Position numbers and translations under genes: made by a program. A DNA stretch of 64,000 bases, taken from assembly GCA_963831325.1 (NCBI GenBank), contig CAWHQA010000004.1, positions 128,069-192,068 of the forward strand, given 5' to 3'. Each line of letters opens with the position of its first letter. Position 1 is the stretch's first letter. Under the pieces are notes generated by a model. That model saw nothing but the letters and a program-made list of their open reading frames with translations. It did not search any database and had not been told where the DNA came from. Positions 1 through 64,000 of the stretch are shown piece after piece. This stretch comes from an uncultured Actinomycetes bacterium. GTDB taxonomy: Bacteria; Actinomycetota; UBA4738; HRBIN12.

Positions 1-193
1 TCAAGCTGCGCTTGACTTCGCCAATCGCTTGCCTGGACGGCTCTACCCTGTATCAATGTCGATGGGGATCGCGACCTTCGATCCCGAACGACCTGTCTCG
101 GCTAGCGATCTCATTGCCGAGGCAGATCGTCGAATGTATGAACACAAGCGGTCGAAGCGGCAAGATGGATCCGAACTCTTCGGCGTCAGATGA
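1..193 (+). CDS. GGDEF-domain (diguanylate cyclase-type) protein, C-terminal fragment entering from upstream of the window
   Basis: The frame starting at nt 2 reads QAALDFANRLPGRLYPVSMSMGIATFDPERPVSASDLIAEADRRMYEHKRSKRQDGSELFGVR*, with stop TGA at 191-193. SxGIAxF followed by LIxxADxxMYxxKR is the typical C-terminal end of GGDEF domains. It is absent from the ORF track because it has no in-window start. Confidence 0.6.
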   Translation, partial: QAALDFANRLPGRLYPVSMSMGIATFDPERPVSASDLIAEADRRMYEHKRSKRQDGSELFGVR

Positions 194-269
194 AGTGTGG
201 ATCGGCCTGACTCGTGGACATCGACTAGAGGTACGAGTCCACCGCCTGCTTCGGAAGCGTGGCCCTGGT

Positions 270-513
270 TCAGTTGCGGTCCGACCAACTAGCGACGTCC
301 ACCTCGTTGCCCTCGGCGTCGGCCAGCGTCCACCACATGGGGGCGTCTGATCGCTGACCAGGTGCCCCCCTCGCCGATGGCCACTGCGACTCGTGCCTCC
401 GCCTGATCGTGTGGCACATACACATCGATGTGAATTCGGTTCCGATGCGGAGGCGGCGCGTCCATCTGCTGGAGCATGAACGGCGGCCCCTGGAAGTAGG
501 GGGAGACGGTGTT
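270..513 (-). pseudogene. Remnant of a VOC/glyoxalase-like domain gene (C-terminal half only, frame-broken)
   Basis: Directly after the sdhB stop the minus strand reads NTVSPYFQGPPFMLQQMDAPPPHRNRIHIDVYVPHDQAEARVAVAIGEGG. After shifts at G/C homopolymers it continues HLVSDQ.. then DAPMWWTLADAEGNEVDVASWSDRN*. This matches the C-terminal half of the glyoxalase-like fold (..NRxHxDxxV..GA....W.xLADPEGNE). The N-terminal half would have to overlap sdhB. Confidence 0.35.
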
Positions 514-1281
514 TCAGAAGCGGTCGAAGAGGATGGACCGCTTCACTTCCTGGATCGCCTTCGTCACCTGGATGCCGCGAGGGCACGCTTCCGTGCAATT
601 GAAGGTCGTGCGGCACCGGAAGACGCCGGTCTTCTCGCTCAGGATCTTCAGGCGCTCGCGGCCCGCCTCGTCGCGCGAGTCGAAGATGAACCGGTGGGCG
701 TTCACGATCGCCGCGGGGCCGATGTAGCCCTCGTCGCCCCAGAAGATCGGACACGACGTGGTGCACGCCGCGCACAGGATGCATTTGGTCGTGTCGTCGT
801 AGCGCGCGCGTTCTTCGCTCGACTGGATGCGCTCACGCTCCGGTTCGCCCGAATCATTGATCAAGAACGGCAGCACCGACTTGTAGCCGTCGAAGAAGGG
901 GTCCATGTCGACGATCAGGTCCTTCAGCACCGGCAGCCCGCGGATCGGCTCGATCGTCACCTTTGATCCCACATCGTCGACGAGTACCTTGCATGCGAGG
1001 GCATTGCGGCCGTTGATCAGCATCGCATCACTGCCGCAGATGCCGTGGGCGCACGACCGGCGGAAGCTCAGCGTGCCGTCGTGGTACCACTTGACCTGGT
1101 GTAGCACTTCGACGAGACGTTCGAGCGGATCGGCTCGCAGCGTGAACTCGTCCCACCAGGAATCCTGCGACACCTCGGGGTTGAACCGGCGGATCCGCAG
1201 GGTGATCTCCACGGTCCCAGGGGCGCCGCCGCCGGCCCGACGCTCCTCGGACTCCTGCAGCACATCGGCCGGCGTCGCCAT
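514..1281 (-). CDS. sdhB: Succinate dehydrogenase / fumarate reductase iron-sulfur subunit
   Basis: Intact 255-aa ORF. Cys clusters CAHGICGSDAM, CILCAACTTSCP and CRTTFNCTEACPRGI are typical of SdhB 2Fe-2S/4Fe-4S/3Fe-4S ligands. Its start overlaps the sdhA stop. Confidence 0.95.
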   Translation of the reverse strand: MATPADVLQESEERRAGGGAPGTVEITLRIRRFNPEVSQDSWWDEFTLRADPLERLVEVLHQVKWYHDGTLSFRRSCAHGICGSDAMLINGRNALACKVLVDDVGSKVTIEPIRGLPVLKDLIVDMDPFFDGYKSVLPFLINDSGEPERERIQSSEERARYDDTTKCILCAACTTSCPIFWGDEGYIGPAAIVNAHRFIFDSRDEAGRERLKILSEKTGVFRCRTTFNCTEACPRGIQVTKAIQEVKRSILFDRF

Positions 1282-3021
1282 CAGTATTTCCTCTCCATCG
1301 GCACGTAGGGCCCCATCTTCACGGGCTTGTGCTCGAGCCGGATCGAGCCGTCGTCGTTGCGGTAGGCGAGCGTGTGCTTCAGCCAGCTCGCATCGTCGCG
1401 CAGCGGATGATCGTCTCGGTAGTGGGCGCCGCGGCTCTCGGTTCGGGCTCGGGCGCTGACGACGAGCGCCTGGGCGCAGTCGAGCAGGAAGCCGAGCTCG
1501 ACCGCTTCCATGAGGTCGGTGTTGTAGAGCGCTCCCTTGTCGGTGATCGCGATGCGGGCGAAGCGGTCCTGCAGGCCGCCGATGATCTCCTGCATCTTCG
1601 ACAGGCTCTCCTCGCTGCGCACCACGAACGCGAGGTCGAACATGCTCGTTTGCAGTTCCTTGCGGATGTCGGCGCCGTTGTCACCGTCGCTCCGCCCGAG
1701 GATCGCGTTCAGTGAGGAGAGGGTCCGCTCGGTCGGACGCTCGGGGGCGTCGGAAGCTCCGAGTGCTTCGCATGGCGGGCGGCATCGGCGCCGGCGCGGC
1801 GCCCGAACACCACCAGGTCGAGCAGCGAGTTCGTGCCCAGGCGGTTGGCGCCATGCACGCTCACGCAGGCACACTCGCCCACCGCGTAGAGCCCCGGGAT
1901 CGGCGTCTCGTCGGCGCCCGTCGACCACGCGGCCGTCGACGTCGGTCGGGATACCGCCCATGGCGTAGTGCGCCGTCGGCTGGATCGGCACCGGCTCCTT
2001 CGTGGGCTCGACCTTCAGGTAGACGCGCGCGAACTCGGTGATGTCGGGAAGCTTCTCCTCGATCACCTTCGGGTCGAGGTGGGTGATGTCGAGGAAGGCC
2101 CAGTCGCCATTGGGGCCGCCGCCGCGGCCTTCCTTGATCTCCTGATAGATCGCGCGGCTCACCATGTCGCGCGGCGCGAGATCCTTGATCGTGGGGGCAT
2201 AGCGTTCCATGAATCGCTCGCCGTCCTTGTTCAGCACGATGCCGCCCTCGCCTCGCGCGGCCTCGCTGAGCAGCACGCCGAGCTTCGCGAGGCCCGTCGG
2301 GTGGAACTGGAACATCTCCATGTCCTCGAGCGGCACGCCGCGGCGCCAGACGACGGCGGGGCCGTCGCCGGTGAGCGCATGCGCGTTCGAGGTCACGCTG
2401 AACATGCGTCCGTAGCCACCCGTCGCGAACACGATCGACTTCGCCCGGAAGACGTGGAGCTCACCGGTCGCGAGCTCGTAGGCGACCACGCCTGCCGCGG
2501 CGCCATCGATCGTCGCGGAGCAGGTCGAGGCAGTAGAACTCGTTGAAGAAGCGCACGTCGCGCTTCACGCACTGCTGGTAGAGCGTCTGCAGGATCATGT
2601 GGCCGGTGCGGTCGGCCGCGTAGCACGCGCGGCGCACCGGACGCTCGCCGTGCTCCGCGGTGTGGCCGCCGAACCGGCGCTGGTCGATGCGCCCCTCGGG
2701 TGTGCGGTTGAACGGCAGGCCCCACCGCTCGAGCTGGTAGATCGCGTCGACCGCTTCCTCTGTCATGAGCTGAGCTGCCGGCTGGTCGACGAGGTAGTCG
2801 CCGCCTTTCACGGTGTCGAAGGCGTGCCACTCGGGGTGATCTTCCTCGGTGTTGCCGAGCGCCGCGCAGACGCCGCCCTGCGCCGCGCCCGTGTGCGAAC
2901 GGGTCGGATAGAGCTTGGAGATCACCGCGGTGCGGACCTGGTCGCTCAGCTCGATCGCGGCGCGCATGCCGGCCCCGCCGGCGCCGATCACGATGGCGTC
3001 GTAGGTGTGAGTCGTGGCCAT
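1281..3021 (-). CDS. sdhA: Succinate dehydrogenase flavoprotein subunit (frame-broken in this assembly)
   Basis: ORF pieces 2461..3021 ([25 protein letters not shown] GxGxxG) and 1281..2489 (..FQFHPTG.., [11 protein letters not shown]..) form one SdhA. A central stretch (about 1740-1920) is out of frame. The expected [20 protein letters not shown] segment is readable in another frame. Confidence 0.9.
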
Positions 3022-3082
3022 CGCTACGCGCTCCGAGCCGTGGCCATCGCTACGCGGCTGCGATTAGTGGCCATCGCTACGC
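3014..3082 (-). repeat. Triplicated ~26-27 bp unit at the sdhD stop / sdhA start junction
   Basis: GTGGCCATCGCTACGC occurs at 3014, 3040 and 3067 on the plus strand. On the coding strand each copy is TAG-CG-ATGGCCAC, a stop codon plus a start codon. The last copy is the real sdhA start (MATTHTYD). Confidence 0.85.
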
Positions 3083-3523
3083 CCCTGCGACCGGTGTGAA
3101 CGTCACGACGATGATGGTGCCGAGCACGAAGAGCGTGAATCCGAGCACGTAGAAGACCATGTTCATCGAGAACCGAACCGCGGGGGAGCGCACGTAGTCG
3201 AGCGTGACGTTGCGCAAGCCGTTGATGCCGTGGATCAGTGCGAGGGTGAGCATCATCCAATCCCACGTGCGCCACAGAGGACTCGCCCAGCGGTCGGCGA
3301 CGAAGTTGTAGTCGACGCGTTCCACACCGTTGGCGGGCAGGTGCATGATCAGCGTGTGGCCCACGGCGAGCACGAGCAGCACGATGCCGCTGATCCGCAT
3401 GAACAGCCACATCCAGAGCTCGAAGCCGCCGACCGGCCGCTCGCGTCCACCGGCGTAGCTGCGCTGCGGGGATGGCGGCGTGCCACCGTCGCGGGGGGGG
3501 GGGCGTTCGATCGTGGTCGCCAT
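3077..3523 (-). CDS. sdhD: Succinate dehydrogenase hydrophobic membrane anchor subunit
   Basis: 148-aa ORF with three hydrophobic helices (ISGIVLLVLAVGHTLIMH.., WDWMMLTLALIHGINGL.., MVFYVLGFTLFVLGTIIVV), sitting between sdhC and sdhA. It contains an 11-nt C/G homopolymer at 3493-3503. Confidence 0.8.
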   Translation of the reverse strand: MATTIERPPPRDGGTPPSPQRSYAGGRERPVGGFELWMWLFMRISGIVLLVLAVGHTLIMHLPANGVERVDYNFVADRWASPLWRTWDWMMLTLALIHGINGLRNVTLDYVRSPAVRFSMNMVFYVLGFTLFVLGTIIVVTFTPVAGA

Positions 3524-3536
3524 CAGCGCGCTCCGC

Positions 3537-3938
3537 TCACAACAGGTCGATGATCTGCCTGCCCATGATCGCGGTGACGACGAGCGCCGAGATCGCGAAC
3601 ACGAGCGCCGACGTGCGGCCGACGGCCTTGATGTGGCCGGCGAGGCTCGGGAAGAAGTCGATCAGCGTGATCTTGATGCCGTTGATCGAATGGAAGAGCA
3701 CCGCGAGGACGAGCCCGAGCTCGAGCACGTGCACCGCCGGATTCTTGTACGCATCGGTGACCCGGTTGTAGGCCTCGGGACCCCAGCCGACCAGGGCGGT
3801 GTCGACGATGTGCGCGAACAGGTACAGGATGACGGCGACGCCGGTGATGCGGTGGAACATCCACGACCACTGACCCTCGTGACCTTTGTAGACGGTCCCG
3901 AAGTCGCTCTTCTGCTTCTTGCTGAGTCTGGTCGCCAC
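3537..3938 (-). CDS. sdhC: Succinate dehydrogenase cytochrome b subunit
   Basis: 133-aa ORF reading ..WSWMFHRITGVAVILYLFAHIVDT.. and ..LAVLFHSINGIKI.., typical SdhC helices with heme-ligand His. It is the first gene of the sdhCDAB order. Confidence 0.85.
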   Translation of the reverse strand: MATRLSKKQKSDFGTVYKGHEGQWSWMFHRITGVAVILYLFAHIVDTALVGWGPEAYNRVTDAYKNPAVHVLELGLVLAVLFHSINGIKITLIDFFPSLAGHIKAVGRTSALVFAISALVVTAIMGRQIIDLL

Positions 3939-4077
3939 GGCTGATCACCCTCAGGCTAGCTCGCGCCCCGGCGAACGAACGTGCCGAAGCGTCCAGCGGA
4001 CGGCGCGCAGTCTACTCCGTCGTGGCAGGCCGCCCATTGGAGCGTTCGTGAACCACGGGGGCGATGACCGGCAAGCG

Positions 4078-4719
4078 TCACGCCAGGCGCACTGCCACCA
4101 GCACGCCGTCGCGGATCGGCAGGATCGTCGTCACGTAGCGCTCGTCGGCGGCGACCATCGCGTTGTGCTCGCGGATCGCCTCGGTGACCTCGTCTGGCGG
4201 CTCGCCGTCGGGCGGCACCCGGCCGTACCAGAGCGTGTTGTCGCAGATGTAGAGCCCGCCGACGCGCACCCGGTCGCGCGCGGCGCGCCAGGCATCGGGA
4301 TAGCCGTGCTTGTCGATGTCGTCGTAGACGACGTCGAACTCACCGTCGACCGCGGCGAACGACGTGAGCGCGTCGCCGACGTGGTAGCGTCATCGCGGTC
4401 CCAGACACCCGCGCGCCCGAGGTAGTCGGCGGCCTTCCGCTCGTTGGCGGCGTCACCGTCGGTGAGGTGGATCTCGCCCTCGGCGCCGGTGGCCTTCGCG
4501 AACCAGTACGCGGAGTAGCCGAACCCCGAGCCGAGCTCGAACACACGTCGGGCGCCGATCGAGGCGGCGAGCATCCACAGCGTGACGCCGACGTTCCGGC
4601 CGACGATCGGGAAGCCGACGCTCGCGCGCTTCGGCTTCCATCTCGAGCAGCACCGGCTCGTCGTAGCGAGCGTGCAGCGATGCGGTGTAGGCCTCGATGC
4701 GAGGGTCGACGATATCCAT
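4078..4719 (-). CDS. Class I SAM-dependent O-methyltransferase (family 3 / caffeoyl-CoA OMT-like), frame-broken
   Basis: Pieces 4453..4719 (MDIVDPRIEAYTASLHARYDEPVLLEMEAEA..), the middle of 4131..4889 (VFELGSGFGYSAYWFAKATGAEGEIHLTDGD) and 4078..4269 (VGGLYICDNTLWYGRV...VTTILPIRDGVLVAVRLA*) join into one OMT. The SAM motif is ELGSGxG. Confidence 0.8.
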
Positions 4720-4796
4720 CGACCCACGCTACTCGACGCTGGCACGGGCCATGAACCGGACGTGGGTCGTCGGTCGAGCTCGCGACACGACGTCGA

Positions 4797-5826
4797 TTGC
4801 GCTCCGCCGTGGTGAACCGAGAGACTTCCTGCGATGGAGCCTCCGAGGAGCTTCGCCACGTCGTCCGGCGCTTCTTCGATGCCGTCCACGAAGGGGACGA
4901 GGAGGCCGTGAGCCGCCGGTTCTCACGCGAGCCCGGATTCGAGCGGTTCGGTCAGATCCCGCGGAGTGGTGGCAGGACGGCGAGGCATCGACGCGGGTGT
5001 GGCTGCAGCAGATGCGCGAGCTGGGCGGCGGCTTCCCCTGGACGCTGGTCGGTGACGTGCACGCCATGACGGAAGGAAGCGTCGGATGGGCGGGCGCTGC
5101 GGGCGGAGTGGGCGACGCCGAACGGGCCGCAAGACTTCCGCCTGTCCTTCGTCCTGCACCTCGAGCACGGCGAGTGGAGGATCGTCCACTGCCACGGGTC
5201 GGTGCCCTCGCCGAACGAGGAACACGGCTTCCTGCTGACGACCTCGGTCGACGACATCGCCGAGTCGGTCACGAGCTCGCGGCCGGACCTGTCGGCCACC
5301 TCCGCCGCCGACGGGACCGTGACGATCGCGTTCACCGACATCGAGGACTCGACACGGCTGAACGGCCTCCTCGGGCGACGAGCGGTGGCTCGACGTGCTG
5401 CGCGCCCACAACGGCGTGTTGCAGGACGCGACGTCCGAATTCGGGGGCACGGTCGTGAAGAACCAGGGCGACGGCTTCATGCTCGCCTTCCCTTCGTCGC
5501 GCACGGCCATCCGATGTGCGATCGCGATCGAGCGAGGCATCGCCGAGCGCTTCCAGCGACCCGGGCTCGCCGGTGCGCGTGCGGATCGGGCTGCACGTCG
5601 GCGAGGCGCTCCGTGAAGCCGACGACTTCTTCGGGCATGCGGTGGCGTACGCGGCTCGCATCGCCTCGTCGGCGAGAGGTGGAGAGATCGTCGTCTCCTC
5701 GCTCGTCCACGATCTCGTCGGGCACGACCGGCGAGTTCCGGTTCGTGACAGCCTCGGACGGTGGAGCTGAAGGGCATCGCAGGGTCGCACAGCGTCTATC
5801 CCGTCGAGATTCCTGCGCAGGCGTGA
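4797..5826 (+). CDS. NTF2/SnoaL-like domain + class III adenylate/guanylate cyclase, frame-broken
   Basis: N-terminal part: [27 protein letters not shown]...[22 protein letters not shown]. Cyclase part: [69 protein letters not shown]. The pieces are spread over ORFs 4797.., 4697.., 5202.., 5395.. and 5516... The start is approximate. Confidence 0.75.
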
Positions 5827-5878
5827 GATCGAGGATGCCGCGCTCGGACTACCGTGTGGACACCTGCTGAACCGCAGG

Positions 5879-7498
5879 GTGGCATGGGAGGAAGATGACG
5901 GTTCCACACGACGAGCGCCGTACCGATCAGGCATCGAGCTGCAGCTCCGTCTACACCGCAGACGATCTGGAAGCGCAGGGCTTCGATCCCGGCGCGCGAC
6001 CTCGGCGAGCCGGGCGAGTACCCGTTCACGCGCGGCGTGTATCCCGACGATGTACCGCCACCGCCTCTGGACGATGCGCCAGTACGCGGGCATGGCGACC
6101 GCCGACGAGACGAACGCGCGCTTCCGGTACCTGCTCGACGCAGGGGCAGACGGGCATCAGCGTCGCGTTCGACCTGCCGACGCAGATGGGCCTCGACTCC
6201 GACCATCCGCGGGCCGAGGGCGAGGTGGGCAAGATCGGCGTCGCGATCGACTCCGTCGACGACATGGCGCGGCTGTTCGACGGGCATCCCGCTCGATCGC
6301 GTCTCGACGTCGATGACGATCAACGCGACGGCGCCGATCCTGCTGCTGCTCTACGAGCTCGTCGCCGAGGAGCAGGGCGTGCCGTCGACCGACATCAGCG
6401 GCACCGTGCAGAACGACATCCTCAAGGAGTACGCGGCGCGCGGCACGTACATCTACCCGCCCGAGCCGTCGATGCGCCTGATCACCGACCTCTTCGCCTA
6501 CTGCGGCGAGCGCGTGCCCCGCTGGAACACGATCTCGATCAGCGGCTACCACATGCGCGAGGCGGGCTCGACCGCGGCCCAGGAGATCGCGTTCACGCTC
6601 GCCGACGGCATCGCCTACGTGCAGGCCGCGCTCGACGCCGGGCTCGACGATCGACGAGTTCGCGCCGCGCCTCTCGTTCTTCTTCGCCTGCCACATGCAC
6701 TTCTTCGAGGAGATCGCGAAGTTCCGCGCGGCCCGGCGCATGTGGGCGCGCATCATGCGCGAGCGGTTCGAGGCGCGAGGACCCGCGGAGCTGGATGCTG
6801 CGGTTCCACACGCAGACCGGCGGCGCGACGCTCACCGCGCAGCAGCCCGAGGTGAACATCGTGCGCACGGCGCTCGAGGCGCTCGCCGCGGTGCTCGGCG
6901 GCACGCAGTCGCTGCACACGAACTCGTTCGACGAGGCGCTCGCGCTGCCGACCGAGCACAGCGCCACGATCGCGCTGCGCACACAGCAGGTGATCGGCTA
7001 CGAGACCGGCGTGACCGAGACGGTCGACCCGGTCGCCGGCTCGTACTACGTGGAGTCGCTCACCGACGAGCTCGAGCGGCTCGCGACCGACTACATCGAG
7101 AAGATCGACGCGATGGGCGGCGCCGTGCGCGCGATCGAGGCGGGCTTCTACCAGGACGAGATCCACGAGGCCGCGTTCCGCATCCAACAGGGCATCGAAT
7201 CGGGCGAGCGAGTGGTCGTCGGCGTGAACCGGTTCGTCGAGGCCGACGAGCAGCCGATCGAGCTGCAGCGCATCTCCGAGGCGGAGGTCGCGAAGCAGGT
7301 CGAGCGCGTGCGGGCGCTGCGCGCGGATCGCGATCAGGCGGCGCGTCGACGCGGCGCTCGCCGCGGTGGCCGAGATCGCCGTCCGGCACCGGCAACCTGT
7401 TGCCGCCGATGAAGGAAGCCCTGCGCGCCCGAGCGACGCTCGGCGAGGTGAGCGACACGCTTCGCGAGGCGTTCGGCGAGTATCGCCCGAGCTACTAG
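5879..7498 (+). CDS. Methylmalonyl-CoA mutase-family catalytic (large, N-terminal) subunit, no B12-binding domain, frame-broken
   Basis: Reconstructed across three frames: ..[42 protein letters not shown].. [35 protein letters not shown].. [17 protein letters not shown].. [18 protein letters not shown].. [22 protein letters not shown]... It ends ..[33 protein letters not shown]. Confidence 0.88.
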
Positions 7499-7534
7499 TC
7501 CATACTAGATTAGCTGGTGTGTGGGGTTGACCTC

Positions 7535-8860
7535 TCAGTACCCGGCGAACACTCGCCATTCGCCGGGCACACCCTTGAGCACATGGGTTCCGCGGTCCTC
7601 GAAAGCCATGCCCGAGCCGGTGACGAGATCCTTCACGGTCGACGACACCAACACTTCGCCCGCGCCGGCGAGCGCCGAGATGCGCGCGCCGATGTGCACA
7701 GCGATGCCCTGCACGTCCCCGTCCGATAGCTCGAGCTCTCCGGTGTGCACACCAGCGCGGATCTCCAGGCCGATCGCGCGCACCGCCTCCGCCGCGGCGC
7801 CCGCACACTCGATGGCCCGGCGCGGCGAGTCGAACGTGGCGAGGAATCCGTCGCCGGCTGTGTGCACCTCTCGCCCGCCGAACCGGTCGAGAGAGGAACG
7901 CAGCACGCTGTGATGTCTCGCGAGCAGCTCACGCCATTCCCGGTCGCCCAGTGCGGCGGCCCGCTCGGTCGAGCCCACTATGTCGGTGAACAGGACGGTC
8001 GACAGCACCCGGTCGTGGCGAGGTGGCGGGCGGGTCCCCGTGAGGAATCCTTGGATCTCGTCGACGATCTCGTCGACGTCACCCGCGAAGATGATCGTGC
8101 CGGTGCCCGGCAGCTCCACCAGACGAGCGTCCGGCAGATCGCGAGCGAGCGCGCGACCGTTGGCGATCGGCAGGATCTCGTGGGCGGCCTTGTGCAGCAG
8201 CAGAACGGGGACGTCGACGGATGAGAGCAGATCCGTGATGTCCCACGTCATCGTCATCATCATGAACGCTTCCATCGGGATGCCGCTCGAGGCGGCGCGG
8301 TTGTACCGGCGGAACCACGACCGGAAGGTGGGATCGTCCATGCGACCGGGGGCCACGATGGATATGTGAGTCTCCATATCGATCTCGTGATTCGCGGCGG
8401 CCATCCGTGCCAGCACCTCCGGCTCGACGCCGTAGTCGTCCTGACCTGTCCGCGTGAACCTGGGGGTCGACTCGAACGCGATCACCGAGCGGGCCCGCTC
8501 CGGATACCTTGCCGCGAACGCGAGCGCCAGCGTACCGGCGTCGATCGTGCCCATCAGGGCTGCGCGCTTCGAGCCCGCGGCGTGCATCACGGTCGCGAAA
8601 TCCTCGACCTGTGCTTCGAACGCCGGCAGCTGATCCAGGCCGTCCGACATGCCCATTCCCCGACGGTCGAACCGGATCAGCCGCGAGAATGATCCCAGCC
8701 GCTCGAACAGCCGTCGAAGCTTCGGGTCTTCCCACGCGATCTCGAGGTGAGCGACGGTGCCCTGCATCATCACCAGGTCGATCTCGCCGTCGCCTGTGAC
8801 CTGATACGCGATGTGTACCCCATCAGGTGCGAGCGCGTATCGCGTCTCAGCAGTGGTCAT
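7535..8860 (-). CDS. alpha/beta-hydrolase-fold domain + class III adenylate/guanylate cyclase
   Basis: Intact ORF (the track gives 7535..8893; the internal start MTTAETRY is preferred). N-terminal part: DGVHIAYQVTGDGEIDLVMMQG..IRFDRRGMGMSDG. C-terminal part: VLSTVLFTDIVGSTERAA..EVHTAGDGFLATFDSP..IRAGVHTGE..GIAVHIGARIS..GEVLVSS. Confidence 0.88.
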   Translation of the reverse strand: MTTAETRYALAPDGVHIAYQVTGDGEIDLVMMQGTVAHLEIAWEDPKLRRLFERLGSFSRLIRFDRRGMGMSDGLDQLPAFEAQVEDFATVMHAAGSKRAALMGTIDAGTLALAFAARYPERARSVIAFESTPRFTRTGQDDYGVEPEVLARMAAANHEIDMETHISIVAPGRMDDPTFRSWFRRYNRAASSGIPMEAFMMMTMTWDITDLLSSVDVPVLLLHKAAHEILPIANGRALARDLPDARLVELPGTGTIIFAGDVDEIVDEIQGFLTGTRPPPRHDRVLSTVLFTDIVGSTERAAALGDREWRELLARHHSVLRSSLDRFGGREVHTAGDGFLATFDSPRRAIECAGAAAEAVRAIGLEIRAGVHTGELELSDGDVQGIAVHIGARISALAGAGEVLVSSTVKDLVTGSGMAFEDRGTHVLKGVPGEWRVFAGY

Positions 8861-8929
8861 GAGGCAAGTCTCGTCCCTCCCGCGCGGTGGCACAACCGCG
8901 GGTTCCGCAGGGTGGGGCGACGTGCGAAC

Positions 8930-10889
8930 ATGCCGTACGGAGGCTCAGTGAAGGACACCACCACGCTGGAACGCGCTCGACTTGCTCTCGCGGATCATCA
9001 ATGGGCTGAGGCCTACGAAGCCTTCACGAGTGCCGCAGCCGATCAAGCGATAGCGGCCGAGGACATGGAGAAACTCTCGGAGGCGGCGTGGTGGACGGCG
9101 CATCCGGCGGAGTGCATCGACGCTCTCGAGCGAGCGTACGCCATGTACTCCGGCCAAGGGAATCCAAGGCGTGCTGCCTACGTCGCACTGCACCTCGCCG
9201 ACCAGTGGAACGAGCGGCTGCAGCCGGCGCAGGCCGCCGGCTGGCTGCAACGGGCAACCCGGCTGCTCGACGGGCAGTCCGAAGGGGTCGAGCACGGCTA
9301 CCTCGAGCTTGCCTTGGCGAAGAGCAGTGGCAGCGTCGAGGAGTTGATCCAGCATTCGGAGGCCATCCTCGACATCGGCACGCGCTTCGGGGATCGGGAT
9401 CTGCAAGCATTCGGGTTGATGTGCCAGGGCATGGCGCACATCCTCCAGGCGCAGGTGGAACGCGGCATGTCGCTGATCGACGAAGCCACCGCGGCGGCCG
9501 TCGGGGGCGAGCTCACCCCGTTCGCGACCGGCATCGTCTACTGCTTCACAATCGTCGCATGCCGTGATCTCGCGGACTACCGACGAGCCGGTGAATGGAC
9601 CGCGGCGACCAAGCGGTGGTGCGAGCGCCAATCCATCGGCGGATTCCCAGGGCACTGCCGGGTGCGACAGGCGGAGATCATGCGTCTTCGCGGTGCGTTC
9701 GCCGACGCGGAGGAAGAGGCTCGTCACGCGGTGCAGGAGCTCACCTCGTTCGGGGAGCTGCCGATCGCCGGTGTTGGCTTCCACGAGATCGGTGAGATCC
9801 GCTTCCGGATGGGCGATCTCGACGGCGCCGAAGAGGCGTTCGCCGAGGCTCATCAGCGTGGGAACGACGCGCAGCCGGGGATGGCACTCTTGCAGCTCGC
9901 TCGGGGCCGATCCGTCGCGGCTCGCTCGTCGATCCGCGCGGCGCTCGCCGATCAGCCGATCGCACTCACGAGGGGTCGGCTGCTTCCGGCCCGTGTCGAG
10001 ATCGCGTTGGCCTCCCATGATGTGTCGGAGGCGCGCGAGGCCGCTGAAGAGCTAGGCGAGATCGCGTCCGCATATGACGCCCCGCTGTGGAAGGCGAGTT
10101 CGCATCAGGCGCTGGGAGCCGTGCTGATGTACGAGGGCGACGCGGTGGGAGGGATCGCCGAGCTCCGGCAGGCCGTCGATCGGTGGACCGAAGCCGATCT
10201 GCCGTTCGAGGCTGCGCAGGCACGCCGAGACCTGGCCATGGCTCATCGGGCCGGCGGCGACGAGGCGTCGGCTGTCCTGGAGCTGCAGGCCGCGCACTCG
10301 ACGTTCGAACGCCTCGGCGCAGCGCTCGAGACCGAGCGCTGCGTGGCCTTGATGCATGCCGGCTCCGCCGAGGCGGGTCGACGCGTGGCTCGGACGTTCA
10401 TGTTCACGGACATCGTCGGCTCCACGAGCCTGCTGGAGGCGATAGGTGACGAGGCATGGGAAGACGTGCTGCGTTGGCATGACGACGACACTGCGCTCGG
10501 CGATCGACTCGAACCACGGCGAGGTCGTGCATGGGACCGGCGACGGGTTCTTCGCGACGTTCGAGGACGCAGGCTCTGCGGCAGCGAGCGCGGTCGCGAT
10601 CCAGCAACGGCTCGCCCAGCACAGGCACGAGCACGGGTTCGCTCCACAGGTCCGGATCGGACTGCACGCCGCGGAGGCGACCCTCATCGCCGATGACTAC
10701 GCGGGGCTGGGCGTTCACCAGGCTGCGCGAGTCGGCGCGCTCGCCGAAGCCGGAGAGATCGTGATCACATGCGAGACGCTCGAACGAGATCCGATCGGAT
10801 TCCCGGTCTCGAAGGAACGGGAGGTCTCGCTGAAGGGGATCGCTCAGCCGGTGCGGATCGTGGGCATCGATTGGCGGACGACCCGCTAG
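8930..10889 (+). CDS. TPR-like helical sensor region + C-terminal class III adenylate/guanylate cyclase (one frame break near 10480)
   Basis: Starts at ATG 8930 (MPYGGSVKDTTTLERARLALADHQWAEAYEAF..). The long helical repeat region lies in ORF 8747..10696. The cyclase part (ARTFMFTDIVGSTSLLE..) continues in ORF 10446..10889 (VVHGTGDGFFATFED..VRIGLHAAEA..GLGVHQAARV..GEIVIT). Confidence 0.8.
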
Positions 10890-13867
10890 GTGGATGTCGA
10901 CGGCTCGGCAAGTCGGTGACACAACACCCGGATCACGCCCAGCGCGGTCTCTGGACGTTCCCGCAAGATCGACTCGAACTGCGGACGTGCGATCGTCAAC
11001 AGGCGCACGTCGCCCCGCGCGACGAGCCCCGCGATGCGCGGTTCGTTCGTGATGACCGCCATCTCGCCGACGACCTCACCCGACGACCTGGTAGCGACGA
11101 CGCGCTCGCTCTGACCGGCGCCGTGCACGACCACTGCGACCTCACCGCTCACGATGATGTGCATCGCGTCACCCTGGTCGCCCTGCTCGGCGATCGTCTC
11201 GCCATCGGAGAACGCGTGTTCCTCGGCGATCGCAGCGATCGGTTGAAGGTCCGCCGGCGGGAGATCTGCGAACAGCGAGACCTTCCGCAACATCAACACC
11301 CGCTCCATGGGCGACATGGTGGTCAGCATCCGTGTCATCGGTCCTCCTTCGGGATCGCGCTCGGGTGTGGTGAGGAGCTTCGCGCACGCGCGGATCCAAT
11401 CGTCGGGGTCGCGCTCGAGGCGCTCGAGCAGTGAGCGCCGATCGAACGGGGTGGCTGCGCCGTCCCACATCGAGAGCAGGGGCACGACGATGTCGCGCGC
11501 GCCCACGCTCTCGATCACCTCGAGCGCGTTCGCGCGTTGAGCGGGATCGGTGACCGAGAGGTTCTCGAGTGCCACCGACATCGCGTGCCGGCCACCCAGC
11601 ACGGCTGCGGCTCGAAGACCGAGCATCGCGTGACGATCCGACCTCGCGAGCAGGGAATCCCGCAAGAGCACGAGGCGCTCGTCCGACGGGTCCTCGACGC
11701 TCGAGGCGGCTCGGTGGCTGTCGATCGCTCCTTCAACCATGTCCTTGGCGAACCGACGCACGTGATCCGCCCTGCCGTCGATCGGCACATGCTGCAGGGC
11801 CGAGACCGCCCCTTCCCATCGTGACGGCGACATGAGCGCGTCGACCACTGCCTCACCGGCAGCCGGTCCTCCGCCGGACAGCGCAACGGCGGCGGCTTCC
11901 CGCACGATGCGTTGCTCGTCGCCGAGGGCCGCGATGAGCGCACGCAACGCCCGCTGATGATCGATCCTGGCCAGAGCTCCCGCGGCCTCCGCTCGCACGA
12001 TCGGCACGGGGTCCGACAGGCCCGTCTCGGCCAGGTCGAACACCGTCGCGACAGGGCCGCCGATGGCGCGGAACGCGGCCCTGCGCACGCCCTCGTCGGG
12101 ATCGGCCGCAAGCTCGGCGAGCGTCGCGGTGGCCCGCTCCGTCGCGCCGAGCTGGAGGAGGGCGGCCGCCGAGTTCGCTCGCACGTGCGGATCGGCATCG
12201 CGCAACGACGTTTCGAGCACGTGTGCGCGGCTGGCATCGTCTCCGAGCGTCGCGATCGCCTCGATCGCCGCGAGCCGAACGCTCGCATCAGGGTCGCCGG
12301 CGCGTTCGACGATCGCCCGCATCGAGCCGGTACTGGAGCTTCGAGCGAGCGACGCGATCGCGGTGGCTCGGACGCTCGCATCGTCGTCTCGCAGGCATGC
12401 GAGCAGGGGCGCCGCCACATCATCGGCATCCGCATCGCCGAGAACGAATGCGGAGACCCGGCGCACACGAGGATCGAGGTCGGCCAGGCCTTGCACGGCC
12501 GCGGCCACCGCCGACCTATCCGATCGCTGCAGCCCGAATGGGTCCGCGCTCGCAGGGTCGGCGAGGAACACGTGCGGCCTTCCCTCTCGCAGGGCCTTCA
12601 CGAGCTCGATGGGATACGCGCGGCGGACACCGAGCATCGCCACCGTCGCGATCACGGCGCTCGTGAATCCGACGCCGTAGAGCATCGCCGGGGAGAGAGA
12701 GGTGCCGACGAGCGCGATCACGCCCGCGAGCACCGTGCCCACCTGCGTCGGCCCACCGTAGAGGAACGCACGCGTCTGGTCGCGCCTGTCGGTCGGCACG
12801 GTGTTGATGATCGCTTCCGACGAGCTCATGGCGCCGCCGGACATCCACGCGACCTGCACGAACCGGAAGACGGCGAGGAAGGCGAAGCTCGGATCGATGG
12901 CCAGCACGCCGAACGCGGCGACGTAGATCAGCGGCAACACGAGCATGACCGTCGGCACGCCGAAGCGTGCGAGCAGCCGGTTCGTCACGAACAGGGAAAG
13001 AAGGAAAGCGACGCCCGTCGACAGGCCGAAGAAGACGCCGAAGAAGCCCGCGAGCTCGTCGGGATCGGGGTAACGGGCGGTGGCGGCGCGTGAGAAGGGC
13101 AGGTAGAGCGAGAAGAACAGCAGCGAGAACAGGATCGAGCCCAGCGCCATCCATCGCATCAGGGTCGAGCGGCTCGCGTACCGGAAGCCGCGCACCATCT
13201 GCCCGAAGGGGCCGGCGTCGCCTCGGTGAGGCCGACGCCGAGGTCCGCGCGCGTCCTCGCCTCCGAGGACGAGCAGCCTCGCTCCGGTCACCACGACCAC
13301 CGCGAGCGTCGCGATCCAGACAACCAGCAGGTCGGGTGAGCCGATCCACGCTGCGAGTGGCTTCGTCGCCAACCCACCGATCACGTAGCCGAAGACGCTG
13401 CCCGCCCCGATCAACGGGAAGAACCGCTTGGCCTGACGCGTGTCGGTCATGATGCCCGCCAGTCCCCACACCGCCAAGCTCAACAGGAACTGTGCGGCCC
13501 CCTGGAGCAACCAGAGGGCCTGCGTGATCCAGACGACGTTCGCGCCCAGCGCGATCCGCCCGGCCGCGGCGGCAAGCGCCAGCACGACCGGTACCGACAG
13601 GCACGCGCGACCCCGGCCGAGGCGGCCGAGCGCCGCGCTGAACGCGATCGTCAGCACGAACATCGTGACACCGAGCACGAGGTACATCGCCGGCAGCTTC
13701 GACACGCCGTAGCGTGCGAAGAAGAGAGCTTCGATGCCGCTCTGACCGATCATCAGGCCCGCCGAGGCGAAGAACGATGCCGTCATCGCGAGGCCGACGG
13801 GCCTGCCTTCGCCCGCTCGGAGACCGAGCAGTCGCGCGATCCTGCCCTCACCAGCCATCGGCTGCAT
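10886..13867 (-). CDS. Multi-pass transporter (MFS / nucleotide-transporter-like) + HEAT repeats + C-terminal cyclic-nucleotide-binding domain
   Basis: Intact 993-aa ORF. About 12 hydrophobic helices occupy the first ~440 aa. At least 7 HEAT/PBS-lyase-like repeats follow (DPRVRRVSAFVLG, DASVRATAIASLA, DASVRLAAIEAIA, DPHVRANSAAALL, DEGVRRAAFRAIG, VPIVRAEAAGALA, EQRIVREAAAVAL). The C-terminal cNMP-binding fold reads ..GDAMHIIVSGEV..GEVVGEMAVI..PRIAGLVA. Confidence 0.85.
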   Translation of the reverse strand: MQPMAGEGRIARLLGLRAGEGRPVGLAMTASFFASAGLMIGQSGIEALFFARYGVSKLPAMYLVLGVTMFVLTIAFSAALGRLGRGRACLSVPVVLALAAAAGRIALGANVVWITQALWLLQGAAQFLLSLAVWGLAGIMTDTRQAKRFFPLIGAGSVFGYVIGGLATKPLAAWIGSPDLLVVWIATLAVVVVTGARLLVLGGEDARGPRRRPHRGDAGPFGQMVRGFRYASRSTLMRWMALGSILFSLLFFSLYLPFSRAATARYPDPDELAGFFGVFFGLSTGVAFLLSLFVTNRLLARFGVPTVMLVLPLIYVAAFGVLAIDPSFAFLAVFRFVQVAWMSGGAMSSSEAIINTVPTDRRDQTRAFLYGGPTQVGTVLAGVIALVGTSLSPAMLYGVGFTSAVIATVAMLGVRRAYPIELVKALREGRPHVFLADPASADPFGLQRSDRSAVAAAVQGLADLDPRVRRVSAFVLGDADADDVAAPLLACLRDDDASVRATAIASLARSSSTGSMRAIVERAGDPDASVRLAAIEAIATLGDDASRAHVLETSLRDADPHVRANSAAALLQLGATERATATLAELAADPDEGVRRAAFRAIGGPVATVFDLAETGLSDPVPIVRAEAAGALARIDHQRALRALIAALGDEQRIVREAAAVALSGGGPAAGEAVVDALMSPSRWEGAVSALQHVPIDGRADHVRRFAKDMVEGAIDSHRAASSVEDPSDERLVLLRDSLLARSDRHAMLGLRAAAVLGGRHAMSVALENLSVTDPAQRANALEVIESVGARDIVVPLLSMWDGAATPFDRRSLLERLERDPDDWIRACAKLLTTPERDPEGGPMTRMLTTMSPMERVLMLRKVSLFADLPPADLQPIAAIAEEHAFSDGETIAEQGDQGDAMHIIVSGEVAVVVHGAGQSERVVATRSSGEVVGEMAVITNEPRIAGLVARGDVRLLTIARPQFESILRERPETALGVIRVLCHRLAEPSTST

Positions 13868-13933
13868 CCTCGCAGCGTGAAGGAAGCAGCGCTACCGGTC
13901 CTCGCGAGGATCCTCGTGCCCGTTTCCAGCGGG

Positions 13934-14092
13934 TCAGAGGAGCTGCACCGTGGCATGGCCGGCGGCGGCGAGACCCGCGACGAGGAAGCCGGTGCCGACG
14001 ATGCGCCGTCGGCCGGTGCGCATCAAAGACGACCCGACGACGAGGCAGGCGATGCCGACGCCCAGCTCGATCGCCCACGTCACGGTCTCCAC
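13934..14092 (-). CDS. Possible small 2-TM membrane protein (52 aa, GTG start)
   Basis: The minus strand reads (V)ETVTWAIELGVGIACLVVGSSLMRTGRRRIVGTGFLVAGLAAAGHATVQLL*. This is two hydrophobic helices joined by an RRR loop. It is below the ORF-track size cutoff and has no homology support. Confidence 0.3.
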   Translation of the reverse strand: METVTWAIELGVGIACLVVGSSLMRTGRRRIVGTGFLVAGLAAAGHATVQLL

Positions 14093-14145
14093 GCCGGCGG
14101 ACCCTAGCACCGGCGTGCCGGGCCGCGTCCCGTAGGCTTCGAGTC

Positions 14146-14829
14146 ATGGACGTCACGATCGTGGGCGGCACCGGGGCGGAAGGGTTCGGGTTCGCCCTGC
14201 GCCTGCTGGGAGCCGGGCACGGCGTCACGATCGCCTCGCGCTCCTCCGAACGGGCGGCCGAGGCTGTCGCGAAGGCGAAGGAGGCGCTCGGATCGGGTAT
14301 CTCCGTTCACGGCGCCGAGAACGCCGAGGGGGTCGCCGGGTCCGGAGTCGTGATCGTCACGGTGCCGTTCGCCGGCATGATCGAGATCTACGGCTCTATC
14401 GCGCCGGCGCTGCAGCCAGGCCAAGTCGTGCTCGACGCCACCAGTCCGCTCATGGCGGCCGTGGGTGGCAGGGCGTGGGAGGCGATCCGTCCGTGGCAAG
14501 GCTCAGCCGCCGAGCTCGCGGCGTCCCTCGTGCCTGAGGGCGTGCCGGTGGTGGCCGGCTTCCACACGGTCGCGGCGCATTCGCTGGCGGCGCTCGATCG
14601 CGATGTCGACTCCGACGCGCTGCTCTGCTCCGACGACGACGACGCGAAGCGCCTCGTGGGCGAGCTGATCGCATCGGTGCCGGGCATGCGATGGGTCGAC
14701 GCCGGCCCACTCGCGAACGCCCGGCTCACCGAACCGCTCACCGCGCTGATCATCTCGATCAACCGCCGGTACAAGATTCGCGACGGCGGGTTCCGGATCA
14801 CGGGCCGCGACGCGTGGGGCATTCGGTGA
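14146..14829 (+). CDS. npdG: NADPH-dependent F420 reductase
   Basis: In-frame ATG at 14146 within ORF 13714..14829. MDVTIVGGTGAEGFGFALRLLGAGHGVTIASRS is a Rossmann GxGxxG. The C-terminal ..LTALIISINRRYKIRDGGFRITG matches the NpdG family. The upstream 144 codons of the track ORF are a GC-rich artefact. Confidence 0.8.
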   Translation: MDVTIVGGTGAEGFGFALRLLGAGHGVTIASRSSERAAEAVAKAKEALGSGISVHGAENAEGVAGSGVVIVTVPFAGMIEIYGSIAPALQPGQVVLDATSPLMAAVGGRAWEAIRPWQGSAAELAASLVPEGVPVVAGFHTVAAHSLAALDRDVDSDALLCSDDDDAKRLVGELIASVPGMRWVDAGPLANARLTEPLTALIISINRRYKIRDGGFRITGRDAWGIR

Positions 14830-14875
14830 TGAGTGTGAACACGGTCCGGTCGGTCACGGGCCGTGCTCGGCGGGC

Positions 14876-15742
14876 ATGAGCTGCCCCGGCCGGCTCGTGC
14901 CGATCGACGACACCTCGCTGTGGGTGGTCGAGCGTGGTCCCGACGATGGCCTGCCGTTGCTCGTGCTGCACGGAGGTCCGGGGCTCGACCACCACGAGTT
15001 CGCCGACTACCTCGACCCACTGACCGAGCGTGGCATCAGGCTCGTGCTCGTGGACCTGCGCGCGTGCGGTCGGTCGGAACGACCGCCGGAGCAGACATGG
15101 ACGCTCGAACGGTTCGCACAGGACGTTGTCATGCTCGCACGGGCGATGCGTCTCGACCGGTACGCCGTGCTCGGGCATTCCTTCGGAGCGTTCGTGGCCC
15201 TGCAGAGTGCGGTGGACTTCCCGGGCGCAGCCGCTGCCACGATCCTGTCGGGCGTCATCCCGTCGATGCGGTTCCTCGATCGCCTCGACGACAACCTGGA
15301 GTCGTTCGAGCCGGATGAGCTTCGGGATCGAGTGATCGCATCGTGGGCGCGGGAGTCCGACGTCTCGACCGCCGAGGGGTTCGAGGAGATCACGCGCGAC
15401 CAGTTCCCGTTCCATTTCGCGGACCCGCTCGACCCGCGCATCGATGACTACCTGGAGCGCACGGCCGAGACGGTCTACCAACCGGACGTGCTCCGCCACT
15501 TCGCCGCCGCCGGATACGGAGGGATCGAGGTCGAGGAACGGCTCGACGAGGTGACCTCCCCGGTGCTGGTGCTCGCCGGTCTCCACGATCGAACGTGTGT
15601 CGTGGAGGCGGCAGAGGTCACGGCGAGCGGTATCGCCGATGCGCAGCTCGTGGTCTTCGACGGGAGCGGCCACATGACGTTCGTCGAAGAGACCGAGCTC
15701 TTTCTCGAGGCGGTCGCGAGGTTCGTCGGCGAACCGATGTGA
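14876..15742 (+). CDS. alpha/beta hydrolase (proline iminopeptidase-like)
   Basis: Intact 288-aa ORF with LLVLHGGPGLDHHEF (HGGPG oxyanion motif), nucleophile elbow LGHSFGA, and C-terminal FDGSGHMTFVE (catalytic His). Confidence 0.85.
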   Translation: MSCPGRLVPIDDTSLWVVERGPDDGLPLLVLHGGPGLDHHEFADYLDPLTERGIRLVLVDLRACGRSERPPEQTWTLERFAQDVVMLARAMRLDRYAVLGHSFGAFVALQSAVDFPGAAAATILSGVIPSMRFLDRLDDNLESFEPDELRDRVIASWARESDVSTAEGFEEITRDQFPFHFADPLDPRIDDYLERTAETVYQPDVLRHFAAAGYGGIEVEERLDEVTSPVLVLAGLHDRTCVVEAAEVTASGIADAQLVVFDGSGHMTFVEETELFLEAVARFVGEPM

Positions 15743-15782
15743 TCGAGGGCGGGGCTGTGTTCGGGCGACGAGCGCGAGCGGC

Positions 15783-17507
15783 TCAGTCGATGACCGCGAG
15801 CACCTGACCGGTCTGCACGACCTGGCCGGCGCGGATCGGGAGATCGGTGACCTCCCCGTCACGCGTCGCAGCGATGTGATTCTCCATCTTCATCGCCTCG
15901 AGGATGCAGATCACCTCCCCCGCGCGGATGTCCTGCCCTTTCTCCACCAGCACCTTGATGATCGTGCCCTGCATCTCGGCTCGGACCTCACCGTGCACGT
16001 GCTCTTGGTGCGCAGCCGTGTGGATCTCCGGTGGCTTCGGTGCAACGTCGCGGCGCTCGTCGAACACCCGCACGGGCACGCGGCGGCCGTCGACCTCGAC
16101 GAGGATGTCGGCCGGCCTTCCCTCGCGTCCGTGCGGGCCTTGCTGTCCGAGCTCGGGATGTGCCGGGAAGTCGGCCTCGGCGAGCGCATGCTCGGCCCAG
16201 GTGGTGGTGTGCGTGCCGGTCTTGAATTCCTTGGACTCGAGCATCCACCGATGCGCGGGGATCGTGGTGGGTACGCCTTCGACGGTGTACTCGCCGAGGG
16301 CCCGGAGCATGCGCCGCCGGGCCTGTTCGCGATCGGTGCCGGACACGACGAGCTTCGCGAACATCGAGTCGTAGTCGCCGGGGATCTCCCGCCCTTGTCC
16401 GAACCCGGCGTCGACACGGACGAACGGACCGGCCGGCTCTTGGTAGCGCGTGATGCGCCCCGGCCCGGGCATGAAGTTGCGTCCCGGATCCTCGGCGTTG
16501 ATGCGGCATTCGATCGCGGCTCCCCGGGGCGAGACCGTGAGGTCGGCCACCGACTCGCCCATCGCGATGCCGATCTGCAGAGCGACGAGGTCGAGACCGG
16601 TGACCATCTCGGTGACCGTGTGCTCCACCTGGAGACGCGTGTTCATCTCCAGGAAATAGAAGTCGCCGTCCTCGTCAACGATGCACTCGATCGTGCCGGC
16701 GTTCACGTAGCCGGTCTCGCGAGCGAGCGTGATCGTTGCGTCGGCCAGGCGTTGGCGCATCGCGTCGTCGATCGCGGTCGACGGGGTCTCCTCGATCAGC
16801 TTCTGGTGTCGCCGTTGCACCGTGCAGTCGCGCTCGCCGAGGAACATGATGGTGCCTTGGGTGTCGGCGAGGATCTGCGCTTCGACGTGGCGCGCGCGAT
16901 CCACGTAGCGCTCGAGGAAGACCTCCGGCCGCCCGAAGTACGACTGCGCCTCCCGGGCGCCGCGCTTCAGCGCTTCCTCGAGGTGGCCGGCGTCGCGCAC
17001 GATGTGCATGCCCTTGCCGCCCCCGCCGAACGCGGCCTTCACGAGCAATGGGAAGCCGATGCGCTCGGCCTGCTTGCGAGCTTGTTTCGCGTCGACGGGC
17101 TCGGGTGTGCCGGGCACGACCGGCATGCCGCTCGCGTCGGCCGCCCGGCGAGCTGCGGCCTTGTCGCCCATGATCTCGATCGCCTGCGGCGATGGCCCGA
17201 CGAAGGTCATGCCTGCGTCGCCGACCGCTTGTGCGAACTGTGGCCGTTCCGACAGGAAGCCGTAGCCCGGATGCACCATGGTGGCCTTCGACCGGCGCGC
17301 GACCTCGAGGATCGCCTCGATCGATAGATACGACGCCGATGCCTGCGCGGGCCCGATCCGGAACGCCTGATCGGCCATCTCCACATGCAAGGAATCTCGA
17401 TCGGCGTCGGAGTACACGGCCACGCTGGGGGTGCCGAGCTCTCGGCACGTGCGCATGATGCGCACGGCGATCTCGCCGCGGTTCGCGATCAACACCTTGG
17501 GCTTCAT
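15783..17507 (-). CDS. accA: Acetyl/propionyl-CoA carboxylase alpha subunit (biotin carboxylase + biotinyl carrier domain)
   Basis: Intact 574-aa ORF. MKPKVLIANRGEIAVRIMRTCRELG.., GGGGKGM and EMNTRLQVEHTVTE mark the biotin carboxylase. The C-terminal EAMKMENHI is the biotin attachment motif. Confidence 0.93.
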   Translation of the reverse strand: MKPKVLIANRGEIAVRIMRTCRELGTPSVAVYSDADRDSLHVEMADQAFRIGPAQASASYLSIEAILEVARRSKATMVHPGYGFLSERPQFAQAVGDAGMTFVGPSPQAIEIMGDKAAARRAADASGMPVVPGTPEPVDAKQARKQAERIGFPLLVKAAFGGGGKGMHIVRDAGHLEEALKRGAREAQSYFGRPEVFLERYVDRARHVEAQILADTQGTIMFLGERDCTVQRRHQKLIEETPSTAIDDAMRQRLADATITLARETGYVNAGTIECIVDEDGDFYFLEMNTRLQVEHTVTEMVTGLDLVALQIGIAMGESVADLTVSPRGAAIECRINAEDPGRNFMPGPGRITRYQEPAGPFVRVDAGFGQGREIPGDYDSMFAKLVVSGTDREQARRRMLRALGEYTVEGVPTTIPAHRWMLESKEFKTGTHTTTWAEHALAEADFPAHPELGQQGPHGREGRPADILVEVDGRRVPVRVFDERRDVAPKPPEIHTAAHQEHVHGEVRAEMQGTIIKVLVEKGQDIRAGEVICILEAMKMENHIAATRDGEVTDLPIRAGQVVQTGQVLAVID

Positions 17508-17638
17508 GGCTGCCTCATGGGCTGGTCCCCGACGGACCCCTCGGCCCGCCCGCGATACTCTCCGGGCTCGCCGAGGGAGTCAAACCTCGGCCTGACGACC
17601 GACCTGCCTGAAGACCGATCCGCCTGGAAGCGAGGAAG

Positions 17639-18388
17639 ATGACGTCGACGGAGCTGGAGCGAGCCTTGCAACTGGCTGGTCTGTCCGCGCCCGCACACTG
17701 GCAGGAGGTTACCGGGTCGACGAACGCCGTCGCGGCGCGGCTCGCCGACGACGGGGCACCCGAGTGGACCCTGGTGGGCGCCGGTCACCAGACGGCCGGG
17801 CGCGGTCGCCTGGGACGAGCGTGGGTCGATCGGCCGGGCGGATCGCTCATGACGTCGCTCGTGCTTCGTCCGGCCATGCTGCCGGAAGATCTCGGGCTCC
17901 TCACCCTGCTCGCCGGCGCCGCGTGGGCGGAGGTCGCAACCGAGGTCAGCGGTCTCGAGGTCCAATGCAAATGGCCCAACGATCTCTTGGTCGGTGACGC
18001 CAAGGTCGGGGGAGTGCTCGCTGAGTCGTCGGTGACGGGTGACGAGGTCCATTGGGTCGTGCTCGGATCGGGGCTGAACCTGGCGGACCCAGGGATCGAT
18101 GGCACCGTCGGCTTGGGGAACGACGTCGATCGCGAGGCGCTGCTCGGCGGATTCCTGTCGCGGTTCCGACACGGCTATCACGCCCCACCCGCGAAGCTCG
18201 CCGCCGAGGTCGTGTCGCGATGGTCGGGGGTCTCCTGCACGCTGGGTCGCCCGGTCGCTGCCGTCGGCACCGATGGCGTTCGCCGGGAAGGTGTCGCGGT
18301 CGCGGTCGACACTTCCGGACGGCTGGTCCTCGAAACGACCGACGGTCCCGCCGCGGTTGCGTCCGACGAGGTCGAGCACCTCCGCTGA
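17639..18388 (+). CDS. birA: Biotin--[acetyl-CoA-carboxylase] ligase (group I, no DNA-binding domain)
   Basis: 249-aa ORF with GHQTAGRGRLGRAWV (the GRGRxGR biotin-ligase motif) and KWPNDLLVGDAKVGGVL. It is divergent from the biotin-dependent carboxylase gene. Confidence 0.88.
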   Translation: MTSTELERALQLAGLSAPAHWQEVTGSTNAVAARLADDGAPEWTLVGAGHQTAGRGRLGRAWVDRPGGSLMTSLVLRPAMLPEDLGLLTLLAGAAWAEVATEVSGLEVQCKWPNDLLVGDAKVGGVLAESSVTGDEVHWVVLGSGLNLADPGIDGTVGLGNDVDREALLGGFLSRFRHGYHAPPAKLAAEVVSRWSGVSCTLGRPVAAVGTDGVRREGVAVAVDTSGRLVLETTDGPAAVASDEVEHLR

Positions 18389-18455
18389 ACATTGCGCTCG
18401 CTCGACCGGAAGCGCCATGTTTGCCGGTCGGCTGAGCCTCGGCTAGCGTCTCGCC

Positions 18456-19133
18456 ATGTTCCCTCGCAAGCTGCTGATCCCGGGAGAAGACGTCGTGCTG
18501 GAGCTGCGACCACATCCTGTGTCGCTGGTTGCGCCCGCGATCGTCGCGATCCTCGCCACGGCGGTCGCCGTCTGGGTCAACGGCCGTGTCGACGGCCTTC
18601 CCGTCTGGATCGCGTGGGCCGCGTGGCTCGCATTGATGCTGGGGTACGTCGTGCCCAAGGTGGTGGCGTGGTGGACCTCGATCTTCGTCGTCTCGACCGA
18701 CCGGGTGATCAGCCGCGAGGGATTCATCGCCAAACGCTCGATGGAGATCCCGCTCGAGCAGGTGAACGACGTCCGGTTCGAGCAGGGCATCTTCGATCGC
18801 ATCGTCGGCGCCGGCACGCTGTTGATCCAGTCGGCGAGCACGAGCGGCACGAACTCGTTCGACAACATCCGCCGGCCGGAGGATGTGCAGCGGACGATCT
18901 TCCATCAGGGGGAGCTCAACCAGCAGCGTTCCGGTCGCCGTTCGATATCCGCACCGGATGTCGACACCGATCCGGACGCCCGCCCCCCGTCTCGCCCCGA
19001 CAGCCCCACCACGTCTCCGCTCTCACCGTCGGTCACGACCGAGCTCGAGCGGATCGCCGACCTTCGCGCTCGTGGGGTCCTGACCGAGGAAGAGTTCCAG
19101 TCGCAGAAGGCCCGCATCCTCGGACGGGGCTGA
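18456..19133 (+). CDS. Membrane protein with bacterial PH (YdbS/YdbT-like) domain and C-terminal SHOCT domain
   Basis: 225-aa ORF. Two N-terminal TM helices are followed by FVVSTDRVISREGFIAKRSMEIPLEQVNDVRFEQGIFDRIVGAGTLLI (bPH_2-like). The tail ELERIADLRARGVLTEEEFQSQKARILG is SHOCT-like. Confidence 0.7.
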   Translation: MFPRKLLIPGEDVVLELRPHPVSLVAPAIVAILATAVAVWVNGRVDGLPVWIAWAAWLALMLGYVVPKVVAWWTSIFVVSTDRVISREGFIAKRSMEIPLEQVNDVRFEQGIFDRIVGAGTLLIQSASTSGTNSFDNIRRPEDVQRTIFHQGELNQQRSGRRSISAPDVDTDPDARPPSRPDSPTTSPLSPSVTTELERIADLRARGVLTEEEFQSQKARILGRG

Positions 19134-19139
19134 CCCGCC

Positions 19140-19487
19140 ATGATCGGCGAGATCGACCACATCTATTACTGGGTGCGCGACATGGACGTCGCCGTATCGT
19201 TCTACCGCGACGTGCTGGAGCTTCCGCTCGTGCGGCGCAACGGCGACGAGTGGGCCGAGCTCGATGCCGGCCCGGTGCGTCTCGCCCTGCACGGGACCGC
19301 CGATCCGACCCCCACGAGCGGCACGGTGGTCTTCCGGGTCGGCGATCTCGACGACGCTCGCATCGCGCTCCGTCAGCGCGGCGCAGATGTCGACGAGCAC
19401 GTCGGGGAGGTCGAGGGGCTCGCGCGTTTCGCGACCGTGAGGGACCCCGACGGCAACCCCGTTCAGTTGATCGAGTACCTGACATGA
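19140..19487 (+). CDS. VOC family protein (glyoxalase/bleomycin-resistance fold)
   Basis: 115-aa ORF reading IDHIYYWVRDMDVAVSFYRDVLELPL...FATVRDPDGNPVQLIEY. Its stop overlaps the next start (ATGA at 19484-19487). Confidence 0.8.
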   Translation: MIGEIDHIYYWVRDMDVAVSFYRDVLELPLVRRNGDEWAELDAGPVRLALHGTADPTPTSGTVVFRVGDLDDARIALRQRGADVDEHVGEVEGLARFATVRDPDGNPVQLIEYLT

Positions 19488-22400
19488 GCTCGGAGCCCGC
19501 CTTGGAGCGCCCCCAGGCCGATGCAGAGCCGGCCCTGGAGCCCTGTCCTCGATGTGGACGGGCTCTGCCGCCGCGTGCCAACTTCTGCCCGAACTGCGGC
19601 GCGCCGGTCGCGGTGCCGGCCGCGTCGGAGCGACGTGTCGTCACGGTGGTCTTCGCCGACCTGGCCGGGTCGACCGAGCTCGCCGCCACGCTCGATCCCG
19701 AACGGTTCCGCGACGTGCTCGCGGCCTTCCACGGCATGGTGACCGACGAGATCACGTCGCTCGGCGGGCGGGCAGAAGGCTTCATCGGCGACGCGGTGCT
19801 GGGCGTGTTCGGCATCCCGATGCTGCACGACGACGATGCCGAGCGTGGCGTGCGAGCCGGGCTCGCGATCGTGGAGCGCGCAGGCCGCATCGGCGCCCGG
19901 CTGGAGCTGCCGGTGCCCGTGCGGCGTGCGGGTCGGCGTGAACACCGGGCCGGTGGCGGTGGGCACCGCGAGCGACCGCAACATCGTGATCGGCGCCGAG
20001 GTCAACATCGGCGCACGCCTGCAGCAGGCGGCCCGGCCTGGCGAGGTGCTCGTGGGCGAACGCACGCGCCTGCTCGTCGGCGACGCGATCGAGCTCGGCG
20101 AGCGCCGCCTGATCGAAGCGAAGGGATTCGACGAGGCGATGCCGGTGTGGGAGGCACTCGGCGTCGTCGGGCCGCAGACGCGCCGTTCGATCTCGCTCGT
20201 GAACCGCCGGCGCGAGCTCGCCCTGCTCACGGACACGTTCGAGCGGGTGCGCGTGCGCGAGCGCGCCCACCTCGTCACGCTGCTCGGCGAGCCCGGCATC
20301 GGCAAGACCCGCGTCGTCGAGGAGTTCCTCGCCGGCCTGCCCGAGGGGGTGCGCGTGCTCGCCGGACGCTCGAGCGTCTTCGAGGAAGAGGTCACGTTCT
20401 GGCCGCTCGCGCAGATGGTCTACCGTGAGATCGGCGCCGACCGCAGCGCCCCGGACGACGAGGTGCACGATCGCCTGCGTTCGTTCGTGGGCGAGTGGGT
20501 CGAGGGCGACGACGTCGACGAGGCCGCGCGGCGGCTCGCGATGGCGCTCGGCATCGACGCCGACCGCGAGGATCAGCGCTACCACGCCGCCGAGGTGCGC
20601 CGCGGTCTGCTGAGCGTGCTCGCCGGCCTCGCCTCGCGCGGCCCGGTCGTGCTCGTCTTCGAGGATCTGCACGAAGCCGACCCGGTGCTGCTCGACCTGA
20701 TCGAGCAGCTCGTGAAGGAAGCCCGCAAGGTGCCGCTCATGGTGCTCTGCGTCGCGCGATGGGAGTTCCTGGAGCAGCGGCCGAGCTGGGCCGGCGGCAT
20801 CGCCGACAACGTGACGCTGTGGGTCGAGCCGCTCACGCTCGGCCACGCCGCCGAGCTCGCGATGGAGGCCGGCGGCCTGCGCTACGACGACGCCGAGCGC
20901 GTCGCGCAGCACGCCGGGCGGCAACCCGTTCTTCATCGTGGAGATCGTCGGCATGCTGCGGCGAGAGGAACGCGACCTGCCTCCGTGGGGGCCCGCGCCG
21001 AGCGGACGGCTGCTGCCGGCCACCGTGCAGGCGGTGATCGCGGCGCGCATCGACCAGCTCTCGCCGGCGGCGCGCGAGCTGGTGCGGCGTGCATCGGTCT
21101 TCCCTCAGGGGCGCTTCGACCTCGACGAGCTGTCGCTGCTGGTCGAACCCCGCCAGGAGCTGCTCGACGAGGCCGAGGACGACGAGCTGCTGATGCGCGA
21201 CGAGGACCGTCCCGGCGTGTGGCGGTTCGGCTCCGACGTGCTGCGCGACGTCGCCTACGACTCGCTCGCCAAGCGGGAACGCCAGCGGCTGCACCTGCGC
21301 GTGGCGAACAAGCTCTCGGAGGGCGACGACCGATCGTTACCCGCGCACGGTGGCGTTCCATCTCGAACAGGCTGCACAGGCAGCGCTCGACCTCAATCCG
21401 GGCGACCGCACCCTGGCCGAGCGCGGCGTCGATGCGCTCGCGCACGCCGGCGACATCGCGCGGCGCCGCGATCGAGTCGCGCTCGGCCGCCGACCTGTAC
21501 GAGCGCGCCTTGGTCATGGCCGGACCCGATGATCGCTGGAGGCGACCGCGAAGCATGGATCCTGAGCGTGCTCGGCGAGGCCCGGTACTGGCTCGGTGAG
21601 TTCGACGCCGGCGGGTGCGGCCCTGCACCGGGCGCTCGCGCTCGGCGGCGAGTCGAGCGATCGTGTGTGCGCGCACGCCTCGCGGTTCCTGGCCGACATC
21701 ACGCTCACGATCGGCGGTGACGCCGATGCCGCCTCCGCGCTGTTCGAGCGCTCGCTCCAGGCCGCCCGACGGCTCGGGGAGCCGCGCGTGCTCGCCCGCA
21801 CGCTGCTCATGGCCGGGTGGGTGCCGTTCTGGGCGAACGACCTGCTCGAAGGCCGAGGCGATGTTCCGCGAGGCGCTCGAGGCCGCGCGATCGGCCGACG
21901 GAGGCGACGCCTGGGCCGAGTCGCGATCGCTCGTCGGCATCGCCAACGTGATCTCGCCCGTCGGGGACGAGGAGGAGGCGCTGCGCGTCGGGCATCGAGG
22001 CGCTCGCCGTGGGGGAGGACGCCGGCCAGGCGTTCACGGCGGCCGTCGCGCGACGAGACCGTCGCGGCATCGCTCCGCCGCCTCGCTGCGCCTCGACGAG
22101 GCGCTCGAACATGCCGACGCCGCGATCCGCACGTTCCGCGAGCTGGGCGCGCGGTGGGAGCTCGCGAGCGCGCTCGGCAACCGAGGCTCGATCTACCGCA
22201 TGGCCGGCCGGCTCGAGGAGGCCGAGACCGACCTGCGCGAGGCGTTCGTGCTCTGCCGCGACCTGCAGGAGCGGGCGCTCGTGACCTGGATCGCGGCCGA
22301 GCTCGCGCGCATCCTCGCCGTGCGAGGCGATCCGTCGGCTGCGCGCCAGGTGCTCTACGGACCCGTCCGCGCAGCTGGCCGACGGCGACGCCGGCGCGCT

Positions 22401-22676
22401 CGACCGCGTTGCTCACGGCCGAATGCGTGGTGGCGCTCGTGGAAGGCGACGAGGCAACCGCCCGCGCGAAGGCGAGGATCGCGATCGAGGCGGAGGCGGG
22501 CCCCGGCGACGGAGGCGAACGTGCACGCCGCCCAGGTCTGGTGGGCGGGCCGGCTCTTCGGAGCCGGCGATGCCGGGGGAGAGGAAGCCATGCACGAGGC
22601 CCGGGATATGCTCGAACGCCACCACTGGATGCAGGCCCTGCGTGAGCCGGATCTCGCCTCCGACCTGCGCCGATAG
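19484..22676 (+). CDS. Zn-ribbon + class III cyclase + P-loop STAND/AAA ATPase + TPR protein (heavily frame-broken)
   Basis: MSSEPALE..CPRCGRALPPRANFCPNCG is the zinc ribbon. VVTVVFADLAGSTE..GFIGDAVLGVFG..VRVGVNTGP..IGAEVNIGARL..GEVLVG is the cyclase. LLGEPGIGKTR is Walker A and VVLVFEDLHEAD is Walker B. TPR-like helices run to ..MLERHHWMQALREPDLASDLRR*. The gene is spread over at least 8 ORF-track pieces. The architecture resembles mycobacterial cyclase-ATPase proteins but lacks a LuxR HTH. Confidence 0.8.
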
Positions 22677-22831
22677 GTCGAAGATCTGCCCGGGGAGGCC
22701 TTGGGAAGCTCAAGGGCACGGCGAGTCCGGCCCGAGGATGGTTGCATCGGCCTCGATCCCGGGGGAGCCTGTGAGGGCATCGGGCCGGTTGCCAACCCTT
22801 CCCTCGGTCCGGTATGGGTAGACGCTCACAC

Positions 22832-24036
22832 ATGACGAGAACGCACTCCCCTTCCCCCCGCTTCCCCGTGGCGTTTCGCGTCGTCGCGGTCTCGACCGCG
22901 CTCGTCGCCCTGGTCGCGGTGGCCGCCACGAGCGGGTTCGCCGACCCCAAGGACGAGCTGCAGGAAGCCCGCCAGCAGCGGCGTGAGGTCGAGGCGCAGC
23001 TCTCGGCCGCCCAGGGCGAGCTCTCGACGATCGAGGCCCGCCTCGCCGACGCGCTGCTTCGGCTCGAGGACGCGACCGGCCGGCTCGAGGAGGTCACGGC
23101 GAACCTGCAGGCCACTCGCGAGGAGCGCGACGAGGCCGAGGCTCGCTTCGCCCGCATCGAGCTCCGGCTCAACGAGCGCGCGGCCGAGGTGTTCATGGAA
23201 GGGCCGGCGTCCGACGTCGGGTTCTACCTCGGCGCGACGTCGCTGTCGGATCTGTCCGACCGCATCGAGTTCGTCGACGTCGTGCAGCAGGACGACGCCG
23301 ATCTCGCGCAGGAGGTCTTGAACGTGCGGAACGAGCTCATCGCGGCCGAGGATCGCCTCGAGGAGCTGCAGTCGGAGGCGCGCCGCGAGCAGGCCAAGGC
23401 CCAGGCGCTGCAGGACGAGGTGCAGGCCGAGCTCGAGGCGCAGCAGGCCGTGCTCGCGAACGTCGAGTCGTCGCTCGCCGGTGCGAAGGCCGACGAGAAG
23501 GCGGCCGAAGAAGGCCTACCAGGAGTGGCAGGCTCGAGCTCGCCGCGACCGGATACGGCGGCCATGGTCGGTGGCGCTGCCCGAAGCGTGGCAGGGCGTG
23601 TTCGATGCGTGTCCCGTGGACCAGCCGCGAGGGTTCGGCGACGGGTTCGGCGCGCCCCGCTACGTAGGTGGCTACCACCTGCACAAGGGCGTCGACATCG
23701 TCGCGCCGCATGGGCACGCCGATCCGAGCGACGTTCGACGGCGTGGCGAGCGACGCCACGAACATCTACGGCGGCACCGCCGTCTACGTGAGGGTCAGTA
23801 CGGGGCGACCTACAACGCCCACATGACCTCGATCGCGAAGCTCGGGCCGGTGCAGGCCGGCGACGTGATCGGCTACGTCGGCAGCACGGGCCTCGCGGGC
23901 GGCGAGACGAACCACAACCACTTCGAGTTCCGGCCCGAACGTGATGCCCTCGAGCTGGCCCGCGAGCTACTACGGCTACTCGATCATCGACGACGCGATC
24001 AACCCGTACCCGCTGCTCGTCGCGGCCTGCGGCTGA
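22832..24036 (+). CDS. Secreted coiled-coil + M23 family metallopeptidase (frame-broken)
   Basis: A signal/TM segment (VVAVSTALVALVAVAATSGFA) precedes a long coiled coil (ELQEARQQRREVEAQL...). The M23 core reads GYHLHKGVDIVAPHG...YGGTAVY...YNAHM..GDVIGYVGSTG....HNHFEF. The pieces are ORFs 22814.., 23481.. and a third frame. The start is ATG 22832 or 22814. Confidence 0.78.
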
Positions 24037-24050
24037 CCCGATCCGGACAC

Positions 24051-24071
24051 GCTAGTCCATGCTGGACTAGC
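24051..24071. terminator. Perfect 9-bp stem / 3-nt loop hairpin between convergent genes
   Basis: The sequence is GCTAGTCCA-TGC-TGGACTAGC. It lies between the M23 gene stop (24036) and the minus-strand gene stop (24067). There is no U-tract. Confidence 0.4.
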
Positions 24072-24918
24072 TCGCGCCGCGGCTCCTGATCAGCAGACCG
24101 AGCCCGATCACGAACACGACCCCCGCGGCGACCAAGAGCGCGACGGCGAGTGGCGGCGTTCCGACCCCCGCCCGATCCCGTCCCGGACGGGCTCGGTGAG
24201 ACCGGCGCCGGCACGCCCGCAACCACGACGTAGCCCGAGACCGGGCAGGTCGGCTTCCGCTTGCTGCTGGCCGGGTGTGTCGGTCGTCTCGAGCGACTCC
24301 CAGGTCTCGCCGTCCGACGAGAAGAGCAGCTCGTGGATGTTCGCATGCAGCGTCGAGGTCGCCGGGTACGCGAGGATCGCCTGGATCGGCCGATCGAAGC
24401 TGCGGATGCGGTCCCCCGAGGGGAGTGATGTCGCGCTGACCCGATAGGCGTTGCCGAAGGCCGCGAGGTCGCCGCCCGGCGGTGCGAGCTCGGCGGGATC
24501 GACCGGCTCCACCACCAGCTCGACCGACCTGCTCCGTCACGGGCGCCACGATCGAGCCATCGTCGATGACCACTACGATCTGGTTGTCGTCGGTGAACAG
24601 CACCTGCGTGCCCACCTCGCCCTTGCGCAGCGGAAGCTTGAACCGGTCCGAGCTCGGTTCCTTGTTCGTGGACTCGAGCTCCGGCGGCGGCGAGACCCAC
24701 CGGTAGTCCACGGGGCCGACACCGTCGAGCAGGGGCCCTCGGGCCAGCGGCGAGAGCGACCCCGACCAGGCGGCCAGCGCCGCGTAGGTCACCACCACGA
24801 CGAGCCCTGCGATCAACGCGCGCCGGGCGTCACGGTTCACCCGCCTCACGCCGGGATCGAAGGTCACGGCGCGATGTCCATGGGCAGCACCTCGTGGGTC
24901 GCGAGCTAAGGGGGCCAC
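24067..24918 (-). CDS. Hypothetical membrane-anchored protein (N- and C-terminal TM helices; frame-broken)
   Basis: ORFs 24067..24918 and 24108..24515 combine. The N-terminal TM is RRALIAGLVVVVTYAALAAW. The extracytoplasmic body reads ..DYRWVSPPPELESTNKEP..FKLPLRKGEVGTQVLFTDDNQIVVVIDDGSIVAP.. ..AFGNAYRVSATSLPSGDRIRSFDRPIQAILAYP... The C-terminal TM is LAVALLVAAGVVFVIGLGLLI. I recognised no family. Confidence 0.5.
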   Translation of the reverse strand: MAPLARDPRGAAHGHRAVTFDPGVRRVNRDARRALIAGLVVVVTYAALAAWSGSLSPLARGPLLDGVGPVDYRWVSPPPELESTNKEPSSDRFKLPLRKGEVGTQVLFTDDNQIVVVIDDGSIVAPVTEQVGRAGGGAGRSRRARTAGRRPRGLRQRLSGQRDITPLGGPHPQLRSADPGDPRVPGDLDAACEHPRAALLVGRRDLGVARDDRHTRPAASGSRPARSRATSWLRACRRRSHRARPGRDRAGVGTPPLAVALLVAAGVVFVIGLGLLIRSRGAS

Positions 24919-26116
24919 ACGACCATGTGCTCACCGGGGACCATCCATTCCCAGATGACGGCCGCGGCGGCGACGTTGTCGCCGGCCGTGGCGGTGCCCG
25001 GCTCACCGAAACGCAGGCCGCTGCCGTTGGGCAGGCTTCCCAGCGGGAAGGTCGATCGCGAGCGCCGCGTCGGCGATCGCCTCGGGAGAGGGCCCGGCGG
25101 CTGTGGGCATGATCTCGGCGAACAGCGCCCACGCGGCGGAGAAACCCGCGAGCGCTGCCGGGCTCATCTCCTCGTGCCAGCGCTCGTCGTAGGCGGTGCG
25201 CGCTCGTGCGAGGAGATCGGCGCCCTCGGGCCGCAGCGTGGAAGGGTCGATCGCGTCGCCGCTGGGCTTGTCCGAGGCGAAGAGCCCAACGGCGCCCTGG
25301 CCGAGGGCCGCACCGAACTCCGGCATGCAGTACGACGAGGAGGTGCCGATGCTCGCAAGCAGGTCGACGTCGTTGCGAACGAGTGCCCGGCGCAGACCGA
25401 TCGCGTCGACGAGGTAGGCAGAGACGAAGAGCACGTCGGCGCCGGAACGTCGATGCGCAGAGCGAGCGCGTCGTAGTCGACCGTACGCAGGTCGTACCCG
25501 AAGCTGCCGACGACATCGAGGCCGAGCTCGCGCGCGGCCTGCGAGGCGCCGCCCGCGACCGACCGGCCGTAGACGTCGTCGACGAACGAGATCGCGTACC
25601 GCAGTTCGTCAGGGTCGCGCCCGAACGCTCGGCGAGGGGACCGTTCATGAACGCGATCGCGTTGCGGCCGAGCACCGCGCCGGTCGGCGGCATGCGGAAC
25701 GTGCGCACCCCCTGTTCGGACCGCGCGCTCAGCATGCCGACGGCGCCCGTCTCCCAGAAGAGCATGCCGTTCGCGGCGGCGGTCTCCGACGCAGGCGCCG
25801 AGATCGTGCTTCCGTAGCTGCCGATCACGACCTCGATGCCGTCGGCGCCGAGACCCTCGATGGCGCCCGGCGCCGCCTCGGCTGCCGAGACGTCGGTCGA
25901 GACGATCTCGATCGTGCGGCCGTCGATGCCGCCGTCGGCGTTCACGAGCTCCGCCGCGAGCAGCGCGCCTCGGTGCTCGTCGATGCCGCCCTGGCCCTGC
26001 GAGCCGGACAGCGGATAGATCGCGCCCGACTCGGATCGCCTCGTCGCCCGGGCTCGCCGAGCACGCGACTGAAGCGTCAGCGCCGCCGCGGCCAGCAGGG
26101 CGAGCCGGCGCCTCAT
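24907..26116 (-). CDS. ABC transporter substrate-binding protein, branched-chain amino acid (LivJ/type I PBP) family, frame-broken
   Basis: MRRRLALLAAAALTLQS.. is the signal peptide. The body reads IYPLSGSQGQGGIDEHRGALLAAELVNADGGIDGRTIEIVSTDV...VVIGSYGSTIS..ANGMLFWETGA... Later pieces are in 25003..25434 (LFVSAYLVDAIGLRRALV..). The end is ..MVVWPP* with stop at 24907. Confidence 0.75.
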
Positions 26117-26618
26117 CGCAGCACCGTCATCACCACGTTGGCGGCTGCGTGCGTCGCCGCGGGAACGGTCCAGCTTCCCGATGCCCAGCGCTGCCACGAG
26201 AGCAGCAGCCCGGCACCGAGATCGACGGGGAAGACCGCCACGCCGTAGAGCGGCACGTGCACGAGGGCGAACGCCAGCGCGGTCACGCCGATGGCCACGA
26301 CGGCCCCGCGTCGTTCGAGCGCCCCGTACGCCGCCCTGCGGAACAGCGCTTCCTCGGCGACGGCGGCGAGCAGGGTGAGCGGCAGGGCCCAGGCGACGAG
26401 CGGGGAGGCGCACGGGGCGTCCGCCTGTCGAGAGAGCGAGCGCGATAGCGGCGAGGCCGACTCCGAGCACGAGAGCGGGGTGAAGTCGCGCGTCGCCTCG
26501 TGCAGACAGGCACCAGCAGCGACCCGGCGAGGATCGCGACCAGGGTCACGGTGAGGCCGCGACGCGCCCGGTTGCGCCGAGCGACGGGAGCCACGTGCGC
26601 ACGAGCAAGCAGCGCCAC
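26113..26618 (-). CDS. CPBP family intramembrane glutamic endopeptidase (CAAX protease-like), frame-broken
   Basis: ORF 26113..26298 gives ..VTALAFALVHVPLY...TVPAATHAAANVVM (conserved His motifs). Upstream, in another frame, is ..LLAAVAEEALFRRAAYGAL (the EExxxR motif). Confidence 0.65.
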
Positions 26619-26682
26619 GCCGGCGGCGACCAGGCCGAGCGTCGCGATGTCGGCGTTCGCGAAGCCGCGCGCTGCGACCGGC

Positions 26683-27144
26683 TCACGGCTTCGCCTCGAA
26701 GGAGACGGCGGCCAGCACCCTCGGGTCGAACGGCGCGTGGTCGTTGGCGACGAACTCCACCTGCAGCAGGTGCTCGCCGGGTGTGAGATCGGTCAGCGGC
26801 TGCGACGTACCCGAGGTCATCGAGACGAGCGCGCCGTCGAGCATCACGTGCAGATGACCCTGTCGGGCCGGAGGTCGGTCGAGGTCTGCTCGACGATCTC
26901 GGCGCCCTCGCAGGTCGACCTCGAGCTGCGCGGTGTCGCCCGCGACCCGATCGCCGTTCTCGGGGCTCACGATCGTGAGCACGCCCGTGCTCGTCGGCCG
27001 TTCGGCTGCCACAGTGGGCGCCGTCGGCGTCGAGGGCGAACCGCCGTCGCTCGTCGCTGCCCCCGCACCCGGTTGTGACGAGTGCGAGGACGACGGCGAA
27101 GGCGCGAGCGATCGCGCGGTTCGCGCGATCGAGCGGCGGTTCAT
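26683..27144 (-). CDS. Lipoprotein with a C-terminal GHLHVxLDG-type (DUF4399-like) domain, paralog 1
   Basis: 153-aa ORF reading ..LTIVSPENGDRVAGDTAQLEVDL...GHLHVMLDGALVSMTSG..GEHLLQVEFVANDHAPFDPRV... A canonical lipobox (AFAVVLALVTTGCGG) is readable only in a shifted frame just after MNRRSIARTARSL. That implies compensating indels at the N-terminus. Confidence 0.55.
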   Translation of the reverse strand: MNRRSIARTARSLAPSPSSSHSSQPGAGAATSDGGSPSTPTAPTVAAERPTSTGVLTIVSPENGDRVAGDTAQLEVDLRGRRDRRADLDRPPARQGHLHVMLDGALVSMTSGTSQPLTDLTPGEHLLQVEFVANDHAPFDPRVLAAVSFEAKP

Positions 27145-27157
27145 CGTTCGGCCTCGT

Positions 27158-29218
27158 TCACGGTTCGATCTCCTGTTCGTGGATCGCCTGCAGCACGGTA
27201 CCGCCTTCGGTGGTGGCGACCACCTCGAACCGCCACCGTCCGGCGTCGACCTCGGCCGGAGGCCGCGAAGTGCCCGGGGTGAGGCGCGTGACGTCGAGCG
27301 CCTCGCCCTGCCCCTCGGGCCCGACCGCGACGACCACGAGCCCGGAGAGCGGGAAGCTCGTCGCCCTTGCGGTCGAACGCCGTCACGTGGAACTCGTTCG
27401 CGCCGGCCGCGCCGGGGTCGAGGTAGACCTGCAGCTGCTCGCCCGTCGACGAGCGTGAACGTCTCGATGTCGGGCAGCCCCGGCTGCCCTGGGCGACGGT
27501 CGAGGTCGTCGGGGGGGCGCGCGTGACGAGGACGAGCGGCACCTCGGTCGTGCGCGCCCCGGATCGCACCTGGACCACCGGCGTCCCACGCTCCGGCGAG
27601 CGAGAGCTGCGTGCCGGCGCCCGTCCAGGTCGCGGCCCGCCATCGTGGGAGATCCCCTCGGCTCGAGAGGAAGCGTGGCCGGCTCGATCTCCGGACGTCC
27701 GATCGCCGACATCAGCACGGTCACCTCATCGGCTTCGATGGGCGTGCCGTCGTCGTAGTCGACGATGCTCGCCTCGAACGTATTCGGGCCGGCGCCGCCG
27801 GGTGACGCAGTGAGCGTGACCCGCGTCGTGGTGGCGAAGTCGGCGCCCGACGCGGCGATCGATGGTGCCTCGGGCCGGGCCGGCCGGGCGTTCTGCCCGT
27901 CGGGGTTGAGGCTCGTGAGTGTTCCGGTGAGCCCGAAGACGCCGAGCGCGGCGACGATCTCGATCGCGACGCACCTGCCGCAGCAGCGTGCCGTCGGTCG
28001 CGAGGCGCGGGATCGACCGGCGGCGGTTGAACGCGCCGAGCGCCGATGAGCAGCGGCTGCGAGCGCGACCTTCACGATGCAGGGCCGTGCCGTAGCTCGT
28101 GCTCGGTGAGCATCGCGCGCACGTCGCCGATGCCACCGGCCTCCCCGACGGTGCGCGCCATGCCGGTGAGCACGACCGCGAGCAGCGCCCAGCCCGCGAT
28201 GCGCGAGAACCGCGTCGCCTCGGCGACCGGAGCGGAGGCTCGCCGGCGACGCTGCGCTCGCGCACGAGCAGCAGCAGCGGCACGAGGCCGCCGATCCACA
28301 CCCCGATCGCCAGGAAGTGCACGAACTGCGCGATCTCCGCCGGCCACGCGGGCACGAGCGCCGCCGCATGGCCGCTCGTGGCGCGCACGAGCATCGCGTC
28401 GCCGCGGCGATGCCGATGGCGACCAGGGGAGCGCGGCCGGCGGAGCGGCTCGCCGACCTCGAAACGCCCGCAGATGCGATCAGCGACGCGACGAACGTGA
28501 GCCGCGGCGGTGGCGAGCAGCCAGACGTAGGAGCGACCGGCCGCCGACGCGAGCAGGTCGCCGACCGACGCGCCGACGACGTCGGCTTCCGCGATCGTCA
28601 TCGCGATCGCGCCCACGAGCGCCGCCGCGCCCGCGAGCGGCAGCAGCACGCGTCGGGCAGGCACCACGCCGCCGAACGCCGCGAGGCTCGTGACCGCCGC
28701 TCCCACCGCGAGCGCGAGGCCGGCGTAGAGCAGCACCTTGCCCGCGACCGCGAGCGGCGATGGGGCGGGGGTCGACGGGGCGGCGGCCTCGGGCGCGGCG
28801 GCGACCTCGCCGAGGTCGCGCCGACGCCGAACGCGAAGACGCCCGCGGTGAGATGGCCGTCGGCGGTCGGAGACGACGACCCACGAGACGGTGTAGACGC
28901 CGTCGCCGAGGTCGCTCGGCAGCGCGACCTCGAGGGATCGCGGCGCTGAGCCTCGCTGCAGCGGTCCCGTCTCGATCGTCGGTGCCGCTGGCGTCGAGCA
29001 CGGTCACCGACGACAGGTCGGGGTCGGGCGGTTCGGTGAACGACATCGTGATCGAGGCCGGGGCGGTCGCGAGCACCTGCCGTCGGCGGGGTCGGAGGAC
29101 TCGAACGCCGCATGCGCCGACGCGGCGGTCGCGAGCGCGAACAGCATCGCTGACGCCGATCGCGCACACTGCGCCCGATGCGATGGCGCTCCGAAGGCCG
29201 AACCTGACGGGCGCTCAT
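27158..29218 (-). CDS. Fused copper resistance protein: CopC domain + CopD membrane domain + C-terminal YtkA/FixH-like domain (frame-broken)
   Basis: The CopC part is ..ATAASAHAAFESSDPADGQVLATAPASITMSFTEPPDPDLSSVTVLD..DGVYTVSWVVVSPTADGHLTAGVFAFGVG. The CopD helices include KVLLYAGLALAVGAAV.. and ..IAQFVHFLAIGVWIGGLVPLLLL... The C-terminal part is ..LQVYLDPGAAGANEFHVTAFD..GRWRFEVVATT... The start (29218) overlaps the upstream stop (ATGA). Confidence 0.75.
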
Positions 29219-29780
29219 GGAGCCTCCGTCTCGAACCGCACGGCCGCCGTGACCCTCGGGTCGAACGGGGCGTGATCGGCGGCCACGTACTCGGCCTGCA
29301 GGGTATGGACCCCGGCGAGGTCCCCGCAGGTCGACGACCTGCACGAGCCCGTAGGTCATCGAGACGAGCTGCACCGTCGAGCACGAGGTGCACGTGGCCC
29401 GGTGTCGGGCGTGAGCTCGCGTGCTCGTGTCCTCGACGATGCGTCCTCCCTGCAGATCGAGCACGACCTCGACCTCGTCGGCCGCCACGACCTGGCCGTC
29501 GGCCGGGATCGCGAACGACAGGGTCGCGGTCGACGACGGCCGAGGCCCCGGCTCGACCGCGCCGAGACCGGCGATCCGCCGGCGTGCGCGGCGGGAACAT
29601 CGCCCTCGGGACGACCGCGGCCGACGACGACGAGCGCCGCCGCGGCCGACGAGCAGCCCCGGGCCGGCCCAGGCGGGCAGGCGGGGGAACCCCTTCCCCT
29701 TGAGGCGGGACCACCCCACCCACCCGACCCAGAGCGCGCCGAACAGCAGCACGACCGAGAGCGACTCGTCGACCGCACCC
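29215..29780 (-). CDS. GHVHLVLDG-type (DUF4399-like) protein, paralog 2 (frame-broken; 5' boundary unresolved)
   Basis: ..TLSFAIPADGQVVAADEVEVVLDLQGGRIVEDTST.. then GHVHLVLDG..LVSMTYGLVQVVDL.. then ..LQAEYVAADHAPFDPRVTAAVRFETEAP*, pieced from three frames. It is collinear with paralog 1 (26683..27144). No stop codon in any frame separates it from the upstream ORF. Confidence 0.4.
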
Positions 29781-29799
29781 GCGATGGGCGAGCATCGCC

Positions 29800-30515
29800 G
29801 TGGCCTCGGGTCCTCCTGCGGCTTCCGACGCGCCATCGCCAGCGCGGCGATCGCGACGATGATGCCGATCGCGCCGAGCACGATGCCGACCATGCCGACC
29901 GTGCGCGCGCTCGACGCGGCATCCTCGGCCGATGCGGCGGCGGCCTCGGCTGCGGCGACCCCGTCGGCCGCTGCTGCGTCGCTCTCCTCGTCGATGCGCG
30001 TGGCGAGCTCCTCGTTCGACGGCGCGTCGACCGCCGGGAACGACATCGGCGGCCAGCGTCCTCGACGGCCGAGAAGGTGCTCGGGGCCGGAGGTCATCTC
30101 CTCGTCGACCTCTCTCGCCGTCGATCGTGCCGGTGAAGTGGAACGTGTACTTGCCGGGCTGCGACGGCACGAAGTCGGCGTGGTAGTCGCCCGCCTCGCC
30201 GAACACGAGCTGGCCGCCCTCGAAGAAGAACGCCGGCTCCATGTCCATGGGCTCGCTCGTCTCGTCGCCGAAGGTGATCTCGACCTGCACGTCGCCGGGC
30301 TTCAGGTCGGTGACGGGCTCGCCGTCGTGCTCGACGACGCAGCTGCACGGCGTTGGGCTGGCCGGCGAAGGCCGGCTCGTCGGCGAAGCCGATCGTGAGG
30401 ACGAGGTCGCCCTCGCCGGCCTCGCCGTGGGCGAACGCGGGCGCGGCCGGCAGCACGATCAGACCGGCAGACGGCCGCGCCGAGCGCGGCGCGCCGCGAA
30501 GGTGGAACGACGCAT
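29800..30515 (-). CDS. Secreted, C-terminally TM-anchored protein of the copper cluster (frame-broken; 3' boundary unresolved)
   Basis: SD GGAAGGAG precedes ATG 30515 (MRRSTFAARRA..). The signal ends ..LPAAPAFAHGEAGEG. The beta-rich body reads DLVLTIGFADEPAFAGQPNAVQL..DVQVEITFGDETSEPMDMEPAFFFEGGQLVFGEAGDYHADFVPSQPGKYTFHFTGTIDGERV. An acidic linker leads to the TM helix VGMVGIVLGAIGIIVAIAALAMARRK. Confidence 0.45.
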
Positions 30516-30587
30516 GGGATGCTCCTTCCCTGATCCGTGCACCGCCTGCGCCTGGCCCGAGAGACGCGGGCGCGGAAGGCGATGCAG

Positions 30588-31195
30588 TTACGGAGTGTCG
30601 TTCAGGGAAGGGAGGGAGGGGCGCGGCTCGCGGTCGCTCGCATCGACGGGCCGCATCGCGGCATGACCGCCGCCGCGAGCGGCGTGGCGATCACGAGCGA
30701 AGGAGCGGATGACACCGCGGGCGCGCGGCCGAGCGACTCGGCGACCTCGGCGGCGCGCTCGGTGAGCCTGAGCGCGAGCGCGCCGGCGACCGCCATCACG
30801 AGCTGCACGCCGATGCCGATCACGAGCAGGGGACCGTGCGTCAGGTCGTGCAGCGACGCGCCCGACAGCAGCCGCTCGCCGACCTCCATCGCGACGAAGG
30901 CGCTCGACTGCACGCCGGCGAGCCGAACGACGTCGCCCGCGAACGAGCCGCGTCTCCCGCGGCGGGTCAGCCGGGTGAGGAACAGGCCGACGAGCCCGAT
31001 GCGCGCCCGCGAGCAGCGCGACCTGCGTCGCGTAGCGGCAGGTAGCCGTGGCCGGTGGCGTGCAGCAGCTCGTCGCGCGCGTGCGCATGCGGCGTGTCGA
31101 GCGCGTAGGCGAGCCAGTGCCCGAGCACGAGCCCGGCTCCGGCCACGCCGAGCGTGGCGCACGGTGCGGTGAGGATGCGAACCGCTCATCGCCAC
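30588..31195 (-). CDS. Hypothetical integral membrane protein (frame-broken N-terminus)
   Basis: ORF 30602..31195 reads ..SSAFVAMEVGERLLSGASLHDLTHGPLLVIGIGVQLVMAVAGALALRL... An alternative frame upstream gives ..LGVAGAGLVLGHWLAYALDTPHAHARDELLHATGHGYLP (His-rich). This is the first gene of the minus-strand copper cluster. Confidence 0.45.
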
Positions 31196-31317
31196 GATTG
31201 TAGGCCGAGCGCTGACATCGGACGGGACATGGTCGCCCGCGGGCTTGTGTCTACTTCATGTTCATCCGTAAGCTCGGCGCCGACATCGAAGGCTGGCAGC
31301 GGCGGGGACGGAGGACC

Positions 31318-32181
31318 GTGGAACCGAGTGACGTTCGAACCGTTGGTGTCGTGGGCTGCGGCCTCATGGGCTCGGGCATCGTCGAGGTCGTGGCCCGCAC
31401 CGGCATCGACGTCGTCTACCTCGAGCCGACCGATGAGCTGGTGCGTCGCCGGCCGCGTGCGCATCGAGGCCTCGACCGGCCGCGCGCTCGAACGCGGGCA
31501 AGCTCTCCGCCGAGGACCGCGACGCGATCCTGAGCAGTATCAGCGGCGTCGACCGACGTCGCCGCGTTCGCCGACGTCGACCTCGTGATCGAGGCCGCGA
31601 CCGAGGATCCAGCGGTCAAGCTCGAGACCTTCCGAAGGCTCGACGAGGTCACGCGCGACGACGTCGTGCTCGCCTCGAACACGTCGTCGATCCCGATCGC
31701 GACGCTCGGCGCCGCCACTGGGCGGCCCGACCGGGTGATCGGCATGCACTTCTTCAACCCGCCTCCGGTGATGGGGCTCGTGGAGCTCACACCCTCGCTG
31801 TCGACCAGCGAGCAGACGATCGCGTTCGCACGCGGGTTCGGCGAGCGCCTCGGCAAGACGGTGGTCGTGGCGAAGGACCACGCCGGCTTCATCGTCAACC
31901 GGCTGGTGATCCCGTACCTGTGCGCGGCGATCGGTCTCTACGACGAGGGCTTCGCGAGTCGCGAGGACATCGACACCGCGATGACGCTCGGCATGAACCA
32001 TCCGATGGGACCGCTGCGCCTCGCGGACTTCATCGGGCTCGACACCGTGCTGCAGATCGCCGAGGTGCTGCACGGCGAGTTCCGCGATCCCAGGTACGCC
32101 CCGCCCCCGCGACTGCAGCGCATGGTCGACGCCGGACACCTGGGGAAGAAGAGCGGCCGCGGCTTCTACGAGTACGACTGA
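31318..32181 (+). CDS. 3-hydroxybutyryl-CoA (3-hydroxyacyl-CoA) dehydrogenase, frame-broken in the first third
   Basis: GTG 31318 follows GGACGGAGGA. VRTVGVVGCGLMGSGIVEV is the NAD-binding GxGxxG. ORF 31585..32181 carries ..ASNTSSIPI..IGMHFFNPPPVM.LVEL..AKDHAGFIVNRL..MGPLRLADFIGLD..GKKSGRGFYEY. Confidence 0.88.
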
Positions 32182-32254
32182 ACGTGCGCCGTTGACTCGC
32201 AGCACACCTGCCACTACGTTCGACCACACCGCCGAGGGGAAAGAGGTCACGGGC

Positions 32255-33196
32255 ATGCAGATGGTTCGTCGGGTTGGTCTGAGCGTGATGTCGCTGATCA
32301 TCGCTGTCGCCCTTGCGACGACCGCGTCTGCAACGTCTCCCGGTGGCAACGGCGACATCGCCTACACGACACTCGGCAGAATCCTTGCCGTGCGAGCGAT
32401 CGATCCCGACGGCATGGGGGACCACAAGATCTCGATCGGGCGGATCTCGGCCGGAGACGCCGAGTACGTGGCGACCGGCGACGCCGCTGTGATCGTCGAG
32501 TATCCGGGAAGGCGTAGCCGCCTCGTACACGTCGATCTCGCGACCTCGGCGCGCACCGTCGTCCTGCCTGCCACCGAGGCGCCGCGCGGCACGATCTTCT
32601 CTGTCGGCGTCTCGCCCGACGGCTCGGCGGTGGTGTTCTGCACGATGCAGAGTCGAGGGTGGCGTCTCTACACGGTTGGCATCGATGGCTCTCAGCTGAC
32701 GCGCATCTCGAGCGGCACCGATGACTGCCACGCCGATTGGGGTTTCAACGGCCGTATCGCCGCCACACAAGAGCTCGGCTCCGGCGCCCAGCGGCTCTTC
32801 ACGATGATGCCCGACGGCTCGGATCGCCAGACCGTCGTCACGTTCCCGGTCCCCAAGAGGAGATGGAACACCATCTACTTCCTCGTGCCGAGCTGGTCGC
32901 CCGACGCGTCGAGCATCGTCTTCGGTGCACAACGCAACGATCGGAACCCCGACATCTGGTCGATCGATAACGACGGATCCAACCTCACGAACCTCACGGC
33001 TACCTCGACACGCGACGAGTACGGGCCGCTCTTCTCGCCCGACGGGTTGTTCGTCGCCTTCACCCGAGGTCAGCCGTCCCGCCGCGTCGTGGATCCGAGT
33101 GACCTCTGGCGCATGGATGCTGCCGGCGGGAACGATGTGCGGCTCACGCAGACCGAAGGGCGAGACGAGTACTCGCGCTCCTGGCAGGCGCTGTAG
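32255..33196 (+). CDS. Secreted TolB-like / PD40 beta-propeller repeat protein
   Basis: ATG 32255 is in frame within ORF 32192..33196. The signal peptide is MQMVRRVGLSVMSLIIAVALATTASA. Repeated xSPDGxxxxF blades follow (VSPDGSAVVF, WSPDASSIVF, FSPDGLFVAF). The N-terminal TSPGGNGDIAY motif is shared with the 55553 paralog. Confidence 0.8.
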   Translation: MQMVRRVGLSVMSLIIAVALATTASATSPGGNGDIAYTTLGRILAVRAIDPDGMGDHKISIGRISAGDAEYVATGDAAVIVEYPGRRSRLVHVDLATSARTVVLPATEAPRGTIFSVGVSPDGSAVVFCTMQSRGWRLYTVGIDGSQLTRISSGTDDCHADWGFNGRIAATQELGSGAQRLFTMMPDGSDRQTVVTFPVPKRRWNTIYFLVPSWSPDASSIVFGAQRNDRNPDIWSIDNDGSNLTNLTATSTRDEYGPLFSPDGLFVAFTRGQPSRRVVDPSDLWRMDAAGGNDVRLTQTEGRDEYSRSWQAL

Positions 33197-33211
33197 CCCT
33201 CGGCGGCTTCG

Positions 33212-33610
33212 ATGGTCCTGATGAGGACTCGGAGGGATAAGCTCGGTGCCGTGGAGAAACCGAAGAGCGTCGACGCCTACTTCACGAGCCTCGACCCTGC
33301 GCGCCGCGCCCCGCTTCAGAAGCTCCGCGAGACGATCGCGGCCGCGGCTCCCCGAGCCGAGGAGGGCATCACCTACGGGATGCCAGGCTTCCTTGTCGAC
33401 GGTCGTGGTCTGGCCGGCTACATGGCGTTCGACCGGCACTACAGCTTCTTCCCGATGAGCCCCGCCGCGGTGGACGCTCACCGCGAGGAGCTCGGCGATC
33501 TCGTTACGGGAAAGGGAACGATCAGCTTCGAGTACGGCCGCCGTCTGCCGATAACGCTCGTGAAGAAGGTCGTAAAGACGCGTCTCGCTGAGGTCGCCGG
33601 GGAGCCGTAG
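33212..33610 (+). CDS. DUF1801 (YdhG-like) domain protein
   Basis: 132-aa ORF reading ..KSVDAYFTSLDPARRAPLQKLRETIAAAAPRAEEGITYGMPGF...FDRHYSFFPMS....GTISFEY, the typical YdhG/DUF1801 pattern. Confidence 0.7.
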   Translation: MVLMRTRRDKLGAVEKPKSVDAYFTSLDPARRAPLQKLRETIAAAAPRAEEGITYGMPGFLVDGRGLAGYMAFDRHYSFFPMSPAAVDAHREELGDLVTGKGTISFEYGRRLPITLVKKVVKTRLAEVAGEP

Positions 33611-33715
33611 AGATTCCCAGCGTGCCAGAAGGCCCGATCCAGCCCGCCTCATCTCGCCCCCCTACCGAGGCTCTCGAGCGGGACCGGTGCCCGTGGGAAC
33701 CGCGGACCGGCCGCA

Positions 33716-35440
33716 CTATTCAGGGGTTGTCCACGGTGCCGGGCCCTCCAGTCGATCCCGCGCTGTGTCCTGAGCCGCCGCGTGGGCCTCGCCGGTGAGT
33801 GCGGCGAGGAACTCGTCGCGGTGCAGCGAGAGCAGACGTGAGTCGGCGAGCGCCACCACGGTCGCCGTGCGGGGTACGTCGCGCAGCAGTGCGATCTCAC
33901 CGAACTCCTCGCCGGGACCCAATGTCGCGACGTGCGCTCCTGCCCGAGACACTTCCACCGAGCCGGCCGCGACCGCGTAGTAGCGATCGCCCGCATCGCC
34001 CTCGCGGATGATCTCAGCGCCGGCTTCCACATCAACCGGCACAGCGTTGCGGGCCACCCGTTCCAACGCGGGGCCTGGCAACACCGAGAAGATCCGTGTG
34101 CGTCGCAGCACCGCCAACTCCTGCGCGGGCACTCGGACCCCGACGTCGAGGTCCGTGAGGCGGCGCCCAACGACGAGCGTGATCACTGGCAGCACCAGAC
34201 CACCCACCACCAGGGTCCAGCGAGGTCCGAACGAGACGACGACGATCGAAGCTGCGAGCGCTCCGAGCCCCTCGCCGCCCATATACATGGACTCCAACAC
34301 ACCGAGCACCCTCGTGAGCTTGGCGTCGGGGATCAGCCGTTGCAGCATCGTGATGCCGGCGACGTTGCTGAGCGCCATGCCCGCCGACGAGAACGCGAAC
34401 AGTGGACCGGCAGCGACCGGCACGATCGCGGTCGCCGCGACCGGAACACCGGTGACGAGCAATCCCGATCGGAACGAGCCCGCCAGGCGCCGGCGACCGG
34501 TGACCACGACGGCGACCGCCGCACCGACTATCGATCCGACGCCGATCGAGACGTTCAGCAATCCGACACCGGCGTCGCCGGTGCCGAGCACCTCGAACGC
34601 CAGCACCACGATCAGCACGTCGATCACGCCCAGCACGAAGGTCCACATGCCGAGCAGTCCGACGAGCAGCCGAGCGCGGGGGTCGTGCCAGGCGGTCCGG
34701 ACTCCCTCGGATACCTCTCGGCGCAGGGAAGGCCGCATGGTGGCCGCGCCTCCACCAGGGGCCCGGCCTTCGACGGCTGGGATCGTGGCAACCAGCCCAG
34801 TGCCGAGCACCAGCAGGACCGTCAGCGCAGCGTTGACTGATCCAGGCCCCGACAGCGAACCGCTGACCGCGAATGCGATCGTGGCGAGCAGGGGCCCGAG
34901 GAACGCGCAGGCGCTCTCGATCATGCCGGTGGCCGCGTATGCCGCCGTCAGGTCTCTCGGCGTCGGAGCGAGCGCCGGCAGCACCGCGTTGTGCGTCGGT
35001 CTGACCAGGGTGAGCAGCGCCGCGGAGACGGTTGCCGCTGCGTAGACCACGATCGGAGATAGTCCCGCAAGCATGGAGAACGCGGTCGTGCCGGTGCCGA
35101 GCGCCAGGCCGCCGTGGGCGAGGACCAGTACGCGTTCCCGCCGGTATCGGTCGCCGAGAACCGACCCGATCGGGGCGACGACGGCCGCGAGCACGAGGGT
35201 GAGCGTCGACACGAGGCCGACCCTCGCGGTGCCTCCTTCCGCGAAGGCGTACACGATGAGCGCGATGTATGCCGCCCATTCGGTCGTGCTGAACGCGATC
35301 AGCGCCAGCAGGGCCTTCGCGAGCGAGGGGGTTCGGAACGACCGGCTGAATCCGCGGACCGAGGCGCGCAGCTCAGCCACCACGGCCCCCAAGGTGTCGG
35401 TGAGGACCTCGTCCGCAGATGCACCGCCGTCGGTGTCCAC
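33716..35440 (-). CDS. MFS transporter fused to a C-terminal cyclic-nucleotide-binding domain
   Basis: This is the lower part of ORF 33716..36046. About 12 TM helices begin at ..LAKALLALIAFSTTEWAAYIALIVYAF... The cNMP-binding fold is IFSVLPGPALERVARNAVPVDVEAGAEIIREGDAGDRYYAVAAGSVEV..GEEFGEIALLRDVPRTATV. The start is set at GTG 35440, because the remaining ~200 upstream codons are antisense to the Crp gene. Confidence 0.8.
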   Translation of the reverse strand: MDTDGGASADEVLTDTLGAVVAELRASVRGFSRSFRTPSLAKALLALIAFSTTEWAAYIALIVYAFAEGGTARVGLVSTLTLVLAAVVAPIGSVLGDRYRRERVLVLAHGGLALGTGTTAFSMLAGLSPIVVYAAATVSAALLTLVRPTHNAVLPALAPTPRDLTAAYAATGMIESACAFLGPLLATIAFAVSGSLSGPGSVNAALTVLLVLGTGLVATIPAVEGRAPGGGAATMRPSLRREVSEGVRTAWHDPRARLLVGLLGMWTFVLGVIDVLIVVLAFEVLGTGDAGVGLLNVSIGVGSIVGAAVAVVVTGRRRLAGSFRSGLLVTGVPVAATAIVPVAAGPLFAFSSAGMALSNVAGITMLQRLIPDAKLTRVLGVLESMYMGGEGLGALAASIVVVSFGPRWTLVVGGLVLPVITLVVGRRLTDLDVGVRVPAQELAVLRRTRIFSVLPGPALERVARNAVPVDVEAGAEIIREGDAGDRYYAVAAGSVEVSRAGAHVATLGPGEEFGEIALLRDVPRTATVVALADSRLLSLHRDEFLAALTGEAHAAAQDTARDRLEGPAPWTTPE

Positions 35441-35504
35441 CGGGGCACCGTACTCCCGCGGCACGGGCTTGCGGCAAGGCCATCGTTCCTGCGAGGCTCC
35501 GTCT

Positions 35505-36197
35505 GTGACGGCGAACGACAACGCCCCGCTCCTCGCGAACTCGGCCCTTTTCGTCGACCTCGCACCGAAGGCGCTCGACTTCCTGGCGGATCGGGCCACA
35601 CGCCTGGACTTCGAGCGCGGGCGGCACATCTTCCGCCAGGGTGACGAGGGCGACACCCTGTTCGTCATCGCAGAAGGCCTCGTGAAGGTCTGGGTGTCGT
35701 CGGGGGAGGGAGGCGAGATGGTGCTCGCCACCCTGCGATCCCCCGATGCCTTCGGGGAGCTCTCGGCGGTCGACGGCCGGCCTCGTTCGGCCTCGGCGAC
35801 GGCGCTCGAGCCGACCACGTTGGTGGCCCTCGACCGGGCCACGCTGCTCGACGCGGTGCACCGCCACCCCGGGGTCGCCGACGGCATGTTGCGAGCGCTC
35901 GGCGGGCTCGCGCGCCGCATCACCGAGCAGACGTCCGACCTGGTCTTCCTCGACCTGGCTGGGCGACTCGCCAAGACGCTCGCCATGCTCGCCGACCGCG
36001 ACGGTCGCGCCGAAGGCGATGCGGTCGTGCTCGCGCTTCCGTTCACACAGACCGAGCTCGCGGAGATGGTCGGGGGGTCGCGCCAGAGCGTGAACCAGAT
36101 CCTGAAGTCCTTCGAGACGCGGGGCTTCCTCGAGGTGCGCGGACACGAGGTCGCGATCCCCGATCTCGACGCGCTCCGCCGACGCGGCGCCCGCTGA
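35505..36197 (+). CDS. Crp/Fnr family transcriptional regulator (cNMP-binding + HTH)
   Basis: GTG 35505 is in frame within ORF 35073..36197. The cNMP-binding part is ..LFVDLAPKALDFLADRATRLDFERGRHIFRQGDEGDTLFVIAEGLVKV..FGELSAVDGRPRSASA. The HTH is QTELAEMVGGSRQSVNQILKSF. It is divergent from the MFS-cNMP gene, with a 64-bp gap. Confidence 0.88.
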   Translation: MTANDNAPLLANSALFVDLAPKALDFLADRATRLDFERGRHIFRQGDEGDTLFVIAEGLVKVWVSSGEGGEMVLATLRSPDAFGELSAVDGRPRSASATALEPTTLVALDRATLLDAVHRHPGVADGMLRALGGLARRITEQTSDLVFLDLAGRLAKTLAMLADRDGRAEGDAVVLALPFTQTELAEMVGGSRQSVNQILKSFETRGFLEVRGHEVAIPDLDALRRRGAR

Positions 36198-36199
36198 CG

Positions 36200-37102
36200 T
36201 CAGTCCGACTCAGGAAGGAGAGCCCGAACGGCCTCGTCGCTGAGCTCGACCTGACCGTCGGCGACCACTCGTCCCAGGAGCTCGGCCCACCCCGAGTGCA
36301 CCTCGTGCGCGATCGCCGCGGTGCGTCGCGCCTCGTCGAGCCGTCCCGCGCCGGCCATCGCCACGGCTGCCCAGAAAGCGATCTCCGGATGGTCGGGCTC
36401 GATCTCGAGGGCGCGCAGGCGCTCCTCGAGCGCGCCGCCCAGATCGCCTTCGAGCTCGAGCTTCTCCGCGCGCTCGGCGTGGCCGTACGCCCGCCACAAC
36501 CGCACGACGCGTGCGAGCTCGTCGACCGGGGTCGCGTGATCCTCGATGCGCAGGTCGATCACACGGTCGTCCCACTCGTTACCGGTCGGCTCGGCTTCGA
36601 CGACGAGCATCGCGGCCGATTGCATCCCGCGGATGTCGCCGCGCTCGCCCTGGGCTGCCCCGAGGGCGGCCAGCAGCCGGTCGGCAAGGTCGCTTTCGGC
36701 GCTTCGGTAGGCATCGGCCATGGCGGTCCAGACCGTGTCGCGTTCCATCATGTTCGCCTGAACTGAGAACCCGTCGCCGGTGAGGTGGCCGAACTCGCGG
36801 ATGCAATCATCGCCGGTGTGCACGCCGACCTCCCCCGACGCATCGACGAAGGCGACCTGCCGCACCGCTCGGGCTTCGTCGGCATGAACGAGGGTCTCGA
36901 GTGCCTCCGGCGCGCTCCGCCCGCGACGCATCAACTCGAGACCGAGCGGTCCGTACGACCGCTCGGCGAACGACTGGGTCGCGACCGCGCCGACGCCCGC
37001 TTCGGCCCACGAGACCACACTGCCGACCGAGAACCAATGGGATTGCACGGCCACACCGAGCCGCCCGGTTTCAGGGTCGCGAGCGACGATCGAATAGGTC
37101 AT
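36200..37102 (-). CDS. DUF1028 (Ntn-hydrolase-like) family protein with C-terminal TPR-like tail
   Basis: Intact 300-aa ORF. MTYSIVARDPETGRLGVAVQSHWFSVGSVVSWAEAGVGAVATQSF is the hallmark DUF1028 N-terminus (Thr2 after Met). Confidence 0.75.
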   Translation of the reverse strand: MTYSIVARDPETGRLGVAVQSHWFSVGSVVSWAEAGVGAVATQSFAERSYGPLGLELMRRGRSAPEALETLVHADEARAVRQVAFVDASGEVGVHTGDDCIREFGHLTGDGFSVQANMMERDTVWTAMADAYRSAESDLADRLLAALGAAQGERGDIRGMQSAAMLVVEAEPTGNEWDDRVIDLRIEDHATPVDELARVVRLWRAYGHAERAEKLELEGDLGGALEERLRALEIEPDHPEIAFWAAVAMAGAGRLDEARRTAAIAHEVHSGWAELLGRVVADGQVELSDEAVRALLPESD

Positions 37103-37190
37103 GACGCTTCCCCTCCTCCCGCCATGAAGTCGAAGGCGCGAACGTACCGCAGCGGCCGGTTACGTGGCCGAACTGCCGTCCATCGTGACG

Positions 37191-37208
37191 TATGTCACAG
37201 ATGACATA
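37191..37208. promoter_or_regulatory. Perfect 7-4-7 palindrome upstream of the orphan vapB-like gene (candidate autoregulatory operator)
   Basis: TATGTCA-CAGA-TGACATA lies 24 bp upstream of the ORF start. It overlaps a second short inverted repeat, GTGAC-GTAT-GTCAC. A one-mismatch copy precedes the second vapB at 39225-39242. Confidence 0.55.
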
Positions 37209-37231
37209 CTCCTGTCCATGTACGAACCACC

Positions 37232-37438
37232 GTGATGGCGGATCAGATCGTGATGGAGCGACTCAAGGGCCTGGCAGCGGAACGCGGGGTCTCGCTCAGC
37301 ATGCTCATCCGGGAAGCCCTGGAGGAGAAGGCGGGCGAGTATCGACCGAAGCCCTCGTTCCTAGGCATGTTCGACTCGGGAACGTCAGACACGTCAACAG
37401 CGATCGCCACGGATCGCCTTCCGTCATGGGACGACTGA
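37232..37438 (+). CDS. Ribbon-helix-helix (CopG/VapB-like) antitoxin without an intact toxin partner
   Basis: 68-aa ORF reading MMADQIVMERLKGLAAERGVSLSMLIREALEEKAGEYRPKP... It is a close paralog of 39251..39463. Only a few codons resembling a vapC start (..TGATCCTGGTC..) follow its stop. Confidence 0.7.
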   Translation: MMADQIVMERLKGLAAERGVSLSMLIREALEEKAGEYRPKPSFLGMFDSGTSDTSTAIATDRLPSWDD

Positions 37439-37453
37439 TCCTGGTCGCAATCA

Positions 37454-37471
37454 GATACCGGAATCGGTATC
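37454..37471. promoter_or_regulatory. 7-4-7 inverted repeat GATACCG-GAAT-CGGTATC (copy 1 of 2)
   Basis: Perfect arms. A second copy starts exactly 50 bp downstream. Both lie in the 220-bp non-coding gap between the orphan antitoxin and the M1 peptidase gene. Confidence 0.5.
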
Positions 37472-37503
37472 AGATCAGAGTCGAGCGACCGGAGGCACTG
37501 CCT

Positions 37504-37521
37504 GATACCGAAATCGGTATC
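37504..37521. promoter_or_regulatory. 7-4-7 inverted repeat GATACCG-AAAT-CGGTATC (copy 2 of 2)
   Basis: It has the same arms as 37454..37471. It sits about 140 bp upstream of the M1 peptidase start. Confidence 0.5.
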
Positions 37522-37659
37522 GCTCGATGACGAGCTGACACCCCCGGGCCCAGCTGCGGGTCTAGGCTCTCGGCCAACGAGTTGTGCCGCGCCAGCTCAC
37601 GCTAGGGAAACTCCGGGCGGACGGATCATCTGGACCTACGGCGATCGGAGGATACGACG

Positions 37660-39192
37660 GTGGGTGCTCGAAGCAACGCTTCCAATGGCAGAAGCGCGAG
37701 CGGGCTTGCTCCCAGCCGACGTCCGCGGAGCGCCCTCGTGGCGACGCTCCTCGTTGCCGTTCTCACCGCCGCGTCAACGACGATTCCGGCCATCGGAGGC
37801 GTAGGGGCTCCCGGTTCCGACGGCATCGGTGACAGCTACTTCCCGTTGTACGGCAACGGCGGCTATGACGTCGAGCACTACGACCTGAATGTCCGGTACT
37901 ACCCGGCCTCCGACCGGCTGGCCGGGGATGCGACGATCACCGCGCAGGCAACCATGGACCTCTCGCGGTTCAACCTCGATCTCGTGGGGCTGCAGATCGC
38001 TTCCCTCACGGTCGATGGCGCCGACGCGACTTGGACGCGCGCCCAACACCACGAGCTCGTCGTCACGCCGCCGGTGATGCTGGCGCAGGACAGCACGTTC
38101 GTCGTGCGTGTCGCCTACGGCGGCGTCCCGAAGCAGTTCAGCGTATCCACCCACGGAGGGGTGGTGCGAACCGACGATGGCGCGCTCTTCATCGGCGAGC
38201 CCGAGTCCGCCGCCGCATGGTTCCCAGTGAACGATCATCCGAAGGACAAGGCGACGTACGACATCGACCTCACCGTGCCCTACCGGCTGAAGGCGATCTC
38301 GAATGGGATCTTCCTCGGCCGGGCTCCGGCGGGCGACGGCCGAACGACGTGGTCGTGGAAGGTGATCGACCCGATGGCGAGCTATCTCGCGACGGCTGCG
38401 ATCGGCCGGTTCCAACTCGATCGCCGCGGCACCGGCAGCGGCATCCGCGTGCTCGACGCCCTTGACCCGCGGGCCCCCAACGAGGCTCGCCTGGCGCTCC
38501 TGAAGGAAGAGCGGGTCGTGCGTTTCCTCGCGAATCAGTTCGGGGGGTATCCCTTCGACGACCTCGGCGGCATCGTTGATCGCCACCGGCTCGGATACGC
38601 GCTCGAGACGCAGACGCGACCCGTGTACGACTCCCGCTTCTTCAAGGGCTTCGTGAACATCCACATCGTCGTGCACGAGCTCGCACACCAGTGGTTCGGT
38701 AACACCGTGTCGGTCGACGACTGGCAGCACATCTGGCTGAACGAAGGCTTCGCGACCTACGCGGAGTGGCTGTGGATCGACGGGAGCGGGCTCGCGACGC
38801 CGCAGGTCCTCTCGAACGCCTGGTGCGACTCCTTCCGCCGGGCCGATCCGTTCTGGAAGGTGCTTCCGGGCGATCCCGGTGCCGACAAGCTGTTCCACCT
38901 CGCGGTGTACGGGCGCGGAGCGATGACATTGCAGGCCTTGCGTAAGGCCGTGGGCTCGGCCGCGTTCTTCGAGACCCTGCGCACCTGGGTCGCGGACCGT
39001 GCAGACGGCACCGGCACCACGGACCAGTTCATCCAGCTCGCCGAGAACATCTCGGGCATGCAGCTCGATGCGCTGTTCGACGAATGGCTCTTCACGCCCG
39101 AGAAGCCGCCGTGCGGCGGAGGCGCGGCCCGTCCGGGTGAGATTGCGCCCGCGATCGCACAGCTCTTGGCCGAGGCACGCCTGCGTCGCTGA
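37660..39192 (+). CDS. M1 family metallopeptidase (aminopeptidase N-like), secreted
   Basis: Intact 510-aa ORF. The N-terminal signal is like LVATLLVAVLTAASTT. The zinc motif is HELAHQWFGNTVSVDDWQHIWLNEGFATY (HExxH-18-E), with an exopeptidase-like LGYALET upstream. Confidence 0.9.
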   Translation: MGARSNASNGRSASGLAPSRRPRSALVATLLVAVLTAASTTIPAIGGVGAPGSDGIGDSYFPLYGNGGYDVEHYDLNVRYYPASDRLAGDATITAQATMDLSRFNLDLVGLQIASLTVDGADATWTRAQHHELVVTPPVMLAQDSTFVVRVAYGGVPKQFSVSTHGGVVRTDDGALFIGEPESAAAWFPVNDHPKDKATYDIDLTVPYRLKAISNGIFLGRAPAGDGRTTWSWKVIDPMASYLATAAIGRFQLDRRGTGSGIRVLDALDPRAPNEARLALLKEERVVRFLANQFGGYPFDDLGGIVDRHRLGYALETQTRPVYDSRFFKGFVNIHIVVHELAHQWFGNTVSVDDWQHIWLNEGFATYAEWLWIDGSGLATPQVLSNAWCDSFRRADPFWKVLPGDPGADKLFHLAVYGRGAMTLQALRKAVGSAAFFETLRTWVADRADGTGTTDQFIQLAENISGMQLDALFDEWLFTPEKPPCGGGAARPGEIAPAIAQLLAEARLRR

Positions 39193-39224
39193 AGTCTTCG
39201 GGTCGATCTCCGTCCGATGAGACG

Positions 39225-39242
39225 TATGTCACAGATGGCATA
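39225..39242. promoter_or_regulatory. Imperfect copy of the vapB operator palindrome
   Basis: TATGTCA-CAGA-TGGCATA has one mismatch. It sits in the same position relative to the second vapB gene as 37191..37208 does to the first. Confidence 0.5.
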
Positions 39243-39250
39243 CTCCCTGC

Positions 39251-39463
39251 ATGGTACGAACGACGGTGATGGCAGACCCGATCGTGATGGAGCGACTCAA
39301 GGCCCTCGCGGCCGAGCGCGGCGTCTCGGTCAGCGCGCTCATCCGCGAAGCGCTCGAGCAGAAGGCCGGTGAGTATCGACCGAAGCCCCGGCTCGGCATC
39401 GCCCACTCCGGTGGCGGCGACATCGCCTCGAGCGACGCGACGAGAGCCGTGCCGCCTCGCTGA
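39251..39463 (+). CDS. vapB: Ribbon-helix-helix antitoxin of a VapBC pair
   Basis: 70-aa ORF reading ..MADPIVMERLKALAAERGVSVSALIREALEQKAGEYRPKP... Its stop overlaps the vapC start (TGATG). Confidence 0.8.
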   Translation: MVRTTVMADPIVMERLKALAAERGVSVSALIREALEQKAGEYRPKPRLGIAHSGGGDIASSDATRAVPPR

Positions 39464-39876
39464 TGCTGATCCTCGACACCAGCGTGCTTCTCGCAGCCCT
39501 CGATGCCGACGAACGCACCCATAGAGTCTGCAGTTCATTGATCGACGGCAGCAACGAACCGCTCGTGATCCCCTCGCCGGTACTCCCCGAACTCGGCTAT
39601 TGGGCCGAGCAGCGGCTCGGCGTCGACACGATGATCACCGTGCTCGGCGACGTTCGCCGGGGCGCATACGTGGTCGAGGAGCCCACATTCGACGACTTCG
39701 CTCGGGTTCAGACGCTGCTCGATCGATATCGCGACCTGCGCGTGGGGTTCGTCGATGCGGCGGTGCTGGCACTCGTCGAGCGGCTCGAGGAGCCCAAGCT
39801 AGCGACCCTCGATCACCGCCACTTCGGGGCGATGCGTCCGCGCCACGTCGACGCGCTCGAGCTGCTGCCGGGCTGA
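39463..39876 (+). CDS. vapC: PIN-domain ribonuclease toxin
   Basis: 137-aa ORF. MLILDTSVLLAALDADE carries the first PIN acidic residue. ..PSPVLPELGYW.. and ..GFVDAAVLALVERL...LATLDHRHF carry the conserved D/E quartet pattern. Confidence 0.85.
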   Translation: MLILDTSVLLAALDADERTHRVCSSLIDGSNEPLVIPSPVLPELGYWAEQRLGVDTMITVLGDVRRGAYVVEEPTFDDFARVQTLLDRYRDLRVGFVDAAVLALVERLEEPKLATLDHRHFGAMRPRHVDALELLPG

Positions 39877-39941
39877 GTTTCGGCCGCAGCATCTACATCA
39901 CGAAAAGCCGTCATCGCCGGGGAGGCCCGTCCGGGCGAGGT

Positions 39942-39962
39942 CGGAACAGCTGCTCTGTTCCG
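39942..39962. terminator. 8-bp stem / 5-nt loop hairpin between convergent vapC and the secreted-protein gene
   Basis: The sequence is CGGAACAG-CTGCT-CTGTTCCG. There is no U-tract. Confidence 0.35.
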
Positions 39963-39997
39963 AGCACTCGCCACGGACCGGCTCACACGCCGCTTCC

Positions 39998-40645
39998 TCA
40001 GTGGTCGCAGCCACCGATCCTGATCCGGTAGGTGACGCTGAACACCTCGTCGGGGACTCCGAAATCGACCGCAGTCTTGATGACGTGCCGGCCGCATTCA
40101 TCCTGCGGTGGCAGGGTCATGACCGTGCCGGTGAGCGACGTGCGCACGCCACCCGTGCCGAGGCCGATCTCGTCGTAGAAGCTTCCGTCCTCTGACCACA
40201 CGGTGAACGCGCCGAGGTTGAACGTCTTGCCCGAGAGTCCGACCCGCTCGCCGTCGAACTTCACCCATGACGAGACGGGGGCGAAGCCGTCGTTCGCGGC
40301 GGCGATGATCTGTGCGTCGGTCGAGCCGTCGGCCGGGATCGTCGTGAACCATGCGGCGTGCGAGAACACGATCGCCGTGTCGAGCGGAACCCGGCACCTG
40401 AGCTCCATGTCCTGGCCGATCGGCGGCGCCATGAAGAACGCGTTGCCCACGCGGTCGCCGCAGTCTCCCTCGAACGCCAACAGCAGCGGGCTCGGGCTTT
40501 CGCCGAGCGCCCAACGCGCCAGCGATCGGGCTCGGGTGAGGCCGGTCTTTTGAAGGTCGTCGCCATCGGTGCTCGCGTGAGCGGGAACGGTTCCCCCCAT
40601 GACGAAACACACCATCGTGGCGAGCAGCAAGAGCCGCCGGATCAT
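39998..40645 (-). CDS. Secreted hypothetical protein (signal peptide, 6 Cys)
   Basis: The start is set at MIRRLLLLATMVCFVMGGTVPAHA (ATG 40645) within ORF 39998..40753. The mature part is beta-rich: ..FEGDCGDRVGNAFFMAP..RCRVPLDTAIVFSHAAWF... I recognised no family. It is divergent from the cyclase-STAND-SLOG gene. Confidence 0.6.
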   Translation of the reverse strand: MIRRLLLLATMVCFVMGGTVPAHASTDGDDLQKTGLTRARSLARWALGESPSPLLLAFEGDCGDRVGNAFFMAPPIGQDMELRCRVPLDTAIVFSHAAWFTTIPADGSTDAQIIAAANDGFAPVSSWVKFDGERVGLSGKTFNLGAFTVWSEDGSFYDEIGLGTGGVRTSLTGTVMTLPPQDECGRHVIKTAVDFGVPDEVFSVTYRIRIGGCDH

Positions 40646-40705
40646 CGCATTCCCCTTCCCGGTACTACGTAGGGCGGGCAGCCGACACGACGCTACTCCC
40701 CGGGC

Positions 40706-43700
40706 GTGCCTGCGCGCAACCCTTCGAGCCGGCACATCGCCGGCGCAGGGCACATCGAGGCGCTACTAGCGGCGTATCGTTCGGCCGTGCAGGTGTGCAG
40801 GAAGTGCGGCGAACGCAATCCCGACCGGGCTCGGTTCTGCATGAGGTGCGGCGCCTCGCTCGACGACACCCAGCGCCCGCTCGAATCGCGGAAGGTAGTC
40901 ACGGTGCTCTTCGCCGACCTCCGTGGATCTACCGCGATCGGGGAGCGCCTCGACCCCGAAGCCGTTCGCCGGGTTCTCACGAGGTTCTACGACGCCGCGC
41001 GCGAGGTGATCGAGCGCCACGGCGGCACAGTGGAGAAGTTCATCGGTGACGCGGTCATGGCTGTCTTCGGAGTGCCGCTCGTGCACGAAGACGATGCCCT
41101 ACGAGGGGTGCGCGCGGCGGCCGAGCTGCAACAAGTCCTCGGGCACATGAACGACGAGCTGCTCCGCGCCAAGTACGGGGTCGGCCTCGAGCTGCGCATC
41201 GGCGTGAACACCGGCGAGGTCGTGGCCGGCGACCCTTCCACGGGCAGCTCGTTCGTGGCCGGCGATGCCGTGAACGTCGGCGCCCGACTCGAGCAGGCGG
41301 CGCCTCCCGGCGAGGTGCTCATCGGTTCGGAGACACAGCAGGCGGTCGGATGGGCCGTCGAGGTGGAAGCCATCGAACCGCTCGACCTGAAGGGGAAGTC
41401 GGAGAAGGTGCCCGCGTATCGGCTCGTGGCGCTGCGCTCACCGGACCAGGTGCCCGAACTGCTTCCCTTGATCGGCCGCGATCGGGAGCGACGCCGGCTC
41501 GATGACGCCCTCGATGCCGCCCTGAGCGCATCGCGCGCCGTGACCGTCACGTTGTCGGGTCCGCCGGGTATCGGCAAGACCCACCTCGCCGAAGACGCTC
41601 TCGAGCGGTGGCACCGAGAGCGCGGCGTTCGAGCCGTCGAGGTGCGATGCGTCGCCGAGGGGGAGGGCAACCCGCTCGGCCCGATCGTGGCGTTGATCCT
41701 CGGGCTCCTGAACGCTCCGGCGGGCGCTCCGGCCGACGATGTCGCCGCGGCGATCCGACTTCGACTGGACGAGCATGAGCGCGCGCCGGTGGTCGCGACG
41801 GTGGTGGCGGGCCTCGTGCGCGGCGGCGGGGCCCGCCCCTCGATGGTCGACGTGGCCTGGGCGGCGGCCGAGCTCGTGTCATCGGTTGCCCGCGAGGCCC
41901 CGGTGGCATTGCTCATCGACGACGCTCACCGGAGCGACGATGATCTCGATGCTGTGCTGCACGAGGTGACGACGCGCCCGGATCGGCCCGTCGTGCTGGT
42001 ACGAACGGTGTTGCCCGAGTTCTCGTCGGGCACGACCGAAACGATCACGCTGGATCCTCTGGGGGACGCCGCATCGCGCGAGCTGCTCCTCTCGGTCATG
42101 GGCGACACGCCGGCCAACGACCGCATCGTCGCTCAGGCCGACGGCAATCCCCTGTTCCTGATCGAGACGGCGCGCATGCTCCGCGAAAGCGGCCCGCAGG
42201 ACGCCTCGGAAGCCCTTCGGGTGCCGACGACGATCAGGGGGTTGCTCGCAGCCCGCATCGAACGACTTCCTGCCGCCGAGGCGCGGCTGCTCGAGACGGC
42301 TTCGGCTATCGGTCGCGTCTTCCCGCTGGAGGGCGCCGCATCGATCGCGCGGATCGGGCTCGATCAGGTGAGCGCCGCAGCGACGTCGCTCGAGGGTCGG
42401 CACCTGTTGACCGAGGTCGGAAGCGTGCACGGCGCCAACACCTCGTTCTCCCATGCCCTCGTGCGTGAGGTCGCCTACCAGAGCATGACGAAAGAACGGC
42501 GCGCCGATCTGCACGAACGTTACGCTGCGTGGCTACAAGCCCGAGGACGGACCCTTCCGTCGGTCGTCGCCCATCATCTAGAGCAGGCATATGTGCTCCG
42601 CAGCAGCTTGGGCGTGCCGGGTCCTGACGAATGGCGGCTCGCAGCCCGGGCAGCGACGGCATTCGCGGCGAGCGGCCTGCACGCCATCGCGGGGGAGTCG
42701 CGTGCAACAGCGATCGCAGCCCTCAGCCGAGCGCGCGCGCTCGTAACCGCGATCCCTGCCGGGGCCGGAGCGTCCGAGGTCGCGCTCGAAGCGCGATCCT
42801 CGTCGGGTCGCTTGGCGGTCGATCTCGGGGACTGGGAGGCCGCGATCGAGCTGCTCGATCTCGAGTCGCTCGGTCCGACCGAGGGGCACGGCGACAGCTA
42901 TCGCCTGGGTCTTGCTCTTACGCAGGCACATCGTGGCCGGGCCGATCACGCCGAGCTGCGGCGTGGCCGCGCGCTGCTCGAGAGCCTGCTCGACACGGCC
43001 CCAACGGCAGACGTGGCCGCCTCGCTCGCCGGCAGTTGGAAGGGCATCGACGACGAGCGCGCCCTCGATCTGTATCGATCTGCGCTCGATCTGGACCCGG
43101 GGGATCCGTATGCGCTTGGAAACGTCGTGGAGTTCGAAGCTGTGAGCAGCGGATCGCTCGACGTGGTCCGCGGCATGGGCACTTTCCTCGATGCCGCAGC
43201 TCGTCGATGTCGCAGCCAGATCGAGCGCGGTGAGAACCAGCCTTGGGCAAGCTTCGATCTGGCCAAGTTCGCCCTGCTCTCAGGCGCACACGACGACGCC
43301 TTCGAAGCGGCCTGTCTGGCCGTCGCGCGCAGTTCCGCCCGATTCATGGTCGAGACATCGCTTCGGTCGCTCGAGCGGTTCTCGGCGATCGACGGCTCGA
43401 TCGCCGGTCTGCAGCGGGTGGTCTCGCTCTACCGCCTCGCGCTTGCCGCCGGCTTCGGTGCTGATGAGGTGGTCCCGTCGTTGCCCTCGACTCCTGACGC
43501 TCGATCGTTCACCCGTCCGGTCGTCATCATCGCCGGAGGATCCTCGCTCGAGTCTGAGGCCCAAGTGCTCCGGTTCGGTCCGCTGGTGCGCGAAGCCATG
43601 CGCGGGGGAGGGGGAACGCTGGTGTCCGGCGCGACCCGTCAAGGCGTGAGTCTGATCGCAGGCGACATCGCGGAAGATGATGCGTTCCGGGCCATCGGAT

Positions 43701-44047
43701 ATCTGCCGGCCTCGATACCGGCTAACGTCGAGGTCGATCACGAGCGGTACGCGGAGCTGCGACGCACGACCGGCGAGGACTTCAGCGTCGCGGAACCGTT
43801 GCAGTACTGGAGCGACGTTGTTGCGAGCGGCATCGACCCTGCCGACGTCCGGGTGCTCGCGATCGGCGGCGGCGGCATCTCGGCCGCGGAGTATCGCATG
43901 GCGTTGGCGCTCGGGGCTCGGGTCGGCGCGATCAGCGGAAGCGGCGGGGCGGCGTCGGAGCTGTTGCGCGACCCGTGGTGGGCGGCGACGACGAGGCTGG
44001 TCGAGCTTGCGCCCGAGGTCGAAGCGATGCGCGAATTCCTCGGGTAG
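40706..44047 (+). CDS. Zn-ribbon + class III nucleotide cyclase + P-loop STAND ATPase + TPR/helical (MAP3K-TRAF-binding/DUF4071-like) region + C-terminal SLOG/LOG-like Rossmann domain
   Basis: Intact 1113-aa ORF; an alternative start at GTG 40787 gives MQVCRKCG.
- Zn ribbon: CRKCGERNPDRARFCMRCG.
- Cyclase: VVTVLFADLRGSTAIGE..KFIGDAVMAVFG..LRIGVNTGE..GDAVNVGARL..GEVLIGS.
- Walker A GPPGIGKT (nt 41558-41581) and Walker B ALLIDDAHRSDDD.
- Helical region with ..LAGSWKGIDDERALDLYRSALDLDPGDPYALGNV.. and ..NQPWASFDLAKFALLSG...
- Last 177 aa (nt 43514-44044): RPVVIIAGGSS...TLVSGATRQGVSLIAGDIA...VLAIGGGGISAAEYRMALALGARVGAISGSGGAA. These are the two Gly-rich motifs of LOG/SLOG-type nucleotide-binding folds. 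Confidence 0.85.
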   Translation: MPARNPSSRHIAGAGHIEALLAAYRSAVQVCRKCGERNPDRARFCMRCGASLDDTQRPLESRKVVTVLFADLRGSTAIGERLDPEAVRRVLTRFYDAAREVIERHGGTVEKFIGDAVMAVFGVPLVHEDDALRGVRAAAELQQVLGHMNDELLRAKYGVGLELRIGVNTGEVVAGDPSTGSSFVAGDAVNVGARLEQAAPPGEVLIGSETQQAVGWAVEVEAIEPLDLKGKSEKVPAYRLVALRSPDQVPELLPLIGRDRERRRLDDALDAALSASRAVTVTLSGPPGIGKTHLAEDALERWHRERGVRAVEVRCVAEGEGNPLGPIVALILGLLNAPAGAPADDVAAAIRLRLDEHERAPVVATVVAGLVRGGGARPSMVDVAWAAAELVSSVAREAPVALLIDDAHRSDDDLDAVLHEVTTRPDRPVVLVRTVLPEFSSGTTETITLDPLGDAASRELLLSVMGDTPANDRIVAQADGNPLFLIETARMLRESGPQDASEALRVPTTIRGLLAARIERLPAAEARLLETASAIGRVFPLEGAASIARIGLDQVSAAATSLEGRHLLTEVGSVHGANTSFSHALVREVAYQSMTKERRADLHERYAAWLQARGRTLPSVVAHHLEQAYVLRSSLGVPGPDEWRLAARAATAFAASGLHAIAGESRATAIAALSRARALVTAIPAGAGASEVALEARSSSGRLAVDLGDWEAAIELLDLESLGPTEGHGDSYRLGLALTQAHRGRADHAELRRGRALLESLLDTAPTADVAASLAGSWKGIDDERALDLYRSALDLDPGDPYALGNVVEFEAVSSGSLDVVRGMGTFLDAAARRCRSQIERGENQPWASFDLAKFALLSGAHDDAFEAACLAVARSSARFMVETSLRSLERFSAIDGSIAGLQRVVSLYRLALAAGFGADEVVPSLPSTPDARSFTRPVVIIAGGSSLESEAQVLRFGPLVREAMRGGGGTLVSGATRQGVSLIAGDIAEDDAFRAIGYLPASIPANVEVDHERYAELRRTTGEDFSVAEPLQYWSDVVASGIDPADVRVLAIGGGGISAAEYRMALALGARVGAISGSGGAASELLRDPWWAATTRLVELAPEVEAMREFLG

Positions 44048-44065
44048 GGAGAGGAGGCTGCGTTG

Positions 44066-45379
44066 ATGAGCAAGGTCGCCCGGGATGTCTTCGTCAGCTA
44101 CCGACGTGATGACGCGGGCGGGTATGCGGGACGCCTCGGCGACGCCCTCGCGGATCGGTTCGGAGCCGACCACGTCTTCCTCGATGTGGTCAGCATCGCG
44201 CCCGGTGCCGATTTCGTGGCCGCGATCCGGGAGGCGATCTCGGCGTGCGATGCATTCGTGCCCGTCATCGGACCCGGCTGGGCGGATTCCCGCGATGGTC
44301 GGGGGAACCGCAGCTCGACGACCCGGATGACGTGGTGCGTCTCGAGATCGAGGCGGCACTGGAACTGGACGTCGCGGTCATCCCTGTGCTGGTGGGCGAC
44401 GCGTCGATGCCGACGGCCGACGGGCTCCCACCGGGACTGCTCGGCCTCGCGAAGCGGAACGCCGTGCCGATCAGCAACGCTCGCTGGTCCTCCGACGTGT
44501 CCCGTCTCATCGCGGCGCTCGTGGGCGGGACCAGGACGCAGGACCTGGTGTGGGTTCCGCCACGAGATCTGCAGTACGCCCACCGTGAGGATGCGAGCAT
44601 CGCCTTCGAGGCTTTCGGCCGCGGACCCGTCCTGGTGTATATGCCGAGCTGGGCATCGAACATCGAGTCGAACCACCGGCACGCGCCGTACCACCGCTGG
44701 CTCTCGGATCTTTCGCAGATGTGCCGTCTGATCGTCGTGGATAGTCGCGGACGTGGATGTTCCGACGGGGTCAGCGAGAGTCTCGAGGTTCACGTGGAGG
44801 ATCTCATGGCCGTGCTCGATGCCTCCGGCTCTCCGCGTGCAACCTTGTTCGGCGTCCAGGAGACGAGGTTGATCGCCCTGCTGGCTGCGGCGAGACATCC
44901 CAACGCATCACCCGTCTGGTCCTCTTCGACGCCAGCGCCTCGTACGCTCCGACCGACGACGACGCGTCGTCATGGGTCGACGAAGACTGGGAAACGGCCG
45001 TCCGCACCGAGGACATGTGGGGGACCACGGCCTACACTCATTCCTGGGCCCTGGCTCACACGCCCTCGCTGGTGGGAGATGTGGGCGCTCGAATGGCTGA
45101 CGACCCTCTTCCGCCTCACGTACGGTCCTCAGAGTCTGCACGTGCAGACCCGGATGTTCATGCGGGCCGACGTTCGCGACGCATTGCCTTCGGTCGTGGC
45201 TCCGACGCTCGTGCTTCGGCGCGAGCACGACGCCATCTTCAGCGAGCAAGAGTGCCGGTACGTCGTGGACCGGCTGTCGAAAGCGCCTAGAGGAGCTCTC
45301 AGGTCGAGATGCGATGCCGTGGGCGGGTGACACTCGACCGGTCACCGAGGCGATCGCACGGTTCCTCAAGACCGGCTAG
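44066..45379 (+). CDS. TIR domain + alpha/beta-hydrolase-fold domain fusion (frame-broken)
   Basis: SD GAGGAGG precedes ATG 44066, 18 bp after the upstream stop. The TIR part is DVFVSYRRDDAGGYAGRLGDALADRFGADHVFLDVVSIAPGADFVAAIREAISACDAFVPVIGPGW....DDPDDVVRLEIEAALELDVAVIPVLVGDASMP. The second part, ..LQYAHREDASIAFEAFGRGPVLVYMPSW..LIVVDSRGRGCSDG..ATLFGVQETRLIALLAAARHP.., is collinear with the hydrolase-like module of the 7535 cyclase. The end is ..VTEAIARFLKTG*. The pieces are ORFs 44063.., 44245.., 44757.. and a fourth frame. Confidence 0.8.
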
Positions 45380-45404
45380 GCGAAACGGCAGGTGACCTTG
45401 TCGA

Positions 45405-48400
45405 TCAGTCCGCGATGGCGAACGTGGCGAGCACGCGATCCACGGCCGGCATGAATCTCTCGAAGCTACGACGGTCGGCTGAGAACGCGTTCACGACGAT
45501 GGTGGAGCCGCCCGTTTCCAGGACGATCCATCGGTCGACTCCCCGGGGCCGAGAGCGTTGACAAAGTCGTCAGTCGTGAGAGGTCCGGTCTCGTGTCGTG
45601 CCGACATCGCCAAAGCGTGACGCATCCTCCACAGGTCGGCCATGGGTTTTCGCGCGGCACGGAGACCACCTCGGTGTCGACGGAAACGCCATCGATGTCC
45701 CCGACGCTCATGGGTGTGGGGGAGGTGGTCTCCAGGTCGGGGTGTCTTGCGAGCCATCTCGGCAGATCTTGTGGAAAGGGCAACAGATTCCTTCGCTCGT
45801 CCCAATCCTTGAATGGGTCGAGCCGCGCCCTGGATTGAGGGAGATGAAGCTCAATCCGCTGAAGGGATCGTCGATCGGCTGAAGCTGCACGAGGTACCAA
45901 ACCCAACATCCTTCTCGTCCGGAGCCAGCTCTGCCGTGACGAACCAATCGTCCTCCAGGTCGAAGGAGAACTCCGGGTACGCGTGCTCGAGTGTGTATGT
46001 GCCGGGCGTTACGACACCGTTCGAGACGCGCTCTCCATCGGCATCGACAGCACGACCGGACCGCTCTTCGAAGCGCCTACGAGTCTCCGCTGCGACTCGA
46101 GCCTCAGGGCCCAAGGAATCGGCCAGCCGTCGCCGGGCGAGCGAGATGAGTTCACCGATGCTGCCACAAGCATCGCAACGATCGATCCTGACGGACGTCT
46201 CGTTGGTGCTCACGACCCTGGAGCCGTCGCCGGTGAAGAATGCAATGCGCCCGGTCCACCGCCTCCCCCGAACGAGGCGAGCAAGTCACCGGAGTTCGGG
46301 TCCCACACCCGGGTGGTACCGCCGTCGTCGGTCGTCGCGACCCTCTGACCGTCAGCATCCCACCACACGCTGTTGACCACTCCGTCATGGCCTGGGAGCC
46401 GCCGCAGCAACTCACCTGACTCCGGATCCCACACGCGTGCGACTCCGTCATCCGAGCGTGTGGCCACACGCTCGCCATCAGGCGAGAAGACCATACCCAG
46501 AACCTCACCACCATCCTCGAGGGAGGCGATTCGACGGCCTGCCCGGGCGTGCCACACGATCGCGGTCGAGGCGACGGTTCCCGCGAACCGGCCGTCTGTA
46601 CTGAGGGCGAGGCCGACTCCACCCGATCGGAAGAGGCGGTCGTCGTGCCACAGTTCTTCGCCCGAGCCCGCGTCCCACATGCGGACCGTTCCATCACCCA
46701 CACCCGATGTGAAGACGAGGCCATCCCCACTGATATGGGCTTCCCAGACGCCTCCGAACTCATTCGGCTCGCCATGCCTGTACATGCCGAGTTGCTTCCC
46801 TGTGCATGCATCCCGCAGGCGAGCCTGCCATCGTCGCTCCACGTCAGGGCGCGATCAGAGCTCGCGAAGAAGTCGGCTGCCATGTACGTCTCGTCGTGGC
46901 CACGGAGCTCCGTCACCAACCTTCCGGAAGCCACGTCCCACACACGGCCCGATTCCGTCCAGTCCCTCCAGAGACGAGCAACCGTCCGTCGGTGCTGAGG
47001 GAGGCGGTGGTCAGCGGTGCGCCGGCATCGAGCCGCATGGTCTCGCGTCCGGTATCGGAATCGACAGGTATGCCGCACCATCCCACGTCGATACCGCGAT
47101 CCGCGGACCCGAGGGGTCGGCGGACGCGAACGAGATCTCGCCCTTGACGACCGTCCGTCCGGTCGACACATCCCAGATCCGAGCCGTCCCGTCACGGCCC
47201 CCGGTCACCACGCTGGCGCCATCGGGAGAGAAGCGGGCATCCAGGACCTCGCCCGCATGACCTCGAAGGGTTGCGATCGACGTGCCGTCGTCCGCGTCCC
47301 AGACCCTCGCCGTTCCATCCGTGGCTCGAGGTGACGACAAGGGCTCCGTCGTTGCTGAACGAAGCGGTACCGATTTCACCCTGGTGTCCTCGGAGGACGG
47401 CGGGCTGCCGTCCAGCCCGGGCGTCCCACACCCTCGCCGTCTCATCCTCCCCGGCGGTGACGACGGAGCGACCGTCGGGGGAGAACGTAGCCTCGACGAT
47501 AGGCGTGGCTCCCGGGTCGAGATCTGCCAGGAGGCGTCCCGATGCTGGCTGCCCAGATCTTCGCAGTCCCATCCTCGCTGGCGGTCGCTATCCGCGATCC
47601 GTCGGGGGAGTAAGAGGCGCTGTACAGGCCGTCGACGTGTCCTTCCAACACGCTGATCGTCCGACCGCTCTTCGCATCCCACAAGCGAGCTGTGTCGTCA
47701 TCACTTGCCGTCACGATGGTCGTGCCTCTAGGATCGAAGTCCACGTCGTAGATCGGCCGGGAATGTCCACGGAACACGCCCACCAACCGGCAGGTCGAAG
47801 GATCCCATGTTCTCGCGATGCCGTCTTCCCCGGCGGTGACGACGCGAGCGCCGGACGCATCGAACGTCGCATCGTGCACCGCCCCACCGCCGTGACGCAA
47901 CGTGCAGACTTCGTCGCCACTGTCTGCATCCCACACGATAGCGGTGCCATCGAAGCTCGCGGTCACGGCCAGCGAGCCGTCGGGGGAGTAGTCGACGGAT
48001 TCGATGATGTCGTCATGTCCAGACAGCACGACCGGTGCTCGCGAGCTCGCCGTGTCCCACAAGCGGGCGGTTCCGTCTGTACTCCCGGTAAGGATCCTCC
48101 GCCGACTGGGCTGTATCGAACGGAGACGATCGCAGCCTCGTGTCCGCGCAGGGTTCGCCGAACCCTCGAGGTCTCCAACGATCGCCGGAGCGCATCGACT
48201 GCCTCGGCGGTCTGGGCACTCGCCATGGCTTCGGTCGCTAGCACGAGCGACCGTTCGGGGTCGACGGCGAGCTGACCCATGGCCGAGGCGGCGAGTTCCC
48301 TCGATCGTGAGTGGGCCGCTTGCTCTCGCGCCTCGCCCCGTTGCACGAGCGCGAACGCGCTGAGCGCGAGCGAGACGACGAGTGCCGCGGCCACCGCGGC

Positions 48401-49036
48401 GATGGCGCCGCGCTGACGCCGGGTGGCGGCCGACCTGGATGCCTGCACGTACCGTGCCTGCGCGGGGGTGGCCCTCGGCTCCGACCCCGATGCCACGACC
48501 GCCTCGGCTTCGGCGATCTCCGCGCCCCGCAGCAACAGGGCCTTCGTGTCGTCCTTCCGTTCCCACTCGCCGGCCTGCACCCCGAGCTTCGTGTGTGCTC
48601 GTACGTGCTCGAGGTCGGTCCGAAGTGCCTCCACCGCTCGGTCCACCGCGCCGCCGAGGGCTCCGTCGGTGGCATCGATCCAGTTGAGCGCCGCGAGCGG
48701 CCCCGGCACCGATGCGGCATCGGTGGATCGCACCATGACCGGCACGATCCGCTTACCCGCCCCCCGGGCGAGCTCGAGCTCCTCCGCACAGACCTTCGAG
48801 TTCGCGAGGGAGGGGGAGACGACGACCAGGTAACCGTCGGAGGACTCGATCGCCGATCCGATCTCGGCCATCCACTCGGCCGAGGGTGGGATGTCCTCGA
48901 GGTCCACCCACGCCTTCAGCCCTCGTGCGTCGAGGCCCGCCACGATTGCTACCACGGCCTCCCGGTCGGCGCGGGAGTAGGAGACGAACACGTCGTGGGG
49001 CTGGGTGGACTCGCTCGACTCGGCAGCGCTCAACAC
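45405..49036 (-). CDS. TIR + single TM helix + WD40 beta-propeller array + C-terminal domain, paralog 1 (heavily frame-broken)
   Basis: GTG 49036 overlaps the stop of paralog 2 (GTGTTGA). The TIR part is HDVFVSYSRADREAVVAIVAGLDARGLKAWVDLEDIPPSAEWM..SKVCAEELELA... The linker is HVRAHTKLGVQAGEWERKDDTKALLLRG. The TM helix is AIAAVAAALVVSLALSAFALV. WD40 blades (..TGSTDGTARLWD.., ..TASFDGTAIVWD.., ..TAGEDGIARTWD.., etc.) are spread over ORFs 47963.., 47442.., 47192.., 47011.., 46210... After ..IDRCDACGSIGELISLARRRL comes a ~250-aa C-terminal domain ending ..AVDRVLATFAIAD* (stop at 45405). Confidence 0.8.
48330..49036 (-). repeat. Conserved ~0.7-kb 5' module (TIR + linker + TM), copy in paralog 1
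   Basis: Long runs are identical or near-identical in DNA and protein to 51154..51882 and 54548..55275. Similarity stops right after the TM helix (..ALVQRG). Confidence 0.8.
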
Positions 49037-51882
49037 GTGGCTCGATACTGCGCGAAGGGGATGAGGTCTTTCCACTCGGCCTCGGTGAGGTTCCTGCCGG
49101 CCGCCGAGCACAAGTGCTCGGCGAGGAGTTCGACGTCGTCGGACCACGCGACCGACGGGAGCACCAAGATGCTTCCGTCGTCGCTGGCCGCCACCAAGCT
49201 CGTTCCCTCGGGATCGAACGCGAGTGAGTTCACCCAATCGCGTTGCTCTGGCAGTCGGTCCCCGATGACCTCGCCGGTGCTCGCCTCGAACAGCGCGACT
49301 TCGCCCGCGACCGTGCCTGCGGCGAGCACGTTTCCATCGGGGCTGAACGCCACGCTCTGCACACCGTCGCCCAGTGTGAGCTCGAATTCCGGCTCGCGGC
49401 TCTCGACGCTCAGCACGACCACGTCGCCACGGAAGTTGCCGATCGCCAGTCGTTCGCCGCTCGGATCGAAGGCCATGGCGTACACCGCACTCCGCTGCTT
49501 CAGCACGGGTTCGCCCACGACACTTCCATCGGAGGGGTCGCGGAACACCACCGTGCCGTTGAGGCTGCTCGTGGCCAGGATCGAGCCATCGGGGCTGAAG
49601 GCGAGCGCGTAGATGAATCCCTTCTGACCAGGCACCAGCTCGCCGATCGGTTCGCCGCTCTCGGCGTTCCAGAGCTGCACATCGCCTTCGAGGCTGCCGG
49701 TCGCGACGGTCGAGCCGTCGGGGCTTATCGCCACGCCCGTGAGGAACGGCCCAGGCGCCTGAGTGGGCTCGAGGATCTCGAGCGCCAGCGAGTTCCATCG
49801 GCGCAGATCGCTTTGGAATGCGGCTGGGTCGAGCGCGGTACCGACCAATGTCTCGCCGTCGGGGGAGTAGGCCACGCCGTACGCGCCCTGTTCGTCGAAC
49901 GTTGCGATCGCCTCGAGCGTCCCGGTATCCCAGACGGTCACCCTTCCGGTCGTGACACCACCCCCGTCGAGGTACTCGATGGGATAGGTCGAGGCGAAAC
50001 TCTCGCCGTCGGGGTGGAAGGTCACCACGTTGACCGGCCCGCCGCCGCCCGCGAGCCGGTGCTTCACATCCCACACCACGACGGTGCTGTCGGAGCTCCC
50101 TGAGATCACCGAGCCGCCGTCGGGCGTGAACGCTAGGCCGTTGACCCAATCGGTGTGAGCGCGCAGCGGCTGGCTCACCTGCTCCCCTGTGTCGACGTCC
50201 CAGAGGCGCACCGTGGTATCCGCGCTTCCCGACGCAAGCGTTCGCCCGTCAGGGGAGAACGCGACGTCGTACGCGGCGTCATCGTGGCCTTGCAACTGCC
50301 AGAGCCGTTCTCCTGTCCCCAGATCGAATACGAGGACCTCGCCCGTCGCGGCCTGAGAGCGACGCGCGAGCGTGGCGACGGCCACCGACCGTCCGTCGGG
50401 GCTGACGTCGAGTCCCCACGCTTCCTCGGCCGACAGCTCGAACGTCGAAACCTTCTGGCCGGTCTTCAGGTCCCACGACGACATCAGCCCGCCTTCGGTG
50501 CTCGCGATGATGTCGTCGTTGTTGCCCGCGAACGCGAGTCCCCATACGGGCTGACGACCCACGCGGATCGGTGCGCGCATGATCGGGGTTCCGGAACCAG
50601 CGTTCCACGCGTGCACCGTTCCCTCACTGGTGCCGCCGAGAACGATCCGTCCGTCGAGTGAGAACGCGACGGATGTCACGTCACCGTCGTCGACGGGAAG
50701 CGGTTCACCGATCGCCTCGCCGGTAGTCGGATCCCACAGGTCCACGCTCCCGTCAGTCCCACCGGAGGCCAGCGTGCCGTCGGCGGCAAACGCCATGGAG
50801 AACACCGAACGGTCGTCGGCATCGATAGATTCCCCGGTCGGTTTACCGCTCTCGGCGGACCAGATCGAGATCTGGCCGTCGTTGTCGCTCGCGGCGATGA
50901 TCGACCCATCAGGTGCAACCGCCGCCGAGTTCACGCCGTTCGGCCCTCGCAGCGTGTGCTCGATCCAGATCGAACGCTGCGCAGCGACGTGCAATGCATC
51001 GAGTGCCTCGGGCGTTGGCGCGGTGCGGTAGGCCTCGAGGGCGAGCAGCATGCCAACGTCGAGCCGATCGTCCATGCTCAGGAGCGCCTCGGAGGCGAGT
51101 GCCCGTGAGTTGGCGACCTGGGTCTGCGACTCCGCACGGTCACGTTGCTCGACCGCCTCGCCCCGCTGCACCAGCGCGAACGCGCTGAGCGCGAGCGAAA
51201 CGACGAGCGCCGCGGCCACCGCTCCGATCGCAGAGCGCTGTCGCCGGGTGGCGGCCGCCCTGGACGCCTGCACGTACCGTGCCTGGGCCGGGGTGGCCCT
51301 CGGCTCCGAACCTGAGGCCACGACCGCTTCGGCCTCGACGATCTCCCCGCCCCGCAGCAACAGGGCCTTCGTGTCGTCCTTTCGCTCCCACTCGGCGGCT
51401 CGCACCCCGAGCTTGGTGTGTGCACGAACGTGGTCCAGGTCGGTCCGTAGCGCCTCCACCGCTCGGTCCAACGCACCGTCGAGGGCTCCGTCGGTGGCAT
51501 CGATCCAGTTGAGCGCCGCGAGCGCCCCGGGCACTGAGCCCGGATCGGTGGGGCGCACCATGACCGGCACGATCCGCTTGCCGGCCCTCCGAGCGAGTTC
51601 GAGCTCTTCGCCACAGACCTCGGAGCTCACGAGGGACGGGGAGACCGCGACCAGATAGCCGTCAGAGGCCTCTATCGCGGCTCGGATCTCGGCCATCCAT
51701 TCCGCCGAGGGCGGGATGTCCTCCAGATCTACCCACGCCTTGAGGCTCTTTGCCTCGAGACCCGCCACCAGCGCCACCACTGCCTCCCGGTCTGTGCGGG
51801 AGTAGGAAACGAACACGTCATGGCCCTGGGCAGGCTCGCTCGATCTGGCCTGCGCGGGCACACGCGGCTCGGTTTCGGTCAC
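49030..51882 (-). CDS. TIR + single TM helix + ~14-blade WD40 array, paralog 2 (intact)
   Basis: Intact 950-aa ORF. SD GGGAGG precedes GTG 51882. The TIR domain is about aa 21-140 (HDVFVSYSRTDREAVVALVAGLEAKSLKAWVDLEDIPPSAEWMAEIRAAIEASDGYLVAVSPSLVSSEVCGEELELARRAGKRIVPVMV). The TM helix is aa 218-238 (AIGAVAAALVVSLALSAFALV), preceded by RRQR. About 14 blades follow, of the type ..SPDGxxLAxGSxDxTVxLWD... There is no P-loop between the TIR domain and the repeats. Confidence 0.9.
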   Translation of the reverse strand: MTETEPRVPAQARSSEPAQGHDVFVSYSRTDREAVVALVAGLEAKSLKAWVDLEDIPPSAEWMAEIRAAIEASDGYLVAVSPSLVSSEVCGEELELARRAGKRIVPVMVRPTDPGSVPGALAALNWIDATDGALDGALDRAVEALRTDLDHVRAHTKLGVRAAEWERKDDTKALLLRGGEIVEAEAVVASGSEPRATPAQARYVQASRAAATRRQRSAIGAVAAALVVSLALSAFALVQRGEAVEQRDRAESQTQVANSRALASEALLSMDDRLDVGMLLALEAYRTAPTPEALDALHVAAQRSIWIEHTLRGPNGVNSAAVAPDGSIIAASDNDGQISIWSAESGKPTGESIDADDRSVFSMAFAADGTLASGGTDGSVDLWDPTTGEAIGEPLPVDDGDVTSVAFSLDGRIVLGGTSEGTVHAWNAGSGTPIMRAPIRVGRQPVWGLAFAGNNDDIIASTEGGLMSSWDLKTGQKVSTFELSAEEAWGLDVSPDGRSVAVATLARRSQAATGEVLVFDLGTGERLWQLQGHDDAAYDVAFSPDGRTLASGSADTTVRLWDVDTGEQVSQPLRAHTDWVNGLAFTPDGGSVISGSSDSTVVVWDVKHRLAGGGGPVNVVTFHPDGESFASTYPIEYLDGGGVTTGRVTVWDTGTLEAIATFDEQGAYGVAYSPDGETLVGTALDPAAFQSDLRRWNSLALEILEPTQAPGPFLTGVAISPDGSTVATGSLEGDVQLWNAESGEPIGELVPGQKGFIYALAFSPDGSILATSSLNGTVVFRDPSDGSVVGEPVLKQRSAVYAMAFDPSGERLAIGNFRGDVVVLSVESREPEFELTLGDGVQSVAFSPDGNVLAAGTVAGEVALFEASTGEVIGDRLPEQRDWVNSLAFDPEGTSLVAASDDGSILVLPSVAWSDDVELLAEHLCSAAGRNLTEAEWKDLIPFAQYRATC
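51154..51882 (-). repeat. Conserved ~0.7-kb 5' module (TIR + linker + TM), copy in paralog 2
   Basis: See 48330..49036. The similarity to paralog 3 extends about 25 nt upstream of the start codon (CTAGGCTCC.GG.CGGGAGGTTCCTCGTG). Confidence 0.8.
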
Positions 51883-52017
51883 GAGGAACCTCCCGCCGGG
51901 AGCCTAGTTCATGACCTAGGTCTGGCGATAGCGTGCTTGAGGGGACTCAGGAAGTCTCGAAAGCGACAGGATCGGCGAGTCCAAGTCGGCATCCCCCCGG
52001 TATGCGACGACCCCGGA

Positions 52018-55000
52018 TCAGGGGGTCCAGCCCACACGCTCCCACTGGTGGGCGGCGAGCGCCTGGACCCAGCCCTCGTTCGAGAGCTCGTCCCCGCAGC
52101 CGGGCAGCTCGATCGACTCGGGGGCGACGAAACGGACGGCCGAGGGACCGTCTGGCACTAGCCGTCCGGAGAACGAGTACCCGACGCACTTCGGGGGACC
52201 CGCGCTCGTGTGATGAGCGTGACCCTTTCCCCCGATCGCTCGATCGAGCCGCTCCAGTCGTCCAGGTCGCCGTTCGACGACCGCACGTGATATCGCCAGG
52301 TGTCACCCTCGAAGTACCAGGTGTAGACGCCCGCAAGCCATCGATGGTCGTTCGGTCCGAACGGTGGGCTCGGGAAATCCTCACGCTCGAGCTCGACGCG
52401 GAAGGCGCCCTCGGGAACCGGTGACTCCGGAAGGGCCGACGGTTCGGACGAGGCCGGACTAGCACGCGTGTCGGGGCACCGATCGACGTGGAGGTACTGC
52501 CGGCACTCGACCTCCGTGAGGTCGCGCGAGAGCCTCGAACGGGCGAGGGCGACGAGCTCGTCAACTTCGAGGGTGAACACGCGGAGCGTGCCATCTTCGC
52601 TCGCCGTGGCGAGCTCGGATCCATCGGGACTGAAGGCGATGCCCCAGATCGGTGCCGTGTGTCCTCGGAGCGCCAGGAGCTCCTCGCCGGTCTCTGCGTC
52701 CCAGACGTAGGCGATCCCGTCACCGCCTCCGGTCGCGAGCTGCGAGCCGTCAGGGCTGAACGCCACCGACTGGACGAACCCGACTCCCCCCATGGAGGCG
52801 AGCTCTCGACCCGAGGCGCTCAGTACAGTTGCGCCGTCTCCGCCGGCCGTGGCGATCCTCGAGCCATCCGGGCTGAAGGTGACCGAGCTCGCGAGCCCTC
52901 CACCCGACTGCACACGCGTGAGCTCCTCTCCCGATGATGTATCCCACACATAGAGCGTGGCCAGGCCGCTCAGGCCCGCGAGCAGATCTCCGTGCGGCGC
53001 GAACGCCACATCCACCATGCTGTCTCGCGCGTTGCTTGGCTCGCCGAGCGTATGCATGGTCCGGCCAGTAGCTGCGTCGAACACGGCAGCGGTACCGAGC
53101 TGCCCGGCAACGGCCACCCGAGTACCATCCCCCGATAACGCCATGGCGTTCGGCCAGTTCTCGTCGTCGCCATGGGTCGGGAAATGACTCACCACCGACC
53201 CATCGTCCGTCTGCACGATCTGGACGTCATCCTTCGGCGTGAGGAACGCCATGGTGCTGCCCCCGGGACCGAACGTCCCGTTGCGGAACCCGTCTAGGTA
53301 GCCGCGGACGAGCTCTCCCGTTTCGATGTCCCACAACCAGCCGCGCCCATACCACTCCGTCGTGAGCAGCGAGTTCCCGTCTGGGTGATACGCGAGATCG
53401 TTGAGGCCGGCGGGCTCCTCGATGCCGAGACGCTCGGCCGTCCCCGCCCGTGAGACGTCCCAGACCCGGGCTGTCCCGTCGGTCCCGCCGGTGAGGAGCT
53501 GGGTCCCATCGGGGCTGAACGACACGAGCGCGATCAGCCCCCGGTGTCCCGGGAGTGCGAGCACCTCCTCGCCGGTCTCGGCGTCGAAGACGCGGGCCAC
53601 ACCATCGCTACCCCCTGTGGCGACCAGGTCGCCGTCTGAGCTCCAGTCGACACCGATCACGTTCCCGGGACTCAGGATCCGCACCTCGGGCACGCGATCG
53701 AACCCGCCCTCGATACGAAGGTCCCAAACATTCACGCCTCCTTCGTCCGAGGTCACGAGCCGGGTCCCATCGGGGCTGAACGACATCTCCTGTGGGCAGA
53801 CGGCATCCAGCGACAGCACCTCCCGACCGGTACGCGCGTCGAGGATCACGGTCCGGTCGCGCGCGTTGGCGATCCTGGTGCCGTCAGGGCTCATGAGGGG
53901 TGTCGTGCACATCCCCCAGGGCTGATCGACTCGGAGGGTCTCGGCGCCGCTGTCGACATCGACCACCCGCACGACGCCACCCACGACGTTCCCGTCGGGA
54001 CCCGTGGGCAGCTCCCCGATCACGACCCGTTCACCGTCGTGCGCGAAGCGAGCTCCGGCGAGGATCCCGTCTTCAGCCTGCGGGATCACGGCCTGCACAT
54101 CGCCGGTGGCGACGTCCCAGATGCGGACACCGTCCTGTTCCTCATCGGAGACGCTCACGATCTGGGAGGCGTCGGGGCTGAACGCCACGTAGTTGAGGTC
54201 CGAGGTGTGACCCGAGAGTCGCTGCACCTCCGCACCCGTCTGCGCGTCCCACAGGATGGCGTCGACCCCCTCCTTTCCGCCGGCCGTTCCGCCCGTGAGC
54301 AGGAGCCGCCCGTCGGGACTCCACGCCACGTTCCCGGTGGAGGGATCGACGATGGTCAGGAGCTCACGGTCGGCCTCCACCGCATCATGCAGCGCCTGTT
54401 CCGCCTCGGGGAGGACGGCCTCATCGTCCCGCGTCGCGTCCACCGCTGCCAGAGCCAGGAGGATGCTGAGCTGCGGATCTACCGAGAGGTTCGCGGTCGA
54501 GGCGGCCGCGAGCTCTCGAGCCGTCGCCACGCGCGTCTGGCGTTCGGCCCGACCACGCTGGACGAGTGCGATCGCGCTCAAAGCCAGCGAGACGACGAGC
54601 GCCGCAGCCACCGCCCCGATCGCAGCACGTTGACGCCGGGTGGCGGCCGAGCGCGACGCCTGCACGAACCGAGCCTGGGCAGGGGTCGCCCTCGGATCCG
54701 AACCCGAGGCCACGACCGCTTCGGCCTCGGCGATTTCCCCTCCCCGCAGCAACAGCGCCTTCGTCTCGTCCTTCCGTTCCCACTCGGTGGCCCGCACCCC
54801 GAGCTTCGTGTGTGCCCGGACGTGGTCGAGGTCGGTCCGAAGGGCCTCCACGACCTGGTCCACCCGGTGGTCGAGCGCGCCGTCGGTGGCATCGATCCAG
54901 TTGAGCGCCGCCAGGGTCGTGGGCACCGAGCCTGGATCGGTGGGGCGCACCATGACCGGCACGATCCGCTTACCGGCCTCGCGCGCGAGTTCGAGCTCTT

Positions 55001-55275
55001 CGGCACAGACCTGCGAGCTCGCGAGGGAAGGGGAGACCACCACCAGGTAGCCGTCGGAGGCCTCGATCGCGGCTCTGAATCTCGGCCATCCACTCGGCCG
55101 ATGGCGGGATGTCCTCGAGATCCACCCACGCCTTGAGTCCCCGTGCGTCGAGTCCCGCGACCAGCGCCACCACGACCTCCCGGTCCGCGCGGGAGTAGGA
55201 GACGAACACGTCGTGGGGCTGGGCAGGCTCGCTCGACTCGGCCTGCGCGGGCATGCGCGGCTCGGTCTCGGTCAC
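52018..55275 (-). CDS. TIR + single TM helix + WD40 array + distinct C-terminal domain, paralog 3 (two frame breaks)
   Basis: GTG 55275 starts MTETEPRMPAQAESSEPAQPHDVFVSYSRADREVVVALVAGLDARGLKAWVDLEDIPPSAEWMAEI. A 1-nt insertion near 55080 shifts the frame into ORF 52158..55043 (..VVSPSLASSQVCAEELELAREAGKRIVPVMV.., TM AIGAVAAALVVSLALSAIALV, WD40 blades, ..HVDRCPD..). A second shift near 52190 extends the C-terminus to ..CVGYSFSGRLVPDGPSAVRFVAPESIELPGCGDELSNEGWVQALAAHQWERVGWTP* (stop at 52018). Confidence 0.85.
54548..55275 (-). repeat. Conserved ~0.7-kb 5' module (TIR + linker + TM), copy in paralog 3
   Basis: See 48330..49036. Confidence 0.8.
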
Positions 55276-55485
55276 GAGGAACCTCCCGGCCGGAGCCTAG
55301 CCCACGGAAATGTCCTGCACGAACGCCAGGTGGGGCCGCGCTCGGCGTCCGCGGCCGAGTGAGTCCTCTAGTCCCCTCGAATTCGGTGGCTCCTTGGTCA
55401 GCTGTTGACTGATCAGGATGCCATCGCCCTGGAGGCCTTGGCTCATGAGACCATTCGTAGGCTTCACCCGCCCGCGCGGGGCGCC

Positions 55486-55515
55486 TTGACTTGGCCAACG
55501 CCGCGGGAGTAGACA
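55486..55515 (+). promoter_or_regulatory. Possible sigma-70-type promoter for the PD40 gene
   Basis: TTGACT (55486-55491), an 18-nt spacer, then TAGACA (55510-55515), about 40 bp upstream of ATG 55553. This is pattern match only. Confidence 0.25.
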
Positions 55516-55552
55516 TCGCTGCAATCCGGCATCAGCCGCGAATGGGGGAGCT

Positions 55553-56463
55553 ATGAGGCGGACATGGATCGGGGTCGCTGCTCTGACCGCGCTGGTTCTG
55601 GTAGCGCAACCGGCGGCGGCGACCTTCCCCGGGGGCAACGGCAAGATCGCCTACTTCGATTACACCGGTGAACCACTCCACATCTACTCGATCGATCCGG
55701 ACGGTTCAGGACGGATACAGCTCACCTCAGGCTCGATGGCTAATCAGTACCCGGCGTGGTCGGCCGACGGCGCCACGATCGCGTATGTCCGCTCACGCGG
55801 GATCGAGACGGGCCGTCATTCCATCCTCACGATGAACGCTGACGGCACAGGCGACACCGTCCTGTTCCGCGCGAAAGACAACCGGAAGGAGATCCTCGAT
55901 CCGGCGTGGTCCCCGGACGGCACCCAGATCGTGTTCTGCGCCGAAGGGCGTCAACCACCTGCGCTCTTCGTCATCGACGCCGACGGGACCGGCCTGACGA
56001 AGCTCACGCGCGGACGACACTTCGACTGCCACCCGTCGTGGTCCCCGGACGGCAGCACGATCGCGTTCGCGACGATCAGGGGACGGCACTTCTCGATCGC
56101 GACCATGGCCACCGACGGGTCGAACAGGACGCTGTTGGTCCGCCGTGGGTCGAATGACGTGCCCGATTGGTCGCCTGACGGATCCCAGCTGGTGTTCTTC
56201 CGGGTGCACGGGCGCCGCAGCGACGTCTTCATCATCGATGCGGACGGCACCGGGCGAACCCAGTGACCCATTCGACGAAACGGTGGGAATGGACACCGAC
56301 AGTCTCGCCCGATGGCCAGCGGATCGCGTTCGGACGAGGACAGGGCCGGACGATCTTGCACGATGCCGACATCTACTCGATGGCGACGGACGGCACCGAC
56401 GTTCAGCGGCTCACGAGCACGGATCGTTTCGACGAGATCTGGCTCACCTGGCAACCCACGTAG
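55553..56463 (+). CDS. Secreted TolB-like / PD40 beta-propeller repeat protein (one frame break near 56260)
   Basis: The signal peptide is MRRTWIGVAALTALVLVAQPAAA. Then comes TFPGGNGKIAYF. Blades include WSADGATIAY, WSPDGTQIVF, WSPDGSTIAF and WSPDGSQLVF. It continues in ORF 56263..56463 (VSPDGQRIAF...DIYSMATDGTDVQRLT..). It is a paralog of 32255..33196. Confidence 0.8.
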
Positions 56464-56499
56464 GCCTGGCCACGATCGTCCTGCCGTCCTCGGCATTGG

Positions 56500-59400
56500 T
56501 CATCGCCCGATCTCGATGGTTCCGATGATGGGTCGGAGTGCCGCGAGGGTCCGCTCGAGTCCCTCGCGCGACTCCGCGCGGATCATCACGAGCACGATGC
56601 CCTCCTCGGTCTCGATCTCGATCCATCGCTGTTCGTCGCCACGTGAGACGCCGACGAACAGGTCGTGGGCAAGTGGACCCATTCGGTTCGTGACCGTGAT
56701 CGGCATGATCGGCAGGCAGTCGGTGCACATCGGGGGCAGGTTCTGCTGCTGTACCGAAGCGACGCGAAGATCGATAGCCGTTCCAGCAGCTCCGCCGAGC
56801 GTGGTGTCTTCGACCCGGCGTAGATCCAGGTGCGGATGATCGTCGACCCACGCGGCGAGGTCGTCGGGGAATGGGACGATGTTGCGACGCTCGTCCCATT
56901 CCTTCCATCCGTCGAAGACGCGCCCGGGTTCGAGGTGGACGAAGAAGATGTTCACGGCCGCATCGTCGGCCTTCGAGAGCAGGACCGAGGTCGCAGTCTG
57001 TGCTTCGCCTTCGTTGGCCCAGCCGATATCGGTCGTGGCGATCCATCCTTCGGGAACGCTGAAGGACAGGCTTGGAGCGAACCGGTGGCCGAGTAGGCGC
57101 CGGCTGGGAGCGGTCCGTCGCTGTATGTCCTCGCCATGCACGTCGACCAGTCCTGCCGGCCTCGATGCATCGTCGGTGGCAGGCTCCGAAGCTGTTCCCA
57201 GGAACGCGCTCTCTTCGGCGGCTGTCAGACCCCGCGTGGTCCGCTCTTCCGCGAGCTGAAGGAGTTCCTCCACGGGCACGCAGGCGTCGCAGCGATCGAC
57301 CCGAACGCCGTTCGCATCGTTGGTCACGATGGTGCGATCTCCAGCGACGAAGAAGGCCATCGTGGCGCCGTAGGCGGCATCGAAGGAGGCGACCAGCTCA
57401 CCCGACACAGGGTTCCAGATGCGTGTCGAGCCCCCGTCCTCGGCGGCGACCACCCATCGGCCGTCGTGACTGAACCTGGCATCCACCGAGCTCTCTTCGC
57501 TCTGCATCGTCGAGAGGACGCGACCCGTCCGCGCGTCCCATACCCGCACCGGTCCGTCATCGCTGCGGGTGACGACCATCCGCCCGTCCGGGGAGAAGCG
57601 TGCGTTCTGGATCAGGTCGGGGGCATCCAACGAGGCGACGACGCTGCCGTCATCGACATCGACGATCCTGGTCTGGCCGGACACGATCGCGAGCAGGTCC
57701 GCGTCCGGGCTGAAGTTGACCGACATCCCAACGGTCCCACTCCAGAGATCCTCGATCGACCACCGCTCTTCCGCGGAAGCCGCATCCCACATCCGGACGA
57801 CGCCATCGCCGCTGCCGGCGGTCACGACGTTGAGAGCATCCGCGCTGAGGGTTGCATCCCAGATGCCGCCACTCTCGGCGTTGCCGTGTTCGAAGGACGC
57901 CGTTTCCCTGCCGGTGACGGGATCCCAGAGCCTCGCCGTGCCGTCGTCGGAGAACGTGAGCGCGCGATCTCCGACCGGGACCGGGACGGGGACGGTGAAT
58001 CCCGGTCGATGACCGACCAGTTCCTCGATCTGCTCGCCGGACTCGATATCCCACACGTGTGCGACGCCGTCGAACCCTGCGGACGTCACGAGTGACCCGT
58101 CCGGCGAGACGGCGGCACCGATCTGGAGTTGACCGGCATCGACGTTGATGAGTTCGTCCCCGACTCGGCATCGATCACGATGACCCGACCCCCCATCGTG
58201 ACCACGGCGACCTGGGTGCCATCCGGGCTCTGCGTCATCCAGAAGACCTTCGTATCGAGCACGGTTCGCCCGGAGCTCGGTTCCCAGATCCGAGTCGTCC
58301 CGTCCTGCCCACCCGAGGCAACGAACGTTCCGTCGGGAGAGAAGCGCGCGTCAAGGACGGCGCCGTCGTGGCCGCTGGAGCACGGCGAGGGGGGAGCCGC
58401 TCTCTGCATCCCAGACACGCACGGTGCCGTCCTCGCCGGTGGTCACGACCTGGGATCCGTCGAGGCTGAACGCGATCGTGTTGAGGCCACCTTGATGCCC
58501 GCGAAGGACGAGCGTACGACCGGTCCCTCCGTTGACGATCCGAGCGGTTCCATCTTCGCTGGCGACACCGATCGATCTGCCGTCGGGGCTGAACAGGGCG
58601 TCGACGACAGCTCCGTTCATGCCGCCGACCTCTCGCAGCAACCTTCCCGACCGGGCGTCCCAGAGCTTCACGGTCGCATCCTCGCCAGCGGTCAGGATCC
58701 GCCGGGCATCGGGCGAGAAGCGGGAGACGTAGAGACCATCGGTGTGACCCTTCAGCGTATGGGCGAGGTCCTCACGGCGTAGGTCCCAAACCTTCGCGGT
58801 GTCGTCGTCGCTCGCTGAGGCGGCCAACGAACCGTCGGATCTTACGCTCACGTCATAGACGGGGCGATCGTGCGTGCCAAGGGTCGTGAGGCGCTCGCCG
58901 GTCTCGGCGTCCCACGCGAGCACGTTCCCATCACCGTCTCCGGTGATGACCGTCTCGCCATCGGGAGTCAGCTCGGCATCGAAGATGCCACCTCCGGTAC
59001 CGAGGAACGTGGCCACTTCCCTCCCCGAGTCCGTCTCCCAGATCTTGGCCGTCCCGTCGTAGCTGGTGGTGAGGACGCGGCTGCCATCCGAGCTGAAGCT
59101 TGCCGCGGCGATGAGATCCGTGTGTCCTGCGAGGACGAGCGGGTCCGACCGGATGCGAGATCCTGTATCCGAGCCGTGCCGTCGTAGCTGGCGGTGAGCA
59201 ATCGATCGCCGTCGGGCGAGTACTGGACGACCGATACAGGACCGTCGTGTTCGGTGAATGAGGAACGCACCCGCGACTCATCGATCGATTGCCGCATGGA
59301 GTCGACGGCTTCGGGGGTCTGTTCCACCTTCAGCGCTTCGGAGGCGAGCAGGAGCGAAAGTTCAGGATCGGTTTCTAATTGGTCGATGGCTGCCGACGCC

Positions 59401-60229
59401 AGCTCCCGAGAGCGGGATTCAGCGGCTCGTGCGACCGCCTCCTGCTCGTTCCTCACCGCTGAGCCACGTTGGATCCACGCTGCCAGACCGAGGGTCGCAG
59501 CCACGAGGGCGACGCAGACCGCGATCGCGATACCGGTACGTTGGCGACGACCCGATGCCTTGCGGGAAGCGAGTACGAATCGGGTCTGCAGTTCCGTCGG
59601 CCTCGGTTCCCGATCGGCTGAGGCGAGCGTCGCTTCCGCCCCCTCGAGGTCTCGACCTCGAAGCAGCAACGAGCCATCCTCCCCCTTCGCCTTCCATTCC
59701 GACGCCTTCACGGTGAGGCGGGTGTGAGCTTTGACGTGGTCGAGGTCGGTCTCGAGGGCTTCAACGATGTCATCGCAGGCGCTTTCGAGCGAAGTCGAGT
59801 CGATCGCATCGATCCAGTTGAGTTCGGCCAGGAACGTCGGGACGGACTCCGGATCGGTTCGTCGGATCGCCACGGGGACGATCCGTTTGCCTGCCGAACG
59901 GGCGTGCTCCAACTCCTGGGCGCAGACCTTCGAATGAGCGAGATCTGGGAGAGACCACGACCAGGTACCCATTAGCTGAGAGCGATCGCGGCTTCGATGG
60001 TGGCCATCCAGGCAGCGGATGGCGGGATGTCCTCAAGGTCGACCCAGGCTCGCTTCCCGCGGGCGGCGAGGCCTTCAACTATCCGTCGAACGACCTCCCG
60101 ATCGGCCCGGGAATAGGAGATGAAGACATCATGGGTGGCGGTCCGTGGGTCGTTCGCACCCTCAGACGGAGCGATGGGCCGAATGTCCTTCGCCAACGGT
60201 CCCGCTTTCTCCCGCTCTACCCATCGCAC
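56500..60229 (-). CDS. TIR + single TM helix + WD40 array + C-terminal domain, paralog 4 (divergent; heavily frame-broken)
   Basis: ORFs 59972..60229 (..THDVFISYSRADREVVRRIVEGLAARGKRAWVDLEDIPPSAAWMATIEAAI), 58968..59972 (..SKVCAQELEHARSAGKRIVPVAI.., HVKAHTRLTVKASEWKAKGEDGSLLLRG, TM IAIAVCVALVAATLGLAAWI), 58351..59016, 58086..58418 and 56500..58089 (WD40 blades) form one gene. After ..VDRCDACVPVEELLQLAEE comes a C-terminal domain homologous to that of paralog 1. Confidence 0.8.
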
Positions 60230-60417
60230 TCCGCGGAGGCAAGGCCATCGTGGCAGGTCGACCGAAGCTTCGTTGTCGGGTAGACGACATCCTGGGCGTC
60301 GGGTGCCCGACCGGTCAACATCCGCTCATCAATGCCTCGGAGGCCGATCTCCCCGCTCAGGATCGACGAGGAAGAAGGCGGTTGGATCTTCTCGGTCGGG
60401 ACTCGGAGCGTCGGCGA

Positions 60418-60600
60418 TCAGGCCTTCAGGAGACGGTCGATCACTTCGGCTTCCGCGTGGAGTCGGGTCAGCAACCTACGGGCACGGTTCGATCTCTGCA
60501 GGGAGGCCGCATCGGAGACCAGCGTGCGTTCGACGTCGTCGTGTGACTGTCGACGCCGTTGGGGCTTCGTCTCACGGATCCGTCGCTGCATCGCGATCAC
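60418..60600 (-). CDS. Possible small basic helical protein (60 aa)
   Basis: The ORF reads MIAMQRRIRETKPQRRRQSHDDVERTLVSDAASLQRSNRARRLLTRLHAEAEVIDRLLKA. It lies between the S8 peptidase gene and TIR-WD40 paralog 4 on the same strand. It has no homology support. Confidence 0.25.
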   Translation of the reverse strand: MIAMQRRIRETKPQRRRQSHDDVERTLVSDAASLQRSNRARRLLTRLHAEAEVIDRLLKA

Positions 60601-60818
60601 CTCCTGCCCAGAGGTTCGCAGCGGCCCATCTACCGGACTGTCGTCTGAGCGACAGTCGAAGTATCAGATCGCTGACCCGCTGGTGGAGCGAAGCAGCACC
60701 GAGGCAACCCGGCCTCGTCGAGTTGGATTCCGACGAGGACGTGACCGGGCAGGCCTTCAGGCGCCCCTGAACGGCCGCTCGTGGCACCCAGGAGAGTCTG
60801 CCTTCACGGGCGGGCTCT

Positions 60819-61633
60819 TCACTTGCCCACGTTCCGCGCGAGCGCCATCAGCACCGTCTTCGCCTGGAACGGCGTGAGCTCAGGGTGCTTCGCGAGGATC
60901 AGCGTCGAGCACCCCGCGATGTGCGGCGCCGCGAACGAGTTCCCGGTGGCGACGATCGTCTTCCCTTCGAGCCACGGGACCTCGACGTCGATGCCGGGCG
61001 CACCCCATTCCGCCGGCGGCGTGGGGTTGTAGTCGAACGCGAGGGGGTCGTCGACGTCGTCGTGCGAGGCGACCGAGAACACCGACGAGTACTCCGCCGG
61101 GAAGCTCGGCCCCGGCATGTTGTTGATCGCGCAGACGAGCATCACGCGGCGGAACGCCGCCTCGTCGGCGATGCGATGGAACACCGAGTAGTAGTCGCGC
61201 TTGCCGGTCGACAGCGAGAGGTTGATCACGCGCATGTCGTTGCGCAGCGCCCACCGCAGGCCCGCCGCGAACACGAACCCCTTGCCGGTGAGCTTGCCCC
61301 CGAGCACCCGCACGCTGTGGATCTCGCAGTCGGGCGCCATCTTCCGGATGATGCCGGCGCAGGCGGTGCCGTGGCCGAACAGGTCCTCGTGCGGTCCCTC
61401 GGTGAAGCGCACGTTGCCCGGGCGCCTCGGGGTCGAAGTCGACCGCCACCGCGCCCTCGACGGTGTCGCACCCACGGGTGATCCGCGTCGATGCCCGAGT
61501 CGAGCACGGCGACCTTGACTCCCTCGCCGGTGCTGTCGCCCCACGCCCACTCGGGCGTGATCTCGTGCGGCACGTCGACGTCGATCTGCTTGAGCGCGCC
61601 GGGCTGGAACGCCCACGACCACGCCGGGCGCAT
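60819..61633 (-). CDS. S8 family (subtilisin-like) serine peptidase, no signal peptide (frame-broken near the N-terminus)
   Basis: ORF 61226..61633 gives MRPAWSWAFQPG...GEGVKVAVLDSGIDADHP (catalytic Asp). ORF 60819..61622 gives ..LFGHGTACAGII (His), ..VINLSLS.. (oxyanion Asn region) and ..ATGNSFAAPHIAG (Ser). The start lies 3 bp after the GAF gene stop. Confidence 0.85.
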
Positions 61634-61636
61634 GCG

Positions 61637-62402
61637 CTAGCCCCGGTTCCCCTGGGCGTACATCAGGAACGTGTAGAGCAGGTCGGTCGCGGCCTGGCGC
61701 TCCTTGGGCCCGAGGGCGCCGATCTCGGCGAACAGGTCGAGCAGCTCGGCGAACTCGCGAGCGGGCCCTCGAGCCTTCTCGGCGATGCGCTCGAGCGCCG
61801 CTTGCAGGTCGCCGCTCTCGGCTGCGCGCGCAGCCGCCTTGAACATCACCCGGCCGAAGCGTGCGGAAGAGGCGCGTCGGTCTCGATCGTGACCGCGGCC
61901 TGGCGGGCGAGCGTGGAGACCAGCCGCGACTCGTCGTGCGCGCCTTCCCTGCCCTCGGGGGCGTCGAGGATCTCCATCACGCCCATGACGCCCGGCGTCG
62001 GTCTCCAGCGGGATCGCGAACACCGTCGAGGGCGTGTAGCCGGTCGCCTCGGCGATATCGCTCGCGAACCGCGGGTCGCTCGGCGCGTCGGAGATCGAGA
62101 TCGACTGACCCGACGAGAAGGCCCATCCGGCGATGCCCTTGCCGGCCTCCATCTCCATGCCGACGACCTGGTCGCCGGCCGCGCCCGAGGCCGCGACGAA
62201 CGTCAGGATCTCGCGGTTCGGGTCGAACGACGCGATCGATGCGGCCTTCGCGCCCGGTCATCTCGCGCACCGTCTCGACGATCCAGTCCAACAACTCCTG
62301 GTACCCGGGTGGCTGGATCGCCGGACCCAGGTTGGACGCGGCCTCGGCGAGCTGGCTGAACAGATCAGGACGATCGGGCGCTGAACCGGCATCGTCGCTC
62401 AT
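61637..62402 (-). CDS. GAF-domain protein with C-terminal helical tail (frame-broken)
   Basis: ATG 62402 starts MSDDAGSAPDRPDLFSQLAEAASNLG..ELLDWIVETVREMTG.. The gene continues through IASFDPNREILTFVAASGAAGDQVVGMEMEAGKGIAGWAFSSGQSISISDAPSDPRFASDIAEATGYTPSTVFAIPLE...VMGVMEILD.. (a typical GAF core). It ends ..LYTFLMYAQGNRG*. Confidence 0.75.
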
Positions 62403-62565
62403 CGTCGCGGATGGTACAGGCCGCCGCGCGGCCGCGAAAGGGTGTCGCCAATCGGACAGCTCGAGAGTCGGGTGCCTGACAGTCGGCGTGGGTTGCATGA
62501 ACCATGATGCAGGGGTCAGGATGAGCCCCAGAAGAGAGGGCTCCCACCCAGAAGGAGGGTCGGAG

Positions 62566-62934
62566 ATGTCAGACCAGGAGAAGCGCGAAGGCGCCGAGGA
62601 CGACGCCGAGGGCCAGGCACCGAGGAAGCCTCGACGAGGACGACGCCGAGGGCCAGAAGCTCCAGAGGCCGAAGCTCGCCGAGGACGACGACGCCGAGGG
62701 CCAGGTCCTTCAGAGGCCGCAAGCTCGCCGAGGACGACACCGAGGGCCAGGTCTCAGAGGCCGAAGCTCGACGAGGACGACACCGAGGGCCAGGTCTCAG
62801 AGGCCGAAGCTCGCCGACGACGACACCGAGGGCCAGGTCCTTCAGAGGCCGAAGCTCGACTGACGACGACACCGAGGGCCAGGTCCTTCAGCAGGCCGAA
62901 GCTCGCCGACGACGACGGCCTCGCCGCCCTGTAG
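62566..62934 (+). CDS. Small charged tandem-repeat protein (about 122 aa as written)
   Basis: SD AAGGAGG precedes ATG 62566 (MSDQEKREGAEDDAEGQ..). The body is built from 7 copies of a ~45-bp unit. A strong hairpin lies immediately downstream. Its coding status rests on the SD, the ATG and the terminator only. Confidence 0.5.
   Translation: MSDQEKREGAEDDAEGQAPRKPRRGRRRGPEAPEAEARRGRRRRGPGPSEAASSPRTTPRARSQRPKLDEDDTEGQVSEAEARRRRHRGPGPSEAEARLTTTPRARSFSRPKLADDDGLAAL
62596..62915 (+). repeat. Seven tandem copies of a ~45-bp unit GA(G/C)GACGAC(A/G)CCGAGGGCCAGGTC(CT)TCAGAGGCCGAAGCTCG(C/A)C
   Basis: Units start at 62596, 62636, 62681, 62730, 62773, 62816 and 62862. Their lengths are 40, 45, 49, 43, 43, 46 and 45 bp. 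In the ideal frame each unit encodes EDD(T/A)EGQ(V/K)LQRPKL(A/D). Confidence 0.9.
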
Positions 62935-62946
62935 TCGCCTCATCTT

Positions 62947-64000
62947 CTAGACGCCGAAGGGCCGCCTCCGGGCGGCCTTTCGCATGTCCGGCCCTAGGCG
63001 TGTCCGAGCTCCTCGAGCGGAGCCCGTCACCGCAAGCCGGTTCGAGATCGCTGCCAGCAGCGTCGTCGAGATGCGAGGGCCTTCGTTGATGATGCGCAGG
63101 AAGTCCTCACCCGGGATGCGGAACAACGTCGTGTCGCTGGCCGCGGTCACGGTGGCCGTTCGGGGACGCTTCTCGAGTAGGCCGATCTCGCCGAAGTAGT
63201 CGCCCTCGCCGAGCGTGGCGACGACGCGTGTCGCATCGCCTTCGTCCACGCTCACCTCGACCTGACCGGTCACCACGGCGAAGAGGTCGTCGGGCTCGTC
63301 GCCTTCAGCGATCACGACGGCGCCGGCCGGAACCTGTTCCTCGGTGCCGGCGGCCGCCAATGCTTCGAGCTGCGACGCGGTGGCGGCTTCGAAGATCCCG
63401 AGCCGCTCGAGCAACGCGACCCGCGGCGCGAGCTCGGACGCACGGGCCGCGGCGCGGGCGTCGAGCCGCCGTGCCATGGGAAGCATCGCGACCGTGAGCA
63501 CGAGCAACACGCCGCCCGCGAGCGCAGTGGCGACCCCGAGACCGAACAGGTCGATCGTGATCGGGGCGGCGAGCGACCCGAGAGCCGTGCCCCCCACCGT
63601 CGCGGCGCCGAGGATGCCGAACACGCTTCCGAGACGTTCCTCGGGCACGACCCGCTGCAAGGTGGTGGTGCTGACGACGTCGGCGATGATTACCGCGGCG
63701 CCCTCGATCGTGAGCAGCAGGTACGCGGCGACGGGCGCATGCACGACCGAGAGCACCGTGAGCGGGATGCCCGCGACCAGCACCGAGAAGACGAGGATGC
63801 CGGACGTGTGGCTGCGCGAGGCGAGCTTGCCGGCGCTGGCCGTGGCGAGGATGCCGCCGATGCCCGGCGCCGCGAACAGCAGGCCCGTCGCGTCGAGGTC
63901 GAAGCCGAGGAAGTCCTCGGTGATCGGGCCGAACAAGCACGATCTCCTGCCCGAACGTGAACCCGAACGCGATCGAGAGGCCGACGAGCAGCATGGCCTC
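62947..64000 (-). CDS. MFS-type transporter fused to a C-terminal cyclic-nucleotide-binding domain (N-terminus beyond window; frame break near 63940)
   Basis: ORF 62947..63936 gives TM helices (..ILVFSVLVAGIPLTVLSVV.., ..AYLLLTIEGAAVIIADVV..). The cNMP-binding fold follows: IFEAATASQLEALAAAGTEEQVPAGAVVIAEGDEPDDLFAVVTGQVEV..GDYFGEIGLLEKRPRTATV. It has the same architecture as 33716..35440. Confidence 0.75.
   Translation of the reverse strand, partial: RPCCSSASRSRSGSRSGRRSCLFGPITEDFLGFDLDATGLLFAAPGIGGILATASAGKLASRSHTSGILVFSVLVAGIPLTVLSVVHAPVAAYLLLTIEGAAVIIADVVSTTTLQRVVPEERLGSVFGILGAATVGGTALGSLAAPITIDLFGLGVATALAGGVLLVLTVAMLPMARRLDARAAARASELAPRVALLERLGIFEAATASQLEALAAAGTEEQVPAGAVVIAEGDEPDDLFAVVTGQVEVSVDEGDATRVVATLGEGDYFGEIGLLEKRPRTATVTAASDTTLFRIPGEDFLRIINEGPRISTTLLAAISNRLAVTGSARGARTRLGPDMRKAARRRPFGV
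62957..62980. terminator. GC-rich hairpin between convergent genes (bidirectional terminator candidate)
   Basis: AAGGGCCGCC-TCCG-GGCGGCCTTT is a 10-bp stem including one G-U pair, with a T-run on the plus side. It lies 23 bp after the repeat-protein stop and overlaps the last codons of the minus-strand gene. Confidence 0.6.

What the first reader, a model, noticed from the sequence alone, without database searches (positions are those of the whole stretch)
39998..62934. Island-level view: a ~22-kb block made almost entirely of signalling and conflict-type domains
- From 40.7 to 62.4 kb every large ORF carries a TIR (5 copies), SLOG, class III cyclase, STAND ATPase, GAF, beta-propeller or S8 protease domain.
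- No housekeeping gene interrupts the block.
- It is bracketed by a VapBC module on the left and a repeat-protein gene with a strong terminator on the right.
- Stretches such as 45.4-46.2 kb, 55.3-55.6 kb and 59.2-60.8 kb look visibly less GC-rich than the sdh or acc regions. I did not compute values.
- I could not find an integrase, transposase, tRNA or direct repeats at the edges, so the block is not obviously mobile.
- This combination is typical of actinobacterial and cyanobacterial multi-domain conflict systems, but this particular gene set is not a named system.
Basis: inference. Interest (0 to 1): 0.7.

Follow-up and report, generated by a model that had tools for sequence, protein, structure and literature searches.

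The report
TIR-WD40 receptor array with SLOG-gated cyclase
The block is a native, conserved gene neighbourhood of an uncultured soil actinobacterium, not an imported island, and it combines membrane-anchored TIR-WD40 "receptor-like" genes with a cyclic-nucleotide signalling module in a recurring combination I found undescribed, though the sequence carries many single-base gaps that are probably assembly errors.

Summary
Nearly every domain call holds. There are five TIR domains. One 1113-aa protein carries a Zn-ribbon, class III cyclase, STAND ATPase, TPR and a C-terminal SLOG domain. WD40 and PD40 propellers, a GAF gene plus S8 protease, VapBC and an acidic repeat protein are also present.

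Three points need correcting.
- **Composition and mobility.** The block (GC 0.675) matches its flanks (0.680-0.682). It has no tRNA or bracketing repeats, and no integrase among the ORFs scanned. The same gene set recurs in relatives down to 35% identity. It is a conserved neighbourhood with variable TIR-WD40 copy number, and it extends beyond the given coordinates.
- **Frame breaks.** Three TIR domains, GAF, S8 and the repeat gene are broken by 1-nt indels. So are an acyl-CoA mutase and a 3-hydroxybutyryl-CoA dehydrogenase outside the block. Most breaks are probably assembly errors, so pseudogene claims are unsafe.
- **Topology.** All four TIR-WD40 proteins have a conserved transmembrane helix, which puts TIR inside the cell and WD40 outside.

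SLOG-tailed cyclase-STAND genes lie near TIR genes in 5 of 6 loci. SLOG-less homologues do so in 0 of 80.

Proposed mechanism, inferred only: TIR makes an NAD-derived signal, SLOG senses it, the cyclase makes cNMP, and CRP, MFS and GAF-S8 respond. No named defence system matches.

The parts
33716..35440 (-). MFS transporter with a C-terminal cNMP-binding domain (copy 2).
   Evidence: NCBIfam/PADLOC. MFS-cNMP genes recur in L002, L005, L089 and L091.
35505..36197 (+). CRP-like transcription factor (cNMP-binding domain plus HTH).
   Evidence: NCBIfam CRP 1.7e-23. 69% identical to the CRP next to the cyclase in L002.
39221..39463 (+). VapB-like RHH antitoxin.
   Evidence: Pfam RHH_1 1.7e-8.
39463..39876 (+). 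VapC PIN-domain toxin.
   Evidence: Pfam PIN 8.5e-11.
39998..40648 (-). Secreted protein of unknown fold. Signal peptide MIRRLLLLATMVCFVMGGTVPAHAST.
   Evidence: Translation. No Pfam, NCBIfam or PADLOC hit. A 31%-identical homologue lies beside the SLOG-tailed cyclase in L091.
40706..44047 (+). Zn-ribbon, class III nucleotide cyclase, STAND NTPase, TPR and SLOG (LSDAT type) in one intact 1113-aa protein.
   Evidence: Pfam. Walker A motif. SLOG evidence. Orthologues are 71-77% identical in L002 and L004.
44066..45372 (+). TIR plus LipJ-type alpha/beta-hydrolase-like protein (E), starting 18 nt after the cyclase gene. It has at least 4 frame breaks.
   Evidence: Orthologue of the L004 438-aa TIR_2+Abhydrolase_1 protein. 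The N-terminal fragment hits ThsB-like TIR at 3e-10. A 1-nt deletion lies near 44305. Further breaks are shown.
45851..49036 (-). TIR-TM-WD40 paralogue A. TIR and TM segment are intact. The WD40 part is spread over at least 3 frames. Its GTG start overlaps the stop of B.
   Evidence: Pfam. Reading frames. Hydrophobic segment. The start overlap is read from the alignment.
49030..51882 (-). TIR-TM-WD40 paralogue B, intact at 950 aa. TIR spans residues 23-130, the TM-like segment about 217-239, and 14 WD40 blades follow.
   Evidence: Pfam. AF2 model pLDDT 89. Hydropathy. Glu93 is invariant in 42 homologues.
52158..55275 (-). TIR-TM-WD40 paralogue C. One extra base near 55079 splits the TIR domain. 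Removing it gives a 1038-aa ORF.
55553..56266 (+). Secreted PD40 (TolB-like) propeller protein with a signal peptide.
   Evidence: Pfam PD40 1.6e-21. Translation. A PD40/Tricorn-like gene sits at the same position in L005.
56500..58350 (-). WD40-only segment (D2). It is either a separate gene or the tail of D after an in-frame stop at 58351-58353.
   Evidence: Pfam. ORF layout.
58351..60229 (-). TIR-TM-WD40 paralogue D. It has extra bases near 59977 and 59946 and a further frame change near 59.2 kb.
   Evidence: The two insertions are confirmed against the orthologue L005_g2.
60819..61633 (-). Intracellular S8 subtilase with D, H and S motifs present and no signal peptide. It has 2 frame breaks.
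   Evidence: Pfam. Translations and coordinates. Homologues at 44-65% identity lie beside cyclase-STAND or TIR genes in L028, L067, L076, L080 and L089.
61637..62402 (-). GAF-domain protein immediately upstream of S8. It has 3 frame breaks.
   Evidence: Weak Pfam GAF hit. Translations. The intact orthologue in L005 scores GAF_2 2.8e-16.
62566..62934 (+). Small acidic repeat protein with about seven units of KLAEDDTEGQVLQRP. It has several indels.
   Evidence: TRF. A clean 115-aa orthologue is in L002. Motif clusters occur only in related loci and in Geodermatophilus L042. No Pfam family matches.
62955..62981 (.). GC-rich hairpin between the convergent repeat gene and MFS-cNMP gene.
   Evidence: Fold -32.2 kcal/mol, z -2.84. 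Not detected by the T-tail terminator scan.
62947..64000 (-). MFS transporter with a C-terminal cNMP-binding domain (copy 1). It runs off the window.
   Evidence: Pfam cNMP_binding 4.4e-24 and MFS_1.

Best explanation
The block is a vertically inherited multi-gene signalling or defence neighbourhood of an uncultured soil Actinomycetota lineage. It is not a recently acquired island. It joins two layers.

**Layer 1.** A tandem, diversifying array of single-pass membrane proteins has a cytoplasmic TIR domain with its catalytic Glu conserved. A juxtamembrane helix and one transmembrane helix follow, and then about 14 WD40 blades predicted to lie outside the membrane. A TIR-hydrolase-like protein also belongs to this layer.

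**Layer 2.** A STAND-gated class III cyclase ends in TPR and an ADPR-type SLOG sensor domain. It is surrounded by cNMP receivers: a CRP-like regulator, two MFS-cNMP transporters, and a GAF protein coupled to an intracellular S8 protease. Small DDTEGQ-repeat proteins sit nearby.

**Proposed mechanism (inferred, not shown).**
1. A ligand binding the WD40 ectodomain clusters the TIR domains.
2. TIR cleaves NAD+ into an ADPR-type messenger.
3. The SLOG tail binds the messenger and releases STAND oligomerisation.
4. The paired cyclase domains make cNMP.
5. cNMP drives transcription (CRP), transport (MFS) and proteolysis (GAF-S8).

This follows the TIR-to-SLOG logic of Thoeris, but with a cyclase as output. 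Most of the frame breaks are probably assembly errors.
For: **Shown: domains.** All domains are identified.

**Shown: topology.**
- All four paralogues have a hydrophobic segment with KD19 2.4-2.5.
- 118 of 120 homologues have one.
- The upstream flank is more positively charged in 118 of 118.
- The segment lies within a 72-residue helix in a pLDDT-89 model.

**Shown: conserved module, diverged sensor.** N-terminal modules are 76-79% identical among A, B and C. The WD40 parts of B and C are only 26.5% identical.

**Shown: recurrence.** The same gene set recurs in L002, L004, L005, L089 and L091. In L091 a TIR-WD40 gene ends 5 nt before a SLOG-tailed cyclase-STAND gene. In the window and in L004 a TIR gene directly follows the cyclase gene.

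**Shown: SLOG-TIR association.** SLOG-tailed cyclase-STAND genes have TIR genes within 10 kb in 5 of 6 loci. SLOG-less homologues have them in 0 of 80.

**Shown: cyclase with cNMP receivers.** GAF+S8, CRP and MFS-cNMP also accompany distant cyclase-STAND genes, including in Chloroflexia (L076) and Kitasatospora (L067).

**Shown: native origin.** GC is native. There is no tRNA and there are no bracketing repeats.

**Shown: error reading.**
- The acyl-CoA mutase is split over three frames.
- The 3-hydroxybutyryl-CoA dehydrogenase has compensating indels.
- Removing single bases restores conserved TIR sequence with no internal stop.
- The C-terminus of E is almost perfectly conserved in a shifted frame.

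**From established knowledge.** ThsB TIR products activate ThsA through its SLOG domain. The TRPM2 MHR1/2 SLOG domain binds ADPR.
Against: - No biochemical step was tested.
- The loci with both SLOG and TIR come from related soil MAGs. The 5-of-6 versus 0-of-80 contrast therefore rests on few independent events.
- The closest stand-alone SLOG homologues (L086, L087) have no TIR neighbour.
- L089 and L090 have TIR-WD40 arrays without a cyclase-STAND within 10 kb.
- The window SLOG sequence scores below Pfam's cut-off, and no PADLOC ThsA model hits it.
- The transmembrane segment is predicted only.
- One TIR frame break occurs in a short-read (MEGAHIT) relative. The TIR breaks also cluster within about 52 nt. 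Some inactivation may therefore be real.
Confidence: 0.5

Rival explanations
1. The modules are co-located but independent. The TIR-WD40 proteins are self-contained sensor-effectors that deplete NAD+ on activation. The cyclase-STAND, CRP, MFS-cNMP and GAF-S8 genes are ordinary cAMP physiology, as with the many cyclases of mycobacteria. Under this reading the synteny reflects shared ancestry only.
For: - The window holds three further cyclases unrelated to TIR genes, at 5.2-5.9 kb, 7535-8944 and 19.6-22.7 kb.
- 80 distant cyclase-STAND loci have no TIR gene nearby.
- L089 and L090 have TIR-WD40 arrays without a nearby cyclase-STAND.
- Stand-alone SLOG homologues lack TIR neighbours.
Against: - The SLOG tail is present in this collection only on cyclase-STAND genes of the clade that also carries TIR genes.
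- A TIR gene is operon-like with the cyclase gene in three loci: an 18-nt gap in the window, 92 nt in L004 and 5 nt in L091.
- The set persists through extensive rearrangement down to 35% identity.
Confidence: 0.3
2. The block is a decaying pseudogene cluster. The frame breaks are real, and most TIR genes have been inactivated, for example to remove toxic NADase activity. Only B and the cyclase-STAND gene would remain functional.
For: - C, D and E are each broken inside the TIR domain, upstream of the catalytic Glu.
- The four breaks in the TIR-WD40 paralogues fall within about 52 nt, including one in the short-read assembly L004.
- Break density is uneven. B, the cyclase-STAND gene and several 1.5-3-kb genes are intact.
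Against: - Metabolic genes are equally broken: the acyl-CoA mutase and the 3-hydroxybutyryl-CoA dehydrogenase.
- Corrected frames show no stops and high conservation.
- Two 'contig_N' assemblies of one strain, L001 and L002, differ in exactly this way.
- The S8 gene in L005 is likewise split.
Confidence: 0.13
3. The block is a horizontally acquired, mobile defence island.
For: - It is dense in defence-type domains.
- A VapBC module sits at one edge.
- Block GC (0.675) is lower than the rest of the window (0.696; Mann-Whitney p = 1e-4).
Against: - The GC difference comes entirely from 19.5-31.3 kb (0.729). The immediate flanks match the block.
- There is no tRNA and there are no flanking repeats.
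- No integrase or transposase appears in the scanned ORFs.
- The block sits between the same flanking genes (3HCDH, MFS-cNMP, acc) in relatives.
Confidence: 0.04

Closest known systems
Thoeris (ThsB TIR sensors plus ThsA SLOG effector)
   Same: - Several TIR paralogues accompany one SLOG-bearing protein.
- A TIR gene lies directly beside the SLOG gene.
- The TIR domains hit ThsB-like profiles (E 1e-6 to 3e-10).
- The SLOG fold is confirmed.
   Different: - The SLOG is of the LSDAT/TRPM type and is fused to a cyclase, STAND NTPase and TPR. It is not fused to SIR2, Macro or TM effectors.
- No ThsA profile hits it.
- Four of the TIR proteins are large membrane proteins with WD40 arrays.
- The locus spans more than 25 kb.
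STAND/NLR-like bacterial sensors (Avs; AP-ATPase/MalT-like cyclases such as M. tuberculosis Rv0386-type proteins)
   Same: The layout is an N-terminal effector, a central P-loop STAND NTPase and C-terminal TPR repeats. The best NCBIfam match is to the cyclase-ATPase part of the TOMM kinase/cyclase fusion family.
   Different: - It carries an extra C-terminal SLOG domain and an N-terminal Zn-ribbon.
- It has no LuxR HTH.
- No Avs model in PADLOC matches it.
Pycsar (PycC cyclase plus cNMP-binding effector)
   Same: The cyclase domain hits PycC profiles at E 1e-19. The neighbouring proteins carry cNMP-binding domains that hit the cNMP-binding part of PycTIR profiles.
   Different: - The cNMP-binding domains are on an MFS transporter and a CRP regulator, not on a TIR or small TM effector.
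- The TIR proteins have no cNMP-binding domain.
- The cyclase is embedded in a STAND protein.
Multidomain conflict systems of multicellular bacteria (Kaur, Burroughs, Iyer and Aravind, eLife 2020 PMC7159879; 2021 PMC8195603)
   Same: - The domain vocabulary is the same: TIR, cNMP cyclase, STAND, TPR and beta-propeller repeats, GAF and cNMP-binding domains, peptidases.
- Those papers also describe small processed peptides and CRP-like regulators beside STAND-TPR proteins.
   Different: - No vWA, MoxR, VMAP or effector-associated domain was found among the scanned ORFs.
- The peptidase here is S8, not a zincin.
- I found no description there of TIR-TM-WD40 proteins or of a SLOG-tailed cyclase-STAND.
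Toll-like receptors and PknB-type receptor kinases (topological analogy only)
   Same: A repeat ectodomain, a single transmembrane helix and a cytoplasmic signalling domain (TIR). The ectodomains are diversified while the cytoplasmic module is conserved.
   Different: The polarity is opposite (TIR is N-terminal) and the repeats are WD40 rather than LRR. No homology is implied beyond the TIR domain, and the topology is predicted rather than shown.

Membership tests
TIR domain (PF13676) with NADase potential | The TIR fold is recognised by profile, and the catalytic Glu is conserved in the C-x-x-E-L-E region. | tested here: met
   TIR_2 scores 4e-25 (A) and 1e-23 (B). C, D and E match as split halves. 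Glu93 is invariant in 42 homologues and aligns with the Cat1 motif. Enzymatic activity was not tested.
SLOG superfamily (LSDAT_prok) | A Rossmann-like SLOG fold with Gly-rich nucleotide loops, recognised by profile or by structure. | tested here: met
   PF18171 scores 20.5 bits, below the cut-off of 25.4, in the window sequence. 10 of 26 homologues carry PF18171. The AF2 model has pLDDT 94.8. Foldseek hits TRPM2/TRPM4 MHR1/2, Moco-carrier and LOG proteins at E about 1e-6, probability 1.0.
Thoeris | A ThsA protein: SLOG fused to a SIR2, TM or Macro effector. | tested here: not met
   The SLOG is fused to a cyclase, STAND NTPase and TPR. No PADLOC ThsA model hits it.
Thoeris | One or more ThsB TIR genes adjacent to the SLOG gene. 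| tested here: met
   E starts 18 nt after the SLOG-bearing gene. ThsB-like profile hits score 3e-10.
Pycsar | A PycC cyclase next to an effector that joins a cNMP-binding domain to a TIR or TM killing domain. | tested here: not met
   PycC profiles match only the generic cyclase domain. The cNMP-binding domains are on MFS and CRP proteins, and the TIR proteins lack one.
Avs / antiviral STAND | A match to Avs family models, with an N-terminal nuclease, protease or SIR2 effector. | tested here: not met
   No Avs hit in PADLOC. The STAND-plus-TPR architecture is present.
vWA-MoxR ternary conflict systems | vWA, MoxR AAA+ and VMAP/iSTAND components together. | tested here: not met
   None of these domains appeared among the Pfam hits for the ORFs of 39-64 kb.
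VapBC type II toxin-antitoxin | An RHH or AbrB antitoxin gene abutting a PIN toxin gene. | tested here: met
   RHH_1 1.7e-8 and PIN 8.5e-11. The genes meet at 39463.
Genomic island (horizontally acquired) | Deviant composition relative to the flanks. | tested here: not met
   The block is at 0.675 and the flanks at 0.680-0.682.
Genomic island (horizontally acquired) | An integrase or transposase, a tRNA target, and flanking direct repeats. | tested here: not met
Genomic island (horizontally acquired) | Presence or absence as a unit among relatives. | tested here: not met
   The set is present, rearranged, in every related contig recovered. Only the TIR-WD40 copy number varies.
Single-pass membrane receptor topology | One transmembrane helix with a positive-inside charge bias. 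| tested here: met
   KD19 is 2.4-2.5. 118 of 120 homologues have the segment. The charge bias holds in 118 of 118. This is a prediction only. Localisation cannot be tested with these tools.

The most novel reading that the evidence does not exclude
The neighbourhood encodes a complete outside-in and inside-out circuit.
1. TLR-like TIR-TM-WD40 receptors sense an extracellular cue.
2. Their TIR product gates a SLOG-STAND cyclase.
3. The resulting cNMP activates a GAF-partnered intracellular subtilase, which cuts the DDTEGQ-repeat proteins at their dibasic sites.
4. cNMP also opens the cNMP-gated MFS exporter, which releases the peptides as an alarm or kin signal.
5. The variable WD40 ectodomains of neighbouring cells read that signal.

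This would be a bacterial cell-to-cell immune or alarm relay built from TIR, SLOG and cNMP parts.
Probability: 0.1. Interest if true: 0.9.

Novelty: new variant of a known kind. Interest (0 to 1): 0.6.

Why it matters
If the coupling is real, the TIR-to-SLOG second-messenger logic of Thoeris extends to a much larger architecture. NAD-derived signalling would feed into cyclic-nucleotide signalling through a STAND switch. The TIR sensors would be membrane receptors with extracellular, rapidly diverging propellers. That would be a bacterial counterpart of Toll-like receptor topology.

The N-terminal TIR-linker-TM module is very common in soil metagenomes. It matches 2,774 clusters (50% identity) at E <= 1e-30. 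I found no paper in the searchable library that describes it. The prediction therefore bears on thousands of unannotated 'WD40 repeat proteins'.

There is also a practical warning. This contig carries frequent single-base indels, so pseudogene and ORF-level inferences from it are unsafe.

Tried and rejected
- **Exact-protein lookup of B** found nothing. A homology search was needed instead.
- **Sigma-70 promoter and T-tail terminator scans** found nothing in 44-64 kb. These models suit high-GC actinobacteria poorly.
- **Rfam** gave no hit in 36-64 kb.
- **Remnant genes in the low-GC gaps.** Six-frame reading of 45.3-46.3 kb showed only the C-terminal tail of A and about 520 nt of non-coding DNA.
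- **Independent TIR neighbours of stand-alone SLOG homologues.** None were found in L086 or L087. L088 turned out to be a fragmented cyclase-STAND-SLOG at a contig end.
- **TIR genes beside 80 distant cyclase-STAND homologues.** None were found. I rejected the idea that cyclase-STAND proteins in general partner with TIR.
- **Compositional island.** Rejected after sub-block GC analysis.
- **Programmed frameshifting in TIR.** Rejected because the break sites differ in position and sign.
- **Pfam and literature searches for the DDTEGQ/DDVEGH repeat proteins.** Nothing relevant was found.
- **Taxonomy.** It could be narrowed only to 'Actinomycetota bacterium' MAGs, at 88-92% identity for the 3-hydroxybutyryl-CoA dehydrogenase.

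Full report
**Context and gene calling.** The window is about 69% GC and has no tRNA. Mechanical ORF lists are noisy at this GC. I therefore used third-position GC and a codon-usage frame scan, then tested the candidate frames with Pfam, NCBIfam and PADLOC. The best named relatives of a metabolic gene, 3-hydroxybutyryl-CoA dehydrogenase, are 'Actinomycetota bacterium' MAGs at 88-92% identity. The window's own contig is 192 kb.

**Anatomy, left to right.**
- VapB (39221-39463) and VapC/PIN (39463-39876) are confirmed.
- 39998-40648(-) encodes a secreted protein with a clear signal peptide and no known domain.
- 40706-44047(+) is one intact 1113-aa protein. It carries a Zn-ribbon, a class III cyclase (4e-21), an AAA_16 STAND NTPase (5e-16, Walker A GPPGIGKT), TPR repeats and a C-terminal SLOG domain.
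- The SLOG call needed extra work.
  - The window sequence scores 20.5 bits against PF18171 LSDAT_prok, below the 25.4 cut-off.
  - 10 of 26 homologues carry PF18171.
  - An AF2 model has pLDDT 94.8.
  - Foldseek's top PDB hits are the ADPR-binding MHR1/2 region of TRPM2/TRPM4, Moco-carrier proteins and LOG proteins, at E about 1e-6 and probability 1.0.
- Eighteen nucleotides downstream starts E (44066-45372). It is a TIR plus LipJ-type alpha/beta-hydrolase-like protein, orthologous to an intact 438-aa TIR_2+Abhydrolase_1 protein in relative L004. The hydrolase part lacks a Ser nucleophile, reading GVQET at the elbow.
- About 520 nt of non-coding DNA follows at GC 0.63.
- Four paralogous genes then lie on the minus strand: A (45851-49036), B (49030-51882, intact at 950 aa), C (52158-55275) and D (58351-60229, possibly continuing to 56500).
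- Between C and D is a secreted PD40 propeller gene (55553-56266).
- Next come S8 (60819-61633) and, immediately upstream of it, GAF (61637-62402), both on the minus strand.
- An acidic repeat protein follows at 62566-62934(+), then a GC-rich hairpin at 62955-62981.
- An MFS transporter with a cNMP-binding domain runs off the window.

**Frame breaks.**
- tblastn with the intact B shows that the other paralogues are spread over frames.
- DNA alignments pin down single-base events: an extra base near 55079 in C, two near 59977 and 59946 in D, and a missing base near 44305 in E.
- Deleting one base restores C to a 1038-aa ORF with no internal stop. The repaired TIR domains of C and D are fully conserved.
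- E has at least four breaks. Yet its last 23 codons, read in a shifted frame, are almost identical to the L004 orthologue.
- GAF has 3 breaks, S8 has 2, and the repeat gene has several.
- The same phenomenon affects genes outside the block.
  - An acyl-CoA mutase at about 5.9-7.4 kb has only residues 119-165 and 331-520 in one frame. The rest lies in the other two frames.
  - The 3-hydroxybutyryl-CoA dehydrogenase has a short out-of-frame stretch with a stop.
  - A cyclase-STAND paralogue at 19.6-22.7 kb runs through frames 2, 3 and 1.
- Two 'contig_N' assemblies of one related strain (L001 and L002) differ by exactly such splits.
- I therefore read most breaks as assembly errors, with probability about 0.8. 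I do not call the TIR genes pseudogenes.
- Two facts keep the alternative open.
  - Break density is uneven, and several 3-kb genes are intact.
  - A relative assembled with MEGAHIT (L004) also has a 1-nt insertion in the TIR region of a second TIR-WD40 gene. The four breaks in the TIR-WD40 paralogues fall within about 52 nt, upstream of the catalytic Glu codon.

**Is it an island?**
- GC is 0.675 for the block against 0.696 for the rest (p = 1e-4). That difference comes only from 19.5-31.3 kb (0.729).
- The neighbouring stretches are 0.682 and 0.680.
- There is no tRNA, no recombinase among the scanned ORFs, and no bracketing repeat.
- Relatives carry the same set.
  - L005 (B homologue 58%) has the order acc, MFS-cNMP, repeat protein, GAF, S8, PD40, TIR-WD40, WD40, cyclase-STAND, cNMP-binding. 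This is the window read right to left.
  - L004 (87%) has B, TIR-hydrolase, cyclase-STAND, WD40 and 3HCDH.
  - L002 (77%) has MFS-cNMP, repeat protein, cyclase-STAND, CRP, two more repeat proteins, two TIR-WD40 genes and TIR-STAND-TPR.
  - L091 (35%) has MFS-cNMP, two repeat ORFs, CRP, TIR-WD40, MFS-cNMP, TIR-WD40 and, 5 nt later, a SLOG-tailed cyclase-STAND. A homologue of the secreted protein and TIR-STAND-TPR follow.
  - L089 (37%) has CRP, repeat ORFs, TIR-NB-ARC-TPR, S8, GAF, MFS-cNMP and TIR-WD40 genes.
- This is a conserved, rearranging neighbourhood with variable TIR-WD40 copy number. It is not a recently imported island.

**What belongs together.**
- A scan of 185,579 species genomes with the cyclase-STAND protein gave only 35-43% relatives.
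- None of the 80 loci kept has a TIR gene of the B or E type nearby. None has the SLOG tail.
- Four of them have a 44-55% identical S8 next to the cyclase-STAND gene. Four have a CRP-like gene and six an MFS-cNMP-like gene.
- In a Chloroflexia MAG (L076) the order is MFS-cNMP, then S8 preceded by GAF, then cyclase-STAND.
- The association of the cyclase-STAND gene with cNMP receivers and GAF-S8 is therefore old and wide.
- The SLOG tail and the TIR genes appear together in one clade: 5 of 6 SLOG-tailed loci against 0 of 80 SLOG-less loci. These are few independent events.
- Stand-alone SLOG homologues have no TIR neighbour.

**The TIR-WD40 proteins.**
- B models with pLDDT 89. TIR spans residues 23-130, followed by helices, one 72-residue helix (198-269), 14 WD40 blades and a short helical tail.
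- Inside the long helix lies AIGAVAAALVVSLALSAFALV, preceded by ATRRQR. Its 19-residue Kyte-Doolittle mean is 2.4-2.5 in all four paralogues.
- 118 of 120 homologues have such a segment just before the WD40 region, including kinase- and HTH-STAND-WD40 proteins.
- The upstream flank is more positive in 118 of 118. 93 of 120 have at least two Cys in the last 45 residues.
- The prediction is a single-pass protein with TIR in the cytoplasm and WD40 outside.
- The N-terminal modules of A, B and C are 76-79% identical. The WD40 parts of B and C are 26.5% identical. This is the pattern of a conserved signalling module with a diversifying sensor.
- The start of A overlaps the stop of B (read).
- The TIR Glu (E93) is invariant and aligns with the NADase Cat1.
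- The N-terminal module matches 2,774 50%-identity clusters at E <= 1e-30, so the family is large.
- I found no paper describing it.
- A 2026 preprint reports an extracellular WD40-class propeller in an actinobacterial surface sensor. This is a precedent for external WD40 domains in this phylum.

**Mechanism.**
- Shown: the domain content, the predicted topology, and the recurrent linkage.
- Inferred: the WD40 ectodomain binds a ligand and TIR domains cluster. TIR then cleaves NAD+ to an ADPR-type messenger, and the SLOG tail senses it. STAND oligomerisation brings cyclase domains together, and cNMP acts on CRP, MFS-cNMP and GAF-S8.
- The inference rests on established Thoeris biology (the ThsB product activates ThsA through its SLOG domain) and on ADPR binding by the TRPM2 SLOG region.
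- PADLOC finds no named system.
- Literature on conflict systems of multicellular bacteria uses the same domain vocabulary. It notes peptide-processing modules and CRP-like regulators beside STAND-TPR proteins, but not this set.

**The repeat proteins.**
- The clean L002 orthologue reads 8 x LEQDDTEGQRQARH.
- Clusters of the motif [DE][DE][TVAS][EQL]G[QH] followed by basic residues occur in the window, L001/L002 (three genes), L005, L088, L089 (two) and L091 (two).
- They also occur in Geodermatophilus amargosae, 2 kb from a cyclase-STAND gene.
- They occur in no other locus among 3.27 million translated residues, which gave 7 isolated matches.
- No Pfam family or paper matches.
- Their position between MFS-cNMP and GAF-S8, and their dibasic sites, suggest a protease substrate or exported peptide. 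This is speculation.

**Verdict.** The most interesting content is a recurring combination, which I did not find described. It joins membrane TIR-WD40 arrays, a SLOG-tailed STAND cyclase, cNMP receivers, GAF-S8 and DDTEGQ-repeat proteins. Sequence quality limits every ORF-level claim.

Noticed in passing
window 5900-7400 (+): An acyl-CoA (methylmalonyl/2-hydroxyisobutyryl-CoA) mutase large-subunit gene is spread over all three forward frames with at least 4-5 switches. The sequence is conserved within each piece.
   Followed up: yes
window 31318-32178 (+): The 3-hydroxybutyryl-CoA dehydrogenase gene has a roughly 30-codon out-of-frame stretch ending in a stop. In-frame conserved sequence flanks it, which implies two compensating indels.
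   Followed up: partly
window 19600-22800 (+): A second cyclase-STAND paralogue reads through frames 2, 3 and 1 and has no detectable SLOG tail. Further cyclases are a domain at about 5.2-5.9 kb (also frame-broken) and a LipJ-like alpha/beta-hydrolase-cyclase fusion at 7535-8944(-). A cNMP-binding domain lies in the 1002-aa protein at 10886-13891(-). The whole window is rich in cNMP signalling.
   Followed up: partly
window 37176-37354 and 39210-39388: A 179-nt direct repeat at 83% identity. The second copy is the start of vapB, so a second VapB-like gene lies at about 37.2 kb.
   Followed up: no
window 62566-62934; L002 289-636, 5279-5815, 5848-6255; L005 4546-4929; L089 476-721, 9669-9833; L091 1652-2074; L042 15376-15903: A family of small acidic repeat proteins with a DD[TVA]EG[QH] motif followed by basic residues. 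It is confined to these cyclase-STAND/TIR neighbourhoods and has no Pfam family or literature.
   Followed up: partly
window 44700-44800 (E) and L004 3067-4383: The alpha/beta-hydrolase-like domain fused to TIR has GVQET where the G-x-S-x-G nucleophile elbow is expected. It may be a non-catalytic, ligand-binding domain.
   Followed up: no
L004 7821-8775; window 55079, 59977, 59946: The frame breaks in the TIR-WD40 paralogues fall within about 52 nt of the TIR-coding region, upstream of the catalytic Glu codon. One is in a short-read assembly, and two are at a TCTCCCC run. This could be a slippage hot spot or real recurrent inactivation.
   Followed up: partly
window 58351-58353: An in-frame stop separates two contiguous same-frame WD40 ORFs (58351-59277 and 56500-58350). 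D may be two genes, as in L005 where a 673-aa TIR-WD40 gene is followed by other WD40 genes.
   Followed up: no
proteins P0147, P0148, P0149: Some relatives of the TIR-linker module are 1,800-2,200-aa proteins with 7-9 separate matched stretches. They apparently carry many tandem TIR domains in one polypeptide.
   Followed up: no
window 36200-37102 (-): A 300-aa protein (SIVARDPETGRLGVAVQSHWF...) has no NCBIfam hit. It sits between the CRP-like gene and the M1-aminopeptidase-like gene at 37660-39192.
   Followed up: no

Follow-up and report, generated by a model that had tools for sequence, protein, structure and literature searches.

We provide evidence that cyclases ending in a SLOG domain are almost always encoded beside TIR genes, which suggests that one alarm signal is converted to another in these loci. 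The case studied here is a 1113-aa protein encoded in a stretch of 64,000 nucleotides (the window, meaning the whole of the DNA analysed). We regard it as an evenly balanced proposition that this protein is an NLR-like converter, with a TPR+SLOG sensor, a STAND switch and a cyclase output, through which a TIR-made ligand would give rise to a cNMP. The proposal builds on domain identities, conserved catalytic residues and a statistically supported association with TIR and cNMP-binding genes, all of which were observed directly. The protein and its parts are as follows.

40706-44047 (+): unbroken ORF of 1113 aa with zinc ribbon, class III cyclase, STAND NTPase, TPR and SLOG (about 40 full-length homologs, 37-87% identity)
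40796-40861 (+): N-terminal zinc ribbon, aa 31-52 (Pfam Zn_Ribbon_1, E 1.2e-7)
40886-41410 (+): class III nucleotidyl cyclase catalytic domain, aa 61-235 (Pfam Guanylate_cyc, E 4e-21)
41465-41998 (+): STAND-type P-loop NTPase (AAA_16), aa 254-431 (Pfam AAA_16, E 5e-16)
42782-43480 (+): TPR superhelix, N-terminal half of a conserved TPR+SLOG module of about 420 aa (AF2 pLDDT 94.5, 13 helices)
43481-44044 (+): SLOG domain (LSDAT/TRPM-like), predicted nucleotide sensor (AF2 pLDDT 94.3; Foldseek)

The frame is uninterrupted over its full length, as the initial annotation had it. Since the zinc-ribbon cysteines C31, C34, C45 and C48 are invariant throughout alignment A4, the long start is real; a 1068-aa start call was rejected. 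The best sequence match of the cyclase domain is PDB 2w01 (E 2e-30), and residues D71, K111, D115, N190 and R194 are kept in all homologs covering them (39-41 of 41); the second of the specificity positions holds Phe183, a non-canonical residue. Both nucleotide-binding motifs of the NTPase are conserved: Walker A (GxxGxGK[TS], aa 285-292) has its Lys replaced by Arg in two of the 41 homologs, and Walker B (DD, aa 405-406) shows Glu instead of D405 in three. The Pfam matches together with these residues bear out the proposed architecture of cyclase, P-loop STAND and TPR. The DUF4071-like helices that had also been suggested were not recovered in the protein (no PF13281 match; TPR and TPR-S matches sub-threshold only). 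Pfam TPR-S likewise stays sub-threshold in 9/10 family members, and the Foldseek matches of the superhelix are generic TPR proteins only.

The glycine-rich motifs IIAGGSS, VSGATRQGVSLIAGD, AIGGGGISAAEYRMAL and ISGSGGAA all lie within the final ~190 aa, and the C-terminal module indeed models as a SLOG fold. It is of the TRPM-like LSDAT type, however, and not of the ThsA type: the top Foldseek matches are the MHR1/2 regions of TRPM2/4/8/3 (E about 6e-7), a Moco-carrier protein and TM1055 (2iz5, 1rcu). Pfam LSDAT_prok reaches E 3.4e-4 and 20.4 bits, under its cut-off of 25.4 bits, which homologs exceed. The window clade has SGAT where the family carries an SGGT motif. For the ThsA SLOG, sensing of 3'cADPR is described (bioRxiv 10.64898/2025.12.03.692087), and PMC13143021, citing Huang 2018, describes binding of ADPR by TRPM2 MHR1/2.

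It might be argued that the SLOG domain is instead a LOG-like enzyme (a nucleotide N-glycosidase or signal-processing hydrolase) that makes, modifies or destroys a signal, possibly the TIR product, with the cyclase regulated otherwise. STAND proteins normally carry their ligand-binding repeats at the C-terminal end, and it is at this 'sensor' end that the SLOG is found; moreover, its nearest structures are non-catalytic, ligand-binding TRPM domains. Still, E148 is invariant and D97, R100, R105 and R150 nearly so (A1 numbering), and this Glu follows a GGG loop in a way that recalls the LOG motif PGGxGTxxE, even though the exact LOG spacing is not reproduced. The profile also matches 1rcu, TRPM2 and LOG sequences (LOG-type phosphoribohydrolases, TM1055), and according to Aravind and colleagues SLOG clades span enzymes to sensors (PMC9503650). 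Weighing these points, we hold an enzymatic role to be improbable and prefer a sensor.

TIR genes were present within 5 kb of all 11 distinct SLOG-tailed cyclase loci (sharing ancestry, with the window, L001, L003 and L004 as close relatives) against none of the 79 non-SLOG cyclase-STAND loci recovered (largely from other lineages and with shorter flanks). When only loci flanked by 3 kb or more are counted, the comparison is 11/11 against 0/43 (Fisher p = 1e-11). Once four further contexts are added, a TIR is present within 8 kb at 14 of 15 SLOG-tailed loci; the remaining one (L172) has none in the 8 kb upstream, and its downstream sequence spans 1 kb only. Of 80 metagenome matches, the single SLOG-tailed locus is also the single locus with a TIR. 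The TIR profile used was checked against Pfam TIR_2 and picks up unrelated Thoeris TIRs too. The specificity claimed initially for the SLOG–TIR association thus holds, and so does conservation of a TIR neighbour across genomes, with the qualification that the recurrent partner is TIR-TM-WD40 or TIR-STAND-TPR and often not operonic. The type varies by locus (mostly TIR-TM-WD40, else TIR-STAND-TPR or TIR–hydrolase), many of the genes are convergent or divergent to the cyclase-SLOG gene and not co-transcribed with it, and the catalytic Glu is conserved in the TIRs of these loci.

The whole TPR+SLOG module is also common to RelA/SpoT–TPR–SLOG–RyR proteins (hhalign E 1e-116 over 422 columns, 44% identity). 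In the RelA-type set (loci L011-L087) a TIR gene lies directly downstream and co-directional in 8/77 cases where 0.41 are expected (p = 7e-9). These proteins resemble ours in the module and in the tendency to a TIR neighbour, but a RelA/SpoT-type nucleotidyltransferase replaces the cyclase and STAND parts and a RyR domain is added at the C-terminus; they occur in numerous phyla of bacteria and archaea, are without cNMP-binding neighbours and are uncharacterised. Because TIR-WD40 genes are abundant in these Actinomycetota (four copies within 15 kb here), the adjacency of TIR and SLOG could be thought coincidental. The contrast between SLOG-tailed and other cyclases, the metagenome matches and the recurrence of the association for RelA-type carriers in unrelated phyla make this extremely improbable.

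Two genes upstream of the cyclase are candidate readers of its product.

33716-35380 (-): MFS transporter with C-terminal cNMP-binding domain (Pfam MFS_1 + cNMP_binding)
35433-36197 (+): Crp/FNR-type cNMP-binding transcription factor (Pfam cNMP_binding + HTH_Crp_2)

The MFS–cNMP architecture also adjoins homologs in L005, L006, L007 and L008, and Crp-like genes adjoin those in L005 and L169. Overall, cNMP-binding genes occur within 5 kb of 5/11 SLOG-tailed loci against 4/43 control loci (p = 0.012), and in 0/77 of the other loci with the TPR+SLOG module (mostly RelA-type). A reverse relay, from cNMP to TIR signal, is disfavoured because no cNMP-binding domain was found on the TIR proteins of these loci.

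A further explanation is that the TPR+SLOG module responds to some endogenous nucleotide or metabolite (free ADPR, ATP, NAD status, for example) rather than to a TIR product, and that the TIR-WD40 and TIR-STAND proteins act in parallel to it, as sensors or NADase effectors within one regulon, co-regulated for instance via the Crp-type factor. The fold itself is not tied to TIR products, as the equivalent domain is found in ATP-bound entries for TRPM4 and in ADPR-bound entries for TRPM2. The convergent or divergent orientation of many TIR neighbours is consistent with this explanation, as are the membership of Crp and cNMP-binding genes in the conserved neighbourhood and the finding that about two thirds of the other module-bearing loci (mostly RelA-type) lack a TIR within 10 kb. 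On the other hand, members of the cyclase subfamily are very strongly linked to TIR genes, no such linkage is seen for their non-SLOG paralogs, and the co-directional TIR genes of the RelA-type loci are far above chance. In addition, the sister proteins carry RyR, and recent work shows that this fold can bind cADPR isomers made by TIR proteins: RyR-domain proteins of phages either bind 2'/3'cADPR or cleave it (PMC13232231). We therefore judge an endogenous ligand to be possible but doubtful, and retain a TIR-made ligand as the preferred reading.

In the window itself, several TIR genes follow the cyclase-SLOG gene.

44066-45379 (+): TIR_2–α/β-hydrolase gene, disrupted (Pfam TIR_2 + Abhydrolase_1; alignment with intact orthologs)
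46210-49060 (-): TIR-WD40 paralog in several frames (TIR 48620-48997, E 4e-41; WD40 ORFs 46210-46842, 47011-47682, 47442-48566)
49030-51882 (-): TIR-TM-WD40 protein of 950 aa, intact (ORF; hydrophobic segment AIGAVAAALVVSLALSAFALV; TIR HMM E 2e-41)
52158-55275 (-): TIR-WD40 paralog with the TIR split over two frames (matches 54837-55136 and 55075-55215, in different ORFs)
56500-60150 (-): TIR-WD40 paralog in at least four ORFs (56500-58089, 58086-58418, 58351-59016, 58968-59972; TIR matches 59751-59948 and 59981-60133)

The initial annotation paired the cyclase with a TIR gene 18 bp downstream. The spacing and the gene's own SD were confirmed: the cyclase stop (44045-44047) is followed by the SD GGAGAGGAGG at 44048-44057 and an ATG at 44066. 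The gene, however, is a fusion of TIR_2 and Abhydrolase_1 and is broken by four deletions of 1, 1, 2 and 2 bp (at ~44312/3, 44903/4, 45081/2 and 45287/8), placed by alignment with intact orthologs of 440/438 aa (L003 5050-6372, L004 9315-10631). A TIR_2 match does open the frame (residues 9-80, E 1.6e-9) and the conserved Glu is present in the DNA, but the TIR sequence quoted earlier joins two frames, RLEIEAAL lying past the 1-bp deletion at ~44312/44313 and out of frame with the 44066 start. While intact in L003 and L004, the gene is absent from L001/L002, including the closest relative (87% identity). Being frameshifted in the window and deleted from that relative, the adjacent pairing is dispensable. 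The TIR-TM-WD40 gene is the only TIR gene close to the SLOG gene to be intact, and hence the only intact candidate signal generator of the window; it has its conserved Glu within SEVCGEELELA, and its orthologs are annotated TIR_2 + WD40. The cyclase-STAND paralog at 19484-22676, of the same kind as the non-SLOG relatives, is present as annotated and shows no SLOG or TIR profile match within ~19 kb, although it is itself interrupted by at least three frameshifts.

It is conceivable, though rather unlikely in our view, that the system is in decay in this genome: the TIR–hydrolase gene, the paralogous cyclase and all but one of the four TIR-WD40 paralogs would be pseudogenes, and the still intact cyclase–SLOG gene would either function independently of TIR input or be heading for loss. 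The 1.3 kb of the TIR–hydrolase gene contain four deletions, not one of them within a long homopolymer, and the neighbouring gene of 3.3 kb has no deletion; this would fit such decay, as would the complete loss of the TIR–hydrolase gene from the closest relative and the several broken paralogs. However, the essential gene sdhA is also frameshift-split in the contig and related contigs bear long-read-style names, so that indels introduced by the assembly, above all where paralogs are repeated, are a serious alternative, also for the TIR–hydrolase gene. Furthermore, one TIR-TM-WD40 gene is intact and the cyclase–SLOG ORF retains all catalytic residues.

In the converter model that we favour, the neighbouring TIR protein (usually TIR-TM-WD40, sometimes TIR–hydrolase or TIR-STAND-TPR) would be triggered via its own sensor repeats, and its TIR domain would turn NAD+ into an ADP-ribose-derived nucleotide that binds the TPR+SLOG module. 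ATP-dependent oligomerisation of the STAND part may then bring the cyclase domains together; active sites of class III cyclases are formed across a dimer only. The joined domains would produce cNMP, to be read by products of nearby genes, among them the MFS–cNMP transporter and the Crp-type regulator. We infer the ligand, the signalling direction and the activation mechanism, and the purpose may be anti-phage defence or another response.

Parts of this system resemble known ones. Actinobacterial STAND adenylyl cyclases (Rv0386 / Rv1358 / Rv2488c type) are built as cyclase–AAA–TPR–LuxR and share the N-terminal half, in which a class III cyclase precedes a STAND NTPase of AAA_16 type and helical repeats; they end in TPR alone or a DNA-binding domain, whereas here a TPR+SLOG module follows, with the TIR neighbours that non-SLOG STAND cyclases lack. 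Effectors of Pycsar are cNMP-binding domains joined to TIR or TM killers. The likeness lies in the cyclase, which has a domain-level match to PycC profiles of PADLOC (E 1e-19), and in the cNMP-binding proteins encoded nearby; in our case the latter comprise an MFS transporter and a Crp regulator, and no cNMP-binding domain is present on the TIR proteins. We know of no Pycsar cyclase fused to STAND, TPR or SLOG. TRPM channels, whose N-terminal MHR1/2 is an LSDAT SLOG, provide the structures most similar to the C-terminal domain (12-21% identity among the TRPM matches listed), and for TRPM2, PMC13143021 describes gating of the output domain by ADP-ribose binding to MHR1/2; but they are eukaryotic with an ion channel as output and without STAND, cyclase or TIR context.

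Type I Thoeris combines a ThsB TIR with a SIR2-SLOG ThsA, and type III several TIRs with a SLOG effector. As in both, a TIR gene with catalytic Glu stands beside a SLOG protein, the presumed receptor of a TIR-made nucleotide, and as in type III there are several TIR genes per locus. PADLOC matched single domains but no known defence system as a whole in the window, and no defence-island mark was seen. In Thoeris the SLOG is ThsA/YpsA-like and the output a SIR2 NADase or other killing domain; here a TRPM-like LSDAT, preceded by a TPR array, forms the C-terminal end of a STAND ATPase, a class III cyclase provides a second messenger as output, and the TIR partners, often not co-oriented, have TM-WD40, α/β-hydrolase or STAND-TPR extensions. 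The SLOG effectors in a 2025 systematic Thoeris survey comprise only SIR2-SLOG, type III SLOG, SLOG-patatin and SLOG+4TM. The cyclase-SLOG proteins may represent a new form of Thoeris-type signalling.

The reading frame at 40706-44047 (+) is uninterrupted over its 1113 aa, as the initial annotation had stated, and Pfam divides the encoded cyclase–SLOG protein into the following parts:

aa 31-52: zinc ribbon (E 1.2e-7)
aa 61-235: class III cyclase, Guanylate_cyc (E 4e-21)
aa 254-431: STAND-type NTPase, AAA_16 (E 5e-16)
aa ~780-805: TPR, weak matches below threshold
last ~190 aa: LSDAT_prok, "SLOG in TRPM, prokaryote" (E 3.4e-4; 20.4 bits against a cut-off of 25.4)

Both enzymatic parts score far above their Pfam cut-offs (75.8 against 21.9 bits for Guanylate_cyc, 60 against 32.6 bits for AAA_16), which places them among the class III cyclases and the STAND NTPases. 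About 40 full-length homologs are found at 37-87% identity. Of the 41 family members, all that cover these positions keep D71 and D115 as metal-binding Asp, K111 as substrate Lys, and N190 and R194 as the Asn/Arg pair of the transition state. The specificity Lys is AC-like and its partner position is a conserved Phe (Phe183), aligning with Thr in CyaB (3r5g) and with Gly in cyclase 2w01; because of this second residue no assignment of the product to cAMP, cGMP or another nucleotide is possible. In the ATPase the Walker A motif GxxGxGK[TS] is conserved (Lys to Arg in 2/41), as is the Walker B motif hhhhDD (first Asp to Glu in 3/41), and a TPR superhelix follows downstream, as expected of a sensor region. 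Judged from these residues, the cyclase and ATPase parts look functional.

The AlphaFold2 model of the C-terminal module (31-sequence alignment) shows alternating β-α elements with a pLDDT of 94.3 and a pTM of 0.91. In the PDB, Foldseek matches it best to the MHR1/2 domains at the N-terminus of TRPM2 (in complexes with ADP-ribose), TRPM4, TRPM8 and TRPM3, and then to the Moco carrier protein 2iz5 and TM1055 (1rcu), all at a Foldseek probability of 1.0. The sequence profile likewise matches 1rcu, TRPM2 and LOG enzymes. Since model, structure search and profile all point to SLOG structures, the fold that had been read from two glycine-rich motifs was assigned correctly. LSDAT_prok (PF18171) stays below its gathering threshold on the isolated SLOG of the window, and homologs in the same alignment pass it (42.6, 32.1 and 32.5 bits in the loci L083, L011 and L033); precomputed Pfam hits record PF18171 for many full-length homologs (P0011, P0017, P0023 and others, some faintly). 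Conserved motifs are AGGS, SGGTxQGVS (with SGAT in place of SGGT in the clade of the window), IGYLP, RYxELRxT, EPLxYW, IGGGxIxxxEYRxALALGA and GSGG. The subtype is TRPM-like (LSDAT) and not ThsA-like.

A genome scan with a SLOG profile (9-sequence alignment) returned 80 loci from more than 10 phyla including archaea, most of which encode proteins of ~830-870 aa composed of RelA_SpoT, TPR, LSDAT_prok SLOG and RyR. This sister family is uncharacterised and widespread over more than 10 bacterial and archaeal phyla (e.g. L011 8522-11011, L012 8567-10630 and L033 8591-10609). In a profile-profile comparison it shares 422 homologous columns with the window family (window aa ~693-1113; 44% identity, E 1e-116), and because the homology spans all of these columns TPR and SLOG travel as one unit. 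A module of ~420 aa is fused to at least two messenger synthetases: cyclase plus STAND, and RelA/SpoT. Among bacterial domains, the SLOG of this module is the nearest relative of the domain with which TRPM channels bind ADPR.

The helical half of the module is modelled by AlphaFold2 as a 13-helix TPR superhelix (pLDDT 94.5), for which Foldseek returns generic TPR proteins only and no specific relatives. The earlier description of these helices as DUF4071-like is abandoned, given that Pfam finds no match to PF13281 in the window protein even at E up to 10. Pfam TPR-S (PF20308) falls on the same place in 9/10 members; its scores of 14-22 bits never reach the cut-off of 27.6, and about half of the matches span nearly the whole profile. 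Among 1.84 billion cluster representatives the SLOG profile has 670 matches at E ≤ 1e-30, a number that rises to 894 at E ≤ 1e-10, so that the module defines a compact and testable family: some 700-900 clusters when grouped at 50% identity.

Other architectures carry the same SLOG module as well: an ORF with a NUDIX-matching N-terminus (L035 7972-11430), an ORF matching TrkA_N and RyR (L046 8536-12381), and short standalone proteins of 191-318 aa (among the contexts L083, L084 and L088). In L083 and L088 a TIR gene lies directly downstream of the SLOG-module gene. The RelA domain of L011 matches the PADLOC candidate PDC-S33 (E 2e-20).

Conservation of the TIR neighbourhood was evaluated with a TIR profile built from annotated neighbours and validated against Pfam TIR_2, which also detects unrelated Thoeris TIRs. 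The counts below include close, non-independent relatives among the SLOG-tailed loci, and the controls are largely from other lineages with shorter flanks:

distinct SLOG-tailed cyclase loci: TIR within 5 kb in 11/11 (23 TIR domains in 98 kb of flank)
four further SLOG-tailed contexts: TIR within 8 kb in 3/4 (downstream of the fourth just 1 kb is available)
non-SLOG cyclase-STAND loci: TIR within 5 kb in 0/79 (325 kb of flank)

Overall, 14/15 SLOG-tailed cyclase loci have a TIR gene within 8 kb. Counting only loci whose flank is 3 kb or longer, the contrast is 11/11 against 0/43 (Fisher p = 1e-11). A metagenome scan with the cyclase-STAND half yielded 80 loci, exactly one of which is SLOG-tailed, and this is the sole one with a TIR gene. 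The specificity that had been proposed from a single paralog comparison is thereby upheld: the SLOG–TIR link is real and specific. Outside the cyclases, 25/77 other loci with the module (mostly RelA-type, some standalone SLOG) have a TIR gene within 10 kb, and in 8/77 it is found directly downstream on the same strand, against 0.41 expected (p = 7e-9).

The partners are mostly TIR-TM-WD40 proteins, the others being TIR-STAND-TPR, TIR–hydrolase or TIR with other tails; they keep the conserved Glu and their genes are co-directional, convergent or divergent. No TIR domain is present in window positions 1-44000. Those downstream of the SLOG gene are:

44066-45379 (+): TIR_2 + Abhydrolase_1 (TIR–hydrolase) gene
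46210-60150 (-): four tandem TIR-TM-WD40 paralogs
49030-51882 (-): the sole intact one of these four, with the conserved Glu; the other three are split over several frames

The spacing between the cyclase–SLOG gene and the first of these had been correctly given as 18 bp: the stop codon ends at 44047, GGAGAGGAGG comes next and an ATG stands at 44066. The gene itself is a different matter from the TIR protein that had been described. The frame from 44066 matches TIR_2 over residues 9-80 only, and RLEIEAAL with the conserved Glu is in a different frame, a frameshift lying upstream of the Glu. At the same position L003 (5050-6372) and L004 (9315-10631) have an intact TIR_2 + Abhydrolase_1 gene of 440 and 438 aa, compared to which the window copy carries four deletions of 1, 1, 2 and 2 bp (~44312/3, 44903/4, 45081/2 and 45287/8; tblastn and DNA alignment). 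Moreover, the closest relative of the cyclase–SLOG gene (87% identity) has no TIR–hydrolase gene, a convergent TIR-WD40 gene following directly. A two-gene operon with an intact TIR protein in the window is rejected on both grounds, and the proposed gene pair does not hold as an intact one.

A frameshift near 2461-2489 also breaks an essential gene of the window, sdhA (1281-3021, -; succinate dehydrogenase flavoprotein), into two ORFs. One piece matches FAD_binding_2 at profile positions 1-173, the other at positions 179-384 with Succ_DH_flav_C behind it. Indel errors thus seem to be present in the contig, a caveat for each 'pseudogene' call made here, and related contigs bear long-read-style names. 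On the other hand, four indels in 1.3 kb beside a clean gene of 3.3 kb are more than a uniform error rate predicts. Because sdhA is also frameshifted and assembly error is possible, we do not label the TIR–hydrolase gene a proven pseudogene. A GC3 frame plot, tried for a window-wide frameshift count, was discarded as too noisy and strand-blind. The paralogous Zn-ribbon–cyclase–STAND–TPR gene at 19484-22676 (+) has at least three frameshifts, and Gly replaces its substrate-specifying Lys (AEGFIGD).

The hydrolase half (window 44600-45379, +; L003 5050-6372) resembles the N-terminal hydrolase of LipJ, a lipase/adenylate cyclase of mycobacteria (NCBIfam NF058673, E 2e-21); this hydrolase type otherwise occurs fused to class III cyclases. 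As the adjacent TIR gene of the window is not intact as sequenced, caution is needed there, and follow-up is worthwhile on intact orthologs (L003/L004, or the operonic cyclase–SLOG loci L006 and L171) rather than on the damaged copy.

Genes that could read a cyclic nucleotide were found on the other side of the cyclase–SLOG gene:

33716-35380 (-): MFS–cNMP transporter, candidate reader
35433-36197 (+): Crp-type regulator, candidate reader

This pair recurs beside distant homologs. Of the SLOG-tailed cyclase loci, 5/11 have a cNMP-binding domain no more than 5 kb away, compared with 4/43 of the controls (p = 0.012); among the other, chiefly RelA-type, loci that carry the SLOG module the count is 0/77. 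All TIR proteins examined lack a domain of this kind, which disfavours the reverse relay that the initial annotation had offered, i.e. cNMP acting on TIR. In the window PADLOC gives no more than domain-level matches (PycC, a ThsB-like TIR and the cNMP-binding part of PycTIR), and its 'PycTIR' matches come from the MFS and Crp proteins, where they cover the cNMP-binding domain, and not from TIR proteins.

The neighbours of the cyclase–SLOG gene (M1 peptidase, DUF1028, MFS–cNMP, Crp and PIN toxin), among which no mobile-element genes were seen, give the region the look of a signalling cluster conserved on the chromosome. Even so, a conflict system would be well served by TIR-WD40 paralogs that are variable and stand in tandem.

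Several further genes in the area deserve mention. Genes for cNMP signalling are unusually frequent in the window, including a 993-aa protein that joins a TLC region resembling ATP/ADP transporters and HEAT repeats to a cNMP-binding domain at its C-terminus (10886-13867, -), a cyclase fragment (7616-8011) and a further cNMP-binding domain (63091-63414). PIN-domain (VapC-like) toxin genes adjoin the cyclase–SLOG gene in the window (39463-39876, +) and in two related loci (L002 7833-8246; L170 244-672 and 11430-11843). A subtilase (Peptidase_S8) gene recurs near SLOG-tailed cyclases (L005 2891-3700, L169 6087-6716, window 60819-61622, -), in L005 and L169 together with a GAF-domain gene, and this recurrence hints at a larger conserved gene set.

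The protein has the anatomy of an NLR-like STAND, with the effector at the N-terminus, the switch in the middle and the sensor at the C-terminus. Class III cyclase domains are active only as dimers. In the relay that we propose as the likeliest mechanism, a TIR neighbour, triggered through its own repeats, would make an ADPR-derived nucleotide, which the TPR+SLOG module would bind; the STAND ATPase would then oligomerise, the cyclase domains would make cNMP, and the Crp and MFS–cNMP proteins would respond. We infer every step, from the TIR product, its binding and oligomerisation to the cNMP and its readers. For single steps there are precedents: the SLOG of ThsA senses 3'cADPR and the TPR domain of the Thoeris effector ThsI may perceive cADPR (bioRxiv 10.64898/2025.12.03.692087), MHR1/2 of TRPM2 binds ADPR (PMC13143021), and RyR-domain proteins bind or cleave 2'/3'cADPR (PMC13232231). 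A tentative generalisation, which we consider quite possible though somewhat short of probable, is a two-tier relay: a TIR-made NAD-derived nucleotide would be received by TPR+SLOG (plus RyR in the sisters) and turned into a cNMP or alarmone-type messenger, and the TRPM N-terminal domain would descend from a bacterial receptor of TIR signals. The second tier would be cNMP from the STAND-gated cyclase here, and an alarmone-type nucleotide from RelA/SpoT in the sister family.

If the relay exists, it would be the first case of a TIR/NAD-derived immune-type signal being turned into a classical second messenger (cNMP/alarmone) instead of setting off a killing effector without an intermediate. Thoeris-like signalling would thereby be connected with transcriptional and transport responses of the Crp type. 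The TRPM-like SLOG and the RyR of the sisters also offer a concrete way to ask what both domains sensed before their recruitment to eukaryotic ion channels. In the literature searched we found no description of cyclase–STAND–TPR–SLOG or RelA–TPR–SLOG–RyR with TIR (an earlier mention by the Aravind group, NAR 2015 or J Bacteriol 2020, is possible). The systematic Thoeris survey of 2025 has no cyclase, RelA, RyR or WD40 configuration, and a class III cyclase effector is absent from its text and supplements.

With regard to known systems, the actinobacterial STAND cyclases have the N-terminal half in common with the window protein, but they are without SLOG and without TIR neighbours. In Pycsar the cyclase is paired with an effector in which a cNMP-binding and a killing domain are fused. 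Here the neighbours that bind cNMP are the MFS transporter and the Crp regulator, and the TIR proteins are without a cNMP-binding domain. Thoeris effectors have a cell-killing or growth-arresting output (SIR2 NADase, membrane disruption, protease, nuclease and others). The logic of Thoeris is alike, in that a TIR protein stands beside a SLOG-bearing partner (here by its AlphaFold2/Foldseek fold, with a predicted role in ligand binding), but the SLOG clade differs, and in place of a killing effector the output domain is a class III nucleotidyl cyclase whose catalytic residues are intact.

Follow-up and report, generated by a model that had tools for sequence, protein, structure and literature searches.

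What do four neighbouring genes encode when each joins a TIR domain to WD40 repeats through a membrane helix, with no NTPase module in between? The genes lie in a 64,000-nucleotide stretch of DNA from an uncultured Actinomycetes bacterium (the window). The best reading, we infer, is that they encode stand-alone outside-in receptors that would switch on a TIR NADase. We consider this reading on balance probable when taken as a whole, that is, membrane receptors with a TIR NADase output, propellers outside the cell, a repertoire of specificities, and frame breaks that come from assembly error.

A tblastn search with the intact copy 2 as query recovered three further minus-strand copies, with starts near 49024, 55275 and 60190 and matches running across several frames. 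The four minus-strand paralogs on one plan described by an earlier, sequence-only reading of this DNA are thus present (Table 1). In copy 2, the sole copy readable in one frame in the given sequence, a TIR domain is followed by a helical linker, a single membrane helix, a pair of 7-bladed WD40 propellers and a tail at the C-terminus with the motif C..AGRNLT..EW...Y..TC. Pfam and an AlphaFold2 model of copy 2 (mean pLDDT 91.6) agree with the earlier reading on the order of these parts and on the lack of a STAND module. The model consists of the TIR domain, three helices, a continuous helix (residues 198-269), a short helical stalk and the propellers. Pfam placed WD40 families at about residues 310-910 and returned zero matches to P-loop, NACHT or NB-ARC families in copy 2, and no NTPase family was found in it by Pfam, NCBIfam or PADLOC. 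Where a STAND NTPase would sit, the model has helices (residues 133-305) that include the membrane segment.

Table 1. Coordinates in the window of the array, the parts of its intact copy, and neighbouring genes.
Feature	Position	Strand	Basis
Zn-ribbon, class III nucleotidyl cyclase, AAA_16 ATPase protein, 1,113 aa	40706..44047	+	Pfam; NCBIfam; PADLOC
Fifth TIR gene, TIR + α/β-hydrolase fusion	44063..45330	+	Pfam TIR_2 on first ORF; three-frame reading
Copy 1	45405..49036	-	tblastn frames -1, -3, -1, -2; translations
Copy 2, single-frame ORF, 950 aa	49030..51882	-	ORF and translation
Copy 2, two WD40 propellers, residues 307-909, 14 blades	49156..50964	-	Pfam; model strands; 2YMU fold match
Copy 2, predicted membrane helix, residues 217-238, SAIGAVAAALVVSLALSAFALV	51169..51234	-	Hydropathy, flank charges, model
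Copy 2, helical linker, residues 134-189	51316..51483	-	Motif HVRAHTKL..EW..LLLRG; model helices
Copy 2, TIR domain, residues 23-132	51487..51816	-	Pfam TIR_2 (PF13676)
Copy 3	52018..55275	-	DNA alignment of four 5' ends; frame map; identity by region
PD40 (TolB/Tricorn-like) propeller fragment	55553..56446	+	Pfam PD40 E 1e-21; codon-usage frame path
Copy 4	56500..60229	-	blastn to ortholog on contig L080; gap list; codon-position substitutions; dN/dS

The TIR domains of this family belong to the TIR_2 superfamily and carry the glutamate of the enzymatic subclass, and from their sequences NAD cleavage is predicted. Copy 2 scores 84.5 bits against TIR_2, where the curated cut-off is 28 (E 1e-23), and its TIR domain is matched by 178 of the 191 relatives fetched. 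The S.VC..E motif occurs in all four translations (SEVCGEEL, SKVCAEEL, SQVCAEEL and SKVCAQEL), as the earlier reading had it. S87, C90 and E93 of copy 2 are invariant in alignments of 22 and 50 sequences (A2 and A3, respectively). The catalytic-type E93, encoded at 51604-51606, aligns with the Glu of WCWDELEQA (a WCxxEL motif) in the TIR domain of Cat1. Enzymatic TIR domains are favoured because this residue is invariant.

The linker HV[RK]AHT[KR]L...EW...LLLRG and, after it, an RRQR cluster followed by an apolar helix of 21-22 residues were likewise found in the translations of all four copies. No Pfam family matches the linker at E<=1. In the model of copy 2 it forms three helices (residues 134-146, 149-167 and 179-189), and H155, W165 and LLRG are conserved in the alignments. 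The 22-residue membrane segment of copy 2 lies after RRQR and within the continuous helix; the roughly 215 residues that precede it, the TIR domain and the three-helix linker, are predicted to be cytoplasmic.

Several features of the relatives bear on which side of the membrane each part occupies. First, a strong hydrophobic segment occurs once, at about residues 200-237, in each of the 100 full-length relatives (median length 22 residues, mean Kyte-Doolittle value about 1.9-3.0), and a second, weaker segment occurs further on in 4 of them. Second, in the same relatives the N-side flank holds 4.8 K+R per 15 residues compared with 3.2 on the C side, the net charges are +4.25 and +1.1, and the N-side flank is the richer in K+R in 78 of the 100. 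These counts suggest a positive-inside bias that is moderate, since the C-side flank has K and R too. Third, where a relative carries 3-7 TIR domains in tandem, the number of hydrophobic segments remains one, and this segment is part of a linker match C-terminal to the TIR domains. Finally, in relative P0017 a head 60% identical is followed by TM1, dCache_1 (E 8e-21), TM2 and a basic tail (RRIARRSRR), with dCache_1 and the second membrane helix taking the usual position of the propellers. Sensing outside the cytoplasm is the typical role of dCache_1. In further relatives, domains of unrelated kinds lie C-terminal to the membrane helix. PF00400-type WD40 repeats are classically cytoplasmic, which counts against propellers outside the cell, and no secreted WD40 propeller from this branch has, to our knowledge, been characterised. 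Nevertheless, the single segment, its place in a continuous model helix, the flank charges, the multi-TIR relatives and P0017 together point to the N-in/C-out arrangement that the earlier reading had derived, with the TIR domain predicted in the cytoplasm and the propellers outside.

The xFSPDGxxLA cores of copy 2 define 14 blades, matching the earlier estimate of about 14, and the model strands cover the same region. The best match by both sequence and fold is 2YMU (Npun_R6612, a WRAP propeller), a 14-blade double propeller; at the top of the model's fold matches it is joined by another double propeller, Apaf-1. From the N-terminus through the membrane helix, copies 2 and 3 share 88% identity, which drops to 52% in the stalk and to 30% in the propellers. 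The head of copy 1 is 74% identical to that of copy 2. Because the heads are conserved and the ectodomains are very different, four tandem copies would amount to a small repertoire of specificities. Copies 1 and 4 have in common a C-terminal tail that is not WD40.

On the reading we prefer, each gene would give a single-pass receptor with its N-terminus in the cytoplasm and its propellers in the wall zone outside the cytoplasmic membrane of this actinobacterium. The propellers would bind a ligand, a role that part of a phage, a product of a competitor, a piece of the envelope or a kin marker could fill. Once bound, the ligand would cluster or re-orient the receptors through the continuous helix, and the TIR domains could then meet in the assemblies that known TIR NADases need. 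Known TIR NADases are activated by induced proximity or oligomerisation. The assembled TIR domains may cleave NAD+, leading to growth arrest or abortive infection. Around 79 related loci no partner or neighbour family is conserved, so depletion of NAD+ by the receptor itself would be the simplest output.

The earlier comparison with Toll-like receptors, shared logic with reversed chain polarity, is fair as an analogy. TLR1, TLR2, TLR6 and Hydra TRR-2 are matched by the TIR sequence profile, with E values of about 1e-8 to 2e-13. However, members of the TLR family are type I proteins with N-terminal LRRs and a C-terminal TIR domain, whereas here the TIR domain is N-terminal, without a signal peptide, and the membrane helix would act as a signal anchor; the polarity is opposite, and the resemblance is one of logic only. 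In place of the LRR or Ig sensor of TLRs and IL-1 receptors there is a WD40 double propeller. TLR TIR domains are scaffolds for adaptors, and Hydra TRR-2 has Thr at the position of the catalytic-type Glu that the TIR domains of the array keep. Nothing points to common descent of the whole TLR-like architecture.

Other known systems share parts of this layout. Bacterial TIR–STAND–WD40/TPR proteins (TIR-NLR-like, Avs-like, and WRAP proteins such as Npun_R6612) have an N-terminal TIR domain and C-terminal WD40 repeats of the same branch, and they too occur as tandem paralogs whose propellers change fast, in an immune-like genomic setting. They carry an NTPase switch between the TIR domain and the repeats, whereas here a helical linker and a membrane helix take that place, which would put sensor and effector on opposite sides of the membrane. 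With no P-loop NTPase (NACHT, NB-ARC, AAA_16) between effector and repeats, a TIR-STAND (NLR-like) identity is ruled out. Actinobacterial receptor Ser/Thr kinases such as PknD (kinase–TM–NHL propeller) and PknB (kinase–TM–PASTA) also combine an N-terminal cytoplasmic enzyme, one TM helix and an extracytoplasmic C-terminal sensor, possibly a β-propeller, and the WD40 domain of PkwA (kinase–WD40; 5YZV) is among the sequence matches. Their head is a kinase and here it is a TIR domain, so the output would be NAD+ cleavage and not phosphorylation. The TIR NADases SARM1, AbTir, Cat1, TIR-SAVED, TIR-STING and ThsB share the TIR fold and the S..(W/V)C..E motif, and Cat1, AbTIR, SARM1 and TIR-SAVED are among the TIR sequence matches. 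Those NADases are soluble, with a cytoplasmic ligand or nucleotide as trigger, whereas the putative trigger domain here would lie across the membrane; no SAVED, STING, SAM or ThsA partner like theirs was found. PADLOC defence models gave no match beyond generic TIR similarity, which counts against the reading we prefer. Identity with Thoeris ThsB was rejected, the matches being below family level (PADLOC ThsB1, E 2e-4; NCBIfam Thoeris_type3_ThcB4, 19 bits against a cut-off of 220). So was a Thoeris system in which a ThsA-type effector (SLOG/Macro plus SIR2 or membrane helices) is linked to the sensor: the flanking ORFs gave no match to SLOG/LOG families or the motif, and the 79 loci no conserved neighbour.

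Taken on their own, the linker and membrane helix match 5,206 protein cluster representatives in many phyla, which overturns the impression of rarity left by the earlier reading. Members are usually intact and 900-1,200 aa long. Judged by sequence, these probable membrane receptors form a large family that is widespread and uncharacterised and has the layout of a Toll-like receptor. Tandem arrays recur, with six copies in L072, three in each of L033, L080 and L081, and two in several others. One member, with about 17 near-identical blades, lies next to a VapC toxin gene on a mobilizable plasmid of Tolypothrix; a cyclase fragment precedes this member. It is possible, though we hold it only tentatively, that this is a multi-phylum family of outside-in innate immune receptors in which an extracytoplasmic double propeller (dCache or another domain in some) drives a TIR NADase without an NTPase switch. 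If so, the cue recognised would be a phage, competitor or non-kin cue at the cell envelope, and the family would be a prokaryotic counterpart of Toll-like-receptor logic, with paralog repertoires of conserved heads and diversified ectodomains.

The same membrane receptors might instead serve ordinary signalling, such as recognition between cells or of kin, sensing of envelope stress, or development in bacteria that form filaments or aggregates, with the TIR domain making a nucleotide signal or acting as a scaffold. The family is frequent in filamentous or multicellular lineages (Anaerolineae, Nostocales, actinomycetes, Microthrixaceae), as this alternative would have it. A tie to cyclic-nucleotide machinery may also exist, as genes for cyclases and cNMP-binding proteins abound in the window. 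The cyclase–AAA_16 gene, with PycC-like cyclase matches (NCBIfam, PADLOC), lies close to the array, separated from it by the fifth TIR gene, and its ortholog directly adjoins the array in L080; the cyclase fragment on the Tolypothrix plasmid fits as well. However, a cyclase is nearby in just 2 of the 79 genome loci, and the invariant catalytic-type Glu speaks for enzymatic TIR domains. Conflict systems more typically show what is seen here: ectodomains that diverge on conserved heads, tandem arrays, and carriage on a plasmid next to a toxin-antitoxin gene. We therefore regard the signalling alternative as rather unlikely.

The sequence-only reading had also raised the concern that three of the four copies are pseudogenes. 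This stands insofar as copy 2 alone is intact in the sequence as given, but error is likelier than decay: metagenome assembly most likely introduced the frame breaks seen in copies 1, 3 and 4. The DNA of copy 4 is 89% identical to that of an ortholog on contig L080 (blastn). Copy 4 changes frame at about 59982, 59950, 59148, 58376 and 58161, and two more indels form a pair at 57120 and 57084. All in-gene gaps between the two are exactly 1 nt, one of them within a G5 run. Where the frame can be traced, each indel breaks it in only one of the contigs, and the blocks separated by indels all stay open in a frame common to both. The substitutions divide 61/57/190 over the codon positions, and a dN/dS of 0.20 over 989 codons implies selection until very recently. 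Copy 1 has a GTG start one base past the stop codon of copy 2 and at least 3 frame changes in its propeller part. Copy 3 has a 1-nt insertion near 55090, inside the TIR domain (DNA alignment of the four 5' ends), after which a 1,037-codon frame is open to a stop at 52158-52160; an end at 52018, as earlier noted, requires another frame change.

Real, recent inactivation, with the array a decaying remnant of the fast birth-and-death turnover known from this branch of propellers, would account for the uneven density of frameshifts: they crowd the array and the fifth TIR gene (about 4 in 1.3 kb), whereas three neighbouring ORFs, each about 3 kb long, are unbroken. Splits likewise affect family copies in L080 and all three in L081, where housekeeping genes look intact. 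Many truly disrupted propellers have been reported in this WD40 (WRAP-type) branch (PMC9218822), so some breaks may be real. Yet sdhA, within an sdh operon, and a cyclase paralog are frameshifted as well, the relatives in the 79 reference loci are mostly intact, and the 1-nt gaps and low dN/dS of copy 4 also argue against decay, which we judge improbable.

More improbable still is a Thoeris-like split, in which the TIR heads would make a cADPR-type or related signal for a separate effector elsewhere (candidates being a SLOG protein, the neighbouring TIR–hydrolase and the cyclase–AAA_16 protein): several TIR proteins do cluster in the window and Pfam ThsB_TIR matches relatives weakly, but the ThsB similarities given above are far under family level and no partner is conserved at the 79 loci. 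The SLOG-bearing neighbour of the sequence-only reading was not found, as Pfam scans of the flanking ORFs gave no SLOG/LOG match and a six-frame search no G[GA].G[TS]..E motif, and its proposal of several ThsB-like sensors feeding one effector falls with it. The fifth TIR gene, which begins 16 nt downstream of the cyclase gene, is not a member of the receptor family; its protein, stitched across frames, has TIR_2 at residues 8-145 and Abhydrolase_1 at 187-311 (Pfam). The PD40 fragment lies between copies 3 and 4, on the opposite strand.

Four paralogous genes lie on the minus strand at 45.4-60.2 kb, and each encodes a TIR domain, a linker, one membrane helix and WD40 propellers. The sequence-only reading had proposed this plan, and tblastn, Pfam and conserved motifs confirm it. 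Copy 2 (950 aa) is, as that reading had said, the only copy in one reading frame in the sequence as given. With copy 2 as tblastn query, the heads of the other three (TIR, helical linker and membrane helix) begin at about 49024, 55275 and 60190, and the bodies of copies 1, 3 and 4 are scattered across two to four frames. In copy 2, Pfam assigns residues 23-132 to TIR_2 (E 1e-23) and the stretch at about 310-910 to many WD40 propeller families; no P-loop, NACHT, NB-ARC or AAA family matches that protein, in keeping with the NTPase-free layout first described. The roughly 14 blades of the early count were recovered as 14 repeat cores (VAPDGS, FAADGT, FSLDGR, ... FDPEGT).

All four copies keep the TIR box DVF[VI]SYSR.D together with S.VC..E, the motif previously noted in all four TIRs, and all four carry the linker HV[RK]AHT[KR]L..EW...LLLRG and an RRQR cluster followed by a 21-22-residue apolar stretch. 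No Pfam family matches the linker. E93, the copy 2 glutamate of S.VC..E, is invariant among the aligned relatives and pairs with the glutamate of the Cat1 WCxxEL motif; this catalytic-type residue suggests that the TIR domains are of the enzymatic type. Against NCBIfam and PADLOC, copy 2 has a weak, generic likeness to TIR models only, with no PADLOC defence-system model beyond that. The GTG start of copy 1 (49036) is one base past the copy 2 stop, and copies 2 and 3 have a ribosome-binding region in common.

Features of the window discussed in the text
Feature	Position	Strand	Remark
sdhA	1281-3000	minus	sdhCDAB-like operon, left window end
α/β-hydrolase–cyclase	7535-8893		
HEAT-repeat/TLC-MFS transporter-like, cNMP-binding	10886-13867		
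Second Zn-ribbon–cyclase–AAA_16 paralog	19500-21350	+	spread over three frames
MFS–cNMP-binding protein	33716-36046		
DUF1028 protein with C-terminal TPR	36200-37102	minus	between cNMP genes and TIR region
M1 aminopeptidase	37660-39192		between cNMP genes and TIR region
Zn-ribbon, class III nucleotidyl cyclase, AAA_16 ATPase	40706-44047	+	Pfam; beyond the fifth TIR gene flanking the array
Fifth TIR gene	44063-45330	+	full TIR_2 and α/β-hydrolase; stitched across about 4 frame changes
Copy 1	45405-49036	minus	
Shared tail, copy 1	45405-45950	minus	
Copy 2	49030-51882	minus	
Copy 3	52018-55275	minus	
PD40 propeller fragment	between copies 3 and 4	opposite to copies	Pfam
Copy 4	56500-60229	minus	
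Shared tail, copy 4	56500-56900	minus	
Second MFS–cNMP-binding protein	62947-63936		

AlphaFold2 modelling of the intact paralog, which the sequence-only reading had suggested, was run with 50 aligned relatives as input (mean pLDDT 91.6, pTM 0.75). The model runs from a TIR fold through three linker helices into a single unbroken helix, residues 198-269, that encloses the membrane segment. Two short stalk helices, propeller-type β-strands (307-909) and two C-terminal helices follow. The top fold matches of the model are double 7-bladed propellers (2YMU, Apaf-1, Pwp2).

The broken frames of copies 1, 3 and 4 could be assembly errors or true pseudogenes. The window assembly is faulty, because a frameshift separates the N-terminal FAD-binding half of sdhA, the succinate dehydrogenase flavoprotein gene, from the rest, the second cyclase paralog (30-43% identical to the one at 40706-44047) is broken as well, and a periplasmic-binding-protein gene is truncated. 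The frame breaks were compared with a copy 4 ortholog on a related metagenome contig, L080 (89% DNA identity). Gaps within the gene are all 1 nt, one of them in a G5 run; where the frame is traceable, five frame-changing indels occur in the window and two others in L080, none of them shared. Such 1-nt indels, each breaking one contig only, look like consensus errors. Every block between indels has exactly one frame open in both contigs, substitutions at codon positions 1/2/3 number 61/57/190, and over 989 codons dN = 0.059 and dS = 0.29 (dN/dS = 0.20). The comparison thus shows copy 4 evolving under protein-coding constraint up to very recent times. A GC3 frame plot was too noisy at about 75% GC3 for placing frameshifts, and a home-made codon-usage Viterbi, which switched frames throughout the window, served as a pointer only.

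That at least some of the copies are truly inactivated is nevertheless a minority possibility. The frame breaks are unevenly distributed, with three ORFs of about 3 kb clean, and the related contig L081 has split family genes beside intact-looking housekeeping genes. Many truly disrupted propellers have also been published for this WD40 branch (PMC9218822). The breaks in housekeeping sdhA and the cyclase paralog, together with the unshared 1-nt indels and low dN/dS of copy 4, make real inactivation unlikely, and we favor sequence error.

The window is an ordinary, error-laden example of a family that is itself the interesting thing. A phmmer search with residues 135-315 of copy 2 (linker and membrane helix) against 1.84 billion cluster representatives matched 5,206 proteins at E<=1e-3 and 2,167 at E<=1e-10. 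The best 150 matches are mostly 900-1,000 aa long and are matched at about residues 120-300; a TIR domain is present in 178 of the 191 relatives fetched. With one genome scanned per species, at least 475 relatives were confirmed among the 600 pattern matches listed, and the best 79 loci of these served as the locus set. They come from Actinomycetota (Solirubrobacterales, Gaiellaceae, Microthrixaceae, Mycolicibacterium), Chloroflexota (many Anaerolineae), Cyanobacteria (Nostoc, Leptolyngbya), Proteobacteria (Thauera, Variovorax, Pseudorhodoferax, Accumulibacter), Verrucomicrobiota, Acidobacteriota and others. The window comes from an uncultured Actinomycetota bacterium, whose acetyl/propionyl-CoA carboxylase shares 85-92% identity with proteins recorded as "MAG: Actinomycetota bacterium". 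Most of the family genes in these loci are intact and encode 900-1,200 aa. Tandem arrays turn up repeatedly: the cyanobacterial contig L072 has six copies, L033 has three and several other loci have two. A further three-copy array, at 4740-8502 of the 355-kb contig L081, lies directly downstream of NB-ARC–TPR and TIR–NB-ARC STAND genes and a Tricorn/PD40 protein, a neighbourhood that looks like an immune-type gene island.

The heads of the copies are conserved and their sensors are not. After its single TIR frameshift was mended, copy 3 was 88% identical to copy 2 over the 238 aligned residues up to and including the membrane helix. Identity is 52% across the 70 residues that follow and 30% in the propellers. 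For copy 1, the head is 74% identical to that of copy 2 and the blades about 25-33%. The C-terminal tails, none of which has a Pfam match, vary too: copy 2 alone among the four has the usual family tail C..AGRNLT..EW...Y..TC, copies 1 and 4 have in common a non-WD40 tail some 130 residues long (WDERRN..PFP.DL..W...HP.L...), and that of copy 3 differs from both. The shared tail has no third-position bias against the L080 ortholog (37/31/43), and may be fast-evolving, misaligned or non-coding. On a mobilizable 31-kb plasmid of Tolypothrix sp. PCC 7712 (NZ_CP063798.1), a family member at 5995-9210 (L082) has about 17 near-identical WD40 blades and so seems to have amplified them very recently. 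Its neighbours are a cyclase fragment, a VapC toxin gene and ParA/ParG. A receptor repertoire would be expected to show this pattern: tandem copies, propellers that change fast and an identity drop right behind the membrane helix.

Five observations, the unbroken helix of the copy 2 model among them, suggest that the N-terminus is cytoplasmic and the C-terminal part extracytoplasmic. One strong hydrophobic segment (median length 22 residues) occurs at about residues 200-237 in 100 of 100 full-length relatives, 4 of which have a weaker second one further on. The 15 residues on its N side average 4.8 K/R and 0.6 D/E, and those on its C side 3.2 K/R and 2.1 D/E. The positive-inside bias claimed for the copies thus extends to the family as a moderate one, the N side being the more basic in 78 of the 100. 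Relatives with 3, 5 or 7 tandem TIR-linker units (P0130, P0158, P0181) still have a single hydrophobic segment before the propellers, and the linker match that contains it comes after the TIR domains. These built-in TIR multimers could bear on domain activation.

The strongest of the five arguments for this predicted topology is P0017, a relative 60% identical to copy 2 across TIR, linker and membrane helix. Beyond the head, TM1 is followed by dCache_1 (residues 258-479, E 8e-21), TM2 and a terminal RRIARRSRR. dCache_1 is a typical extracytoplasmic sensor domain between two membrane helices. Other relatives have unrelated domains of 260-340 residues in the same post-helix position. Because of the five topology lines, these alternative domains and P0017 among them, the slot behind the membrane helix would be a swappable sensor position outside the cytoplasm. 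A soluble coiled coil is rejected by the 21-22 consecutive uncharged apolar residues, by conservation of the segment in character and not in sequence, and by the two-helix Cache topology of P0017. Judging by the members with dCache or other ectodomains, the head may be a signalling module of general use. A profile search with the membrane helix and stalk (A4) for other cytoplasmic heads returned 2 fragments only and was uninformative.

All-against-all ORF clustering found no conserved partner gene in the 79 loci. The only clusters obtained were antisense shadow ORFs and two generic families, ABC transporters in 17 loci and hybrid histidine kinases in 10. The SLOG-bearing neighbour of the sequence-only reading was not found: Pfam matched no SLOG/LOG family among the flanking ORFs scanned, and a six-frame scan had zero occurrences of a LOG-type motif. 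A cyclase link, hinted at by the window, L080 and the Tolypothrix plasmid, is rejected as a general rule, a cyclase being nearby in only 2 of the 79 loci.

SARM1, AbTir, Cat1, plant TIR receptors and the TIR effectors of CBASS and Pycsar are inactive as monomers and become active once brought together. Since known TIR NADases need to be brought together, an extracytoplasmic ligand might cluster or re-orient the propellers, and the cytoplasmic TIR domains would then assemble, by analogy, and begin to cleave NAD+. As no conserved partner gene was found, the simplest output would be a loss of NAD+ that ends in growth arrest or abortive infection. The ligand might be a phage component at the envelope, a product of a competitor, a fragment of the wall or a surface marker of non-kin.

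The predicted layout (outside sensor, one membrane helix, inside TIR) is like that of Toll-like receptors. The comparison drawn at the outset therefore stands as an analogy of working layout; the family is not a TLR, and differs in its reversed polarity, WD40 sensor and enzymatic-type TIR. Bacterial TIR–STAND–WD40 proteins share a TIR and WRAP-type blades with the family, but their defining NTPase is missing from copy 2. The family is not Thoeris: ThsB models match copy 2 only below family level, and a ThsA/SLOG partner was not found among the flanking ORFs scanned. The closest known layout parallel is PknD, an actinobacterial receptor kinase consisting of kinase, membrane helix and β-propeller, where the family has a TIR instead of the kinase. 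We rate the family as TIR-effector/repeat-sensor conflict proteins that have a membrane helix in place of the NTPase switch.

A full-text literature search of incomplete scope returned no description of a membrane-spanning TIR–TM–WD40 architecture or topology. Public databases name the proteins "TIR domain-containing protein" (the Tolypothrix plasmid member's RefSeq name) or "WD40 repeat protein". To our knowledge, nearly all characterised bacterial TIR systems sense intracellular events. If the sensor is outside and the TIR inside, the family would extend bacterial immunity or kin recognition to sensing at the cell surface, and the design of repeat sensor, one membrane helix and TIR would have arisen independently in bacteria too, beside Toll-like receptors. 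Cultured strains of Nostoc, Tolypothrix (plasmid), Thauera, Variovorax, Pseudorhodoferax and Mycolicibacterium provide many testable candidates, and swappable ectodomains would make chimeric receptors with known ligands practical for mechanism work.

The fifth TIR gene, which is outside the family, begins 16 nt downstream of the cyclase–AAA_16 gene, and the two seem to be co-transcribed. The cyclase–STAND-like ATPase and the TIR–hydrolase may form a separate conflict module. The DUF1028 protein and M1 aminopeptidase have no evident tie to the TIR array. Cyclic-nucleotide genes are unusually frequent in the window, and the second of its MFS–cNMP-binding proteins is apparently truncated at the window edge.
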